Positions 1 through 64,000 of a DNA stretch of 64,000 nucleotides are shown in pieces. The translations under genes were made by a program, and so were the position numbers. The first letter of the stretch is position 1, and each line of letters opens with the position of its first letter. Source of the stretch: Isurus oxyrinchus (lineage: Eukaryota). The stretch is taken from positions 4,774,001 to 4,838,000 of the forward strand of contig JANJGN010000038.1 in the NCBI GenBank assembly GCA_026770705.1, given 5' to 3'. Below the pieces are notes generated by a model. That model saw nothing but the letters and a program-made list of their open reading frames with translations. It ran no database searches and was not told where the DNA came from.

Positions 1-419
1 AACCACCTCGTGAGGTGACGCTTCTCGCCGCTGCTGTAACCTGGGAGCGACAGTTGCGGTACAAGGTGGGACAGAACGAGACAGGTGCACTTCCGGCTCT
101 AATGGCGGCTCCTTATCTCCAACTGTGTGGTGACAGAAGAAAAAGGCTGAATGCAAAGTAGGGCAATTCTATGAGACAAAATATTCAAAGAAAATGATTA
201 AACATTTGAAAACGCTGGTGACACTACACGTTCACTCTCCAAGTGCATTTCTGGGGAACTGATTATAGAATTTATTTATTTTTTTAAATAAAGGACATGA
301 AGTAGGATCAGAACAGACAAGGGGCTGGGGAATGTTTTCATGGAAAACATGAAACTAAGGCTGCTCTTTACAAACTTTACGTGTAAACTTACGCCGTGCA
401 ACATCACCGCTTAAGAGCA

Positions 420-790
420 GACAATGGCTTAGTAGCAATGTCACTAGAGTAATTATTCAGACACTCAGGCTCATCTTTGGAGGATGCCTATTCAAATCCC
501 ACCACAGAAAGCTGGTAAAATTAACTTAACAAAATCTGAATTTATAATTCATTTCAATGATCTTGTCTGTGAATTATCAATGATTGTCACAAAACCCATG
601 TAGTTCACTGATATCCTTCAGGGAAGGAAATCTGTCGCCCTTACCTGGTCTGGCCTCTATGTGACTACAGATTGATTGTTAACTGCCCTTTGATGAAACA
701 CCCTAACAAGCCATTCAGCTCAGTGACATTTAGGGATGGACAGTTTATGCAGGTCTTGTCAGCGACGCCAACATCCTATGAAAGAACTAT
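420..790 (+). mobile_element. Deu-domain SINE (SacSINE1-like)
   Basis: tRNA-like head plus core aaaaccc...gttcactga..tccttcagggaaggaaatctg.cgcccttacctggtctggcct..atgtgact. Recurs at 26.7, 38.5 and 53.6 kb. Confidence 0.7.
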
Positions 791-1735
791 AAGAAATTTA
801 GGAAGCACGTCAGGAAACTTTAGCCCAGCAAACCCCCAAAAAGCAGCAATGTGATCCTGACGATGTCACCCCTTTTTATTATATTGACTGAGGATAGATG
901 TTCACCAACAGATCAGGCAGATCTTTAGTTTCCTCCCTTCCATCCTACTCACCTTCCTAACTTCACCCTTCCTCGGCCCTTCCTGATTTCGTTCTTCCAT
1001 TCCTCCCATCGAAATTCTTCAATATGTAATGTGAAGTTTTCACTGTCACAACTGAATGTTGTAGCCCACAACTGATACCCCACAACTGTTCTGTTATTGA
1101 GCAAATGCAGTTTGCCATTTTATACAATAGATATTGATGTTGAATCTGCAGACCGTGTATTCGGTGTCAAAAGGTGGGATGAGCCACATTTGCAATAAAC
1201 GAAATCAAAAATAAAAGTACATCTAAAAACCTCAGCATTTCTGACAGCATCTGCTAGGAGGAACACAGTTATTGTTTCGAGTCCGCATGACTCTTCAACA
1301 GAACGTGCCTGCTGTCCGAATAAACATATGCAAATGGTTGTAGTTTCTTCATCTTTGTCCCTTCCCAATGTTGACAACACATTCCACCATTAAAGTCATG
1401 TTCAGACGGAGTCTGCCGCTCTGCCAGCATGAAGTATTAATTCAGGGCACTGGGAGAGCTGCAATGCCCTTCTTGAAATATGCCAATGAATCATTTATGT
1501 GTAAAGGAGAAAGCAAACGGCGCTACAGTACAATACATTCGAAAGCTCCCACAGTTCTACACCGAAATGCCAGTCTACATTAAAAACGCAATCTCCAGAC
1601 TGGGACTTAAAATAACATTTTCTGATTCTGAGGCCAGAGTGCCACCACTGATCCACAAATCTGTAAAGGAATAACAGCAGTGCGACGGCTGATTGAAGCA
1701 GGGAATTCAGAGAATTCACAACAACTGGAGCTGAT

Positions 1736-1774
1736 AGTTTTTGTACCAGTGGTAAGGGTTTATGTAACGTGGTG
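1736..1774 (-). other. Recombination signal sequence (23-RSS)
   Basis: Minus strand: heptamer CACCACG (1774-1768), exactly 23-nt spacer (1767-1745), nonamer ACAAAAACT (1744-1736), abutting the V coding end. Confidence 0.85.
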
Positions 1775-2082
1775 CTTCATAGCCGCGCAGTAACACACGG
1801 CTGAGTCAGAGAGCTGGGTGTCTGTGATGTTCAAAGGGATGTTTGTGTTGCTCCTATCCTGTACGGCTGAAAAGCGCTTTGCAAAAGCTGGTGCATTCTC
1901 TTCATTCCCAGCCGTGTGTCTGAGCAGCATATACTGAAGGCCTTTTCCCGAGTACTGTACGTACCAGAATAGGTAAGCAGTTGTGTATGTCACTGGGTAG
2001 ATACATGACAACACCGCAGTATCACCTTCACTCACTGCTACAATTGAGGGTGTTTGGGAAAGTCTCTCCTGTTGGCCGTATT
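1775..2082 (-). CDS. T-cell receptor alpha/delta-type variable (V) gene segment, V exon
   Basis: Ig V-set pattern: (K)YGQQERLSQTPSIVAVSEGDTAVLSC...YLFWYVQYSGKGLQYML...RFSA...LNITDTQLSDSAVCYCAAMK. It has both Cys, the WYxQ motif and DSAVxYC. Preceded by acceptor ttttccag (phase 1) and followed directly by a 23-RSS. Confidence 0.9.
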
Positions 2083-2550
2083 CTGGAAAACAATAACAGA
2101 ATGTTATCAATGCAACTTTTAGATTTTTTTCATTTGGACGAAATAGGCTTTCCAATGCACACGCACACGCGCACACACACGAGCTCACGTTAAATCATTC
2201 CCTTCAATACAACGGTTGATTGCATTTCGAGTGTGAAGACAACAACAAAAACAGGGAGCTTCAGCGATTTCACCCCTCAGTTGACTGATCCCAGGCCATC
2301 ATCGGTGTAATTTCCTTCTGGCAGTGTTCAGCCAAGGCTACCGTTTCTGCTGGAAATAGAGAAGCCCTTCTCCGGCCCGCTGAGACAGTGACAGGTCAGC
2401 TTGTGACTAATTTAGATACTGTACGAACACTCACTGACCAGTGAGCGAAGCCAAGGAAGCTGACCTCACCAATGGAGTGAAGAAAAATTGGAGGAAAAAT
2501 AACAATACAGTTAACAAAATAAAAGCGTTACAATCGCATGAAATACTTAC

Positions 2551-2632
2551 TTGGTTGAACATTTATGAGGAAAAGGAACACTTTGACGAATATTATTCTT
2601 GTCCAGGAGACACACTGGCGATCAGAAGACAT
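2551..2632 (-). CDS. Probable leader (L) exon of the TCR V segment
   Basis: ATG at 2632-2630 gives MSSDRQCVSWTRIIFVKVFLFLINVQP plus 1 nt, then a consensus donor GTAAGT. Phase 1 matches the V-exon acceptor. Hydrophobic core present. The implied intron is 468 nt. Confidence 0.6.
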
Positions 2633-5600
2633 GTTGAAGTTGTATCCTGTGTCAGAATTCCATGCTGTATGGAAGTATGTGATGTATATTCAAGACATTT
2701 GTTACATCCTACCACCACGTTTAGCTGCACATGAGTATGGCTCCGAGATTTACAAACAACACAAAAATTGCAAATGTAAGTTTCCTGAGTTTGATGTCTT
2801 CCACCAGCCGATAGGTGCGATGCTGGCAGGGGTGGGGCAGACAAACAAAGGCAACGAATCAAAATTTTAAAAAATCCAAATTCATATCTATAGCCCGGCC
2901 TCAATATCGAGGTACATCAATGGCATTTGTTAGTTAATAGACACAATTGATCTTTAATATTTCATTGACTCCAATAAATGCTGTTCCTTACCAGATGCAA
3001 GTTGTGTGATGGACACCAATCTAACATTGGTGTCATGGACACTCATATAACAATCAACACTGCGCATTGTTATTCAATGCAGAAAGAATACACTTTGGTT
3101 TTTGTTCGGACAGAACTTGAGTATTTCTGAAAAAGAGACAGGTCTCAGCTTATCACCCTGCACTCATCAGGAAACTCGCAAGAATAAAAATACATGGGAG
3201 GGGGGAGCACAATTTATACTGTATGTGAGGAGAATGATGATTGGTTGGCAAGTGGCATTTCCCTGAATAATGCACCACCTATGGAGAAGGACAGTTAACT
3301 GCCAAGAATTGTTTGAAATTTAAGCCAGACAGCTTGACCCTGATAGGTTCAGGCTGACTCGTTTCTCATGATGATGAAGAAGAAGATGAAGATGATATTG
3401 CTGATCTAACTGGTTTGCTCTCCGGAGGTCCGGCAAAGACTGTGTATGTCGAATGCCTCCCTCCCCGCCCCCACCATTCCGCCACCACCCCCCCCCAACC
3501 CCGCCACCACAGCGCCCCCCTCCCCTCCTTTCCGGCTCCGTGCTGTAATGAGACTGGTGAATCTGGTTGCACCAATCTATGGCAGAGCTACCCAGCCCCA
3601 GTTAGGTGGACCAAAACTGAGCACAGTTCTCCAAATGTGTTGTTAGCAAAATCTTATATATTTGCAGCAAAGCTTCGTTACACTCCTTATCCAAACCTCT
3701 TGCGACGGCTTCACAAACACTGTTGATTAGTTTTTGTTATTAACCAGTTTGAACTGAGAAAAAAAACATAAAGACATTGTTCTCCTGCATATTTTTGGCT
3801 TTTCCCTTTCTCTCTGTACGTATTTAATTCGAAGACTGACAGAGAGCTATAGATACAAAATGGCAACTGAAAAAAACACTATGTTCCTCCGAGTACTGAA
3901 TTAAAAGTGAGGGATGGATTTAGTCTTCATTGTATTGAATCGGAGCTAATCCATTGCACAGCTATGAATTCCATGTCAGAGCAATAATCGATCTAGAAAC
4001 AACCCTGGCCTAATTAAGCAGAGCAAGAGCGAGAATATTCATCACACAGAGAGATCAAGGCGAGCAAATGAATAAAAAAAGAGCTAAGGATAGAGACAGA
4101 GTCAAATAGACAGAGATAAATTGAAGGAGAGTCCTAGACAAAGGAAAGGGAAACAGGCATAGAAACTGACAATTAGTGGAAAGAAGCTGTACATTCATTT
4201 CACAATTCCATCTCATTATTCATTCATAGTTACTGGGAGACAGCACCTTCTGAAATTATATAAAGTCCTTCAATAGTTCAGAGTGTCCCAGGTTGCTTAA
4301 CGACAAGGGCGTATCTAGTGAAGTATAGTCACTCCTTTAATCTAGTGATAGAGTTAGAGGAAAATACAGAATCTGTTTAAATAACATCTTAAGAAAGAGA
4401 TATAAACGTGATTTTTTCTTTCCATGTATTTACGATGCTTGATGAAGATCCAGGAGATGTAAAGGTCTTTTGAATTTTCAACTTCTGCTCTGTTAAAATT
4501 TCACTCGTACAGCATGAAATTCACAGAAATTTGGAACAAAGAATCAGGCCTGTAAGTATTCTCCAATCAATAAGATGTTTAATTTTTTATGTTCTAAAAG
4601 CGCAAGGAGAAGTTAAGGAAGTTAAACAATTATAATGAAATCCTTTGAATGATTATAACTGCTGCAAGCTGGAGGGGTCGTTGGATACCCGCTTCTTAGT
4701 TTATTGTCAGAGAAACCAACGGATCTATGATCAAAGGTAATTAACAGCTCTCAGTTACTCTCAGGCAGCATAAGTCATGCTTCCTGCTCCAGTGAATCTT
4801 GTCATCTGCTACTTGATGACATAGTTTAACCGTAGACCACAAAACGTTAAACGAAAACTTATGTGTCACATTCCCACCTCCTTGCATAGGAAGAGCCAGA
4901 TTAAAATAACCTGGCATCAAGGCGGAGATAAACAGACTCTTGGTCAAAAAAAAATGTTGAAGATCTGAACTATAATAACACAGGCGGGCATGCGCACAGG
5001 CACTTGTCAAAGAGGCTACACAAACAAACACACACACGTACACACATAGGCGCGCTTGCACACACGCAAACACGCACGTACCCACACAACCACATGCATT
5101 TCGACATCAACACGTATGTATCTGTCTATATTTTATGTCATTTTAAATGGAAATAGAGGCGGACAAACTGCAAGAACATTGGCTGCTATTTTGACTTATT
5201 TTATTAATGCACAGTCTATCAAAATGGAGAACCCAACAACACTGTCAGGGTGCAAGGAGGAGGGGAGTAAACATTGCTCATACACCCGTGATACCACCAC
5301 CACCGTGTATCGCTAGTGGTGGCGCTGCAGTTGTTCCCTCAAACAGTTCAGGTTCATATTCACTTAACAAAAGTTTACATTCAAGCAGTTACCAAGACCA
5401 TAAGGATCCCCAAACACAGGCTTTTATGCCTAACATTTCAGAAGGCACACACAACAGTATTAAGTTGATCTTTTATATACCGCTTGGTGATGAATATCAA
5501 GGTCACCTGCTCAACGACTATCTATTACTCTTTGGTCCAGTGACTGATCAGTTGCCAGTCACATCTGTGTCCACAATTAGCTACACGTGACGGCTGGCTA

Positions 5601-6802
5601 AGTTAGTTTAATAGAAGATACCAGTACAGGCATGAACAAGGAGCAATGGATGGTGAGGGAAATCCTCAATTTACATAATTTAAAAATGCTTGCAAATCTC
5701 CAGACTCTGAACAGCATCTTTCAACTCATGTCACTCAAAAATAAATATAGTAAACTGGATAGATCCTAGAATAATTTTAATTCTAAACACCAATCGTTAC
5801 TCTTCCAGGGGCTTGAAACTATTTTCGTGTTTGCAAATTCGATGCCAATTCTGTTTCTTTCTGGAAGCTATTGTAATATTTTCGATAAGCAACCAATTGA
5901 GGTCCGAAATTGCTCTAAGACTTCGATAGCTCAAACTATGTGACACAATAGTGACCTAACAGCACAGGAAGGACTTCAAATTCCCATGAGTCAATTTTCA
6001 AAACGTTCTATATCCTCTTTTTCTAGAGTCATATAATGATGTAAATTATAGATCAGGCATTTTTTTCTCTCTAAGAGATATTCTGAAAAAATATATCTAT
6101 ATATTCCAGTGCTCTCCCCCCATTACTCAAGGACGTTCGTGTCTCATTGTGAAGGGCAACTATGCACAGCCCATCTCAGAGCTGGAACAGGTGCATGATA
6201 TCCCTTTCGCAGTGATATTTGCTGGTTGAAATCCCACAGAAACGCCAAACAGATATTTGACCTCTTAACAATGTGAATACTCTAGTGCATAAGCAGAAAG
6301 TAACGCCTGGCCACAGCCCGGACTGTTGCATGTCCACTCTTTGGTATCGCTGTGTCAATGAGTCACCAAGTGAAATGGAAGATTGAAGTCATTGGGAGTG
6401 GGTAACAGCTACTCACCGGTGTGGTTGTATGTATGAGACAGTATTGAGGAGGGGCAGTTCTTGCTCTTACTGTACCTGAATGCAATTATGCCTTCATTGG
6501 TGGAACGTGTGAGTGAACCTGGATCTAAATGGTGATTAAGCAATTAAGCCTCATCGCTTGGTCTGCATAGAGCCACTAGAATCTCAGCAGGTTGGACAGT
6601 AGGTGAATTCTCTCCTGCACACATGGCAGGCTAATTACACAGCCCAGGTGTGGACTTATAGGTTTCTCAGCAGGTCACGAAGTCTGAACCCATTTCCAAA
6701 GCAAAATGGACTCAAATTAAACTCTCAATTCTCCATCACGCTATAGACAGTGCAGTTTATGATGAAAGAGATGGGGGTTTTACCAATGGCCACTAGGTCA
6801 AA

Positions 6803-7720
6803 GGGAGGAGTTTTGTCCTCATCGGGCGGGCACAGAGAGGTGGACAGGAGCTTTCCGGAACGCGACTGCCAGCCCGTGATCAGGGCCGGAAAGCGATTTC
6901 ACGCTGGCAGGTCAATTAAGGGCCACCCCGCGTGAAACTCAGCTGGTGACAGGTTGGAGGGGCCGAGCGGGAATGGGAGCCTCTCGGCCACCGGGTCCAA
7001 TGGCGATCCGGCCGCCAGTTTGAAAACGGCCCAGGCAGCCCCAGGAAGGCTGCTGGAGAATGACGTCTGTCTGCTGTTGCAAAGATAGACTCCTGTGCGG
7101 CAGCAAACACCAGGCGGGAGGGCATGTTGTTTGGGCATTCGGCCCCCAGTTTTACTGAGGTGTGCCTCGCTGACCTCATGGAGGGCGTGGCTGCCGGAAG
7201 GGACACCCTTGTCCGAAGAGATGGAAGGAGGACACCTCCAAACCTCACAAAGAAGCATTGGGAGGAAGTGGCAGCCTCGGTGAACAGCCATAATGCACAC
7301 CTGGGTGCAGTTCCAGAGGCGTTTGATTGACCTGCTACACTCGGAAAAGATGATTGCTGTGTTGGCATCAGTCAGTGTGTGGAATTGTTTTGAACTAGCC
7401 GCCCTCCCCATGCAGTTCAGCGTGTCAGGACCTGAGTCCTAACTGTCAATCACTCCGGCTCAGGCCAAGTTGCTGAGTTTTGGCTGCTTTGACTGAGTGC
7501 CATGCGAATCACCGGCCATGATATGGATGTGGCCTGCAAGGCGCCTGAAGCTGGGGTTCGCCAGGCTGTAATGGCGCTGCATGTTGGATGTGGACTAATG
7601 AATGCTCCTCTGTGCTTTCAGGAGAAGGCAGCCCGTAACAACATTGAGAGGCCACGGACTGGCGGAGGACCCCTACACCTTTCAACATCGCTGTCTCTGG
7701 CGATGTAGCGGCCTCCAGCC
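6803..7720 (+). mobile_element. PIF/Harbinger-type DNA transposon remnant with disrupted Myb/SANT-like gene
   Basis: GC-rich island. APSFTEVCLADLMEGV...TKKHWEEVAASVNS, a frameshift, WVQFQRRLIDLL, then an intron and EKAARNNIERPRTGGGP. This is the Myb/SANT trihelix pattern of Harbinger accessory proteins. Confidence 0.7.
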
Positions 7721-8367
7721 AGGGCTCCCCTTGCTGTGATCATCTCCGACTATGGAGGGTTGTATCTATAAATCATTCCTTCTCTGCTCCCTTAGCTTGG
7801 CCAAACCAGACATTTAAATCAGCGTTGAAAAAACTCTGAAGATGACAAAAGATTTAATTCTTTAAGCAAACACCCAGAATTTGAACTGAATTCTGATGAC
7901 AAATACGTTTCCTTCACTCCACCTTGTTCTAAAATCTCAACTGAGCTTCACCGATCCTCAAGTGATACACAAGGTCTGTTACCACTGAGAAATGCAATTT
8001 AACTACCTGTTAGCTCCAAAACTTACCTTAATCTTGGGAAACTACGTAACAAGCTTTTTATTTACTGGAATAACTTCAAAGGTCCTGCCTCCTTGTCCTT
8101 AGCTAATTAAAAGCGCCCACATTATCATGATCTTGTAATTTTAGCTGTGAGCCTCTTAGGTCAACATGGCTCCAAACTTTTAAGAATAATAAACTTCAAA
8201 GTTGGTTAAATTGCATTTAATTTACGGCTGCTTTTACCAGTTTTTGCCACCAGATATCCCCTCTGCCTACAGTTAAATCTTTAATTCCTAAAACTAACAA
8301 TTGGATTGAAAATCAGCTGAATTATGACACTAGCCATGGGTAACAGAAGGTGAATTTTTCACCGCAG

Positions 8368-8960
8368 TATCAGGTACAAATTTACTATTAAACTGGTATA
8401 CCAGTTCCAAGGTCAGAGTTAGACCGGGGCTTCAGGTACATATTCACGTTCAAATTGGGGTATCCGGTACAAAGCCACTGTTAGACTGAATTATCAGTTA
8501 GAATAGCACTGATAGACTGGAATGTCATGTACATGGTCAATGTAAGATTGGGATATCAGTTACAACGTCACTGTTGTACTCGATTATCAGTTACAGCGAA
8601 GTTTCGGGTACAAGGCGAATAGGATACCACATTTCAATCCCATGGTCACCGTTTGACAACAGTATTTGTAGGAAGCCCACTGATGGACCTATGCATAATT
8701 CAAATGAGCACTGTATGACCAGGTATTAGTTGCATGGTCACTGTAAGTCCGTGGTATCAGGTACAAAGTCATTTTAGATTGTGTAGTGTCATTCACATGG
8801 ACACTAATATTCCATGGATTTCAATTACAGGGTTTAGTTACACCGGGGCATCATTTTCCAGGTCAGCTTTAAAGTTAAACTCTCATATCATTTCCATGGT
8901 AATTGTTGATCCATAGCATCAGTTTTACGTTTACTGTTAAACCAAGCAGTTTCAAAACAT
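8368..8960. repeat. Degenerate tandem repeat, about 31-bp unit
   Basis: Units such as tatcaggtacaaatttactattaaactggta / tatccggtacaaagccactgttagactgaat / tatcagttacaacgtcactgttgtactcgat. Confidence 0.75.
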
Positions 8961-9480
8961 CAGTCTATAATTTCCCTTTCTGATCACTAGACAATGATCA
9001 ACTATGCATCCTTTTGGACAGTTACTGCTTCTGACCATACTCTGGCACTTGTGTTCATCCCCTGAGAAATTAATTGAAACCATGAAATTGTTTGGCAGCA
9101 TTTTATCTCCGGAATAATCAAAGCTCTGGATTTGAGTCTGTTTTTCTTTTCTTATCTGTGCTGCAAGCCTGCAGAATTCCATAACCTGTTTATCACAAAA
9201 GTGGCTGACGTCACGTGCTTGCTTTGAATAAATTATCTTGACAGGAATGCCATGTAGTTTTTAGTATATTTTTTCCATACAAAGTGATGGGATGAAAGGG
9301 TTAAGGCATCTTGTTTGTTAAGTGACTGTAATTAATGCCAGCCAGTGTATTGTTTAATTGAATCACCAGGCCTCTCCTCCGCCTATATCTAGGCAATGTT
9401 TTCAATGTGTATATCAGTGTTTGACAGAGTGTGGTCGCCAGTATAAACAGCGATCATTGGATCTCACAGCAAATGAGATC

Positions 9481-9577
9481 ATGTTCTTTGAAATTCCAAC
9501 TGAACTTCGGATTGTCTGGGTGATTTATGATTTGCAAAGGATTTACTATCCGCTCCTCGCTGCTGTTGGCATTCCTG
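9481..9577 (+). CDS. GPCR gene 1 (GPR139/142-like orphan class A), exon 1
   Basis: MFFEIPTELRIVWVIYDLQRIYYPLLAAVGIP + G, then donor GTGAGT. The IYYPxxAAxGIP motif is shared with exon 1 of the other paralogs. Phase 1. Confidence 0.85.
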
Positions 9578-12319
9578 GTGAGTGATTATTTTAGAAACTT
9601 ATTTTATAAAACATCTTTCACCATGTTTGTTGTCCTTGCCCTTAACGTAAGTTAATTAATTTTATTCTCTGTAATTCTTGTGTCCTGTGACATGTAATGC
9701 CCTGTGCTTCTGTGAAGTAGCATTTCAGCAGTTGCTGATTCACTGTTCACAGTTCATTGGACCGTTTGTATATCTCAAGACTTGCTTCAAATGATTTTTT
9801 TCTTCAGAATTTGGCTGGTATAATATTTTATGCAATAAATATTAGTGATGAATTATAGCTATTGAACAGCTGCAGTCTGCTGTTTAAACTGAACCCCAAT
9901 ATCTGAGCAGAATATGTTGCGCAGGTATTGGTTTTGCAGTGCGATGCAGATAGTAATTTGCACTGATCTGCGGAAATTAGGGCAGACAGGAACGAGGGAA
10001 GATCTCACATAATAATTCAGCTCCAGGCAAACTCCGTTCCACCATCTCCCGCTTTGCCTAACAATAACTAAATTTAGATATTTAGGAGAGAATTTAAAAT
10101 GTAATAATTGTTCAACAATATTTGCTCCCCTCACCAACAATTGGCTCCGTTCCCATTTCTGTCCACAGACCTAATTCCCTTCCCTTGTCTCTGCATGACG
10201 TTATTTAGAGCTGCAAATCATTATCCTCCTCTCAAAGTTTTTTTTTTCAAAATGTGTCCTTGGGAAATGGATGCTTGTGACAAACTTCCATTTATTACCC
10301 ATCCGGAAGTGAGCTGAGAAGTTGTGCTGAGTCTTCTTGCTGAGCTGAAGTATTCCCTCTGCTGACTGTGCTCCTACCTGCTGTTAGGGAATTCAGGAAC
10401 GCTGATGAAGGGAGATGTTACCGTTCCAAGTCAGGATGGTGCGTTAGAGAAGGTCAATCTCACGGCATTGCACACCTTCTGCATTTTGCTGTGCTGGTAC
10501 GTGCTGTCGAAGTAGCCCCGGTGTGTTGTTGTAGTTGATTCTGTAGACATTCTTCCTTCATCCACAGAGGTGGAGGTGGAGAAATAGCAAGTTTAATGAT
10601 GGACGGACACTGATGGAAAATCTATTCCATTATTGAAGGTGATTCTGCTTATTGGGTGTTGCTCTGATAACCATACTGATGAGTAGTGAGCATTCCATTA
10701 TGTTTCAGATGTGAGATTTCCAGGCGTTTGATTGGGTTGGTGGGAGGCATGGTGTAGGGTGTGGGTGGAGGGGTGGCTGCTGGTGGGGACTGGTTCACCG
10801 TACTCCCACCAAACTGCTGAACACCGAACTTCCTCATCATGTTCCTCAGTTGCTGATATAGTTAATAGTTCCATCTGCTTAGCCACTGTTCTTTGCTGCT
10901 CCATTCTGTAGTCATTACCCCTGCCCTTGTAAATAAACAACCCCTGTTGCCTCAGTCTTTGTAAGCAAACACTCCATCTCTAACCTCTCTTTCCTCTACA
11001 AATTCCTTGTCCCTGCTGCTACCCCCCACGTTTCTGCCCCATCTTCCAGGGACACCATGCTTAAATCTTTCTAACCATTTTTCTACCTTATTACAACTCT
11101 TACACCGTCCTTAGCAAAGGCACAAATTATATCTTATGTGACTCTGCTAATGTCGAGCTGCCTCTCTTCCCTTTTGTCGACATGTCTGCAGCCTTTGGCA
11201 TGGGTGACCACAATGAAATATTAAGAGTTTCATGTTCTGAATTTCCTCCTAAATCCTTTGTCCTCGCCACAAACTTATCATCCTTTAAGATAATTCTTAA
11301 AATGTGTTCTTTATTGTTATTCACCCTAAGCCAGTCTTCTTTGACCTGATCTCCATTTCGCTCTTGTGTAATTTCCCTCTATCTGCAGCTAGTGTCTGGA
11401 GTCCATTGCCGTGAAATTAATACTGACTATATCATTAACCGGAACTCCTGATGCCAACAGTGGTGAATATTGCAATGTCTGCCGCTCTGCATATCAGGAC
11501 CGATCTGAAATCTTGATCCAGGAGCATGCATGGTAATTTCCCATGAACTTTAAACTTCAGATGGGCAGATTTGTATTGCCCAGGCCCCTCTAACAATGAC
11601 TCCAATACTGACTTTAGTGTTGGACTGTTGTGCCTGTTGTGTGACAGATGCTTGGCGTAGTATTTTCCCGCTATTAATTTCTAGCATGTGTCAGTGAATA
11701 ACTTTCAAGCAAAGCCCATGCACGCCCAACCCCCACCTACAGAACTCCCACATTCATCCCACACACAACAACCCACAACACCCCCAACTACTGACCCCAG
11801 AATATCTAATCTGACTCGATTGCCTTCCCCTCGATCCACTTGCACAGCTCTCACTAGCCATCGCCCGTCCATTCAACCCCCAACCGACTGCAAAGCACAT
11901 TAGCTACTCACCCATCCCGATCCCAACTGCTGACCACCCGCCATCTACGCACCTCGTACACAGCTCATTTCCCCCACCCCGCTATGGAGGCAAGAAAAAC
12001 AAGCTGCAAGGGTGGAAAAAGATACGGCTTTAATTACATTTACAATCAGCGCTGGTTATCCGAGTATCGCCACCAAATAGGAGGCCAGGACCATTAATTT
12101 TATGAATTATCTGACATATTAATTTAAACATGCATCAAAGCCCTGTGTTAATATTGCACCAGAATCTTCAGTTTCCCTGAGATAATAACACAGAAGAGTT
12201 TCATTCTATCCTCATCCAGCGTTTAAACAGTCGAGAAACTGGTAAAAATTGTAAATTTTCATAATTTGGCTGCTCGGGTACACAATCTAGAGAAAGCTAA
12301 CATGCAATATGTGTTATTA

Positions 12320-13545
12320 TTATCCATTCATGGGAAATGGGCTTCGTTGGCTGGGCCAGAATTTATTACCCATCACTAGTTGCCTTTGTGAAGGTGGTGC
12401 TGAGCTGCCTTCTTGAACTGCTACAGTCTTCGGGGTGTAGGCGCACCCAGAGTGCTGTTCTGAAGGGAATTCCAGGATTTTGGCCCAGCGACAGAGAAGG
12501 AACGGCGATATATTTCCAGGTCAAAATGGTGAGTGACTTGAAGGGGAACTTCCGATTGGTGGTGTTCACATCTGTCTGCTCCCCTTCTCCTTCTAGATGG
12601 TAGTGGTCGGGGTTTGAACGTGCAGCTGAAAGAGCCTTGATGAGTTCCTGCAGTGCATCTTGTAGATGGCACCCACTGGTGCTACTATGCAACAGTGGTG
12701 GAGTGTGTAAATATTTTTGGATGTGCTACCAATCCAGCGAGATGCATTGCCCTGAATGGTGTCAAGCTTCTTGAGCGTTCTGGGAGCTGCGCCCATCCAA
12801 GCAAGCGAGGAGCATTCCACTACACTCCTGACTTGTGCCTTGCAGATGGTGGACAGGCTTTGGCGGTGAGGAGGTGAGTTACACGTCGCACTATTCCTTG
12901 CCTCTAATCTGCTCTTGTAGCCATAGTATTTATATGGCTTGTTCAGTTCCGTTTCTGGTCAATAGTAAACCCCAGGATTTGATAGTGGGGGATTCAGTGA
13001 TGTTAATGCCATTGAATGACAAAGGGCGATGGTTGGGTTCTCCCTTGTTGGAGATGGTCATTGCCTGACACTTGAGCGGTGCACAAGATACTTGCCACAT
13101 GTCAGCGCAAGCCTGGTAATTGTCCAGCTCTTGCTGCATTTGAGCATGGGCTACTTCAGTACCTGAGGAGTCGTTAATGGCGCTGAACATTGTGAAATCA
13201 GTAGCGAACATCCCACTTCTGACTATGTGATGGAAGGAAGGTCATTGATGAAGCAGCTGAAGATGGTTGGGCCGAGGACAGTACCCTGAAGGAATGCTGC
13301 AGTGATGTCCTAGCGCTGAGATGATCGACCCCCAACAAACACAACCATCATCCTTTCTGCTAGGTATGGTTCGAAGCAGCAGAGATTTCCCCCCTGATTC
13401 CCATTGACTCCAGGTTTGCTAGGGGCCCTTGATGCCACACTCTACCAAATGTTGCCTTGATGTCAAGGGCAGCCGCTCTCACCTCCCCCCGGGAGTTCAG
13501 CTCCTTTTTCCATGTTTGAAACAAAGCTGTAATGAGGTTAGGATA
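12320..13545 (-). mobile_element. Non-LTR retrotransposon (CR1/L2 group, family B), 3' RT fragment
   Basis: Frameshifted RT motifs: AALDIKATFGRVWHQG, MFATDFTMFSAI (decayed FADD), MECSSLAWMGAAPRTLKKLDTIQ. Lies in the intron of GPCR gene 1. Confidence 0.85.
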
Positions 13546-13599
13546 CAGCAATATAGCAAGTGAATAGGATAATAAATGGCAGTCTTCCCTGTATTCGAG

Positions 13600-14105
13600 T
13601 AAGGAACTTTTGATAGAATTATGCATGTGATTGGTGAGAAAACATATCGATTAATGTGTACAGTTTTGGCCTTCTTGCCTAAGGAAAAATATACTTAAGT
13701 AATCAATCAATCAATCAAATTTGACATGCATCTTCTTAAATTTAGAGGATGTGTGATTATCTCATCGAGTCATAGAAAATAATTTAGTGTCCTCATAGCA
13801 TGGATGCTGAGAGAATGTTTCCCTTAGGTGGGGAGTCGAGAACTCGATCCCTGAGATAAAATGTTGGCCATTTGGAATTGAGATGAAGAGAATCTTCTTC
13901 ACTGAGAAAGTGGAGAAACGTCGGAATTATTAACTCTCGAGGGCTGTTGGTCGGTAGATTTTTGTGCTCTAAGGCCATTAAGATAAATGGGGATAGTTTT
14001 GGATAGTAGAATTCGAAGAACGGCCATGGGTTTAATGAACATTAGAGTTGACCAAAGAGAAATATGGCTTGCTCTTGCTCCTAGTTCTTGCATTCTTATG
14101 TAACA
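13600..14105 (+). mobile_element. CR1/HER1 LINE, 3' end fragment
   Basis: gagaatgtttccc...gggagtcgagaac...gagatgaagagaatcttcttcactgag...ggcttgctcttgctcctagttcttg tail. Confidence 0.65.
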
Positions 14106-14838
14106 ACTTCATTTCCCAACCACTGGCCCATTTAATTCCTGGCCCAAAACACAGACATTAGATCCATTGGTAAATTCTCTCCTGCTAGCCAGCCTGAATT
14201 TTGGGTGCTGCCACTCTCTGCTGTTCCTTCGTGTTGGCCAGCTCTGATTCAATCTCTAATTTATTTTCTTCAGTCTAGCGATCCATTTACCTCCCTGTTC
14301 TTTATTTCTTTTCGAGAGTCTATTTGTTACTGGGATACAGTCTAAGCGTTCATTGTGCCTTTTGGCGAAGGCAATAATTATCAGGAAGGCACATTTGGAC
14401 ATCCTGATTTGAAATACAATTTCTGAATTCAAATCTGTATTTACTTCTTTACACAACCTTAATGTTCCACTCAAATGTCTTCTCAAAAATAAATGAACCA
14501 TTTTCCTTCAGTACAAATCACAGCCCTTCTTACATATCGTTGTGATGCAGTTTGCAGCATGTTCATGGGATATTGAGCAGGACTAATAATGGGGTGAGTG
14601 ATTTTCACTCCGAATTCCATGAATAATTTAGGGAAGTGGCGATGAGACCTGCTGCAGGATTTGGTTTCCTGCTACAACAGGATGGTGTTTAACTCGAAAC
14701 ACTCCCTCCAGCGTAAAGCTCAAACACTGGTAAAGTAATTAGATTCTGACCTTGGATAACTCTGTTCAAATGTCACTCCATCAGTCTGTAACATTTGCTC
14801 TAAGTTAAATAACTATCCTGCCTTTCTCTTCCTTACAG

Positions 14839-15740
14839 TGAACATACTGACTATTGTGACACTGTCTCGGGGAAGGTGCGGTCTCTCAAAATGTGTTTCC
14901 CTTTACCTGGTGTCCATGGCAACCGCGGATCTACTGGTCGTTATCCTTGATCTCATATTCAGGCAAATTGCTATTCTTTACTGGGCTCAGTTTCAGTTCA
15001 TGTGGAGGTTTAAAGTGTGTAATATCCATGCTGTCCTGCTTTATGCAGCCACAGATTGTTCTGTCTGGTTCACAGTCTCTTTCACCTTTGATAGATTTCT
15101 GGCTATTTGTTCCCAGAAGTTGAAAACAAAATATTGCACAGAGCATACGGCGGCTGTGGTTCTCGGAACAGTCAGTCTGCTATTCTGTGTGAAGGATACA
15201 TTCTGGTACTTTATGTATGTAGGTCATTATTCGCTTTCCAATGCTCCTTGGTTTTGCAAATTAGTGACGGATGCTGAATTCTCATCAATGTGGGCAGCAA
15301 TCGAATGTCTTCATTATATTTTAACACCATTTGTGCCATTTGTTTTGATTTTGATGTTGAACGCTTTAACTGTCAGATATATTTTACTGTCGAGCAGAGC
15401 CCGCAGGAGACTCCGGGCTCACTGCAGTGGGGAGAGACCCAGGGACCCACAGATGGAGAAACGCAGGAAATCCATCATTTTACTGTTTGCTATATCGGGG
15501 AATTTTATCCTGTTATGGTTAGTTTTTATGATAAATTCTGTTTGTAATAGGCTATATGTGTTAGATGCTATTCCTGTATACCTTCCTAGGTTTGTGCAGG
15601 AACTGGGATTTATATTTCAGTTCCTGAGTTGTTGCACTAACACGGCCATTTATGCAGTGACCCAGACTCAATTCAGAAATGAGCTGAAGAATGTGGTGAA
15701 ATATCCCTTTTCTGTAATTTTTAAATGTATTAAACAGTGA
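14839..15740 (+). CDS. GPCR gene 1, exon 2 (TM1 end to C-terminus); spliced protein about 332 aa, intact
   Basis: Acceptor ctttctcttccttacag. VNILTIVTLSRGRCGLS...MATADL (TM2)...VCN (TM3 Cys)...FTFDRFLAIC (DRY-like)...PWFC...LTPFVP...RRKSIILLFAISG...SCCTNTAIY. Seven hydrophobic segments across both exons. AATAAA at 16245. Confidence 0.92.
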
Positions 15741-16689
15741 CAAGAATATCCATTATCAATACGAGTTGACCCTGTTTTATTCCCAATCTCTTCACCTCGG
15801 TGATGAGCACAGGGTGAGGCCAGTTTTCATCTTTCACCGCCAGGATTCAATGACTAACAGAAACGGTGCATTTGGGAAGTAATTTACCTCAGTCCTGTTT
15901 GTCCTGCAAGTTTCCTGGCTATTCCAACTCTCCTGTTGTCCTTGGGCCTGGTGTGTGAAATTCCCACCCACCAGGCACGAGTTCCATGTCATTATCGAAA
16001 GGGGCTTTGGAGGATAAGGCCACTTGGGCAGGTGACAGTCCAGGGGCGGACATGCTGCAGTGTCTCCAGCATCACAGGGAAATCTTGTTCAAAACATTTC
16101 AGACCAACCTGCAGATGGGAGGGTGGGTTTCAGAGGTTCGAAAGTCAGTGATTGCAGCTTTTCAAAATCTTTCTGTGATTTTATTCCAGTGTTTTTAGAG
16201 CTGAACAGTCACAGTATCTCGGAGCGGGAAGTCTCCTCGTTTCAAATAAAGATTTATTTCCACTGCACAAGTTATGTTCCAGTGAAATTCGTCAATTCAA
16301 ATGTCCCCTGAACTCATCTGGAAAAAGTATGTTCAGGAGAGGAGAGAGAGGGGGGCCAATGTGCTCGGAACTGAAATAAAAAACAGCAATGCTGGGAATA
16401 ATCAGCAGCCCTCGCTACTTTTGTGTAGCGAGAAACAGACTAATGCTTCAAGGGCTTCCATCAGTGTTGTGACACTCTTACGTGATCCAAAGGACTCCTG
16501 CTGCTGCAGCAGTAAATGAAGCATGTCATTTCAAAGTGTGAGGTGTGGGGTGAGGGGCGCCGGCGACCTACGTGTGTGTTTTTTGTTGTGGGGGTGGGGG
16601 TGGTGGGGGTGATGGAGTATAGAGTGAAATATCAAACTTTGTCAGCATCTGGCCAGTGGGCAATTGGAAGGCTCACTACTTGAGAGCCA

Positions 16690-17545
16690 GCTGTTCACAA
16701 CACATGAATAATTTGGATATGAGCGCCAAATGTAATATTTCCAAGTTCGAGGATGACACAAAGCTTGGTGGGAACGTGTATTGTGAGGAAGGTGAAAAAC
16801 GGTTTCAAGGCGATTTGGACAGACTTGGTGAGGGGGACAGAACAGGAAAGATGAAATTTAACGTGGAAGAATGTGAGGTTAACCAGCTTGGTAGGATCAG
16901 CAGAGGTGCAGATTATTTCATAAAACGTGAGAGCCTGGAAAATGTAGCTGTACAAGGGGGCCTGTGTACCCTCATCAATAAGTCTCTGAAACCTGGCATA
17001 CATATGAAGCATTTAGGAAGGCGAAAAGAATGTTAGCTTCTCTCACAAGTGGATTTGAATACAGCCATAGTGAATTCTCATTTCCTTTGTATATAATCTT
17101 GGTTAGGCCACCCCTGGGGTACAATGTGCAGGTGTGGCCCCCTTACATTCGGAAGGGAGTCAATGTTATTGAGGGAGTGAATCGAAGGCTCACCAGATTT
17201 GCATCAGGGATGGTGTGACTGTCCTGTGAAGAAGGATTGGGGACACTGGACCTGTATTCTCCAGAGTTTCCAAACATGAGCAAAAAGATCTCATTATAAC
17301 AAACAAAACACCTGAATGGAAGAAAGTGTAAATGAAGCTCAGATGTTTCCCCTGGTCGGGGAATCTAGAAACAGGGGACACAATTTCAAAATAAGGGTAA
17401 AGCCACTAGGACTGACATGAGGAGAATTGTTTTTTACTCAGTGGTTTGCGAATGTTTGTATTTCTGCATCCCGGAGAGCTGTGGAAGTACAATCATTGAG
17501 TATGTTTAAAGCAGAGAATGGCAGATTTCTAAATAATAATCTGCC
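16690..17545 (+). mobile_element. CR1/HER1 LINE RT fragment
   Basis: CNISKFEDDTKLGG...QGDLDRL...MKFNVEEC; LVRPPLGYNVQVWPPY. Confidence 0.85.
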
Positions 17546-17654
17546 TTACTGTTTTATCCCCATTATATTGCATCAATAAGCCACTCCCAAATCCCATGTG
17601 CAATGACAGCGGTTAAAAAAAATGCAGCCATGAGAGGAGGGAAGTCCTGAACAG

Positions 17655-17905
17655 TAAAAGCTAAATATTGCGGTTTCTGGAAATCTAAAACTAAAAGAGA
17701 AAATGCTGCAAAACCTCAGCATGTCCAACATCACCTGTGGAGATAAAGACAGGATTAACGTTTTGAGTCTTTTTGACTTTTGTTCAGATAAGAAGACTCT
17801 GAAGTAGAATCATGCGGGCTCGAAACGTTAACCCTGTGGTTTTCTTCACAGATGCTTTATGAACTGTTGAGATTTTCCAACTTTTTCTGTTGTTGATTCA
17901 GATGT
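17655..17905. mobile_element. Palindromic Penelope-associated short element
   Basis: Same family as 18233-18439. Partial copies at about 1195-1305, 16370-16470, 21330-21460, 24125-24245, 34640-34760 and 50570-50690. Confidence 0.7.
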
Positions 17906-18232
17906 CCTGATGGGCTTTGCGGTAGAGGAAGGGAGAGAGATTGGGAGAGAGACAGGGTTTAAGCAAAAACTCCACTCATTCATAAATATCATTCCGAGTC
18001 TTGAAGATGTGTAGGTAAGTTTTCTCTGCCTAACCCTTCCTTTATTCAACAACATGGAACCTCGCGCCTGAACTCTGAGGAATTAGAGAAAAGTGGCGCA
18101 GTTTCAGATGGATGATATTGGAAGATAGCAGGATATGAAGAGAAACTTCTGCTGTTATTCCCGTGATCGGGAGGCTCTGAAGTATCGTCTGACGAAACGA
18201 TGAGGCAGGTAGAACGAAATCCCTGGGGTGAT

Positions 18233-18439
18233 AAATGCAAAATACTGCGGATGCTGGAACTCTGAAACAAAAATAAAATTGCTGGAAAAACTCAGCAGGC
18301 CTGACAGCATCTGAGGAGAGAGCAACAGAGTTGACCTTTCGCGTTCAGCTGAGGAAGGGTCATACCGAATCGAGAATCTGTTTCTGCCTCTGCAGATTCT
18401 ATCAGACCTGCTGATATTTCCAGCGTTTTCTGTTTTCAC
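18233..18439. mobile_element. Palindromic Penelope-associated short element with target-site duplication
   Basis: Arms tgctggaaaaactcagcaggcctgacagcatctg / cagattctatcagacctgctgatatttccagc. Flanked by a 12-bp direct repeat ccctggggtgat (18221-18232, 18440-18451). Confidence 0.8.
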
Positions 18440-19861
18440 CCCTGGGGTGATGTCCAGCGAGTTCAGGGAGATGGTATCAGTAGGAATGAGCTGATCAGGA
18501 ATACAGTTCATTATCAAAGCAGAAGGGAGAATGACAGCGCTAATGGATTTAACAGAAAAGGTGGAAGTGGAGAGTCGGCCTGTGTTTACTGGAATAACGA
18601 CCATGTATATGCTGAACGGAAAGGGGTGTGGCAGGGCGAGGTGCAGGCTGCGTCTGTTTGTGTATTTAAGAGAAAATGGAAAGCCAGTGTCTCAGTATCC
18701 GATCGGCCCCAGGATCTCTGAACAAGCCCCATGTTTATGGTTACTTGCAGCATAAAGTTGGACCCCATCTTTGAGTATTTTGGCGGTTTTGAACCCCCCC
18801 CCCCCCAACCCCGCACCCCCCCCCCCCCCACCCCCGTATGTCCAATAGACCTAATGCTCTGTAATAATTTGCAGGATTTGTACTGAATAATACAGCAGTG
18901 CCAGACACGCCCCAGCCCCTGGAAACATCCCTTGGTTTGTGCTCCGTATTCTGCCTGTGTTATATATCTAGCCTGTGGCATCCCCACTTCAAAGTGTTTA
19001 ATCGGACATTGCAGAGGGATCTTGAACAATTTTCTGACCCTGATTGCACCAACGGTGGGAGTGTTTGATGGGGTATTTTAAAGGATGTTTTCTGCTCCAA
19101 TTTCCTGTCCTATATCAGCCTCCGATGAAGCCGAACCCTACAGTTTAGAATTGCCAGACATGTGTCTGTGAGCGCCCAGAGTGAAGTCACCGAGGTGACC
19201 CTCCCTGTTCAATCATTCCACCTCGGGCAATAGCCAGAAACAGGCAGAGGTAAAGGTCTCCTTACACGGATGGGGCGATGGGTGTAAACAGAACCCCGAC
19301 AGGAATGGTAAAACGGGGAGAAATGTGTAACAGGGAAAATGCAGCGGTGTCGATGGGCCTTGGGGAAAGGAATTCAGCAAAGTCACAGTTAGTTCACTTT
19401 TCATTCCAGATGTATTAGTAATATCAGAGAATATTTCACAGGAAATTTTATTTTAAAGTTAACAGAAGTGAATATAATGCCTGAGGTCACGTTGGGAACA
19501 GAACACATGCGCTCTGATTTGGTAAATTGTATGTACCACTGGAACATAGATCAGAAAGAGAAAACTGAGGCTCAAAGGAAAGGGAAGGGGGTAATAACGA
19601 ATAACGAATGAAAACGTTACTTAATTACAATTCAAATCCTAACTCCAGGGAAATTAGATGCTACAATTACATTATAACCATTTTCATCTCACACCTTTCA
19701 TACATGAAATTGGAAATACTGCTACAGGTTCGGTTACAGATTCGGGATCACAAAGTGAAGACATTTCACCTTTAGAATCACCAAGAGAACAGATTTTATA
19801 TTGGAATAGAGAGACCTGAAAAAACAGCTGAGGAAAAGCTACGAGGTCCAAATTCAACCGA

Positions 19862-19870
19862 TCACTTGAT
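19862..19870 (-). pseudogene. IGHM: IgM membrane exon TM2, copy A (IK-stop)
   Basis: Strong acceptor attgtctccttcttttacag|ATC AAG TGA, 140 nt after the TM1 donor. AATAAA on the minus strand at 19452-19447. Confidence 0.75.
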
Positions 19871-20010
19871 CTGTAAAAGAAGGAGACAATAATGAAGCAG
19901 ATATTTATGATCAGGTGCATTTATGTTATTACTTTTAATTGTTGAAATGTTTAGAAAATTTTCAGACCGCTTCTGCTAGATTGTAGCATGAGTGGATTGA
20001 ATCTTCTCAC

Positions 20011-20138
20011 CTTTACCAGAGTGACGGCAATGCTGTTGAAAATGCTCAGGAAGAACAGGACGATGAATGTTAGAGATTTTGTCCAGATGTTCCCGTTATC
20101 GTCCTCATAGCCTTCAATCCAGATGTGGTCTGTGGAAT
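20011..20138 (-). pseudogene. IGHM: IgM heavy-chain membrane exon TM1, copy A (orphan, diverged)
   Basis: (D)STDHIWIEGYEDDNGNIWTKSLTFIVLFFLSIFNSIAVTLVK, 128 nt, flanked by AG and GTGAGA. Resembles the shark IgM membrane tail as I recall it (DHIWIE...STFIILFFLSIFYxAAVTLVKVK). The conserved TM Tyr is replaced by Asn. Confidence 0.85.
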
Positions 20139-22619
20139 CTACACGGATATTACCGAGGGGTTGGCCAATGGGAACCTTAATTAATCTCAGCAAAAAAAAA
20201 AAATAACGACAAGAAATCAGATAATACATTAAAAATTATGTGATGTCAGAATAAAGCTGGAATTTATCCATGTGAAAGTACCTGTTATTACATAGAAACA
20301 GATAACACTCACGAGGAGAAAGATGGAAAGCCAAGGTGTCACGTCGACGCCATTTCATCGGAACATTCACGTCTTCACCATCCAGTGCCTTTTGTTATGT
20401 TTACGCCATTGCTTTTTTGACTTGTGCACGTTTGCCTACCATTTTATAGCCGTTTATTTAATTGAGGATAAAATTATTAATATTTTATTTCAGTTTTGCG
20501 GTAGCTAAATGGATAACAAAGCTTAGCATTGCACTGCACAGATGGAGGCCAGTACACGCATTATTCCTGTTCCTGAAAGTGCTATTCCATTTGTCCGGTT
20601 CCAATGCTCTTTCTCATAGTAATTTATTTTCCTTTCTAAATAGTGATTCATTTTTGGAAGAAATATTATCCAGTCTGCTTCTACCACGTGTTCAGCTTGT
20701 ACATACACAGGTCACCATGAATAACTTATTTAAAAAGTCCAGATATTCCCAGTGGTTTTTTAACCTCTCCCACCAAAATAAAACAAACAGAAAAGAAAAA
20801 CAGAGCGCAGGAATTGAATATAGTTATTACTACGGGTGCCAAGTAGCAGTAATAATCCATGGGGATAGCAACTTTAACCACAATTTTCCACCATGGACTT
20901 GAATGAGCTGATCTCAGTGCTGGGAAGTATAGTATAAAATATTTGCGTACCACGCTAATTTAGGAAGGGCTGAGGTTTTGCTAATGCTAAGGATGAATGT
21001 GACCCATTACAAGAATATCAGAAATACATGAGGATAAATGGCAAAGTAATTTAATTCTGAACAAGATTGAAGTGCTGTAATTTGGTAGGAAGATTAAGCT
21101 GATGAAATCTACTGGTTGGAAATTATTATCTTAAATGAGATTAAGACTCGGGGTCATGCAGAATGGTAGTGCTTCAAAAATCAAGGAATTCCCATTGAGA
21201 TAAATGCCGCAACATTTGCAGATGATTGGGAAATTTCAACTGATTAAATGTTCCAAGATAACTTTTTTCACGAATATGTCCACTGAATAGTCCACGCATG
21301 TTGACTGAAAGTCCAATCAGCACGTCCATAAAACTCCCCTAACACTTTTCAGTTTCGTTGATAGCTGAAACATCGACCTGAAACAGTTAACTGTTTTTTT
21401 GTTCTCAATCCCGAGATGTTATCCAGCCGACGAAATGTGTCCAGCATTTCCTCGTGCATATAGAAACACTCTCTGAAGAGAGCACAATAACTTGATATTG
21501 TATTTTTTTCATGTTATTGGAGTGGGATATTGAGACAGACAAATTTTCAATCATCAGTAATTGCGACCCAGAAATATATTCTTTTACTGTTAGTAGAGAA
21601 GTGGGAATAGGCGAAATTCGTGCAGATATTTAAAACACCTCCATGGATTAAAAAAATGACTTTTTTTATAGAGCGTGTCAGAGAATCGTTGTGACTCAGG
21701 TCACATTGCGATCAACATGGCTGTCCAAAATTCAATTCTGATTCGTCGACCTAAATGGCCACTTAAATTTAATCGAGCTTCCTTATGCAAATACGTAAGC
21801 AACCTGCAGGGTGCCGCACACAAATCAAAGAGAAAGCCCTGACTATTAAAGAGTGGTTGGTGCTCCAGAAAAGCAGATGCAAATTTGATCCAGGAAAGTA
21901 CAAAGTGATGAGTTTGTTGTTCAGAGTGTGTAATGCTGTGCAACCGTTGCTGCAAATAAATCCATGGAACAGAAGGATGTAAAGTTATCTCAATATATAG
22001 TCGATATATGTTCATGAAAGGGAGTCTGTATCGTTAAACTTCACTAGGTAGGGTCCATTTAATGGATGTGATTCCCTTGGCTTTTTTAGTCCTTGTATGT
22101 AGTTCATCTAGGAATCAGTTGCTGGAATCAGTGGATATATTTTTCAAGGGGTTACTAGCATGTTGATGCATAGTGCCTATAAGGCATGGATACAGAGATG
22201 AATTGGCCTGAGGAGCTGTTAAAGTGGATATCCTAGAGTGTCCTTATTTGAACCTTCTTTTTTAATGCCGTTAATAATTACCCGAATCTCGATGACACAA
22301 CAACAATGGCCGAATTTGTGGAGGAAACAAAGCTGTTGAAGATGGTCGACTGCAAAACCTGAAGAAGATAAGCTGTAGGAAGATGTTTGGAATTGGAGAG
22401 ACAGACATTATTTGCACGTCAACAGAGAGAGATGGTAAAAAAAAATGCCACATGTCGACCAGAAGTACAGTGAGCCTTTCTTCGGTCGCCAGGAACTGTG
22501 GGAATCGATTGTTAAGAATTCTGAACTCATTAATAGATTTATGCTATGATTGGGGAGGATCTTCATGGGTTATGATAGTGACACCGTTTTTGACCCTTTT
22601 AGATACCAGTTGATGTCAT

Positions 22620-24125
22620 AGACTTGGACTGCGAACTTAAATCCCTCAAGATTCCACACAAAGGTTAGTTCGTAAGATGATAACTCATGGGTTTGAAGCG
22701 AATACATTAGCATGAGTAGAAGATCGGTCAATGTCGAGGAAGCAAATAATACGGTTTACTGGGCACTTTCAGGCTGGCAGGCTGTCACCAGTGGAGTGCC
22801 GCAACTTTCAATGATGGCCTCAGCTACAATTTGCATTAATCACTTAGGAAAAGACCTGGAAAATAATTGAGTTGCTGACGATTCAATGCTAGGTGCGGGT
22901 GCAAGCTGTGAGGTGAACACAAGGAGGCTCAAAATTGATGTCGAAAGGTTAAGGAAGAGGGCAACAGATGGACTTCCTATCGGAGCACAAAGTGCACAAA
23001 TGTGAAGTTGTGCACTTTGGCGGTAAGAAAGGGAAATATAATGTTTCTAAATGGCGTAAATCATGCAAATGTTGATGCTCACTGAATTTCAAAACGGGCA
23101 AAGTACAGAACATATCCAAGCGGCCGGGCCATGCTGGTAAAGCTCAAATTACAGTGTTCAACATTGGATGCGATTCCAGAACTCGAGAACATTTGTTAAA
23201 AAAAAATTAATTGCACTAAGAATAACGCTGACAACCAATTTAGATTATCATTTGGGCTTGCAGAGTGTTGCATTTGCATGTATTTGAACGCTGCATATTT
23301 TAATACACAGGGCCCTGTTCTTTGCAAGCAGAAAAGACATGCACACACATTGTGCCTGGTTCAGCTAAACACAATAAGTGACAGCCATTAGCTGACTCAG
23401 TCCTCAAGGCAATGCATTGACTAATCAAGGCCAAGCTGCCTAGCTAAAATTTCAAACAGAGCTTAGGAGTTAACTTTCAGTCGCCATAATTGGTGCATTC
23501 TCCATGACAATTCCTCTGCCGGAGTCCACTTGCCAAGCAATCAGCACTCTCTTCACATGCAGTATAAATTGCTGTTTTCCTCTTACATCGGTATTCTTAA
23601 AAAGTGGCCTTACGAGTCAAAAAATGTTTCTAATTGGAGGAAGATTTCGCCAGGAGTTGGTGTCAGCACCCTTTTTCTGGATATATATAATGGCTTTGAC
23701 TTGGGTGTACGTGACAAAATTTCAAAGCTTACAGATGTGACAAAACTTGGAAATATTGCAAACCAGTGTGACGAGGGTGCTGAACTTCCAAAAGCCATAG
23801 ACAGATTTTTAACATGGGCATACAAGTTGGTAGATTAACTTTAACGTAGCTATCTGTCAAGTGCATCATCTTCGAATGAAGAATAAGGATAAGAAAACTC
23901 GATGAAAGGATATGATGGTAATGGGATTGCAGGAGCAAAATACATGTCCCATATGTTTATAAATCGGCATACAGGATGTTTGATTCTATAAGTAGCAACC
24001 TAGGATAAAAACACAAGAACGGTTTGGCTCAGCTGGAGCATTTGAGGCCAGTTCTGCGAAGAACATTTTGCAAGGAATTTATAGCTTTTGAAATAATGAC
24101 AGGGATGAGGAACATCTGTTACAAG
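22620..24125 (+). mobile_element. Decayed CR1 fragments, interrupted at about 23290-23560 by a Penelope-associated repeat
   Basis: DKISKLTDVTKLG and related decayed FADDTK motifs. Confidence 0.6.
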
Positions 24126-24249
24126 TTAAAAACAAAAACAGAATTACCTGGAAAAACTCAGCAGGTCTGGCAGCATCGGCGGAGAAGAAAAGAGTTGACG
24201 TTTCGAGTCCTCATGACCCTTCGACAGAACTTGAGGGAACTTGACAGAA

Positions 24250-25400
24250 CTTTTTGCACAAATTAAGAGCCCGTGGTATTGAGAGAAACGTATTAGCACG
24301 GATTGAGGATTGGATAACAGAGAGGAGACAAAGAATCTGGATTAATGGGTCCTTTTCAGATGCGTTGGAAAGACGCAACAAATGGAGTGCCACAGTATCA
24401 GTCCTAGCACGTCAACTATTTATTAGCTATTGCAATGACTTGGAGGAGCGGACAGAGTGTGATGTATCCAAATTTGCTGATGCTACAGCAATAGGTGAGA
24501 AGACATGTTGTGAAAGGACATGAGGAATGTAAAAGGTGTTGTAGATAGGTTGAGTGAGTGAGCAAAAGCACTTGGCAGATGGAGTTTAATGCCGGAAAGT
24601 GTGAGGTCATTCACTTTTGTAGGAAGAATCAAAAGGCAGACTATTATTAAAATGGAGAGAGACTTCAAAAACGTGCAGGCTCTGATTGTTCCTGTGTACG
24701 GAGCACAAAACGTTAACATGCAAATGTAACAAGTAATTAAGAAGGCAAATGGCATTTTGGTCTGTGTTGCTAGGGGGTTACAGTTTATAAAATAGGGAGG
24801 TCTTGTTACAAATATGTAGGATTCGGTGGGGCCCCACCTGGAGTGCTGTGAACACTTTCGGCCCCTGTATTTAAGAATTGATATATTGGCATCAGATGCA
24901 GTTCAAACGGGATTCGTTAGGCTGATTCCTGGGATGAAGGACTTGACTTATCAGGAACGGCTAAACACATTAGGACTTTATTTATTAGCGCTTCGAAGAA
25001 TGAGGGATGATCTTATTGAGATGAACAGAATCCTGAGGGGAGGGGTTGCTTGACAGGTAGATGTTGAGAAAATGTTCGCTTTAGTTGGGGAATCTCGAGC
25101 TAGGGGACATAGTTACATAATAAGGGGCCACACATACAAAACTGAGTTGCGAAGGAATATCTTCTCTCTGAGAGTATTGAATGTCTGGAATTCTCTACCC
25201 CAGAGAGTTGTGGAGGCTTGATCTCTGAAGGTACTTAAAGAAGAGATGGATAGATTTTTGAAATATCGTGAGTTGAGCTTCATGAAGAGCTGTCAGTAAA
25301 GAGGATTTGAGGCCTGGGGCAGATCAGCCATGATGTTATTGAATGGCGGGGCAGGCTTGAGCGGCCTATGCTTACTGCTGTTGCAATTTCTTATTATCAC
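24250..25400 (+). mobile_element. CR1/HER1 LINE, 3' part
   Basis: KLRARGIERNVLARIEDWI...SKFADAT; PHLECCEHFRPLYLRIDI...RMRDDLIE. Typical 3' tail gatcagccatgat..attgaatggcggggcaggcttga. Confidence 0.88.
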
Positions 25401-26689
25401 TTAGCTATTATCACCGCATCGACAAACAAACAGTCCCTGCACCACCGATGCAAAGAGGCAGCAGTTGCGAACAACCTACAGGATGCATTTCAGGAACTCA
25501 CCAAGGCTTCTTAGAAATCATCTTACCAACCTACGATCTCTACTGCCTGGAAGATTAAGGGCAGGAAATAAATAAGAACACCATCGACTTCAAGCTCTCC
25601 TCCACGCCACACACCATCCAGACTTCGATCAGATCATCGCTCCTTCACTGTGGTGGAGGTTAAATCTTTGAACTTCCTCGGTAAATGCACTGTGCTGTAT
25701 GTACACCACATGGACTGCAGTGGTTCAAGAACGCGGCTCACCTTCACCTTCCGAAGGACAATTGGCGATTGGCAATAAATGTTAGCCTAGCCAGTGAAGC
25801 CTAAATTCTGGACACAAAATTTGAAAAAAACCTAGGAAAATTTATTTAGTTTGCAGAGATCGAGTCCTTGTTTATGAATGCATGTTGCCCCTGACAAGTT
25901 TTAATGAACCACGTGAACAACTTGACTGATTACCTTAAAGTTCTTGCTAGTGTGCCGCAATTAGCGCACTCAAGGCTTCTCAATGACTGTGACCATTCGT
26001 GGAATCATTTCTAACTGTTGGAGTTTTGATTCGAGTTTTACAATCGCGGGCTGCTTCAATTGGATCTTTGTTCTGTATATTACGTACCGGGTGGAGGGAC
26101 ATTTTGTTTGACTTGACCGACCAATCGCTGAGATCTCTGACTCACTTTGCTGGCCCTGGAATTCATACATTGCGTTACTCAATTGCCTGGTGAGTAGAAA
26201 CTTGGCTTGTTCTATTATCTTCAACCAATTCGTGGACAATACCACTCGTGTCGCCGTTGCATCGTGCCAACATTTTTTTTTTGTTGCTCCAATTTTGGGC
26301 TACCTGAGTCTTCCCGAATAATTTGAGATATACCCAGGTCTTTTCAGGCCCGAAAGGGAAAGCTGTGACCATTTAGCGAGTTTGCCTAAAGCACTGCGGA
26401 CAGAGAGACTGCAGATTTATTTTTGTATACTTGCTTTTCAAATAATTTCATCCATTTCGATGAATTATTGTTTCTTATAATTGGTTAATTGAGATACAAT
26501 AGTTTACATCTCAAATAAACTTTCTTCAAATATCTGGATTGGACAAATGAAACCAATATATTGGTTGAAGTAGAATCTTAAACTGAAAGGAGATACGTAT
26601 CCCCAGTGTAACCTAAAGCAGCACAATTGTATGTGTGATTTCCAAACCTCTCTGTGTTTCTCTGCATGTTTTTTCTCTCCATATCATTG

Positions 26690-27060
26690 GGATGATGGTG
26701 GCGCCGTTGCACTGTCATAAAGCTAATAATCCAGGTGTGAAGGCTAACACCTTAGAGAGGGAGGATCAAATCAAACCACGGCAGCAGATAGAGTTTAAAC
26801 TCGTTGAATGAATCAGAAATTGTGAAACTAGCCCCAGCAATAGTGACCATGGAACTATCACAGTTTGTTGTAAAAACCCATCTGGTTCACTTAACTAGCC
26901 TGGCCTACTTGTGACTCCAGTCCCACAACAATGTGGTTGACTCTTAACTGCCCTCTGAAATGGCCTAGTAAGCCACTCAGGACAAAGGTCATTAGGAATG
27001 GGCAACAAATGATGGCCTGTTCAGTGACATCCATGACATGTGAAAGCATCAAGAAGAAAT
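26690..27060 (+). mobile_element. Deu-domain SINE copy
   Basis: aaaaacccatctggttcact...ggcctacttgtgactccagtcccacaacaatgtggttgactcttaactgccctctgaaatggcctag. Confidence 0.7.
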
Positions 27061-28399
27061 AAACAATTCAAATCCCTGATTTTAATAGCACAGCCTAGTA
27101 TAGGAAGCAATCAAAATTCACATGACATTTGCTAACTAGACAAAATTCAAATTGGCATATAATTATGAAAACACTTCCACATGGGAGTCTATGTGTAATA
27201 TAACTACACTGGATGCCTGGTATTATTACTTTCAAAGATGGATCACAATTGCAACATTGAACTACTGAAATGATGTCCACTTTGAAAACGACTTCTCTAT
27301 ATGGATCATCTTAATTAAGAAGATGGCTACAACAGGTCAATAACTGAACTCATGTGTTTTGCTTCGTATGCTTTCTGATGCCTGGCGGTTAAAAACTACA
27401 TTGGCTCCAAAACTATAGGCGCAAATTTGAAAGATTGACGTTTTTATAATTACTAGCCATGGAATGCACAATGTATTATTTTTACTGCAATGATATAGTT
27501 GTATTCAAGATCACAAAGCTTTTTTCTTCAAGGCCAGGAGATCTAATTGCTCTTCGCAAAACTCAAAGAGATATCTGAACATTGTCTAAATTTAATTGTG
27601 ATTTAGCCCTTTCCGAGTTTGAGGACAAATGTTCCATCCTGTTGTGGCCAAATAGCGTGCCACATTTTACTATACATTTTGTTATTATGCCATTGGGACA
27701 GCACATGAATAGAGCTGGTGATGGAAGAGTTAGGAACATTTTCTCAACGGTTTGATTCGGCGAGTCCGACAATGTCAGACCTTCCATTGGCTAGTTTGAG
27801 GGTCAGCTGTCATGTCCCAAGATGGGAATGAGGAGAGCTTTGCAGGATCGATTGGGCTGGCTTTCCCTTTGTAGCTTCCAGCACCTGGGACAATCACGAG
27901 TGTTCCTCACACTGTTACTTTTCTTTTTTTGTTTCATGGCGGCTTGCTCGACCATTTCAGACAATGGTTAACACTTAAATACATCTCCATGGGTCTGGAA
28001 TCACATGTTCTCCAAGCAGGGGAACTAAAGCACAATCCTTGCACTAAGATGCATTAATGAAACAGAACGCAATTTTTTCCTTCTTGATAAGAATATACTT
28101 TCATGGTCATTATTCGTGATGTGTCATTTTTCTTTTTCTTTGCCTTTTTAATTTCAGTTGCATTTAGAGAACTTATTTCAACTACTTTAGCCACTGCTGT
28201 GGGATCTTAAATTATGTCGCGAATCAATAAAATGGATTTTGTGTTTTAGTCCATTAAAATAATTACTATGCTACCATGCCCCTGGACCATTTTCTCCTAA
28301 AGATTCAAAGAGAATCGGAGTCAATCAAACATGTGAAAATGAGATAGAATGACTACTTTCAGGAAAACCATTGAAAGAGAATAAAACTAAAGTCGGTAG

Positions 28400-29080
28400 A
28401 TGCAAGTTATATATAGATTACCCATGATCTAACTGAATTATAGGAAATATTAGAGCAGCTGGATGTATCCTGCTTTTCCTCTGAGTCAACATGTTCAGGA
28501 GAGGAACTCCAAGGCTATTGGGTAAATGCAAAACTAAAAACCATCCAAAAGCAATTCTTTCAGGCGACAGCGAGAGGGGATCCCGCGAATGGAGAACAGA
28601 AAGTAAAACAAAAAAAAGGAGCAATGTTTGCCAATACAGACAGTGGAATTTAATTTCAAAGGCCAGTGTTGCTGGAAGCACAATAAAACAGGCACCCAAC
28701 TGAGAGTGTTCTAATGCAATGACGATGCAAAGATCTGCAATCACTTCCATAGAATTACAATTGAAGTTGCAGCATTTGCAATGGGGAGAGACCCTGCAAC
28801 ACTTCTGTCTGTGGAATAGATTTCAATGGATTACCCAACCTGGGCAGAGACAGGACGTACTCTACAGAAGCAAACCTTGACAATACCTGGACCATAGAAA
28901 GGGATTCGTTTGCCCACCCCAGCTGGAGATTTATTGAAATGTTTCCACAAGTAATAAATCGTTCACCTGCACCATCGGCGAGGAAGCATATTGCCAGTTG
29001 TCCCATTCTTTCAAATTCAAGTGCATTCACTCAGATAATAAAATGATTAAAACGATGTTTAGGCGAGAAGAGAGTCAGTC
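28400..29080 (+). mobile_element. Highly decayed Gypsy-type pol fragment (tentative)
   Basis: Residual similarity across frameshifts to the RNaseH/integrase linker (DP..L...I..GWP...YW..R.EL...VIxP...H). Similar weak relics at about 27400-27900(-) and 52300-53600(-). Confidence 0.3.
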
Positions 29081-29174
29081 ATTCGCTTCAATTGTTGATA
29101 GGTCAGCGAATTTAGAGATTTGATTCTGCTGTTTATAATCATGACAATCACTTCATGGAAAAATTAATAAGTAG

Positions 29175-30560
29175 TCACAGAATCAAAGGATCGTACAGTG
29201 CAGAAGAGGCCCTTCGGCCCATCGAGTCTGCACTGACACGTGAGAAACACCTGACCTACCTAACTAATCCCATTGACCAGCACTTGGCCCACAACCTTGA
29301 ATGTTAGGACGTGCCAAGTATTCATCTAGACACTTTATAAAGGACGTGAGGCAAGCTGCCTCCATCACTGTCCCAGGCAGCGCATTCCAGACCGTCCCCA
29401 ATACCTGGGTAAAAAAGGTTTTCCCTCACATCCCCACGAAACCTCCTGCCCCTCACCTTGAACTTGTGTTCCCTCGTGACTGAGCCTTTGACTAAGGGGA
29501 ACAGCTGTGCCTATCCACCCCTTCAATACCCCTCACAAGCTTGTACACGTTGAACTGGCCGCTCCTCAGTCTTCTCTGTTTCGCCGAAAAAAACCCAACT
29601 CTATCCAACCATTCTTTATAACAGAAATGGTTCATCCCAGGCTGCATCCACGTGTACTTCCTCTACACCGCCCCTAGCACAATCACATCCTTCCTATCAT
29701 TTGGCGATCAAAACTGTACAGAGCGCTCCAGCTGTGGTCTCACCAAGGTTCTATACAACTCCAACATGACCCCTTTACTTTTGCAATCGTGCCTCGATTG
29801 AGAAAGGCAATTTCCCAAATGCCTTTTTCACCACCCCACTATCATGCCCCTCTGCCTTCAGAGACTTATGGACACATGCACCAAGGTCCCTTTGTTCCTC
29901 AGATCTTCCTAGTGCCATGCCGTTCATTGAATACTTCCTTGTCAAATTACTCCTTCCAAAGTATATAACCTCACGCTTTCCAGTGTTAAATTCCATCTGC
30001 CACTTATCTGCCCATTTGACCACCACGCCGATATCTTCCTCCAGCCCAAGCCTTTCAACCTCACTGTAAACCAACTGGCCAATCTTTGTGTCATCCGCAA
30101 CCTTACTATTCCTACTCCCCACATAGTCATCTATGTCATTTATATAAATAACGAATAATAGGCAACCCAGCACAGATCTCTGTGGTACACCACAGGACTC
30201 GGGTTTTCAGTCACCAAAGCAACCTTCTATCATCACATTCTGTCTCCTACAACTAAGCCAATTTATAATCCACCTTTTCAAATTACCATGTATCCCATGC
30301 GTATTTGCCTTATTTATAAGGCTGCCATGTGGGACCTTGTCAAAGGCTTTTTCTGAAATCCGTATTAACTACATCAACTGCACTACCATCATGTGCACAC
30401 CTGGTCACCTCCTCAAAAATTCAGTCAAATTTTTTAGGCATGACCTACCTCTGAAAAATCAATGCTGAATATCTCTTATCAAACCTTCTCCAAGTTAAGG
30501 TAGATTCTTTCCTTCAGAATTTTCTCCAATAGTTTCCGGACCACTGACGTGGGACTCACT
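29175..30560 (-). mobile_element. CR1/HER1 LINE, 3' part
   Basis: LLFVIYINDIDD...SKVADDTKIG...WADKWQMEFNTGK. The 3' tail shows on the plus strand as agaggcccttcggcccatcgagtctgc. Confidence 0.88.
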
Positions 30561-30589
30561 CGTTGTTTGGTAGAACAGAATGTGAGAGT

Positions 30590-30970
30590 GCTGATCAAAG
30601 ACACATGCTTTCGAAACTTTTCATCTTGGACTCCTCAGGACAATTCGCATGAGTAACAAAAAAATCAAAGGGAACAACACTTAAAACGTCGTGAGAAGGG
30701 AGTGATGATTGATGGGCGAGTGAAAATGGATTACTCGTGGCGTTGTAATAGAGAATGCGATAATGACCTGATGACTGGAAGTTAACTGTCAACCGTTGTT
30801 CACATTCAAGTCAAGTATGTTGACTCTGATTGGTCAAGACATTTCATGAGGCCATGAGCCACAGACAGACTCTCCCATCCTTTGTTCAGTTGAAATCGGC
30901 GTTACCCTTGCAAATTGTCCTGATAAGTGCAAGAGCATAAGCTTCTACAACATGTGCATTTTTCTGCTAC
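30590..30970. mobile_element. Second Penelope-associated short element with inverted hammerhead-like ends
   Basis: Inverted arms at 30600-30645 and 30912-30960. Related copies at about 3120-3350 and 23290-23560. Confidence 0.6.
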
Positions 30971-31931
30971 TTAATCCTTTAGTCAAATCCCTTATAAAGT
31001 GCAGAGCAATCGGTTTGTTTCAAATAACATCGGAAGATATAACAAATGATAATATGTACACAGCATGAATGCCTTGGATTGGATTTTCTGCTGAGAGCAA
31101 TGCTGAGTCTTGAGACTTTCGGTGTGGGTGTAAGTCACGACACGGGAAATTCCAAATAACAGCGCAAGTGTGTAGCATTTATCCACGATTGGGAAAGGGG
31201 GTCATTGCGAAGCGTAACCTACAATTCCATTCTAATTACTGTTTCTGTATCAGGATGGCAATAAACTTTTATAATGCATTGTGGATGGTGAAGATAATGT
31301 TTCCATTAAATTTGTTTTTTTTTTTGTTCTGGCCAGTTGCGATTTGTAATCATTTAAAAGGGGAGATTGTTGCCAGTGTGACTTGTACTGTATGATGACT
31401 CTGCGGATTTCGCCTCCATTGCCAAATGGAAGAGGCAAACAAAATGTTTCCTTTATCTGTGTCTGTAATACTCCAGTTCTCTCTTGCTATGTTTATGGGA
31501 AAAAGAGTTCAAGTGTGAAGCGGAGCCTGCTCAATATAGAACAATGGGTGGGGACAGTGTCCGTTTCCATTTCAGGGCGCCATCTACCATCAAGTTCCAA
31601 AACATAGGAAGGAGAGACAGCGAGGTTCCTACATTTAATAGTGAAACTTTGTTGCCAAGTTATCCATTTTTGTCGGACACTTTGTCTCCTAAATGAACGT
31701 CGAGACACCCCGAGACCTTAGGGACAGTTGGGAATGTACCTGGCCCGCTCTGGAAAGGGGACAAAAAATAAAAACTAACTGGGAAAATGCAGAGTTAGTT
31801 ACATAATTCTGAATTCACACCTCGGGCAGGAGGTAACTCTGTTTCTGCGGGTAGAAGCCATATGTAACATGTACAGCAACAGCAATGGGTGGGGTATAAT
31901 GTAGAATTCATGTTCGATTTCACTGCTTTCA

Positions 31932-32839
31932 TCATTTAAAAAAATTAACAATCAGACTCAATGGATATTTCACACCATTCTTTAACTCCTCTCTGAATTT
32001 ACTCTGGGTACCTGCCTAAATAATGAGGTTGATGCAGGAACTTAAAAGCTGCAGCATAAGTCCGCATTCCTCCAGTATAACATTTGATTGATTGAAATTC
32101 GAGCCATCGAAATAACTAACGCTGGCAATTCGTGCATAAAGGAAAGTTATAAGTGCGAGGAAATATAACAGGATGAAACTTCCGGAGATGGCAAAGAGTA
32201 AAACGATGGACTTTCTCCTCTTCTCCATCTCTGGGTCGCTTTGTTTCTCGCTCTTGCTGTGGGCTCGCAGTCTTCTGCGGGCTCGACTGGCCACAACAAT
32301 GTGCCTGACCGTCAGAACATTGAGCAGCAAAATAAGAACGAATGGGAGACAAGGGGTTAAAACGGCATTTATGCTGTCATATGCCACCCATCCGGGTGAC
32401 AAATAATATATTGGCTTTAGTTTGCAGTACCAGGGTGTATTGTCCGTGATAACAGAATGTTCACAAGCAAAGTACAAGGGTATTTTTTTAGCACAATGCA
32501 CAACGCAGACAGTTCCTATGACCACAGCTGCCGATTTCTTGGTGCAATATTTGGTTTTCAGCTTCTGACAACAAATGGCTACAAATCGATGAAAGGTGAA
32601 AGCAACTGTCACCCAGACAGAAGAATCCCTGACGCCATATATGAACACAAGACTAAGAGCAAAGGCCGGAGTGATGGAGAGGAAACTGAATGGGAAATAT
32701 GTACCTACAATCCGGTTTAACATCACAGCAAGGATCATGATCAGGAGATCCGTCACGGCCATGGACATCAGGTAGTATGTGATACATCCAATGAGACCGC
32801 ATCTTCCTCGAGACAGGATCACAATTACTGCCAAATTAG
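31932..32839 (-). pseudogene. GPCR gene 2, exon 2; probable recent pseudogene (nonsense codon in TM7)
   Basis: Acceptor ctctgtcacag. Colinear with gene 3. TAG at 32018-32016 replaces the Tyr of NPxxY (CINLII* vs CINPFIY). The frame continues AGTQSKFREELKNGVKYPLSLIVNFFK to the ancestral stop at 31934-31932. DRF is changed to HRF. Confidence 0.85.
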
Positions 32840-34230
32840 CTGTGACAGAGGAATATAACCAGTAGGTTTGCGGTGGGGACAAATGAATATAGAACAGGAA
32901 ATGTTGATAAACTCACAAATACAGCATTGGTCATGAAAAGAGAGCAATGTTCCCATTTCAGTCCTATGACTTATATGCTCCAGTGGAGAAAGAAAGACTC
33001 TTTCCAAAATGCAGCAAATTGTCAATACTGTGCTGATTTACAGGAAGAATGCAGGCTCGGCCCTATAGTGAATATTCAAATTGCTGCATTGTTACTCAGT
33101 TAAATGAAAAACGATCAAATATCCTCCTGCTTGCTGTTTAGAGAAGAACAGGCTAGGACATTGGAAACAGAAAGGTACGCAATATTAAATCGACCTAAGA
33201 ATTTGACAGAAACTGAGTAGATGGCGTTGAATGGAATTAAATACAAAGTGTTACTCTTGTGGGCATAATCCAGCAAATGAGAACAGCTAAAATGAAAAAA
33301 AAAATTCCTTTGGAAGGAAATAAAAGGTAACTAAAACTCCTGAGTTATGATGACGTGCAGTGAACACAACTGTCCTTCACAGCAGGGAGGAAATCCACAC
33401 ACATTTTAATGTCCAGTTGCTGTTAAATTGAAAGACGTCAAGCTTTAGAATCAAAATGTCCTGGATTCAAGCCCAACTTCAGCTCCCTGAGAATTCCTCT
33501 CCGCCCAGGGTGCCAGGTTTCCGCTAAGGCAAGAAACCCTGGGCCAGTCATTTAATATTCAGCACAGATTTATCAGATAAATACTGTTCATATTCCAGCA
33601 AAATGTTAAAGGGAAAAGAATGAGATAATGCATAATACAAATACAATTCCTCTGTAATAATTCACCCACGGTGACAATGCCGTTGAAACAATAGAAAAAC
33701 CTTTCCTCAGTGGTAACAGCGTTATACATTACGCTTTTTGAAAAATACCAAGAATAAAATAAAAGAACATCTAAAACCTCGAACGGTGGCAGTTAACAGA
33801 TGAAAGTGTCCAATTAAACTGACTAAATGTTACTAGCTCAGGGAAGATAGTGCATTGTTACTGCTGAATTATTATTCTTGCATTGGGGAGAAACTATGTT
33901 CAAGGGAAGAAATGACACAGTCAAACTTGAGCGACTCGGCATGTGATGACGACTAATCATGTCAGTAAAAGAAAACAATTGTGTTGATAAAATGGAGAAT
34001 TAAATTAAGCATTTCCCTTGAAGTGGAAAAAAGTCACATTGTCGAGGGTGATAAAGTGGGACGATGTCGCCGTAATGTTGATAGATTGTTCTGTTTAATG
34101 GGAGAACGAATATCGTACCATGTAGAAGCAAAGCTCCTAAATACGAACAATGATTCACTAAAATGAAAGCAAACCAAAGAGAAGTGATTAAACAATGATT
34201 TCAATAACATAGCAAACCAAAATACTTAAC

Positions 34231-34300
34231 CTGGAATCCCGATCGCTGCAATGACGGGATAATATATGATGAAAATAAGACCTTTTGGCAATCCGTGCAT
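34231..34300 (-). pseudogene. GPCR gene 2, exon 1
   Basis: MHGLPKGLIFIIYYPVIAAIGIP + G, donor GTTAAG. Same 70-nt length as exon 1 of gene 3. Confidence 0.85.
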
Positions 34301-34350
34301 TTCTGTCACCAGCTGCGAGTGTGTTCTGCACCACAACTAAAGACAGTCAC

Positions 34351-34447
34351 AGATATATCTCAAGCCAGCCTCCAGGGAGACAATTAGACGCTTTGATCTT
34401 TTGCAATAATTACGCTAATTGAAACAAAGATGCTCGTGCTGCAGCTG
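34351..34447 (-). promoter_or_regulatory. Proximal promoter of GPCR gene 2
   Basis: In transcription order: E-box CAGCTG, homeodomain sites CAATTA/TAATTA/TAATTG, O/E(EBF)-like TCCCTGGAGG (34378-34369), TATA-like GATATAT. Alignable to the gene 3 promoter. Confidence 0.55.
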
Positions 34448-34829
34448 ACAGGAAATTATTTTTATTTTGACGGAGTAGAAGGCTCTTCAAGCTCACTGAC
34501 ATTGTTCTGGAGGAACATCCTCACAAAGTGCCCTTCTGTCTTCCACATTAACACAAACCTACATTGATGTTTCTTTATCATCTGTCCTTTACCACAACCG
34601 TTTCCCGCCGCTATAGTGAAAACAAGAACTCTTCCATTGCTACCTACTCCCCAACTTCGATGTAAAGTCATGGATCTGAACCTTTTACCGTTTTCTCTGC
34701 ACAGATGCTGAACGGTCTATTGCGTATTTCCAGCATTTGCTGTCTCATTCTGTTCGCATTTGGTATGGAAATGTTCAACTCATCACCTTTACTTAGCTTT
34801 CAAGTACTCAAATCTTCTTCACGGCTTCT

Positions 34830-36296
34830 TGCAGTGTGGATTATTCCATATCAGTTAAATTCATTGCAGACATGTCAAATCCAGTTGTAGTGATTGTGCA
34901 TAGCTGTGTAGCTGTGAACGGCTACGTTTTACTTGGTCAGATGCAGTCAAGCGCTTATGCGTTAATTCTGCATAATTATAGAGAGTACGCTTAAACTCCG
35001 TAAACGGAGGTCCAGTTGAGCACGATTCTAGTTAATGTGGACCGTTCCAGTTCGGTATGGTTATGTGATGTGTCGAGGCTCCATTTCTGCCACGTTACAT
35101 TAATTCATGACGGATAAGGAAGGGTAAATGTGCACGTCCTTTTCCCGTAAATCGCTTTCCGTGGCGCCAGGCGAGATTATGCACGGCTGCACTAAGTCTG
35201 CAAAGGCCCAGTTCAGTCATCTTGCAATGAATATGGACAGGCCCCATTTTAACTGCTATCTTCAATGCGCACATGTGAAGCAGTGTTATAAATCTTGTGC
35301 AGATAGTTAATTCCTCATGCTTTCTTCAGTGTGCGGAAAAAATTATCCACCGAAATATTGAAAATAGGAGTAGGATTACTCCTTCGAGCCCTTCGAGCTT
35401 GCTCCGCCATTCAGTTTGATGATGGCTGTTCCTCTATCTCAACGCCTTAGTCAGGCATTCTCCCCATACCCCTTGATGCATTCGAAGGCTAGAAGTCTAT
35501 TTATTTACTTCTTAAATATATCCAGTGACTTGACCTCCACAGCTTTCTGTGCTAGAGAATTCCGCAGGTTCGCCACCTTCTGATTGAAGACGTTTCTCGT
35601 CATTTCAGTCCTAAATGGTCTACCCCGTATCCTGAGTCTGTGACCCCTTGTTCTAGACGCCCGAGCCAGAGGAAATATCATCCCTGCACCAGCCTGTACA
35701 TCCCTGTCAGAGTTTCATATGTTTCAATGCGATCGCCTCTCATTCTTCTGAGCTCCAATAAATAAAGGACTAGCCGGCCCAATCTCTCCTCATAGACAAT
35801 TCTACCAGCCCAGACATCAGCGTGGCGGACCTTTGCTGAACTCCCTCTACAGCAAATATATCCTTTCTTAGGTAAGGAGACCAGAACTGCACACTCTACT
35901 CCAGGTGTGATCTCACAATGACCATGCACAGCTGCAGTAAGACATCGTTGCTGCTGCTCTCAAATCCTATCGCAATAAAGGTCAACGTACCATTTACGTC
36001 CTTAACTGCTTGCTGCACCTGCATGCCTGGTTTCAGTGATTGCTGCGTAAGGGCATCTCGGTCCCTTTGCACATCAACGTTTCCAAATGTATCACCAGTT
36101 AAATAATATTCTGCCAATCTGCTTTTCCTGCCATAGTAGATAACCTCACACTTATTTTCCCAATCACTCAACCTGCGTAAGTCGCCTTGAAGCGTCTGAA
36201 CACTTGCCTCATCGCTCACATCCTCACCAAGTTTCGTGTCATCAAAAATTGGAAATATTGCCTGTTGTTGCGTCATGCAAATCATTGATATATCTA

Positions 36297-36347
<51 letters not shown>

Positions 36348-38460
36348 CATATATTTATATATATTGTAAATAGCTCGGGCCAAAGCACTGATCCCTGCTA
36401 GTCCACTCGTCACCGCCTGCCACGCCAAAGAAGACCCACTTATTCCTGCTTTCTTCCCTGTCTTTAATTTTGCACGCTAACCTTTTATGTGGGTCTTTGT
36501 CAAAGGCTTTCTGATATTCCAAATACATCACAGCCACTGGTTCTTTCTTATCTTTATTGCAGGTTACGTCCTTAAAAACTCCAGTAGGTTTGTTAAACAT
36601 GAGTTCCCCTGATGGATACATGTTGACTTTGTCTCATCCCATTTATATTTTTAAAATGTCCTGTTATCACATACTGTACAATAGACTCTAGCATTTTCTC
36701 TACTATTGAGGTTCGGCTGACTGGTCTGTAATTCACTGTTTTCTCCCTCACTCTTTTTTAAAATAGCGGGGTTATATTTAACACCTTGCATTCTGCCGGC
36801 ACTGTTGCAGAATCTACATAATTTTGGAAGATGACAACCACTACACTCACTATTTACATGGCCACCTCCTTTAGTACCCCAAGATGTATATTATCAGGCC
36901 TTGGGGATTGATTGGCTTTCAGTCCGATTAATTTCTCCAGCCCAATTGTGTTTGTAACATTAATTTCGTTGAATTCTTCCTTCTCAATAGACCCGACGTT
37001 CCTTCCTATTTCTGTGAAGCTATTTATGTCTCCCTAAGTGAAGACAGAGCTAAAGTAACTGTTCTATTATAAATTCTCCCGTTTCAGACTGTGAGGTTTT
37101 TTAATAAAAATATTTATAGATGCTTTTAATGACCGCTTTTATGTTACTTGCAAGTTTACCCTCATCCAATATTTTCCCCCCTTATTCGAACTCTTGGTCG
37201 TCCTTTGCTGAGTTCTAAACTGTTCCCAATCCTTAGGCTTGTTAATTTTTCTAGCAACTTCACAGGACTCCTCTTTGGATCTAAAGCTATCCTTAATTTA
37301 TTTTGTTACCCATGGTGGGGCCGTTTTTCCTGTCCTGTTCTTTTGGGCCAGAAAATAAAGTATAACTTTTGAAATGTATGCACACTTTCGTTAATCATTG
37401 GACGTTGTCTACACACCATCTTTCCTTTTAATAAAGTACTCCAATCGATCTTAGCCAACTCAAATCTCCTACCTTTGTCGATTCCTTTGTTAGATTTAGC
37501 ACCCTCGTTTCAGACCAGACTACTTCACTTCCCATTCTAATGAAGAATTCTATCATGTTGGTCACTGTTCCCCAAAGGACCCAACACAACAAGATTATGA
37601 TTTAAGTGCTTCTCATTTCACTATACCAAATCTAGGATAGCCTGATCCCCAGTCTGTTCCTCAACATACGAGTCTGAAAAAAAAACATTTCGTACTCATG
37701 ACAGGAATCCATTCGCCATTGTAATTGCTAATTTGGTTTGGACACTCTATATGTAGCTAAAAGTCATCCATGATTTCTGGAACACCATTGTTACATGCAC
37801 ATCCAAATTCCTATTTTATGCCGTCCCCTATGTCGACACTGCTGTCTGGAGGTCTACAGATAAGTGATCTTTTCCACTCATTGTTGCTTCTTAGCTCCAC
37901 CCAGGTTGCATCTACATCTAGATTTTCTAAGCCAATATCCCTCTCTCACTCTCGCACTGATTTCATCGACATGGTTTCCTTCAAGTGTGAAATGCTCAAT
38001 TTATGTATCTTTGTTTTCCACAAAGACGGGGCCTGCTGGTCCATAATGAGTGTGAAATGACTCAGGTCTGCACAGTAATTCTCAACGTCCACATCTCATT
38101 TCTCGACACCGGTGTTCAAAGAGGACTGGGTCAGTTATACACTGTTACTTCTGGCGTGGGCTGCTCCAGTTCAACCTCATTAGATTCAATGTTAAAAATC
38201 CCAAATCATCAGTATTGCAAGCAATGAGACCTCCTTAAAATCATCGTAGTTAGGTTTAGTGTGCACATTGCCTCTTCAGTACGGTTACATTCAGTGTGTG
38301 CAGGTCCAGTTGTGAGCAATATCTACTATTCTGGACTGGTCTTTTTCAGCAGTATTATATGTTTATCGTGACAATGAACAGTATTTTGGGATTCTAATCT
38401 GTATCAAGAGATCCAGGTGTGCAGAATGTATTCAGTAAGGATACAGCAGAATGTTACCAA
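34830..38460 (-). repeat. Inverted copy of the 35-bp degenerate array upstream of gene 2, split by a CR1 insertion (array at about 34830-35340 and 38050-38460)
   Basis: The reverse complement of 38281-38317 reads gctcacaactggacctgcacacactgaatgtaaccgt, matching the consensus. Confidence 0.55.
35360..38040 (-). mobile_element. CR1/HER1 LINE, about 2.7 kb, with internal (TA)n at about 36290-36365
   Basis: YLEYQKAFDKDPHKRL; FDDTKLG...LQGDLRRLSDW; LELRRMRGDRIETY. The 3' tail ends near 35370. Confidence 0.88.
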
Positions 38461-38539
38461 TTCCAGGATGAGGACGTCAAACAACTTCCCCTTGGAATTT
38501 AATGTAATTGCGATAGTCGAACCCCCTATGTCAACATTT

Positions 38540-38860
38540 GGGGCAGCGTGATAGGGTGATCCAGAGGCCGAGGCACATAACTTTGTGACATCGTTTTAAA
38601 TCATAACATGGCAGCTAATTCATTTAACGCGACTAGATTATCAAGCTCGTCTCAGTAACTGTGCCCACAAAAAACGGTCATCGATTGTTACAAACACCCA
38701 TCTGCTTCACTACAGTCCTTTAGGGAAGACAATGTGCCGTCCTTACCCGATCTGGCCTACATGTGGCTGCAGACCCACAGTAAAATGTCTGCCTCTTAAC
38801 TGCGCTCAAATTGATAACAAATATGGCCTTCTGCGCGATGCCCACATCCCATGGGGCAAA
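38540..38860 (+). mobile_element. Deu-domain SINE copy
   Basis: cccatctgcttcactacagtcctttagggaag...ccgtccttacccgatctggcctacatgtggctgcagacccacag. Confidence 0.65.
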
Positions 38861-39859
38861 ACAATCAAGTTATCAGTATTCTGCAACTGCACCTTCCAAA
38901 GTCCGGGTTTTACTGTCTTGGAAAACAAAGGTAACAGGCACATGGAAACACCATCAGCTGCATTTCACTCACGCTCGAAACTTGAAAATATTTTTCATCA
39001 CTTGGTCAAACTGTGAAACTTCCTGCCTTGCAGTATTATGGATGAAGATAGCACACATGGACTGAAGAGGCTCAAGAAGGCAGCTCACCACGAAATTCTA
39101 AAGAAAATTAGCAATTCGCAATAAAGATTGAGCTTGCCACCTAGGGCCATATTGCAGGGATAAATAGAAAAGGTGGTATCAGTATTAAGTGGAGACAATA
39201 TTGCAGTCCTAGTAATAATGTGTTCCTCATATCAAACACATAACCCAACTGCTGGGAGCTGATAAATTGCACTTGAGCTGCCACATTACCTGGGATGTTC
39301 CATCACTCGCAGAACAGTGGGAAGATGAGAGACGTTTACTTTGCAAAGAGTTAAAAGGAATGATTCAAAAATGCATTGCAAACAGGAATATGAAACTTTC
39401 AATCACCCCACATATTGTGGCAGATTTCTATTATCGTTAGAATATCATATTCCCCTTTGACCAATCTTTGTACTTTTAAGCACATGCACTCCGATACTTC
39501 TGTGTATGTTTCAGTATTAATAAATAACTTGGGTTGACGCACAGTCCACAGCAACAGGGTTTTGCTCAATGTGACCGAAGCTATGGGCAAAAATAGGGAT
39601 ATTTTTAATTCATATAAAGCGCCTCCAAGCCAAATTCTCCACATGATGTTTCTTGCATCCACCTGGGATCGTGAAAATGGCTTAAGTTTTAGATGCCACA
39701 CGATTTGCCGAACTTCAATCAGCGCAGCTCTCCATTAATACTGCAATGAACTATTATTCATTTTAAATTTATGCTCATGCCTCAAAGAAATCGACCCCAC
39801 ACCACATGCTCTAAATTTTCCATCACTTAAGTGGCCAACGTTCCAGGGAAGGACAGGGA

Positions 39860-41200
39860 AACATTACAAAGATACCACGAAGCTCTTATTGAAGCGCAGC
39901 GCCATTCAAATGAATGATTTCGACCAACCATTAACAAAAATGGCGAGACTTTCCATCACTTTGCTTGTAATGCAATGTAGACTAATGTGGCGATATTTGA
40001 CCGGACTGGATTGTTCCTTCCTTTTCTGGACAGGCCATATTTGGGCAGCTTCCAATTGTTTGAGTCATTGCCAGCTTTCTAAGATGTGCAGAAGTCGGAA
40101 ATAGAGTCAGCTTGTTCTGAAGCACTAATCTTCAATTCTACAGCCGGCTCTTTTTTCGGGCCCGTTGCCTTTGTGGCATCCTTTGTACTCAATCGTCTTT
40201 AATATTAAATGGAATCAATTGAATAGGGTGAGGACAGAACACTGGGACGATGGAGACCTCAGAAGGAGTCTGAGATGGATCTTCCACTCGGGAGTTCTGG
40301 CTGAATGTGGATTAAAATCCTTCAGCCATCTCTTTTTGCACCGATATGCTGGACTCCCCCATCTTTAGGGTTAGGGATATTTTTGGAATACCCTCTTTCT
40401 CTTTATTCTTCTATTGTCCACCGCTATTCATGATTGCATGTGGAAGGATTGCAGATCTTTGGTTTGACCAATTCTTTGTGGGATATCTTAGTGCTGTCAA
40501 CACATGCTTTTTAAGCTGCTTGGATTGCACAGGTTTCTGTTTTTTTACTTCACCAGGTCGAAACCTCCTTTTTAGGTCCGGTGGGTGCAGGCCTTGGCAT
40601 GCTGTCCGACACCCTTCACTTTATCAGAATTGATCCCTTCATCTGTTGGTAATGTCAAAGTGAAGGATATAACGGGCCATGAGTTTACAAACTAACATTT
40701 GATACAATGCTACAGCTGCTGATGGCTCACTGCACCTAATGGAAATCCGGCTTTGATTTTCTTGATTTGATTTAGCACAATGGGAGCGCCACACAACACG
40801 ACAGTGTGACAGTTTTCATGTTTACACAGAATGTGTACTGGAGGCTTCTCCCAATACTATGGTGGATAGGTGCCTCTGCATCTACTACAGGTAGTTTGCG
40901 TATGATCAAGTAAGGTGTGTTCTTCCCTGTTTTTGGCTCCCTCACCACCTACTACAGGCATAGTCTGGTCAGTGTTTCCTTGAGCATGCAACCAGGTCAA
41001 TTTTTACCGGTGCTTCAGAGACGCGCTTGGTGATGAACACTGAAGCCCCTAGAGTTCATTCTGTGACCTTGCACCTCTTAGTCTTTCTTGCAAGTGGCGC
41101 TCAACATGGAGCAGTACGGATTCATCAGGGAAGTGTGGGAAGTGGAGTGGGTGGTCATGTGGGGTGGGGAGGGGGAATCAGCTGGAGGCACTTCTTCAGT
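39860..41200 (-). mobile_element. Family B LINE, internal (endonuclease/linker) decayed fragment
   Basis: Shares gctgaagcactaatcttca-type and ccactcggga...tggctgaa-type internal LINE sequence. Heavily decayed, no ORF. Confidence 0.5.
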
Positions 41201-41399
41201 AGGGCCGTTGTGCAAAACAACAAAGCTGCGACCAGTAATGTTGCACAGCTAGTGTAGTTGCAAATAATTTAAACTAAATTAGCTAAGCCTGTGCTCGCCC
41301 AATTACTGAAATAAAAGCGCGAAACAAGCTGAAGAAGGCAATGTTAGTTTTAGATCAAACTAGAAACGCAACATTTAATCTGTTTCATAGACAATAATA

Positions 41400-42165
41400 C
41401 GAGGACTCTGACATATCAGAATGTTGGAAAGAGTTAGGAAGAGGAGTTCCGATTTCAAAAGTCTACAGCATCTGAATAAAAGTGGCATGTGGGATTTAAC
41501 CCAGGAAATGCTAGATTTAGTAAAATGGCCAGTGAGGAACAATATCCATTCAATGTTAAGGTTCTAAACAGTGCACAAGGACAGAGGGACCTGAGGGTCC
41601 GTGTGAATCGATATTCGAAGGTGCCATGACATGTTGAAAGTATCGTTACAACAGGCTGCGGAATTTTCGAGTTCATAAATCGAGAAATTGACCATAAATA
41701 TGTTAACAAGGATGCGGCGCCTTGGCAGCAATATTCGGTGAGTGGAGCTTGGGTTGTTCTCATCGGAGGAAAGGGAATTGATGAGATGTTTGGTAGAAAC
41801 TTCCTAGATGAAACGGGTTGACATAAGGTAGACAGCAGAAAATATGTTCCCAGTTACCGATCGTAAAGTTGCTTGGGTGCAACGTTTTAAGGACCTTCCG
41901 AAATGTGCTGGCAGCACGTGATGAACAAAGGTGTTGATGCAGCGAGTGGTCATGACCTCAAAGTGCTGCCTACAATTGTGGTGGAAACGGAGATGACTCG
42001 TGATTTCAAATGGAAATGTGATAGCTACTTAATGGAAATAAACGTGAAGGGCCACTGAGATAAAATGGGGAGGAGGAGACTGACTAAACTGTGCTTCACA
42101 GATCCTGAATGTTTGCGAAGGACTGAATGAGTTCCTTCTGTCTCCAAATGTCCTGGTAACATTAT
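41400..42165 (+). mobile_element. Decayed CR1 fragment
   Basis: aagtggcatgtgggatttaacccaggaaatg...acagagggacctgagggtccgtgtg...gactgaatga..tccttctgt tail. Confidence 0.6.
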
Positions 42166-45005
42166 GATATGAGGATTTCCCAATGTGAATAGATGAAAGC
42201 AGAAAGCCAAATTGTTCACAGTGCCTTACTCTATCACCATGGCCCTGTATCATCCCTCAACAATTTTGTCGGCCCTGCACTCTCACTACAGGCCTAAATG
42301 CATCGAAAATCATTCATTGTTTCGTCTATATCCCTACACTAAAAGAATCCTTGAAATTCACACATTGCTGCCTTTTCACTCCAGTCCTGTATCAATCCAA
42401 GGGGCATTCATACTGCTCGGCTCTCTCATTACATGCCTGTCTCAGTTCAAAACATTTCACATTGCCTAGCAATTCGCTTCAACCTGGTACGAACCTGGAA
42501 TAATTCACTCTGCCCTATTTTCTAAGTGTAAGCCTCTGGCAATCCGAGATATTTCACCCTGGTGTTTTATTCTCACAATAAGACTGTACCAATCCAAAAT
42601 AACTCACAATTTTCTTTCTTCTCACTATAGGCTAGTATCTATCCAAAATAATTGGCACTGCCCGTCATTCGCATTGCAGCACAGTATTCATTCAAAAATA
42701 TTCTCTCATTATAGGTATGTATCGAACCTAATCAATTATTACTCCCTATGGCCTTTTCGAAATGTAACATTGATCCGACTGCTTTACTCCCCCACCGCCG
42801 CTCCCTGCCCCCAACAACTGCTCTGTACAAATTCAAAACAACTCAGACAGCTCCTCGGAGTTGTCGAACCAACAAAATTATGCCAGGGTAGAACATTACT
42901 GCAGGTATATTACAGAAAGAAAAAACTCTTTAAAAGTTTACCAATATCTGCACTTAGAAAGGAAACTTAAGATTTCTACTATATTGTTACTTATATGTGG
43001 GTTTGTGAGGAATTCAGTATGAGGCTACAACTCATATGTATATCAATACTATACCACCGGATATAACCTAGCAATCCTATGTAAGAAAGCATAAGATTAT
43101 AAATCCACTTTATTGAACAATCTGGATATTCAAACAAATAATGATTTGAAGAAGTTATTCTTAAAATCTAGTATAATTTCTTCACCGTATAGTGTACATT
43201 TTTCTTAACTTTTAAATGGAATTCTCTCATAACTCAACCCTTTTTATCCTACAGATGGCTGAGCTATGTCTCTGTAGTTTTGTGTCTGGGTAATGGCTTT
43301 CACAGGGGCATGCGTCTTGTCTCTGTAGCTTACTGTACTATCTAGCATTGTTCGTTGTATTCTCTATTTTTCTCCAGAATTAGTTCTTATCAACATTTGC
43401 TAAACTGTGAATCCTTGAGGGTCAGATGTTTACCATATAGCTTCTACGGGTTTTTGGCTGCGCTCCAATGGCGAGACATTTAAGATTGATTTATGAGTTC
43501 CCAGGCGTTCTGTTTCTTGTGTTGACAGGATTTTTGGCAATGATACAGATGCTGCATAATATAGTTTAATTATTAATTCAAATTGTAATTTACTCCTCAA
43601 TTTCTTCATTAAATGGGTCATTTATTTTACATGCTTAGTTGTTAATTTACATTGATATACACGATGGCTGCGGTGTGTACAAAGCTCATCTAATTTGTTG
43701 ATGGATCATGCAAATACAGTTGAATTGGCAGGGAGTGACAGCTGATTCGCAGGATTTGTATGTGGGCCTCAGCTTTTCACCGCATTTAGAAGGATCAAAA
43801 TGAAGCAACAGAAAGTTTCGAATCCAAATTGCTGCCGAAAATAAGCCATGTGGTACAGTAAATAGTTTACAGAAGGACAGGACATTTCGAAGGGTTGTTG
43901 TTGGATAACTGAATGAGCAAACTGTGGGAGAAAGAATACAATTTGTGGAAAGGTGTTTTTCTCTGGCGCTTTATGTTTATCCATTGCACGTCACCATATT
44001 TTCTAATTAACGTGAAACTATAAATGATAGTGGTAAGTATTTTCCATATTTTTGTTTACCCGCCACATGTTTATTGGTGTTCGATTTGCAATGCGTAACT
44101 TTAACATCAATCATTGCAGTCGATGACCTGTGATGACCACCATTTTTAACTTCGTTGCTGCGGTTAACAGCCGCATTCAATTCTCCTTAGTAGTGCACTT
44201 TGTTGTCAAGGCTGTGAGATACCCTTCGGAGCCGGAATTCATTATACTCGTAGCCACATTATTTAGCTGAGCTAAATTTTGAAATCTCAGTGTTCGTTCG
44301 GAAAGCCCTGTGTTTGTTCCCTACTTCCGATCGCGTGTCTGTAGCCCAGCTCCGTGCCCCTGAGGAATTCTACTCTGTCGTCCTTCTGACGAGGCTCTAG
44401 GCCGAGGTCTTTCTGCTTTATCAGTTGAAAATCCTCACTACTGCTGCGAGACCTAATCTGCCACTACAGCAATCACTGAACTGCAAAAAAGCCTTTGATG
44501 CGCTTTGACTAGTTTCCACAAAGGCAAAGCCCAAATTGAATCAATGGTGTTCGCTCAAATTTTCTTTTTCATCGTACCTTGGTTCCTTCTGATATTTAAT
44601 AGGAATCCGTTATTACCCATAACTTATTTCCTGTCATTCGATTGGTTTCATTATTATAGCGGTTTAACGTTTCATAACGTTATTATTTACTGTATTTATA
44701 AATGAATAAATGTATTGAGCTTTGACCTGTATTTTAATGCCATCTTCAGGTTGTCCTTGTGTCAATTTAATACGTTAGTGAAGATCAAATCCCTCTATTT
44801 CTAGATTACATAAAATTTACATGAAACGGAAAGTAAGTGTTTTGTGTCATTTTATATTCCGACTTCCACTTTATTTGGGACAATATAAATAAAAAAATGG
44901 ACTAGCATTAATACATTGGCAAATTAATCAGTTCCAGCGTTGAATGACGTATTGATGGTCCACATGCCAAACGGATGTTGTAGCTGGGAGTTTCAGCACT
45001 AATTT

Positions 45006-45052
45006 TTCCCTTCTCTCTCCTTTCTCTCTCTCTCTCTCTCGCTCTCTCTCCC
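45006..45052 (+). repeat. (TC)n microsatellite forming the polypyrimidine tract of the GPCR relic
   Basis: Seen directly in the sequence. Confidence 0.9.
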
Positions 45053-45058
45053 TTACAG

Positions 45059-45215
45059 CTAACTTGTTGACTATCGTGATCCGTTCCCGAGGAAGATGTG
45101 GTCTTTCCAGATACGCAGAGTCCATGGCGGTGACAGATCTCCATGTTATTATCATTACACTGATATTAAGCCGGTTTACGGCTGTTTATTTTCCAGTCAG
45201 TTTTCTGAGCCACTC
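45059..45215 (+). pseudogene. Truncated GPCR exon-2 relic (fourth family member)
   Basis: After a (TC)n tract and ccttacag: ANLLTIVIRSRGRCGLSRYAESMAVTDLHVIIITLILSRFTAVYFPVSFLS. This aligns to the start of exon 2 of genes 2/3 with a 12-nt in-frame deletion. Similarity stops at about 45215. Not in the ORF track. Confidence 0.8.
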
Positions 45216-46369
45216 AAAAAACGAAACGGAAACATTCTGAATCTGAATTCTACGTTTCTTTTTCCGGAATTAAGTCTTTTCAATCTTTATTCAACTGTGA
45301 AGCCTTGAGGGTCAGATGTTTACTGTCTAGCTTCTCCGGATGTTTGGCTGTCCTCCAACAGCAAAACATTCAAGATTGTTTTATGTGTGTCTGCGATTTC
45401 TGTGTCTTGTGTTGACGGACGTTTTGGTAATGATACAAATGATGCACAATGTAGTTTAATTGTTACTTCAATAATGTCATTAAAACCAGAATTTCTTAGT
45501 TAAACAGGTCATTTATTTTACATGCCTAGATGTTAATTTAAATTGATATCGACATAAATTTAACTCGCGATGGCTGTGGTATGTACAAAGCTCATTTAAT
45601 TTGTTGATCGGTAATGTGAATACAGTTCAATTGACAGGGGGTGACAGCTGGTTCGCACGATTTGTATTTGGGTCTCAGCTTTTCACCGCATTTAGAAGGT
45701 ACGAAATGAAGTAACAGTAAGTTTTGTATCCAAAGTGCTGCCAAAAATAAGCCATGTGATACAGTAAATATTTTAGATAAGAAGAGGACATTGCGAAGGG
45801 TTGTTGTTGGATAACTGAAAGAGCAAGCTGTGGGAGAAGGAATATTATTTGTGGGAGGGTGTTTTTTTGTGGCGATTTGAGTCTAACCATTACAGATCAG
45901 CATATTTTCTAATTGGCGTGAAACTGTAAATGATAGTGGTATGTATTTTTCCATATTTTTGTTTACCCTCCACATGTTTATTCGTAAATTTATCAAATAG
46001 TTGCAATCGATTAACTGTTATGAAGAGCACTTTTAACTCTGTTGCTGCTGTTAACTGCTCCATTCAATTCTCCTAAACTGCATTTTGTTGTCAACGCTGT
46101 GTGATACGCATCGGAGTTCATGACTGATGTAATCCTGGCCTTAACTCCGTTTTCCTGCCAGACTGAGTAACCATCGGATCTCTTGTCGATCAATAATTTG
46201 TCTAACTATGCCTTGAATATATTTAGTGCCCCTGCCGTCTCTTGGTTTCTGGAGAAGACAATTCCAAAGTCTCCAGAACCTCCTCATCCCCTGATACTTT
46301 TGCCTATGAACCTTCCTTTATCAGTAACAATAGACCTAGATTTTGTCGTGGAAAATCACAATGAATAAA

Positions 46370-47335
46370 ATCACTCCGGCTGAGATCAGTCTGCACTGAA
46401 AATCATGCTACAGAACTGCAATTACGCAAATTGAATGTAACCTCACTGATCAAGACATCTGCACACGAAGCATAGCTGCTGGGAAATTAAAAGGTTCACA
46501 GTGATCAATTGGGACTGTCCACCACAGTGAACCACAGAAGCTCAAATTAAAAGTAAGAATGCAGAACTAAACCAGTCCAGTCTGAATGCAAATGTCCATG
46601 TACACATTTATTAACACCGAGCAGACTTTCATAAATCTACACGAAACATAACCTTGCTCGGCCAGTCCTGTCTCCATCGAATACAGCAGTAATGAAATTG
46701 ATTATTCTATATGGAATGTAATCACGCTGAAGTGAAATTTTCCACTGCAAGAAAGAAAGTGTTCACAGCCGGGGCTGTGCACATTGTACGTAGTTGTGTT
46801 CCACTGGACAAAGTTGACAATAATCGGGCAAAAGGTCGTCCATGTACATTTAGTGTAACAGGATGGAAATTGGCCTGTTCATACTGAGTGCAGCTGTGCA
46901 CAATTTAACCTGAATGCAGTGAATGCAATTTACTGAACTGGACAGTCACACCAGCGTGATAATCCCCTAAACTGGTTTTCCACTAAACAGTGATTGCTAA
47001 CGAGCTGAACAGGACTTTCTACATGGCATTTAACCATGTTGATTTGGAGCGCTCCATCATTAATTTAATCGTGCTTAACAGGAGGTTGTCTTCTCTGAAT
47101 GTGAGTGGACTGAGCTTAGACTGAAAGCACGAAACACACACGTCCTGAACTGGATCTTGCCACACAAAATGTAAATTCACACACCTGTGCACTTTCGTTA
47201 TTGCCAGGATTGACATGGCTACACTAACTGAATTGAACTAGTCCACAATGGAAGTAACCGTGCCAAACCAGGCATGCGCACAGTGAATATAACCGTGCTG
47301 AGCTGCACATTTCTACGCTGAATGTAAACACCCTG
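46370..47335 (+). repeat. Degenerate tandem repeat, about 35-bp unit, upstream of GPCR gene 3
   Basis: Units such as gtgccaaaccaggcatgcgcacagtgaatataacc / gtgctgagctgcacatttctacgctgaatgtaaac. Approximate consensus GTGCTGAACTGGACNTGTCCACACTGAATGTAACC. Confidence 0.6.
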
Positions 47336-47339
47336 AATG

Positions 47340-48500
47340 GAATTAAACAGGAAACGATGGAAATACTCAAGATATCCGGCAGCATGTGACCTTTCATCAG
47401 ATCAGGCAAAAGTTACAGATAGAAGAGTTTTTATGCAAGTGTAGAGCCAAAAAACGGATTTGGGGGAAAAAGGTTCAAAAGGAGATGCTTCTGGTAAATG
47501 GGAAAACAGGAGAAATCAAATGACAAAAGCAGTGATGGTGGAAGTCAAAGTGGAACAAGGAAAAGCAGAAGAGGAATGTCTAAAAGATGGCAAACTGTAT
47601 ATAACAGAATCAAAATCAAGAAATTTTTTCACAACGCAATAACAAAGAGCAAAGATGGAAGAAAAATGCAGTGGGTGTGATCACGATTGTTGAAATTTAT
47701 GGAAAATCCAAAAGCCTAGAAAGTGCCTTAAGGAAATATGAGATTTTACTCCTGGAGCACAGGTTCCATTTCATTGGAGCAGTAGGAGGGTTCAATCACA
47801 GTCATATCAAAGTGAGAGCGGAACAGATAATTAGGTTGACAAGTGACCAGAAGATCACACTTGTGGACCGAATGGATGTACCTGAGAAATTATCACCAAT
47901 CTACATTTAACCTCCAGGATGTAGAGCAGACGGCATATTGAGCAGTGAACAGGGTATACGCAATGGACAGAAGTTCAAACAAATCGATTTTCCATTTAGA
48001 AGCATTGTTTGGGACGTAGGACAGAGAGAAGGGCAGGGAGGCAGAGGCTGGCGTTGCATGTTCATTGCGTGCATGGGAAGGTTCTTCGGAAAAGGAAGGG
48101 TTGGATTGATTTTAGAGGAGGCAAGTGCGGAGTGGAGCAAAGACCCATTCTCAATGTTAGAGAGTAGAAGTGAGTTGGGCATATTGGGCAGTGACAACAT
48201 GCCGGATGAGTTTGAAAATGCAGAGGTGGACCAAATGATACTAGAGATGTGTGGAATGGTAGGCAAGGGCAAGGAGAAGCCTATTGTGGAAACTGGAGGG
48301 GGAGAAGGTGTGAAAGCAGAAGTCTGAGACATGTTACATGCACGGCGCTGTGTTCTGTCAACCACGGTGCGCTGGAAATACTCGGCTGAAGTAATTGGAA
48401 GCTCTATTGGAGAAAGCTAGAAGGGATAATCGAACATATTCAGCAGAAACTGAGATTCTGAGAGAACGGAAAAGTTCCTTTCCAGTAAGCGAGGTGCATG
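47340..48500 (-). mobile_element. Penelope-like element fragment (GIY-YIG endonuclease region)
   Basis: Decayed minus-strand frame TFPC..TCN...CVYPVHCSICRLLYILEVKCRL matches the PLE pattern VYxxxCxxC..LYIGETxxRL. Terminal palindrome-type sequence at 47340-47460. Confidence 0.7.
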
Positions 48501-48979
48501 GATGTGTATTCAAGATAACTGGGTTTTGGTGAGCTTCTGTTGAATATTGGGCCATAGCCAATTCCCCGATGTGTCCACATCAAAGTGGCAGAAGGAAATA
48601 TAAATTTCAAACATGGAGCAAGTAAGTGCATGGGGAGGGTTACATTCCAAAGCAAACGTAACCTCATTTTCCAGTTCAGGGGTTGAACGAGATCAATACT
48701 GATCTGGTCATGAATATACCAGGCAAAAGTGTGATGGAGGTGCCTGAGTGGGACTGGATCAATAATTCTGCTACAAATCCATCTAAAAGCCAAACAGAAA
48801 TAGGACACAAGCCAATACCCATAGCATTGGTGTTTCATTTACAGATTTAATTGAGACACTTTTTGTCGTGAGTTGACATCCAAGCAGGCAGAGAGGCTGA
48901 GGGTGGATGGCTACTGATTGGTTCCTCATTCCAGAAGGGAAAGGGAGCCACGTTAACGTGATCCGTGTTCACACGGGCT

Positions 48980-49098
48980 GAAAAATGATCAAGAGTGAGA
49001 ACTTTGTAATGTTTTCCTGCGGAGTCTAAATACATGGACGAAAAATGATCAAGAGTGAGAACTTTGTAATGTTTTCCTGCGGGGTTTAAAGCCATGGA
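48980..49098 (+). repeat. Tandem duplication, 60-bp period, 2 copies
   Basis: gaaaaatgatcaagagtgagaactttgtaatgttttcctgcgg is identical at 48980 and 49040. Confidence 0.95.
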
Positions 49099-49277
49099 TG
49101 CTCGTGCACAGTGCTCACTTTCACAATTACAATGGCTTATTTGGCATGTTCTTTAAATTTTAGGAAAAAATGCAACTTGGACCGTACTCTCCTGTCTGAT
49201 TATTTCAATTTGGAGCCGCGCCAGTGTCCTTGAAAACAGATTCCATTCCATCAAAAATATAAACGCGAGCGTGGCAG

Positions 49278-49370
49278 CAGCTGCACTAAAATGTTTTTTT
49301 CAGTTAGTGTAATTAATGTGAAAAGCCAAACCTTCTCATTGTCTCCCTAGAGTCCGACATCATGTATAAA
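49278..49370 (+). promoter_or_regulatory. Proximal promoter of GPCR gene 3
   Basis: CAGCTG (49278), TAATTA (49310), O/E-like TCCCTAGAGT (49344-49353), TATAAA (49365). Confidence 0.55.
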
Positions 49371-49421
49371 TCTAACAGTCTTTCGATGTAGCACAGAGCC
49401 CACTTGGAGCTTATGAGAGAA

Positions 49422-49491
49422 ATGCATGGGATACCAAAAGGTCTTGCGTTCGCCATTTACTATCCCGTTCTTGCAGCTATCAGTATTCCAG
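49422..49491 (+). CDS. GPCR gene 3, exon 1
   Basis: MHGIPKGLAFAIYYPVLAAISIP + G, donor GTAAAG. An in-frame upstream ATG at 49413 is possible. TATAAA at 49365. Confidence 0.87.
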
Positions 49492-50736
49492 GTAAAGTAT
49501 TAGGGTTAGTTACCAGTTACGAGAATCATTTTTCACTCTATCACTTCTTTAATTTAGCTGTACTGCTTCTCTAAGGTTCACCCCATTAAAAGGATAATTT
49601 GTTTTTTTAAAATGTTTTCCCCATTTTGCAGTATCCTTATCTCCACGTTTAGTGCATTCTTCTTTTAAATGAGATTAAACCTTCCCTTTCCTTGCAATAT
49701 TACTGGTCATTACTGGTCTCTTTTCTCCACTTTAAGGCTACAATTTCTCCCCTTCACGAGAACAGTTTCTTCTCATTGCCACTATACTTACTTCCATTTC
49801 AGGGATTACTATGTTTGCTTCGCCAATGCCGTTTTACCTCTTTAACTAAAACTTTTCTCCCAACTTAGCAGTGCCGCCTCTCAGTCTAAACGTAATTAGA
49901 TGTTGTTATTGTCATTATTAATGTGGGCGAAGTATTTAGCACACTAATATCACAGTGCAATGTAAATCAATTGTATTATTGACACAGTCACCATGGATGA
50001 TTTATCACGCTGTAAATGTAGCTCTATGGTGTTATTGACAGAGCTGTTGAATTACCTCACTTTGCCATGTGCATATATTGCTCCTTGCGCTGGAATGTGG
50101 ATAACAGCTATTTCTAAAGTATGATTTTGTATTCACGACCGGTCCTCAGTCTTTTGTTTTAGCTGAAATATAGCATATCGGGCAGTGCAACGTTGCTGAA
50201 GTCCAACAGTTGGGCTTGAACGCTAAACCTTTTGACTCAAAAGTGAGATTGCTGTAAACTGAGCCATAGTAAGCATGATCAGCTTTACTCGTGGCTGTGA
50301 AGTCTTGTTCCTTTGACTTCGAATTGTTACAGCTCAGATGCATCACATCTCCTTCATCTTCTTTTCAGTTAAGTAGTAGCTTTTCTTTTGCTGAACTTTT
50401 TTCAAGCTCTATAATGTATTTGTTAACCTTCGATTTTCCAATGTTTCAGAGTATTCTTATATTTTCCCGTCTCTGAACGTTGAATAAGAACAACTCTGAT
50501 TGTATTTCAGGGTCACAATGCAGGACGTTCAATGTTCACCTTGAGTTAGCCCTTGTGTTGCTGACAGTACAGAACAGATTGCTGTGTTTTAGGATATTTT
50601 CCTCCAGATCATCTTTCTGACATGCTAACTTGTTACTCTCTTTTCAACTGCTGCCTGACTGAGAATTTCCAACATTTTATGTTCTAAATTTCTTTCTCAA
50701 AATTGGCTATTCGCTGGCTGCGTTTCGCTGTCACAG

Positions 50737-51647
50737 CTAATCTGGTCGTGATTGTGATACTGACTCGAGGAAGATGCGGTCTCTCCAAATGTATCACTTA
50801 CTACTTGATGTCCATGGCCGTGACGGATCTTCTTGTCGGGATCACAGTTGTGATATTAAACCGGATTATAGGTATTTATTTCCCGTTCAGTCTCCTGGCC
50901 ATCACTCCGGTCTTCAGCCTCAGACTTGTGCTAAATTATGGAGTCATCGATTCTTCTGTCTGGGTAACAGTGGCTTTCACCTTTGACCGATTTGTAGCCA
51001 TTTGCTGCCAGAAGCTGAAAATTAAATATTGCACTGAGAAAATGGCGGCTGTGGTGATAGGAACTGTCTGTGCACTGAACTGTGTTAAAAGCATCCCCTT
51101 GTATTTTATGTGTGAGCCTGCCTTTATCATTGACAATATACCCTGGCAATGCAACTCAAAATCAATATTTTATACGTCACCTGCATGGGTCGCTTATGAA
51201 AGCATAATCGCCGTTTTAACCCTTTGCCTCTCCTTCTTCCTTATTTTACTGCTCAATGCTCTGACCATCAGACACATTGTAGCGGCCAGTCGAGCCCGCA
51301 AGAGACTCCAGATCCAGAGCAATGGAGAGAATCAAAGTGACCCAGAGATGCAGAAGAGAAGGAAGTCCATGGTTTTGCTCTTCTGTATCTCGGGCAGTTT
51401 CATCCTGTTACATTTGTTAAGACTTATAAACTTCCTCTATGTCCGAATTGCGAATCTTAGCTATGTGGACTCTACCAATTTCAATGAATCAAATTTTCTT
51501 ATGGAGGAAAGCGCACGTATGCTTCAGCTCCTGAGTTCCTGCATCAATCCGTTTATTTATGCAGGGACCCAGAGTAAATTCAGAGAAGAGTTAAAGAATG
51601 GTGTGAAATTCCCATTGAATCTGCTTGTTAAATTATTTAAAAGATGA
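50737..51647 (+). CDS. GPCR gene 3, exon 2; spliced protein about 326 aa, intact
   Basis: Acceptor ttcgctgtcacag. ANLVVIVILTRGRCGLSKC...MAVTDLL...FTFDRFVAIC...RRKSMVLLF...SCINPFIY...helix 8 KFREELK. AATAAA at 51652. Confidence 0.92.
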
Positions 51648-53614
51648 TAACAATAAAATCCAACATGAGTCATAATGTGTGTTCCATCCATTGCTGCTTT
51701 TGTTTATCTCACACAAAAGTTTTGTCTCCCAGAAGCAGCGTCATTTTCTTTGAGTCCCTTTTCCTCCGTGTGAATTTAACAATGTATAAAGAATGTTGCC
51801 TGCTCCCAGTTAGTTTTTAGTTGTCTTCCTCGTGCTAGCAGGGGCCTGGTACATCCCTACCAGCCCCCAGGGCCTTGGAAATCCATGTGGGAGACAAAGA
51901 GTCCGGCTTAGATCTGATATTGGATACCAAAATTTAACAATTTAAGGTAGGAACCTCAATGTTATTGCTTTGTGTGGTTTATACCTTATAGGTAAAAGGC
52001 GTTCTGAAACGGTAACAAATGCTGCTCCCATGCATTGTTCTCAACTCACTAGTCACCGCTTCACACTCGCTATCCCTTGTCATTAAACATAGGAATAAGG
52101 GGCAGGAAAAAAATGAACAACAGTAATTCGCCTTCTACACTTTCAATCGGACAATTATGATGACATTTCCAGTGTTATCAAACAGCATAAATCGAGTCTA
52201 ACAACAGTGTCTTATTTTCAACGGGCATCAATCATGAACAACAGAATTATTAAAAATAACTCATCAAATGTAATGGCAAATTCAGAATTTTATGGCCCCT
52301 CTCGGCGGCGAGATTTTTTGGTTCTGCAAATGCCAATGAGCTTTTGAATGACTCGCCACATTTTACAGCACTGCCGCTCCCCACTGACCATGCACAAACA
52401 CATTTCTTTCCATCCTGATAGCCACAAAATGTCACGCCAGAGATATTATGGGCTACTCATTGCAACAAATCATTATCCCAATCTCGGGTGAGTACTGCAC
52501 ATGCGCTTGGGGTATGGCAGTTCTCCTGCTCCCCAAGTGCAAAATGCGGCACAGGTCTCAATATTTGTCACTGTTGCCAGCGGAAGATCGTGAGTAAGGA
52601 AATAATTATTTGTTATACCTCGAAAGGTCTTTCAATGTCAGGCGGAAACTGATCCATTAGCCTTCGCTTTATATGCCCTTTGTCCAGATTATTAAATAAC
52701 CCCAGATGTGATTAACATCATTAGTAAGAACATAATTGAAATTCTGCTGCTACTTGAAATTTCACTCATTTGTCAGCAATTGAAATGCACGAATGAGTCA
52801 CTCGCCAACTACATATCATTTGAAAGGTTTTTCCTACGTCTACCTCTTGAACATAACGGACTGCAAGAAGAAGAAACATCTTCCCTGTTCCCTTGTTAAC
52901 ATCTTCCCTGCTCCATGCAGCATGTGAACGACTTCTTCTCAGTTGGAATATATCGATAAATTTGCAGTCGGGCTGAGGAAGCAAGTCCCATCCTGCAGTG
53001 TCCTCATTTGCAATGTTTCGCAGTATACCGCATCCTTGTGCTACTGAGGTTGGATGATTAGTTGAAACTTCGTCCAGTCATTGAAAACGTGCAAGACCTC
53101 TCCCCAATGTGAATGGTGCGATGGGTTTATTTATTCATGCTGTGCTAACTAGTGAAAACTTTGTCCACATCCATTGCATTGGAGCACTCTCTGTCCAGTG
53201 TGCATCACATTCTTTTTGCTGTCACACTGACGTTTGAAATATAGTCACACTTACCATACTGGCGACCATTTTTCCAATCTGCTTGGTTCTGTTTTACGCC
53301 TCCTTGTTCCCTTCTCGCTGCTTTGCAGAAATTGCTGACTATAGCTGGTTTCTGGTTTCAGTTATGCATTGACCAGTGCAATTTTGGATCCTATCCCGAA
53401 GTTGTTGACCCATAGCAAATGGAGAAGGATATTCTGGTCCTGGAATCTTCCCTGGTCTTCAATTAGTGCACTGATAATATGCAGAATGTCTCTATTTGGA
53501 CACCTAAGTTTAAAGCAGTTGGTACCAAATCCTATCAATCTCAGTTTTGATATTTTCACTTGAACTCTAGTCTCTATGTCTCGTTGGTAGACAATTACCT
53601 TGGTGTATGTTGGA

Positions 53615-54150
53615 ATAGTGGTCAGGTTCATGGACTAGTAAATCTGAAGGCAAGGTTAGTGATTCAAGGACGAAAATGTACATCCCACCACGTCAACTGA
53701 TGAACATAAATTCAGTTCACGAAAGTAAGCTGAAAATTAAAAAAGAGCAATTATGAATGATGACCATGAAACTACAGCATTCTCATGAATTAGCACAATC
53801 CGTTTCATTCATATACTTTCGTGAAGGAATTCAGTTGTCTTTCCCAAGTTTGGCCTCTATGTGACGCTATGCCCAGGGAGATGCAGTGGAGTAACAACTT
53901 CCCCCTTAACTGGCCTAGCAAGCGGGAGAAAATGTTTGAAACTAGAACCGATGGAACACCCGGCATCGAGCTAAGCACCAGAAACAACAAAAAGACAGTC
54001 AGCTCTGTCGATCCTGTAAAGTCTTCTTCACACACATGCGGATGCATGAGATCTGCCCCAGAGAGCATCCAGGCAGCAGGCTGACATAATCATATTTCGA
54101 ATCGTACTGTTCAGCCAATATTCCAGGTTTCTATCACCATTCAGAGTTAC
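53615..54150 (+). mobile_element. Deu-domain SINE-like sequence followed by a LINE 5' fragment
   Basis: Same head and core as the other copies (tgaccatgaaact...ggcctctatgtgac...cttaactggcctagcaag). Confidence 0.55.
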
Positions 54151-55619
54151 GTTCGGCCATACCGCGAAAAAAATATCTTAAAGTGTTGGGCGTTTTTGTC
54201 CACAACTAGAAAGTGACCTGCACCAAACTGGCCCAATGACAATTAAATAATGATTAAGTTCAAATACCTCTTTGATGTTTATTTAGAACAATTAGATCTC
54301 CTGACCTTAAATAAACTTGTTATCTTTAAAAGAGCCGAACCTTTCCACTCAAAATGAATGTCCATATTGATTGGTTAGTTTCTCTGTCACTATCAAACAA
54401 CGTGGCGTTTCCGTTTGCATATTTGCTGTTAGTCTTGGAGCCGATGCAATTATGCTGCAGGACACCCATCACAAAACATGTGTCACACTTTGTTACAAAT
54501 ACATAAGAATTTTTTATAGACGAGAGTTCTGGCGACGGAACAAGAAGCGTAAACTTAAAGTAAAAAGTAATTATCCTCTTGGTTGGATTTGTGCATTTTG
54601 AGAAATTGCTATTAAAGTGGACGTCTGGTTAGCAGTTACATGTAACAATTGTGTTTCACCTCTGAGACGACACGTAAACAACAATGCCCGATATCTAGCT
54701 TAGTAAACTTACAGATCGACTTCTATTTCAAAGTCTTTTCTTAATTACATGTTCATTTGAACTTTGTGAAATTAAGAAGACTTCATGATTTAAATTAGTG
54801 TGTTTTCTATGATCGGCCGGAGTCTACAAAACAGGGATTGGAAATTATATGTAGCAAAGCAAAAAGAGGTTAATAAATCAATGAAACAGAATTGCTCTGT
54901 TTTAAGCCACACCTTGGTCCATATCTCATCTCGGTTTAATGATGTGCTTGAATCCCTGATTACTTTAATTGTCCCACTTAAGGTATTTGAACAAAGCGTT
55001 GGTTGTAAAAAGTGATACTGTAATTAAGCCATTAGAGCCAGTAATCACAAGCTGAAAAAGATGAAAGTAATTCAAAGGCAACTATGTAACATGGAAATAA
55101 ATCTGAAAATCTCATAAAGAAACAAAAAGAAAAAACGCTGGAAGTTATCAATCGCTTCACCAGCTCCTTGACAAAAACATATTCACTGAACTGGGTACAA
55201 TACACAGGGACCTGTGACAGTGCCGTGTCTATTTTAAAATAATTATCTATAAATAACATTTAAAGCAGCGGTAATATGATGCTTTTCTAGTAAACTTCTA
55301 AATAATCCCTTGCGGAGCTCTGTTCCCTGCAGAGAGAGAATTGTTAAATTTATGGGTGAATCAACATTATTTTTAAGGGACAGTGAACTTTGCATTCAGG
55401 GGACCTTAATGATTGAATTTAGGAGAAGATGATCATTGTAGTTAGGGGACATTTAAAGATTTTATTTAGCAGCCAGTGATCATTATGGTTATGGTACAGT
55501 GGTCATTGTTTTAGGAGACAGTGAAAATTGTATTAGGGGACAGATATCATTCCATTTACAGGGCAGAGAGCATTGTATTTAGGGTCAGAGCAGACTATAT
55601 TCAGGGAGCCATTGTCATT

Positions 55620-56760
55620 TTCACCGAACTTCCGAATTCGGTACGTGGGGGTGGGAGGGGTTGTGCGCAGTAAGTGCCCCAGAAGATGCACCCGGGGTCC
55701 CCACAGGAAATTCTCATATAAACATTACACAGATATTGCACAGGAACTTCAAACTTCCGATGGGAAATTATCCTGGATGCCTTGGAATCATCTAAAAATC
55801 AAATTTAAATTGCAGAGCATACGTAGCTCCACCACTCTTAGCAGAACAGGTATCCAGGAAAAGTTAGGAGATTTGAAATAATTTCCTACTTCCCGATTCC
55901 CCACTTGACCCCGAATATTCCCCTCCACCATTCCTCACTCGGTTGCCCTGATTATCCTCCTGACAGCCCGACTACCTTCCTACCCCGGACTACAACCCCA
56001 TCCCCCAGAATAACCCCACTAAAAAAACACCACCCGATTATTCCTCCCTCCACAAATCGTCTCACCCATGCCTCGACTGACCATTAGACACCCACAGACA
56101 CAAAATACCCCTGGACTAATTCTACACCCTCCGACCTATCCTACCTACTCCACCTATCCTAATCCCAACGTATCCTATTCCCCTGAACGATGCTACCACC
56201 CTACCCTTCCTATCCCATTCCACCTACACTAAACCCGGGACCATCCTATGCCCCTGACCCATCCTGCCCCACTCAACTCATCCAACCAGCCAGCCACAGA
56301 TTACATCACTGAACCATCCTACCATACTCCACCATTCTACCCCTGATCCATCCATCCAGAATGGCAGTCCCAACCCCACTCCTACCTCCTACCCATCATA
56401 CAGCACTCCAAGTATCATACCCTGAATCATCCAATTCTCCTAGCCCAACCTACACCCCTCAACCCATCCTGCCTCCAAGAACTATCCTACAGTCTGGACT
56501 ATTCTAACCCACTGGACCTATACTACCCACTCTACCTCCCCGACCCAACAGACATCCTCAACCAGCCAACCCGTCCGACCATGTCTGTCCCGAGCTATCC
56601 TGCCCCACTTGAGCTGGACTACAAGCCCGATCATTCCTCAACTGCCAACGAAACCTACTCCTGACACAAGTTACACTACGTCAACTGTTCACAACACCTT
56701 ACACATTCTGTCAGTTCAAAGCATCCTAACTCACGCCGGCTTTTCTAATCCTGATCTACT
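55620..56760 (+). repeat. Single arm of the same element with C-rich low-complexity tail
   Basis: caggaacttcaaacttccga...gcagaacaggtatccagga matches 62480-62600, followed by ccc.ga/cctac-rich sequence. Confidence 0.55.
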
Positions 56761-56779
56761 CTTCCCCTGACACATCCAT

Positions 56780-57420
56780 TGACTAGAAACTGAACTGGGC
56801 TAGCCATCTAAACACTGTGGCTACAAGAGCAGGTAAGAGGCTAGGAATGCTGTGTCGATTAACTCACCTCCTGATTCCCCAAAGCCTGCCCACCACCTAC
56901 TAGGTGCAAGTCAAGAGTGTAATTAAATACTTCCCACTTGCCTGGATGAGTGCTGCTGCAACAACGCTCACGAAGCTTGACACCATCCAGGACAAAGCAG
57001 CCCGCGGGATTGACCCCCCATCCACAAATATTCACTCCCTCCACCACCGGTGCACAGTGGCAGCACTATTTGCCATCTACAAGATGCGCTGCAGGAATTC
57101 ACCTTAGACTGCACCTTCCAAACTCACGGCCACTACCTTCTTGAATGACAAGGGCAGCAGATATATGGGAACTCCAACAACTGGAATTTCCCCTCCAAGT
57201 CACTCATCATACTGACTTGGAAATATGTCGCTGTTCCTTCAATGTCTCTGGGTCAATATCCTGGATCTCCCTCCCTAACAGAAACATAGGTGTACCTACA
57301 CTACATGGATCACAGCAGTTCAAGAAAGCAGCTCATTAACACCATGTTCTCAAGGGCAATTACGGGTGGGCATTAAATGCTGACTGGACCTTGGACACCC
57401 ACATCCATGAATGAATAAAA
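56780..57420 (+). mobile_element. Family B LINE, 3' fragment
   Basis: QVKSVIKYFPLAWMSAAATTLTKLDTIQDKAA...SLHHRCTVAA, homologous to 12.3-13.5 kb. Further pieces at about 10250-10610(-), 25420-25830(+) and 38870-39170(+). Confidence 0.8.
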
Positions 57421-60272
57421 AAACTGTTACAGAAGCATCACTTTACCCTTTGACTTTTTAACTGATATTGTGCCTAATTGTGATGAAGTATTGATATCCG
57501 ACTCCAACATTGACGGAGTAAATGACGCTTTGGTCAATTACGTTGAGTGACCACATGTGTTGGGCTCCATATCCTCTTGCAAGTAATTGACCAATTCCCT
57601 TTTGAAGAATTTTCTGCGGAGTGCTCGCACAGATTGCCTGAATAAACAAACTTTCCTGATGGAAAGACACGAAGAGTTGGGCTTGTGATTCTTATACAGT
57701 TTTCGACATATGCAGTGTTTACTCGTGCAATTGAATTCATACCAAAGAGCCAAAAGTCGTTTTTTTCTGATCAAGAGGGTTTTCATTACTCTGAATGGAT
57801 ATGCACAATGTAAGTCTATTTACTGTACCGTGAACTGAGGCTGTAACAGAAAAGGAGAAAAGCTTTGCTACAGCTGTACAAATCCCTGGTTAGATTACAT
57901 GCTGGATTCCTTGTATATTTCTGGGAACGGAACATTAGAAATGTTAAACATTGGTCTAGAAGCAGGCCGGCACTGATCTACCAGAATGCTTGGAAGGTTT
58001 TAATAATTAGACTCAGGCGCCATGCCAGTTATTACAGCAGGACAACTGTTTGTTTCCGCCTGGTGCCTCAGCTTGTAATGAATTTCAGGATGTTAGAATC
58101 TATGTCCAGCAAATATCCAAATCTATAAGTAATTTTACTCAATCATTAGTAATACCATCCAAATTCAAACAACTGTACTCAGTATCTGTACCATGATTCA
58201 ATGTTTAAAATCAAAGTTGTAATATTTGTATTCTCATTTGGAAATTAGGCACTCCCCACTTTGCAACACAGAACGAGTTGTAAACCTGGCGGAGTTGCAC
58301 CATTTGTTGCAGCAAAGAAACAACTCCGGCCTGGAGTGCTGCTTTCAAAGGTCAGTTGTGATCGGTTGATCAGAAGTAATGTGTGCATCTGTGTAAACAG
58401 CAAGCAGAAACATCTGTCCCCATTGCAACCCATATTCAGCCTTACACCACCATCTTTAGTCAGTTAACTTTTTGTGCATTGCGCATTATCAAAGCCCATC
58501 TCACTCCTTTCCTTCACTTCTACTCTCCGCCTCTATAGCTGTTCTCGACCAGTGGACACGTGAATTTTCCAAAACCTGATGCGAAATTTTAACTCTCAAC
58601 CCTCGTTTCATTCTTTCAATCAATAAGTAATTCAGGCTAGTTTTGACAATTCGCATGATATCAAGTGTTGTGACTAGCCAATCTGGTAATTCGTGTTTTC
58701 TTTTAGTTTTAGTAATAATAATTGTTGTGGGGAAGCATGGATTTGTGTAGTGGGTAAACAATAATTACAGTTCACTGGATAGTCCATGTCTGCATAAAGA
58801 GGCCAGATCTGCCAGTGTGAAATCCTTAAAGAATAGGCAGCTTTTCGTGGTGTGGACGTACTATCTGCAGTTGTCTTCATAAGGGGTTCAAGCAGTCATG
58901 CAGCTCCCAGATCAAAGAAACTAAAAGTGCCAGAGAAGGCATTAGGGTTTGTGTATTAGAGAGGCCCCGGTTTTTGGGCCACATCACTTTGTTTCGGCTA
59001 ATTTCCTTTTTGTGTCATCGAGGCCCCAATGTCCCACGGGTTCTGCTCCCTCTCAAGCCTGAGGGAATACAAATTCTAGCGAAAGCTTGTAGAATTTCTG
59101 TTCAATAGTATGTCTATATCAGATCTGCATTGGTCCCAATCTCTCGGAATCGTTCTCATGTTTTTTGCCCGGTTCAGCATCAGAGGGCCGACAAGATTTT
59201 GTCTCGATGGTGTTTATGTGCCATATATTTCCCGGCCTCTAGGAATTAGCCTATGGTTGTGCAAACGGCAATATCAGTGTTATATATCGGCTCTGCAACT
59301 GCTCTGCTTTGTAAGTGTTTAGCCGGACAGTGCGGGGGGGGGGGGGGGGGTGGTGGGTGTGGGGGGGCGGGGCGGTGGTGGCGTGGGGGGGGCACTTTAC
59401 TCCGTGCCTAACCAGAGCTGTAGAGGCCTGGGAATATTTTATGTGATATGTAAAGAACGTATTCTTCCTCAAACATTGTGCTGCATTAACCTCTGAGGAA
59501 GAGTGCCGTTATTATTTAGAACGACCCGACGCTGACTGTGACAGATCAGAGACGTCACTGAGTTGCTCTTCGCCGTTCCATCATTCTGTTTCTGGTTTTC
59601 ACCATAAAAGGGAAGGGGTAAACATTTCTTTACACGGGTGGGGCGTTGTGTGGAGAATCGCTCTTTGACTGAAGGGCCTCGAGTTCAAACACTTTGCAGA
59701 CAGGAATCGTGATAAATACCAGTCGGGAAAGGAGGAAAACGTGAAATAGGGAAAATGCAGCCATGTCGATGAAGCGAGGAGAAATGAATTCAGCAAAGTC
59801 ATACTTGATGCAATTATCATTCAAGATTTATTAACAATTTCAGAGCATGTTTTATAGAAATGGTTCATTTAAAGGTCACAAAAGTGAATTTATCGTTCGA
59901 GCGTCACATTGAGACAACCCCATATGCTCTGAGCTGCCAACTGTAAGTAGAAGTGTAACATAAGCCAGAAAGAGAAAACAGAAATTTAGCATAAAGGGAA
60001 GGGGACAACAGCGAAAGAAAAGTCATATTTACAAATGCAATTCAAGCTATAGTGAAATTATAAGTTACAGTTATTTTAAAATAATAATTATCTCGCGCAT
60101 TTCAGACAGAAAGGCGGAAATACTGTCCACGAATGTCTCAATTACAGATTCAGAATCATAAAATGAAGACATTTCACTGTTAGCGTCACCAGGAGAACAT
60201 ATTTTAAAGTCACAATACAGAGATCTCAATAAACAACTGAGGAACAGCCAAGGAGGTCCGAAAATCAACCGA

Positions 60273-60281
60273 TCACTTAAA
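60273..60281 (-). CDS. IGHM: IgM membrane exon TM2, copy B (FK-stop)
   Basis: Acceptor ttttctccctcttttacag|TTT AAG TGA, 131 nt after TM1 and homologous to copy A. AATAAA on the minus strand at 59832-59827. Confidence 0.75.
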   Translation of the reverse strand, partial: FK

Positions 60282-60412
60282 CTGTAAAAGAGGGAGAAAA
60301 TATTGCAGCAGATATTAATGACCTGGGACATTTATGTTGGAGTTTTCAATCAGTGTAATATTTGGAGATTTTTCCTGTCATATTGATGTGTGAGTGGATT
60401 GAATCTTCTCAC

Positions 60413-60540
60413 CATCACCAGAGTGACGGCAGCGCCATAGAAAATGCTCAAGAAGAACAGGGCGATGAATGTGGAAGCAGTGGTCCAGATGTTCCCGTTA
60501 TTGTCCTCAGAGTCTTTAATCCAGATGTGGCCCGTGGAAT
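60413..60540 (-). CDS. IGHM: IgM heavy-chain membrane exon TM1, copy B
   Basis: (D)STGHIWIKDSEDNNGNIWTTASTFIALFFLSIFYGAAVTLVM, 128 nt. Acceptor atccctctag, donor GTGAGA. The canonical WTTASTF...LSIFY antigen-receptor TM motif is retained. Confidence 0.88.
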
Positions 60541-61639
60541 CTAGAGGGATGTAGCCAAGGAAATGTTTTAATATGCATATTAATCCAGGACGCCCCATTA
60601 TCTTTTGCACATACATTCTGTTGTATCTTCCTCAAGCTTTTGGCTTAGTTTCGAATTAAATTTTCATGCATGCCTATTATTACATCAGTGGCTCTCAGTA
60701 ATCTTTGTCTGTTACTAACAACAGAGCCGTTCTTGCTTTACATTCCGTATACTGTCCATATCAGTACATTGTATTTTCAAAGATTCAGTGCCAATGTGTT
60801 TTGGATCAATTTCATATGACCTATTACTGGATTACGCAGGAAAATTAGTAGTTCAAAACGGTTATTTTAACGATAGGTACTTATGGCTACTAAATGCAGG
60901 CTCTGGGTCTTATCACTTATGTGATCAGTTGGGGAATCTCATCTTCTTTCATAATTTGTGATGGAAATGCTTGGAAAATCATTCACTTAACTCAGTTTCT
61001 AAGTGAGAGCGTTGTTTCAATGTATTTGCAGGGTGTGCATGTTATTGGAAGTATTATTGGAGGATACAACTGTTAAGTACAAACAAAGGATTATAATCTC
61101 GGCCCGGAGAGAACAAAGTCCTGTTTTATGGAGCTGATTAGGATGAAGCTGGACCATCATTTTCCAGACCTTCTCCCAAAAGCACATTCCAGAAAGAGGT
61201 AGACAATGATTTCTCTGATCCCAGCTCTTTCAAGGACAGAATGGGTGCATGTTAGATTCTGGGCTGACAGGGTGGATCTGAAAGGGGAATCCCGTCTCAC
61301 CAAAAACTAACGATATTCATGTTGATGGTTTGAAGATTTATAAAGGAAGCTTTCATCAGCTGCGGAATATGAAACACGATGGCCGAGAAGTGGTAATCAG
61401 CTTTGGATGGCCATTCCGCCATTTTCAACGTTCCCTGCCCCGCAGCTCCACATTTCTCACCTGCACTTCAGAACAGGGTTTCAAGGGAACAGTGGGGTGT
61501 AAAGTCCTCCTTCCTCGTACAGGAATGTCGGGGAAAGCTGAGCCAGAGCATTTCTGTAGCTCTAGCTACCGTTTAGCAGTAGCTTTACTGATTCCAAAAC
61601 CAGAATGGCACAGCGCAGACAGAAGTTCAGTGTGCAAGA

Positions 61640-63150
61640 CAGCAGGGTCAGGTAGTCGGGTGGCAAGTAAAGGGGTGAGGGAATAGGGTAGTTCGAGGGA
61701 TATCAGGGAGTTCGAGGTTGTCGACATTTAGTGGGGGAAGGGGGCTAGACAATTGGACGGGGGGGTGGTTAGCCGGTGGGTGTTCAGGTGCTAAGTAGGC
61801 AGCGTGGGGTGGGAGTGTGGGTAGCATTTGGGTTATCTGGAGGGTTGTCTGGGGTAGGGGGAGATTCGGGTATTCGGGAGGGTAGTCGGGGGTTGGGTGT
61901 AATGGGAATGTGGGGGATTAGTTTGGGGATGGGGGTTGTCCCCGTCGTCTCAGCGGCAGTTGAATTTTCAATGTATTGGTCAGGGTATGGGTAATTGGGT
62001 TTTGGATGGTAGTCGGGGACCTGGGTCACACTCGGGCTGTCTGGACAGTAATTGGGGTGTCCATTTCAGAGTTGGAGATCTGAATTCTGGTTACTCAGGA
62101 GCTGGAACTGGTATTAATCATTCTCACGTTTCCTGGGTACCTATTCTGCTAAGTATGCCAGGACAATCCAACTCCTCCAAATCTAACTCAGGGTTCTGGA
62201 ACGTTCCAGATGCAGTACTAATTGCCCAAAGGATGTGGAAAATCCGGAGGAAGTTGCCGGGCAGTCCTGAAGTGGGGACGTACAAGGGATCGAACACTGC
62301 ATCTCTCTGGTACCTGGGGGTCAGGCCATCCACTGGTCAGATCTGGGACATATTGAAAATACATTCTGATCTCCGTAGGGCCGCAGCCATGAGGCACCCC
62401 AAAGATGCTGTGGGAGAAGCACAACCTCCACCATCCGCCCCCGGTCCGGAAGCCCCCATATGAGGGCTGCATGGGTATTGACCGGAAAATTCAAACTTCT
62501 GAAGAACATCAGGAACCATCCAAACCATCCGACACGTGGATTTAAATGGGAAACTTCAGTTCGTTATGCCTGTCCCGGCAGAATAGTTTCCCAGGAGGAG
62601 TGAGAAGAACGAAAATCGCTTCTAACTCCTGGGTCACTATAGAAATGAGAACCCCGACCCCCCACTGGAAACATCAACTATATCTCCCACCTCCCCGACT
62701 GCTGAAACTCCCCTGCCTATCCTCTTAACCCGCCCCTGACTACGCCCCATTACCTTCCCCAACCCCTGATAACCCTCCCGCCCCCAGGCTGCCCTCCCAA
62801 CAATCGACAATCCACAAGCACCCGATTGCACCCTCACCCAGTTAGGACCCAACCAACCTCGCGAATACTCCTGATAACCTTCCAAACACCCTCCCAACAC
62901 ATCGAGTACTCGCCAAGCATGACATCGACAATCTCCGCCGATTCCCCAAACACCCTGCAGACCCCTCATTACCCCATAAGCCTTCCAGCCCCCTGTACAG
63001 CCCAGGGTATCACTCTAACACCTCGACAACCATCCCAACCACGCCGAATTCTCTCCTGGTATCCAAATGCATCCATCCTGGACACACCCGATGATTCCAA
63101 CACTGCCCCCCACCCTCACCCCCAGCGGCCAATCACCTCCATCTCCAATC
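61640..63150. repeat. Large imperfect inverted repeat with G-rich left arm and C-rich right arm (non-autonomous element family)
   Basis: tcctgggtacctattctgctaag (62131) is the inverse of gcagaatagtttcccagga (62578). A related single arm lies at 55620-56760. Confidence 0.6.
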
Positions 63151-64000
63151 CTGGAAAATTGGATTCTGGATGTCTGATATCTAATAGCAGTAGTTTTCCT
63201 TATCCATGTTTGATTTGATGTTCTCTGATGTCATGAGACTTGATGGATTCTGCAGCAGATGTTGAGAACTCCCAAGGCCCTCCTTCCAGAATATACACCA
63301 CTGTACTGGCATCACCGAAGGTTCTAGCCTGTTGGGTTATGTTGCTTCCCAACTCGATTTATTTCCAATTAAAGCATTCCAAATCATATTTTTTGCAGTA
63401 AATTCCATATCTCATGCGCCTGGCATTCCAGCTGTCTTTCCTGAATTATGTCAACTAGCCTGCACACAGTTTTCTCCATATCCATGTCTTGTGCTATCGG
63501 CAAAGCTTAAATTTTTACCCTTTGTTCCCGTGTCCATATGACTAACAGATATCACAAATGACAATTGACACCGATACTTGTGGGACACTGTGTTAACTTG
63601 CTTCACGATGCAAAACCATTGGGACCCACGAATACCATCCCGTCTATTACTTCAGAGAAAAGTTCCGTCAAGTTTGTCTATTTTGCCTTATTACAAATCC
63701 ATGTTAGCTGTCGGTTATTAACCGAAAATCTTCAAATTCACCATTAAAATTGCCCCGATTCTGCCCACTGTACGTTCACCTGGCAGCAATGTTAGGCTGA
63801 CTGATTGTAATGCAGCAATGATTTTCACACAGGATAGGAAATGTCTCTGTGGTGAATTTGTATGGGTGCTTCTAGATTGTCATGTGACATTCAATGTCAA
63901 CATGCTTCATTAACATTCAACATCATAACGTGAGAAAAGTGCAACTTTTAAGAATATTGTAAGATATCATGGGGGTAATGTTTCCTGTTGAATAAGTTTT

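Follow-up and report, generated by a model that had tools for sequence, protein, structure and literature searches.

A multi-copy block of orphan GPCR genes, a TCR-type V segment and IgM 3'-end stumps in the shortfin mako Isurus oxyrinchus, probably spread by segmental duplication

In mammals, olfactory receptor genes adjoin the TRA/TRD V genes or are interspersed with them, and the usual reading is that these are co-resident birth-and-death families. The elasmobranch antigen receptor complex (AgRC) is characterised by linkage to TCR alpha/delta C, IgW, UrIg2 and PSMB5. As described by Flajnik et al. 2025 (PMC12227049), it contains miniclusters of IgM and of IgNAR; between the IgH clusters there are TCR alpha/delta-type V exons and also pseudogenes, and some IgM models are given there as missing V or pseudo. 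The stretch of DNA analysed here, referred to as the window, comprises 64,000 nucleotides of I. oxyrinchus (assembly GCA_026770705.1, contig JANJGN010000038.1, positions 4,774,001 to 4,838,000, forward strand). Seven elements are seen in it, in the order TCR-type V (minus strand), GPCR1 (plus), IgM M1/M2 (minus), GPCR2 (minus), a GPCR relic (plus), GPCR3 (plus) and IgM M1/M2 (minus). All seven were confirmed, with the order and strands of the original prediction. The two IgM M1/M2 stumps of the window are designated TM1 and TM2, whereas TM3 and GPCR4 lie immediately to the right of it.

The V exon (1775-2082, minus strand) has an open frame and a Pfam V-set match (E 2e-13), and is accompanied by a recombination signal sequence (RSS; 1736-1774, minus strand) with a degenerate heptamer, a 23-bp spacer and a near-consensus nonamer. 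It is 38-48% identical to the V segments of contig C26, as compared to about 30% for VH, and TCR alpha chains are among its single-domain PDB matches. As judged by these comparisons, the segment is a TCR alpha/delta-type V, resembling TCR V more than VH, and bears a 23-spacer RSS. No intact leader exon is found upstream of V: each of the 20 copies inspected has a stop ahead of its likely donor. IgM-based queries revealed no C exons other than those of IgM across 664 kb, and a search for full-length TCR chains gave no match. A Pfam search for the TCR alpha C domain matched nothing anywhere, including the controls, and hence carries no weight.

The GPCRs of the window match Pfam 7tm_1 with E values of 1e-16 to 1e-20. 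GPCR1 is an intact two-exon gene of 332 aa on the plus strand; its exon 1 (9481-9577) encodes the N-terminus and the first half of the receptor's TM1 helix and ends in a phase-1 GT donor, and exon 2 occupies 14839-15740. GPCR3, also on the plus strand, with two exons and intact (329 aa), has exon 1 at 49413-49491 with a phase-1 GT donor and exon 2 at 50737-51647. GPCR2 (31932-34300, minus strand; exon 1 34300-34231, exon 2 32839-31932) is likely a pseudogene, since it contains an in-frame TAG at 32018-32016, near TM7. The exon-2 relic (45055-45210, plus strand) lies within a 1.9-kb local duplication (43369-46116). GPCR3 carries DRF (DRY-like) and NPFIY (TM7 NPxxY-like) motifs, a helical bundle is predicted for it, and genes of its type are probably functional class A receptors. 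Selection was assessed as omega against a neutral spectrum derived from the flanks. GPCR3 shows an omega of 0.62 (P 0.0005), i.e., purifying selection among copies, the value for GPCR1 is not significant (0.87, P 0.24), and that of the V exon is 1.29. In this genome the family numbers at least 259 loci, with many broken copies, and its size fits oddly with the paucity of GPCRs in cartilaginous fish reported in PMC8455134.

The receptors had been described as GPR139-like. GPR139 is their best PDB sequence match (E 8e-8 with a single sequence, 2e-14 with a profile) and the second Foldseek match, the structural alignment giving 21-22% identity. By fold, GPR139 and peptide receptors are not told apart, and the score of the TRH receptor nearly equals that of GPR139. 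An Atlas query with a horn shark homologue returned GPR139-labelled chordate clusters and FMRFamide-receptor-like look-alikes. The agonist-site residues F109, H187, W241 and N271, as given for GPR139 in PMC5430874, are aligned with Y, A, H and R of GPCR3, with uncertainty in TM5, and three of the four (H187, W241 and N271) differ. A distant resemblance is thus retained but orthology is not, given the 21-22% identity, the changed agonist site and the many copies. With respect to GPR139/GPR142, NCBI automatic shark models bear the label 'probable G-protein coupled receptor 139'. The alignment of GPR139 starts in the middle of the TM1 helix, where exon 2 of the shark GPCRs starts, which presumably is the position of the GPR139 intron. 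GPR139, which responds to L-Trp or L-Phe and is expressed in brain, is single-copy, whereas the shark GPCRs form a multi-hundred-gene family.

The IgM-derived elements turned out to be remnants. TM1 (18440-20157, minus strand) comprises M1 (20138-20011), M2 (19870-19862) and 3' flank, and TM2 (59533-61045, minus strand) comprises M1 (60540-60413), M2 (60281-60273) and flanks, both without C exons. Their M1 protein is 75-81% identical to that of complete IgM clusters in the same genome. Along 1.7 kb, TM1 and the IgM type next to it are 84% identical; TM2 shows about 70% identity to both intact types and, on this comparison, derives from an older IgM lineage. The IgM-homologous stretch is only 1-3 kb of the 3' end and stops 18 nt (TM1) and <0.6 kb (TM2) upstream of M1. 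The view that the TM pairs represent IgH clusters is therefore not upheld: V, D, J and C exons of their own were not found, VH, D, J and CH1-CH4 are absent upstream on the same strand within ~25 kb, and there is no VH or CH match within about 175 kb of TM1 or TM2. The nearest IgM clusters, ~205 kb to the left and ~170 kb to the right of the window, form the opposite arms of one large inverted repeat, with no CH exons between them. Germline joining of the neighbouring IgM is rejected, since its VH, RSS and separate J can be seen. The stumps still have the M1-M2 intron and intron DNA upstream, and retrotransposition of IgM mRNA is therefore rejected as their source.

At C20:77.086-77.126 Mb, the order is VH-CH1-CH2-CH3-CH4-TM-GPCR4-TM2-GPCR3, in a copy that is 85-92% identical to the window plus right flank and keeps their order throughout; the arrangement at C26:5.91-5.95 Mb is the same, but the IgM there is decayed. 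Since the older C20 copy keeps a whole VH-CH1-4 IgM before the matching TM, TM3 is a deletion stump. The attached ancestral state is observed for TM3 only, for neither TM1 nor TM2; this pair, the window's own, likely consists of deletion stumps too. A CH3-CH4 relic without TM adjoins a GPCR at C26:5.87 Mb, indicating that other IgM parts were also left behind. In this genome, 43 of 150 TM matches lack CH4, which calls for caution in annotation, as many shark IgM TM and TCR V matches are such stumps.

Frame, length and all splice dinucleotides are intact in 38 of the 43 orphan TM copies viewed, a proportion that counts against reading the stumps as dead. It could be accommodated by exaptation, in which orphan M1/M2 would be spliced to an upstream exon such as GPCR exon 1, with a small membrane protein as product or else an alternative 3' end. 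In line with this, a same-strand GPCR exon 1 lies upstream of each stump (GPCR2 of TM1, GPCR4 of TM2, and an exon-1 relic of TM3), and the donors of GPCR exon 1 share phase 1 with the M1 acceptors, although nearly all Ig exons are in phase 1 and the phase compatibility is weak evidence for that reason. On the other hand, stops, a frameshift or lost splice sites occur in the most diverged orphan copies, and the exon variant density equals the flank level. Omega for the orphan M1 is 0.84 and 0.80 (P 0.38 and 0.31; with 129 nt there is little power, and the count is of separate variants instead of changes placed on a tree), and that for the attached IgM M1 is 0.25 (P 0.005). An unweighted pN/pS of 0.5 for the orphan M1 vanishes once the mutation spectrum is corrected. 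The omega values of TM1 versus its parent IgM type (0.21-0.71) and of TM2 versus intact IgM (mostly 0.2-0.45, range 0.21-0.90) could reflect past or present constraint. All in all, exaptation appears quite improbable.

The window is one copy of a cassette composed of TCR-type V, GPCRs and IgM M1/M2 exons, which recurs in ~25-30 copies with constant spacing. In this genome, GPCR3 copies are found at 38 loci (90-100% identity), 14 of them on contig C38 alone, and V copies at 30 loci (87-100% identity). When the lists were compared by eye, GPCR3 was tail-to-tail at 8-9.4 kb in 24 of 24 TM2-type matches. GPCR1 is 10-14 kb from V in 19 of the 30 V copies. Both in the window and in most copies, GPCR1 and GPCR3 show the predicted tail-to-tail pairing with a TM, but TM3 does not, being head-to-tail upstream of GPCR4. 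C38 and C26 each carry IgM, IgNAR and TCR-type V, and IgNAR clusters flanked by GPCRs constitute a second repeated unit. The repeated fixed-spacing copies bear out the proposed co-duplication of GPCRs with TCR V and IgM-derived DNA. The distances of GPCRs and TMs also correlate (rho 0.69, n=20 and rho 0.47, n=21), as is expected for neighbours within a duplicated block. An assembly artefact, either a mis-join or a copy number inflated by uncollapsed haplotypes, might be suspected from the 5,558 contigs of the assembly, the many copies on unplaced contigs and a few near-identical copy pairs that are possible haplotigs. However, copies differ by 1-15%, with private indels and deletions, and the colinearity of paralogous copies (83-97% identity) persists for tens of kb on contigs C20, C26 and C38, in agreement with contiguity. 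An artefact of either kind has scarcely any likelihood, and the diverged colinear copies make a mis-join very unlikely.

The GPCR2/3 clade is nearly confined to contigs with immunoglobulin genes: 124 of its 129 matches are on IgM/IgNAR contigs. GPCR1 belongs to a clade of Ig-free arrays, with 0 of 75 matches of its wider relatives on Ig contigs; its relatives at 64-66% identity are on 29 contigs, all without an IgM match. No listed GPCR lies within 300 kb of any of the 58 canonical-type IgM clusters, and no GPCR is seen near the main IgM array in 200 kb read directly. For the GPCR2/3 clade, the anticipated association is borne out as confinement to IgM/IgNAR-bearing contigs; the family as a whole is not enriched near antigen-receptor genes. 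The GPCR2/3 clade is, by sequence, old and shark-wide, its members being found in sharks that we take to represent six orders. An IgM C search yielded no contigs of chromosome level. Three catshark members share one 133,841,611-bp sequence, which is compatible with antigen-receptor chromosome 17, whose coordinates reach 133.54 Mb in the portion of table S1 of PMC12227049 available.

The near-confinement of the GPCR2/3 clade to IgM/IgNAR contigs, its members in several orders and the catshark sequence, as well as the IgNAR unit, the purifying selection on GPCR3 and the adjacency of GPCRs to three separate IgM 3' ends, would suit a functional linkage, with the GPCR2/3 clade an old resident of the AgRC, expressed in lymphocytes and held in place by shared chromatin or IgH 3' regulatory DNA, and the IgM 3' stumps kept as enhancers or terminators. 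The lack of listed GPCRs near the 58 canonical clusters and the many broken GPCR copies speak against it, as do the stump flanks, which are no more conserved than the exons, and possibly the horn shark members, which are spread over at least five different long sequences. We consider this linkage doubtful. Somewhat less plausible again is that the orphan GPCRs are functional residents of the AgRC, expressed in lymphocytes under IgH/TCR regulatory DNA and expanded along with IgM and IgNAR clusters, with captured IgM 3' ends as regulatory modules or spliced membrane anchors; if true, the oldest adaptive immune system would have a receptor array that has gone unrecognised. No RNA run is listed as containing 50700-60600, and six probable DNA runs from four studies, which contain 32-36% of the sequence words, were left out of account. 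In four presumed RNA runs, no contigs cover GPCR3 or TM2 at 95% likeness, which is not evidence on expression. At 85% likeness, the listed pieces on TM1 and GPCR1 deviate in about 10-13% of letters, a level that intact IgM and paralogues would give, and repeats swamp the tables, so they are not evidence of expression either.

Spread of the block by segmental duplication inside a shark IgM/IgNAR/TCR-V region, with dead stumps carried as passengers and the receptors probably hitch-hiking too, is the likely explanation. The fixed repeated geometry, the absence of C exons and the older copy with a whole IgM upstream of GPCR4-TM2-GPCR3 are directly observed. An old shark-wide orphan GPCR clade would have been interspersed with IgM clusters, and at least three separate deletions would have taken V to CH4, leaving 3' ends of 1-3 kb. 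A GPCR of a second clade (GPCR1) may then have joined from the Ig-free arrays, and unequal crossing-over and inversion would have amplified the block together with IgM clusters. For GPCR3-type genes, linkage to antigen-receptor genes is most likely a matter of living in the same duplication-prone region and not of common regulation, for which nothing here gives support, although the near-confinement of the old GPCR2/3 clade to Ig contigs is not necessarily predicted by passive drift. The block offers a readable record of IgM cluster death and of TCR V orphon spread alongside it, and the GPCR2/3 clade may serve as a marker to find and order unplaced AgRC contigs.

The GPCR family is a third, undescribed gene family embedded in the shark antigen-receptor complex, a model for the origins of IgH and TCR loci. 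As originally supposed, no description of a GPCR-IgH/TCR linkage was found in the mainly non-subscription literature searched, and text searches of PMC12227049 with its supplements, PMC7677710, PMC8455134, PMC12294341 and the supplements of PMC11372145 gave none. The AgRC, as far as its description was available, has IgM and IgNAR miniclusters and TCR-type V among IgH clusters in common with the window region; unlike this region, GPCRs are unmentioned in PMC12227049 and its two supplements, and neither isolated M1/M2 stumps nor a repeated cassette of GPCR, V and TM are described in the available part of that account. The M1/M2 exons, intron and 3' flank of the window stumps derive from this genome's IgM miniclusters (in sharks V-D-D-J-CH1-4-M1-M2), of which the stumps are the 3' end only. 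As in the shark block, a class A GPCR multigene family lies among TCR V genes in the mammalian TRA/TRD locus, but the shark GPCRs are two-exon genes, GPR139/peptide-receptor-like and not olfactory, and are also mixed with IgM and IgNAR. With this system, it can be tested directly whether loci of this kind repeatedly carry GPCR arrays next to their TCR V genes.

All elements named in the original prediction are present in the window (C38:4,774,001-4,838,000; assembly size 4.98 Gb). A TCR alpha/delta-type V-set exon (V, 2082-1775, minus strand) is followed by an RSS whose spacer is 23 bp long. There are three long 7tm_1 frames and one GPCR relic, and two minus-strand IgM M1/M2 membrane-exon pairs with intact splice sites, TM1 (20138-20011 and 19870-19862) and TM2 (60540-60413 and 60281-60273). 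In every full-length GPCR the first exon is short and stops midway through the receptor's own TM1 segment; GPCR1 (332 aa) and GPCR3 (329 aa) are intact, and GPCR2 carries an in-frame TAG. Just left of the window (C38:4767384-4773123), the same strand carries two further TCR-type V segments, of which one has a canonical heptamer and the other a frameshift; the trio is kept on contig C26. To the right (C38:4840121-4858953) were seen a fourth gene, GPCR4, with an 18-nt in-frame deletion, a third orphan pair, TM3, a GPCR1-type exon 1 that lacks its exon 2, and another lone exon 1; this set has an inverted mirror, at 93-97%, to the left of the window. At C38:4635726-4643907, five identical TCR-type V pseudogenes stand in tandem with a period of 1,981 bp. 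Interspersed-repeat fragments at window positions 12317-13543, 29183-30559, 35352-36354 and 56778-57421 are abundant among RNA contigs, and some contain reverse-transcriptase-like open frames.

Contrary to what had been proposed, the TM pairs do not represent IgH clusters; they are orphans, homologous to IgM at its 3' end only. In the 664 kb surrounding the window, VH and CH exons occur only in two complete clusters of a second IgM type. One lies about 205 kb to the left and the other about 170 kb to the right, on the opposite strand, and the arms of a large inverted duplication carry them. Their M1 sits 5.6 kb after CH4; the distance is about 3 kb in three complete clusters on C26. In this second type (C38:4550471-4569114 and 5005456-5026908) the VH is divergent, at about 50% to the main type, the V-J interval is compact (~1.2 kb) and the RSS is degenerate; 49 of 107 clusters share the spacing of this type. 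Among 150 scored M1 matches out of 219 candidates genome-wide, a CH4 is present no more than 8 kb upstream in 107 and absent there in 43. Of these 43, 36 have a listed GPCR within 15 kb, four have one at 19-33 kb and three, on C26, are far from any. This C26 trio (32314158, 34569338, 37547926) is inside the main IgM/TCR-V array, near clusters of V matches and with no listed CH4. IgM homology starts 18 nt before M1 in TM1 (84% over 1.7 kb), ~0.5 kb before it in TM2 (71%) and 1.4 kb before it in TM3 (window+73.6 kb; 80%). TM1 and TM3 fall with the neighbouring IgM type, TM2 being an older lineage, which implies three or more separate events. The protein P0129, at 91% identity to shark IgM CH4, is filed under a bacterium (742-bp contig), probably owing to host contamination.

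A surviving ancestral arrangement is found at C20:77.086-77.126 Mb, which reads VH, J, CH1-CH4, TM (with a stop), GPCR4, TM2, GPCR3 and relics; at 85-92% identity it runs colinear with the window, starting at 38.7 kb and continuing through TM3. At C26:5.91-5.96 Mb the same array has a decayed IgM and the three V segments attached. This establishes TM3 as the terminal part of an IgM cluster that lay 4 kb from a GPCR gene, and TM1 and TM2 presumably share this origin. The window's copy lacks the IgM body and has a duplicate of the GPCR1 upstream region in its place. A CH3-CH4 relic without TM adjoins a GPCR on C26; therefore, IgM loss is not specific for TM retention. The GPCR/V/TM block is best explained, and was likely produced, by deletion and segmental duplication.

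The proposed co-duplication of the GPCRs is borne out for TCR V and IgM TM by repeated spacing and, for TM, by correlated distances. Of 129 GPCR3 loci scored, 38 are at 90-100%, and of 150 V loci scored, 30 are at 87-100%; for 19 of these 30 a GPCR1 copy lies 10-14 kb away, and 26 have a listed GPCR within 20 kb. All 24 TM2-type matches (40 scored; compared by eye) are tail-to-tail with GPCR3, 8-9.4 kb apart; some 15 GPCR3 copies have no TM2 match beside them among those listed, and in the copy immediately to the left of the window M1 has been lost. TM1 was present at 4.4-5.5 kb in 19 of 20 GPCR1 loci fetched, not an unbiased rate, as most were picked from loci with a listed TM. Pairwise GPCR and TM distances correlate (rho 0.69, n=20; rho 0.47, n=21; permutation P 0.0002), with trees that are partly discordant. 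The correlation speaks for co-duplication only, since it is expected between any two neighbours inside a duplicated block. As a rival reading, a functional link of the GPCRs to antigen-receptor genes in immunity seems unlikely. Some near-identical copy pairs may be haplotigs, which would suit an assembly artefact, but the block copies are diverged and yet colinear, making a mis-join very unlikely and such an artefact most improbable.

A tree built from 45 proteins, 23 of them from regions read here and 22 from the 120 listed homologues, divides the GPCR family into two clades at 100/100. The GPCR2, 3 and 4 clade includes horn, sevengill, saw, whale, zebra, bamboo, great white, cat and smoothhound shark homologues; GPCR1 clusters with genes from C85, C110 and C29. 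The predicted enrichment near antigen-receptor genes is clade-specific. It is seen for GPCR3-query loci (124/129 on contigs with an IgM CH4 or IgNAR C match, 89/129 within 500 kb of one) and close GPCR1 copies (53/55 on such contigs), but not for the 64-66% GPCR1 relatives (0/75), which spread over 29 other contigs. In 200 kb across three of these, dense GPCR arrays contain no TM, V or CH, and 20 kb around one GPCR3-clade gene on C33 contains no Ig features. Among the GPCR matches listed, none of 58 canonical IgM clusters and at least 26 of 49 second-type clusters have a GPCR within 300 kb. A second repeated unit holds a cluster identified as IgNAR by its VNAR motifs, and GPCR3-clade genes are found at distances of 38 and 90 kb from it. 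This IgNAR-type cluster, at C38:2908790-2931179, shows a single V and five C exons; ten matches to its type of C exon are listed, on C38, C42, C100, C126 and C26. Three catshark members of the GPCR2/3/4 clade lie on one 133,841,611-bp sequence, which, as a hint only, may be chromosome 17, a match leaning partly on the presumed chromosome length. PMC12227049 (table S1) assigns the catshark antigen-receptor complex to chromosome 17, where its coordinates reach 133.54 Mb. Ig-free arrays at C85:430001-530000 and C110:930001-1000000 have about one gene per 14 kb (12 near-full exon-2 matches in 170 kb). Given GPCR1-relative genes on 29 contigs, the family may reach a thousand or more loci in the genome; no account of this expansion was found in the literature.

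GPCR1-3 are class A receptors. Their best solved-structure match is GPR139 (E 8e-8, at 21-22% identity), and a profile search gave GPR139 at 2e-14 and the TRH receptor at 1e-12. Four residues, F109 among them, are important for GPR139 agonists according to PMC5430874, and F109 alone has a similar partner in GPCR3; this pocket comparison does not favour aromatic amino acids as candidate ligands. A GPCR3 homologue search gave 2,099 matches among 4,494 candidates, with sharks only in the 120 listed. These genes are a distant, expanded paralogous family, and the name GPR139 is an automatic NCBI label.

Selection was assessed by comparing distinct variants among copies with a mutation spectrum from TM introns and 3' flanks. 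Omega was 0.62 for GPCR3 (n=21, P 0.0005) and 0.87 for GPCR1 (n=20, P 0.24), the exon-2 frame being open in 18/21 and 16/20 copies, respectively; V gave 1.29 (n=20), with no open leader found in 20 copies. M1 of complete IgM clusters gave 0.25 (n=5, P 0.005), and orphan M1 gave non-significant values of 0.84 (n=20) and 0.80 (n=21) by this crude method, which has low power on 129 nt. Frame and splice sites are kept in 38 of 43 orphan TM copies, and TM1 and TM2 compared pairwise with intact IgM mostly give an omega <0.7; both count against dead stumps. Exaptation of the orphan M1/M2 exons is a quite improbable reading.

TCR V exons between shark IgH clusters are already described in PMC12227049 (sections 6 and 15); a text search of that paper and its supplements found no mention of GPCRs. 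No description of orphan GPCR-antigen receptor linkage or of orphan IgM M1/M2 stumps was found in the literature searched. The GPCR component of the shark antigen-receptor region is real and apparently new to the literature. The mixture of GPCR and TCR V genes in the shark resembles the mammalian TRA/TRD locus with its olfactory receptor genes.

Follow-up and report, generated by a model that had tools for sequence, protein, structure and literature searches.

A family of two-exon class A GPCRs in cartilaginous fishes was found to share a promoter layout of forkhead-like, homeodomain, O/E-like and TATA sites. This layout probably, on a modest balance of the sequence evidence, drives expression in olfactory neurons, which would make these genes a candidate new olfactory receptor family. 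More tentative, and slightly less likely than not, is the further proposal that they constitute a fifth family of olfactory receptors in vertebrates, which arose from a GPR139-related orphan and numbers on the order of a thousand intact genes or more in this species. Overlooked chemical sensors are likely because there are some two thousand or more copies with fixed motifs that resemble smell-receptor promoters.

Receptor genes and their genomic expansion

The window (the whole 64,000-nucleotide stretch of DNA that was analysed) contains the following genes and fragments, with one V segment as context.

1784..2074, minus strand: TCR-alpha/delta-type V segment, outside the receptor genes and carried in the window's amplified unit
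9481..9577, plus strand: gene 1 coding exon 1, followed by a phase-1 GT donor
14839..15740, plus strand: gene 1 exon 2, giving an open spliced frame of 332 aa with Pfam 7tm_1
34231..34300, minus strand: gene 2 coding exon 1, ATG at 34300
31932..32839, minus strand: gene 2 exon 2, with a premature TAG at 32016-18 (codon 298, in TM7)
45055..45210, plus strand: truncated exon-2 fragment from a fourth family member
49422..49491, plus strand: gene 3 coding exon 1
50737..51647, plus strand: gene 3 exon 2, giving an open spliced frame of 326 aa with Pfam 7tm_1

The initial annotation had described proteins of about 330 aa, two of them intact and two broken, and this agrees with the open frames of genes 1 and 3, the TAG of gene 2 and the fragment. 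Gene 2 is likely a pseudogene because, besides the stop in TM7, its protein reads HRF in place of DRF. The 7TM fold of the family's proteins is not in doubt, and 7tm_1 was the only Pfam domain in the window receptors at E 0.001.

A strict TM3 motif matched 1,026 times in the genome (control 0) and a looser one 2,253 times (control 3). As the looser pattern recovered 61 of 81 members found by other means, its matches correspond to about 3,000 loci; the family comprises roughly 2,000-3,000 loci, many of them broken, the lower bound being shown. Exon 2 was stop-free in 18 of 31 hand-picked loci (an overly strict 'intact' flag passed 9/31), and about 40% of sampled loci were broken. For 11/30 gene-3-like loci a neighbour matches at 99.6% or more, so some loci may be alleles. 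Birth-and-death evolution, which had been suggested for the window, is seen on a very large scale. The subfamilies are old (median identity 49%), many clusters lie on chromosomes other than C26 (C6, C7, C17-C19, C21), and members were also found in other sharks, skates and rays.

The window itself lies within an extensive inverted duplication. The window's unit is repeated about 30 times at 87-100% identity with the V segment carried along. Together with the broken loci and a TM3 cysteine missing in 30/30 copies of gene 3's subfamily, this would suit a peptide-type orphan receptor whose role is an ordinary one, neural or endocrine, and which segmental duplication multiplied passively, the motifs being just its inherited promoter. 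We consider this improbable, given the age of the subfamilies and their presence in skates and rays, the keeping of open frames with dN/dS well under 1, the concentration of divergence on the ligand side, and motifs that outlast the alignability of the flanking promoter DNA. The dN/dS of one subfamily was 0.33 (computed on best protein hits and so biased low), and coding-sequence comparison shows purifying selection there. In 39 proteins, entropy was 0.6-0.7 in inner TM3/TM6 versus 2.1-2.8 in ECL2, outer TM6 and ECL3, within region limits that we set ourselves; the outer, ligand side is variable and the inner, signalling side conserved.

Kinship with GPR139 and other receptors

GPR139/GPR142 gave the family's best PDB match (E 8e-8), RefSeq names the shark proteins 'probable GPR139', and the phase-1 intron before the TM1 Asn of shark GPR139 is common to the family. 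With GPR139 as nearest known relative and this TM1 intron in common, the family belongs to the GPR139-related superfamily. The label GPR139, used from the outset, does not fit: the family is only 21-33% identical (about 25%) to the shark's single GPR139 (G000:C15:1454792), and GPR139 is single-copy elsewhere whereas this family has thousands of copies here. In the final tree, built without the somatostatin-receptor outgroup and without two unnamed proteins on long branches, the family grouped with a salamander gene, the closest bony-vertebrate relative found, separately from GPR139/142 (100/100 support). Orthology to GPR139/GPR142 was ruled out by this separate clade and the low identity. A first tree had placed single-copy relative A as the family's sister, which was overturned once relative B and the salamander gene were added. 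By phylogeny and sequence comparison, the family is shown to descend from a branch that is related to GPR139 yet separate from GPR139/GPR142 themselves.

GPR139 and GPR142 are class A orphans that respond to Trp and Phe, and aromatic amino acids had been suggested as ligands. Judged by the pocket residues named in a passage of PMC5430874 (F3x33, H5x43, W6x48, N7x38), 49 family proteins keep the pocket only in part: 3x33 is aromatic in 34/49, H5x43 is present in 18/49, W6x48 in 40/49 and N7x38 in 6/49. With about 25% identity to GPR139 and this partial pocket, the aromatic amino-acid argument is not supported, and the amino-acid ligand idea has little behind it.

Classical ORs, TAARs, V1R/ORA and V2R were rejected by sequence, as the proteins match only Pfam 7tm_1 and their nearest relatives are GPR139-like. 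Feature-based neighbours include Pfam Srw clusters in molluscs, nemerteans and arthropods. Srw receptors are chemoreceptors. The shark proteins match 7tm_1 only at E 0.001; these invertebrate FMRFamide/sex-peptide-receptor-like expansions (nematode srw type) serve as a lead only, and any parallel would be convergent.

Promoter sites in the window and across the family

The following sites were located upstream of the three genes.

9058..9076, plus strand: gene 1 distal pair, O/E-like TCCCCTGAGA (9058-67) and homeodomain TAATTG (9071-76)
9312..9390, plus strand: gene 1 proximal promoter, its order fitting the family layout
9312-19, plus strand: gene 1 forkhead-like TGTTTGTT
9329-34, plus strand: gene 1 TAATTA
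9355-60, plus strand: gene 1 TAATTG
9364-70, plus strand: gene 1 degenerate O/E position, CACCAGG
9384-90, plus strand: gene 1 TATA-like site
34351..34447, minus strand: gene 2 promoter
34442-47, minus strand: gene 2 CAGCTG
34423-28, minus strand: gene 2 TTTGTT
34416-21, minus strand: gene 2 CAATTA
34407-12, minus strand: gene 2 TAATTA
34381-86, minus strand: gene 2 TAATTG, arranged TAATTG-3 bp-CCCTGGAG
34369-78, minus strand: gene 2 O/E-like TCCCTGGAGG, 69 bp upstream of the ATG (34300)
34351-57, minus strand: gene 2 TATA-like site
49278..49371, plus strand: gene 3 promoter
49278-83, plus strand: gene 3 CAGCTG
49292-99, plus strand: gene 3 decayed forkhead-like site
49310-15, plus strand: gene 3 TAATTA
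49344-53, plus strand: gene 3 O/E-like TCCCTAGAGT (CCCTAGAG at 49345-52)
49365-71, plus strand: gene 3 TATAAAT

Every motif that the initial annotation quoted for the three genes was found in place. Gene 3 does keep the CAGCTG, TAATTA, O/E and TATA sites of gene 2, but the homeodomain site adjoining the O/E site has been lost. The distal O/E and homeodomain pair described for gene 1 is present and is kept in 2/2 close paralog promoters checked, but CACCAGG, not the site at 9058, is the O/E position homologous to that of the family. The forkhead-like TGTTTGTT had been overlooked. Within the window the O/E pattern alone was not enriched (19 matches versus 24.1 expected), which means that the window taken alone is no proof; support for the promoter sites is positional and family-wide.

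The family set held 84 promoters in 21 groups with no alignment between groups at E 1e-4, second exon-1-like copies inside introns being left out. The recurrent order was forkhead-like TGTTTGTT, homeodomain TAATTR, an O/E-like site and, 11-12 bp on, a TATA box. TAATTR was found in 14.7/21 groups versus 25% distally, TRTTTGTT in 10.3/21 versus 7%, and the strict O/E pattern in 6.2/21 versus 2%; the strict pattern is missing in about 70% of groups, and most need a relaxed score. A forkhead-like motif was the strongest found de novo. When promoters were anchored on the TATA only, the commonest bases spelled a homeodomain site and, after a 3 bp gap, an O/E-like site that runs from pyrimidines to purines. 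An O/E score of at least 7/10 lay 9-16 bp before the TATA in 12.3/17 groups versus 4% of other TATA-like sites. Windows and score cut-offs in the promoter comparisons were picked after the sequences had been viewed. The full layout matched 37 times in the genome, a raw count not above that of the reversed control (32 matches, all on one strand); of 30 matches examined, 27 directly precede a family exon 1.

As all promoters come from one ancestor, the groups reflect conservation under selection and not independent origins; the motifs survive where flanking promoter DNA has stopped aligning. A check for enrichment across paralog promoters, proposed in the initial annotation, placed homeodomain sites and O/E-like ones far above local background. 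The E-box fared differently as a promoter feature, CAGCTG being confined to the gene 2/3 subfamily and not enriched (2.8/21 groups versus 8% distally). The stretch upstream of single-copy relative B, which may have another upstream exon, lacked the code; in relative A, a splice acceptor stands immediately 5' of the ATG exon. We infer that Lhx2-type, EBF and forkhead proteins would bind the putative sites.

Candidate cells and the olfactory comparison

A B-lineage role had been offered as an alternative, on the strength of an Ig neighbourhood. A V segment does adjoin the genes, but it resembles TCR-alpha/delta and not Ig. On contig C26, diverse V segments of TCR type are interspersed with family genes along about 17 Mb, with one V inside the window's amplified unit, and EBF, like a forkhead protein, has a driving role in B cells as well. 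These points, with FOXO-type TGTTTAC in 4.0/21 groups versus 6% (nominal p 0.03, one of 21 motifs), would accommodate leukocyte receptors that sense pathogens or chemotactic cues and that share location and amplification with antigen-receptor V genes. We judge this the least probable of the readings considered, as TAATTR is enriched while octamer (1.4/21), PU.1, ETS, RUNX, IRF, NF-kB, TCF and E-box motifs, as consensus patterns, showed no enrichment in the 21 groups and so lend B-lineage expression no support. The promoters of neighbouring V genes lack the layout (O/E, forkhead and TATA each 0/11, from 11/20 leaders found, mostly of one subfamily), many family clusters lie on other chromosomes, and in mammals, too, the TCR alpha locus has OR genes on its flanks.

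The genomic profile, taken from sequence, is that of a chemoreceptor repertoire. An olfactory repertoire is marked by a large, diverse, clustered family with birth and death, by a variable ligand side with a conserved signalling side (here in 39 proteins), and by putative homeodomain and O/E sites in proximal promoters (here at a relaxed O/E score), and all of these were found. Vertebrate ORs are likewise class A receptors with short N-termini, huge tandem clusters and many pseudogenes, and their promoters carry homeodomain, O/E-like and TATA sites near the start. There is no sequence kinship with ORs, and the shark family differs in its intron inside TM1, its rigid spacing to the TATA and its extra forkhead-like site. 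According to passages in PMC12547500, mouse OR promoters require homeodomain and O/E sites, the composite of the two being an enhancer mark and not a promoter mark. One mouse composite described in part of PMC5608512 has 2 bp between the sites, versus 3 in the shark family, and an excerpt of PMC3247230 reports O/E-like sites in 39/39 mouse V1R promoters examined. Sharks are without ciliated olfactory neurons, the cell type for which the OR code was established.

Precedents of non-sensory GPCRs recruited to olfaction are the TAARs and the vomeronasal FPRs of rodents, where a single-copy branch without an olfactory role likewise expanded in one lineage and has a promoter of chemoreceptor type (for FPRs, a section of PMC7873101), although the parent receptor was another and the expansion far smaller. 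No sign of a captured V1R/V2R promoter was seen in the shark family. Shark V2R/OlfC genes encode class C receptors, about 34 in the catshark. In the V2R promoters of the shark analysed here, whose V2Rs count as its proven olfactory genes, TATA lies close to the ATG in 14/19, and an O/E-like score of at least 8/10 occurs in 11/19 versus 15/57 distal windows (p 0.014), with loose positions; the forkhead site (1/19), strict O/E (0/19) and a homeodomain-3 bp-O/E pair (1/19) were rare or missing, so that they are without the forkhead site or fixed homeodomain-O/E-TATA spacing of the shark family. The absence of this fixed layout from V2R promoters and the interleaving with V segments were both counted against the olfactory reading.

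That the strongest de novo motif is forkhead-like, yet appears in 1/19 V2R promoters, points to another cell state. The size, variability and selection data would also fit taste cells, solitary chemosensory cells in skin, gill or gut, or some other sensory cell positive for EBF, homeodomain and forkhead factors, and EBF and homeodomain factors are active in many neurons. Chemoreceptors of such cells are the strongest alternative, though we think them unlikely: the octamer, the motif expected for Pou2f3-type cells, was not enriched, and adjacent homeodomain and O/E sites are best documented in olfactory enhancers and promoters. Forkhead control is also known for olfactory neuron genes, in bony vertebrates and in ciliated cells, from part of PMC10810531.

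Transcript data did not discriminate. Contigs from 6/9 RNA or presumed-RNA runs without tissue labels gave fragments of many paralogs in comparisons with gene 3 and paralog L130. No exon-exon joint across the intron was found in them (four runs for each gene), and some continue through promoter or intron, which fits DNA carry-over and has no bearing on expression. The top-50 brain-and-nose list of the catshark paper holds no GPCR; V2Rs are likewise absent, so the list is uninformative on the family.

On the olfactory reading, the shared forkhead-homeodomain-O/E-TATA layout would turn the genes on in olfactory sensory neurons, presumably microvillous ones, each picking one or few genes and signalling through the Go/TRPC2 machinery of those cells. 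The family would then be a large receptor repertoire for water-borne molecules, its ligands probably diverse and not specifically aromatic amino acids. A portion of PMC10116579 describes TRPC2 in all catshark olfactory neurons and the presumed V2R co-receptor at only about 6 per mm, which by our reasoning leaves neurons without a known receptor.

We found no description of this GPCR family in the literature searched, where an expansion of such size with a conserved promoter code, whatever its tissue, appears undescribed. The automatic label 'probable GPR139' masks thousands of GPCR loci. Sharks in current papers have large noses but only about 34 V2Rs and, for every other receptor family, 4-9 genes, a puzzle that these genes make directly testable. 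If the olfactory reading is true, a fifth family would be on a par with the largest OR repertoires of mammals, and the picture of sharks smelling with a few dozen V2Rs would have to be given up.

Receptor genes and extent of the family

Three two-exon 7tm_1 genes and one gene fragment were found in the window (C38:4774001-4838000), which comes from a genome of 4.98 Gb. All 120 gene 3 homologs listed were named shark proteins.

Genes and V segment of the window (position, strand, description)
1784-2074, -, V segment of TCR-alpha/delta type, 23-bp signal; TCR alpha chains are the best natural single-domain hits
9481-9577 and 14839-15740, +, gene 1, 332 aa
34300-34231 and 32839-31932, minus, gene 2, stop at codon 298
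49422-49491 and 50737-51647, +, gene 3, 326 aa

An 860-bp non-coding duplication (80% identity; 43369-44231 and 45259-46116) lies either side of the fragment, and a 59-bp tandem duplication (48980-49098) about 320 bp 5' of the gene 3 ATG. The window is part of a large inverted duplication: the stretch 45055-64000, with gene 3, the fragment and one more gene, has a mirror image beyond gene 1 and the V segment (stretches L204-L207, upstream of the window).

Searching by protein sequence gave at least 130 scored matches for gene 3 (7,814 first-look candidates) and at least 131 for gene 1 (7,974). Exact patterns were counted genome-wide for the end of exon 1 (429, control 0), a strict TM3 motif (1,026, control 0) and a looser TM3 motif (2,253, control 3, a few possibly being other GPCRs). 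As the looser pattern recovered 61 of 81 members identified by other routes, these counts point to a family of about 3,000 loci. Alleles may be counted among them, since 11 out of the 30 gene-3-like loci are at least 99.6% identical to a neighbour. Exon 2 was stop-free in 18 of 31 loci chosen for spread across contigs, and mutual identity of representatives was 36-87% (median 49%). Among public proteins, 2,099 clusters were retrieved at E 0.001 from 4,494 candidates and a profile search at E 1e-30 gave 138 clusters (50% identity level); in the 10 of the latter looked up, named members came from sharks, skates and a stingray. Run X1, labelled coral metagenome, also contains shark-like family contigs, including on 51412-51664, with intron and promoter covered; the likely cause is a mislabelled run or shark DNA present in that sample.

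One very large subfamily (L130, 925-1147) has a longer N-terminus containing short repeat units that bear N-glycosylation motifs; the number of repeats differs from contig to contig. In L116-L118 (near 8552) and L133 (near 1163) the intron contains another exon-1-like copy, followed by a GT donor and, in L116, without promoter motifs; such copies may be a relic duplication or an alternative exon.

Relation to GPR139 and protein evolution

The family genes are already in RefSeq, under the automatic name 'probable GPR139', and human GPR139 was the best, though weak, PDB hit (E 8e-8). The GPR139 label of the initial annotation was not supported. True shark GPR139 is single-copy on C15, and family members are only 21-33% identical to it, sharing a phase-1 intron before the TM1 Asn. 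A C22 relative, 55% identical to shark GPR139, was taken for GPR142. Two further unnamed single-copy GPR139-like genes were found: relative A (L129, C6:157839116), with orthologs in chimaera, rays, coelacanth, lungfish and teleosts, and relative B (L193, C9:126713131), present also in teleosts, amphibians and turtles. Both, with their orthologs, are auto-labelled GPR139; exon 1 of relative B is followed here by a GC-type donor. In a midpoint-rooted tree the family formed one clade (support 96/92). This clade joined a salamander gene (100/100), and A, B and GPR139/142 fell outside the grouping. The suggestion of aromatic amino-acid ligands is also weakened, because GPR139 pocket residues, as far as given in the accessible text of PMC5430874, are only partly kept.

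A comparison of 39 diverse members found conservation in the inner parts of TM3 and TM6 (entropy 0.61 and 0.72) and high variability in ECL2, outer TM6 and ECL3 (2.11, 2.45 and 2.84). For the 28 open gene-3-like copies among 30, dN/dS was 0.33 (outer half 0.36), indicating purifying selection on this subfamily; positive selection was not seen at this level of divergence. All 30 copies (L001-L030) carry Phe at the TM3 disulfide cysteine (50913-50915), despite which the ECL2 cysteine and the dN/dS of 0.33 are retained.

Promoters of the family and of control genes

Every promoter motif quoted in the initial annotation was located. Within the window by itself the Olf/EBF (O/E) pattern was not above chance (19 observed, 24.1 expected), so the test was moved to the whole family. 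Upstream regions of 84 first exons were sorted into 21 groups without mutual alignment at E 1e-4, and motif counts were averaged inside each group. The proposed homeodomain plus O/E enrichment was borne out: TAATTR occurred proximally in 14.7 of 21 groups (25% distally) and strict O/E in 6.2 (2%); TRTTTGTT reached 10.3 (7%), promoter windows and score cut-offs having been picked after sight of the data. Forkhead-like TTTGTT words were also the top de novo words in an earlier set of 22 groups. The proposed CAGCTG E-box was not enriched across the 21 groups, nor were octamer, PU.1, ETS, RUNX, IRF, NF-kB or TCF motifs. We take the homeodomain, O/E and forkhead-like motifs to be Lhx2, EBF and forkhead sites by the consensus sequences of these factors, besides the cited papers.

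When TATA was the sole anchor for the promoters, the consensus between -30 and -12 read as a homeodomain site and, after it, an O/E-like site with pyrimidines first and purines second; the two were most often 3 bp apart, with 11-12 bp between O/E and TATA. An O/E score of at least 7/10 was found there in 12.3 of the 17 groups with TATA, against 4% of control TATA-like sites. The full layout (forkhead-homeodomain-O/E-TATA) occurred at 37 places genome-wide (reversed control 32, all on one strand), and 27 of 30 examined were directly 5' of a family exon 1. Since the groups have one ancestor, their common pattern shows that the motifs are under selection, rather than that they were gained independently.

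In mouse, the M71 promoter needs both homeodomain and O/E sites (PMC12547500), the two form a composite in OR enhancers (PMC5608512; PMC7804114), and V1R promoters have O/E-like sites (PMC3247230), according to the accessible parts of these papers. The mouse composite probe has a GAG half-site similar to that of the family, with 2 bp spacing instead of 3 bp (PMC5608512, in the part available).

As a control we used 19 V2R-type exon-1 regions (L173-L191, C2:230.7-237.8 Mb; a 20th, weakest hit was excluded). TATA was near the ATG in 14/19, TAATTR occurred in 10/19 versus 17/57 (p 0.065), an O/E score of at least 8/10 in 11/19 versus 15/57 (p 0.014), and O/E adjoined TATA in 4/16; strict O/E, forkhead and homeodomain-3 bp-O/E were found in 0/19, 1/19 and 1/19. 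These proven olfactory genes thus loosely share the kinds of motif but not the layout. O/E-like sites in this cluster were mostly 60-125 bp further upstream.

The V-segment neighbourhood would suggest an immune role instead, a reading that we keep alive: the amplified unit carries the V segment along in 30 copies (at least 87% identity), and on C26 (23-40 Mb) V segments of diverse sequence are interspersed with the receptors. The promoter motifs, however, give it no favour. In V-gene promoters on C26, O/E, forkhead and TATA were each found in 0/11 (leader located in 11/20). The V segment of the window also has an atypical heptamer.

Proposed chemosensory role

Taken together, this is a real and very large family of GPCRs whose promoters keep a conserved code of olfactory type, and it is apparently undescribed: no account of the expansion was found in the accessible portions of the literature searched, which took in few subscription papers, and 'gpr' is absent from the main text of the catshark sensory paper (PMC11979771).

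In catshark, the accessible text reports Go and TRPC2 in all olfactory neurons, 0.45-5.94 neurons per mm labelled by known receptors, and 34 V2R genes (PMC10116579; PMC11979771), from which we infer a gap between olfactory neurons and those with known receptors. Homeodomain, EBF and forkhead factors would most likely act on the compact TATA promoter in olfactory neurons, with few members expressed per neuron; the variable pockets would bind differing water-borne ligands, and signalling from the conserved inner face would converge on a shared G-protein pathway. Judged from sequence, some chemosensory role for the family is probable, and we lean slightly towards an olfactory one.
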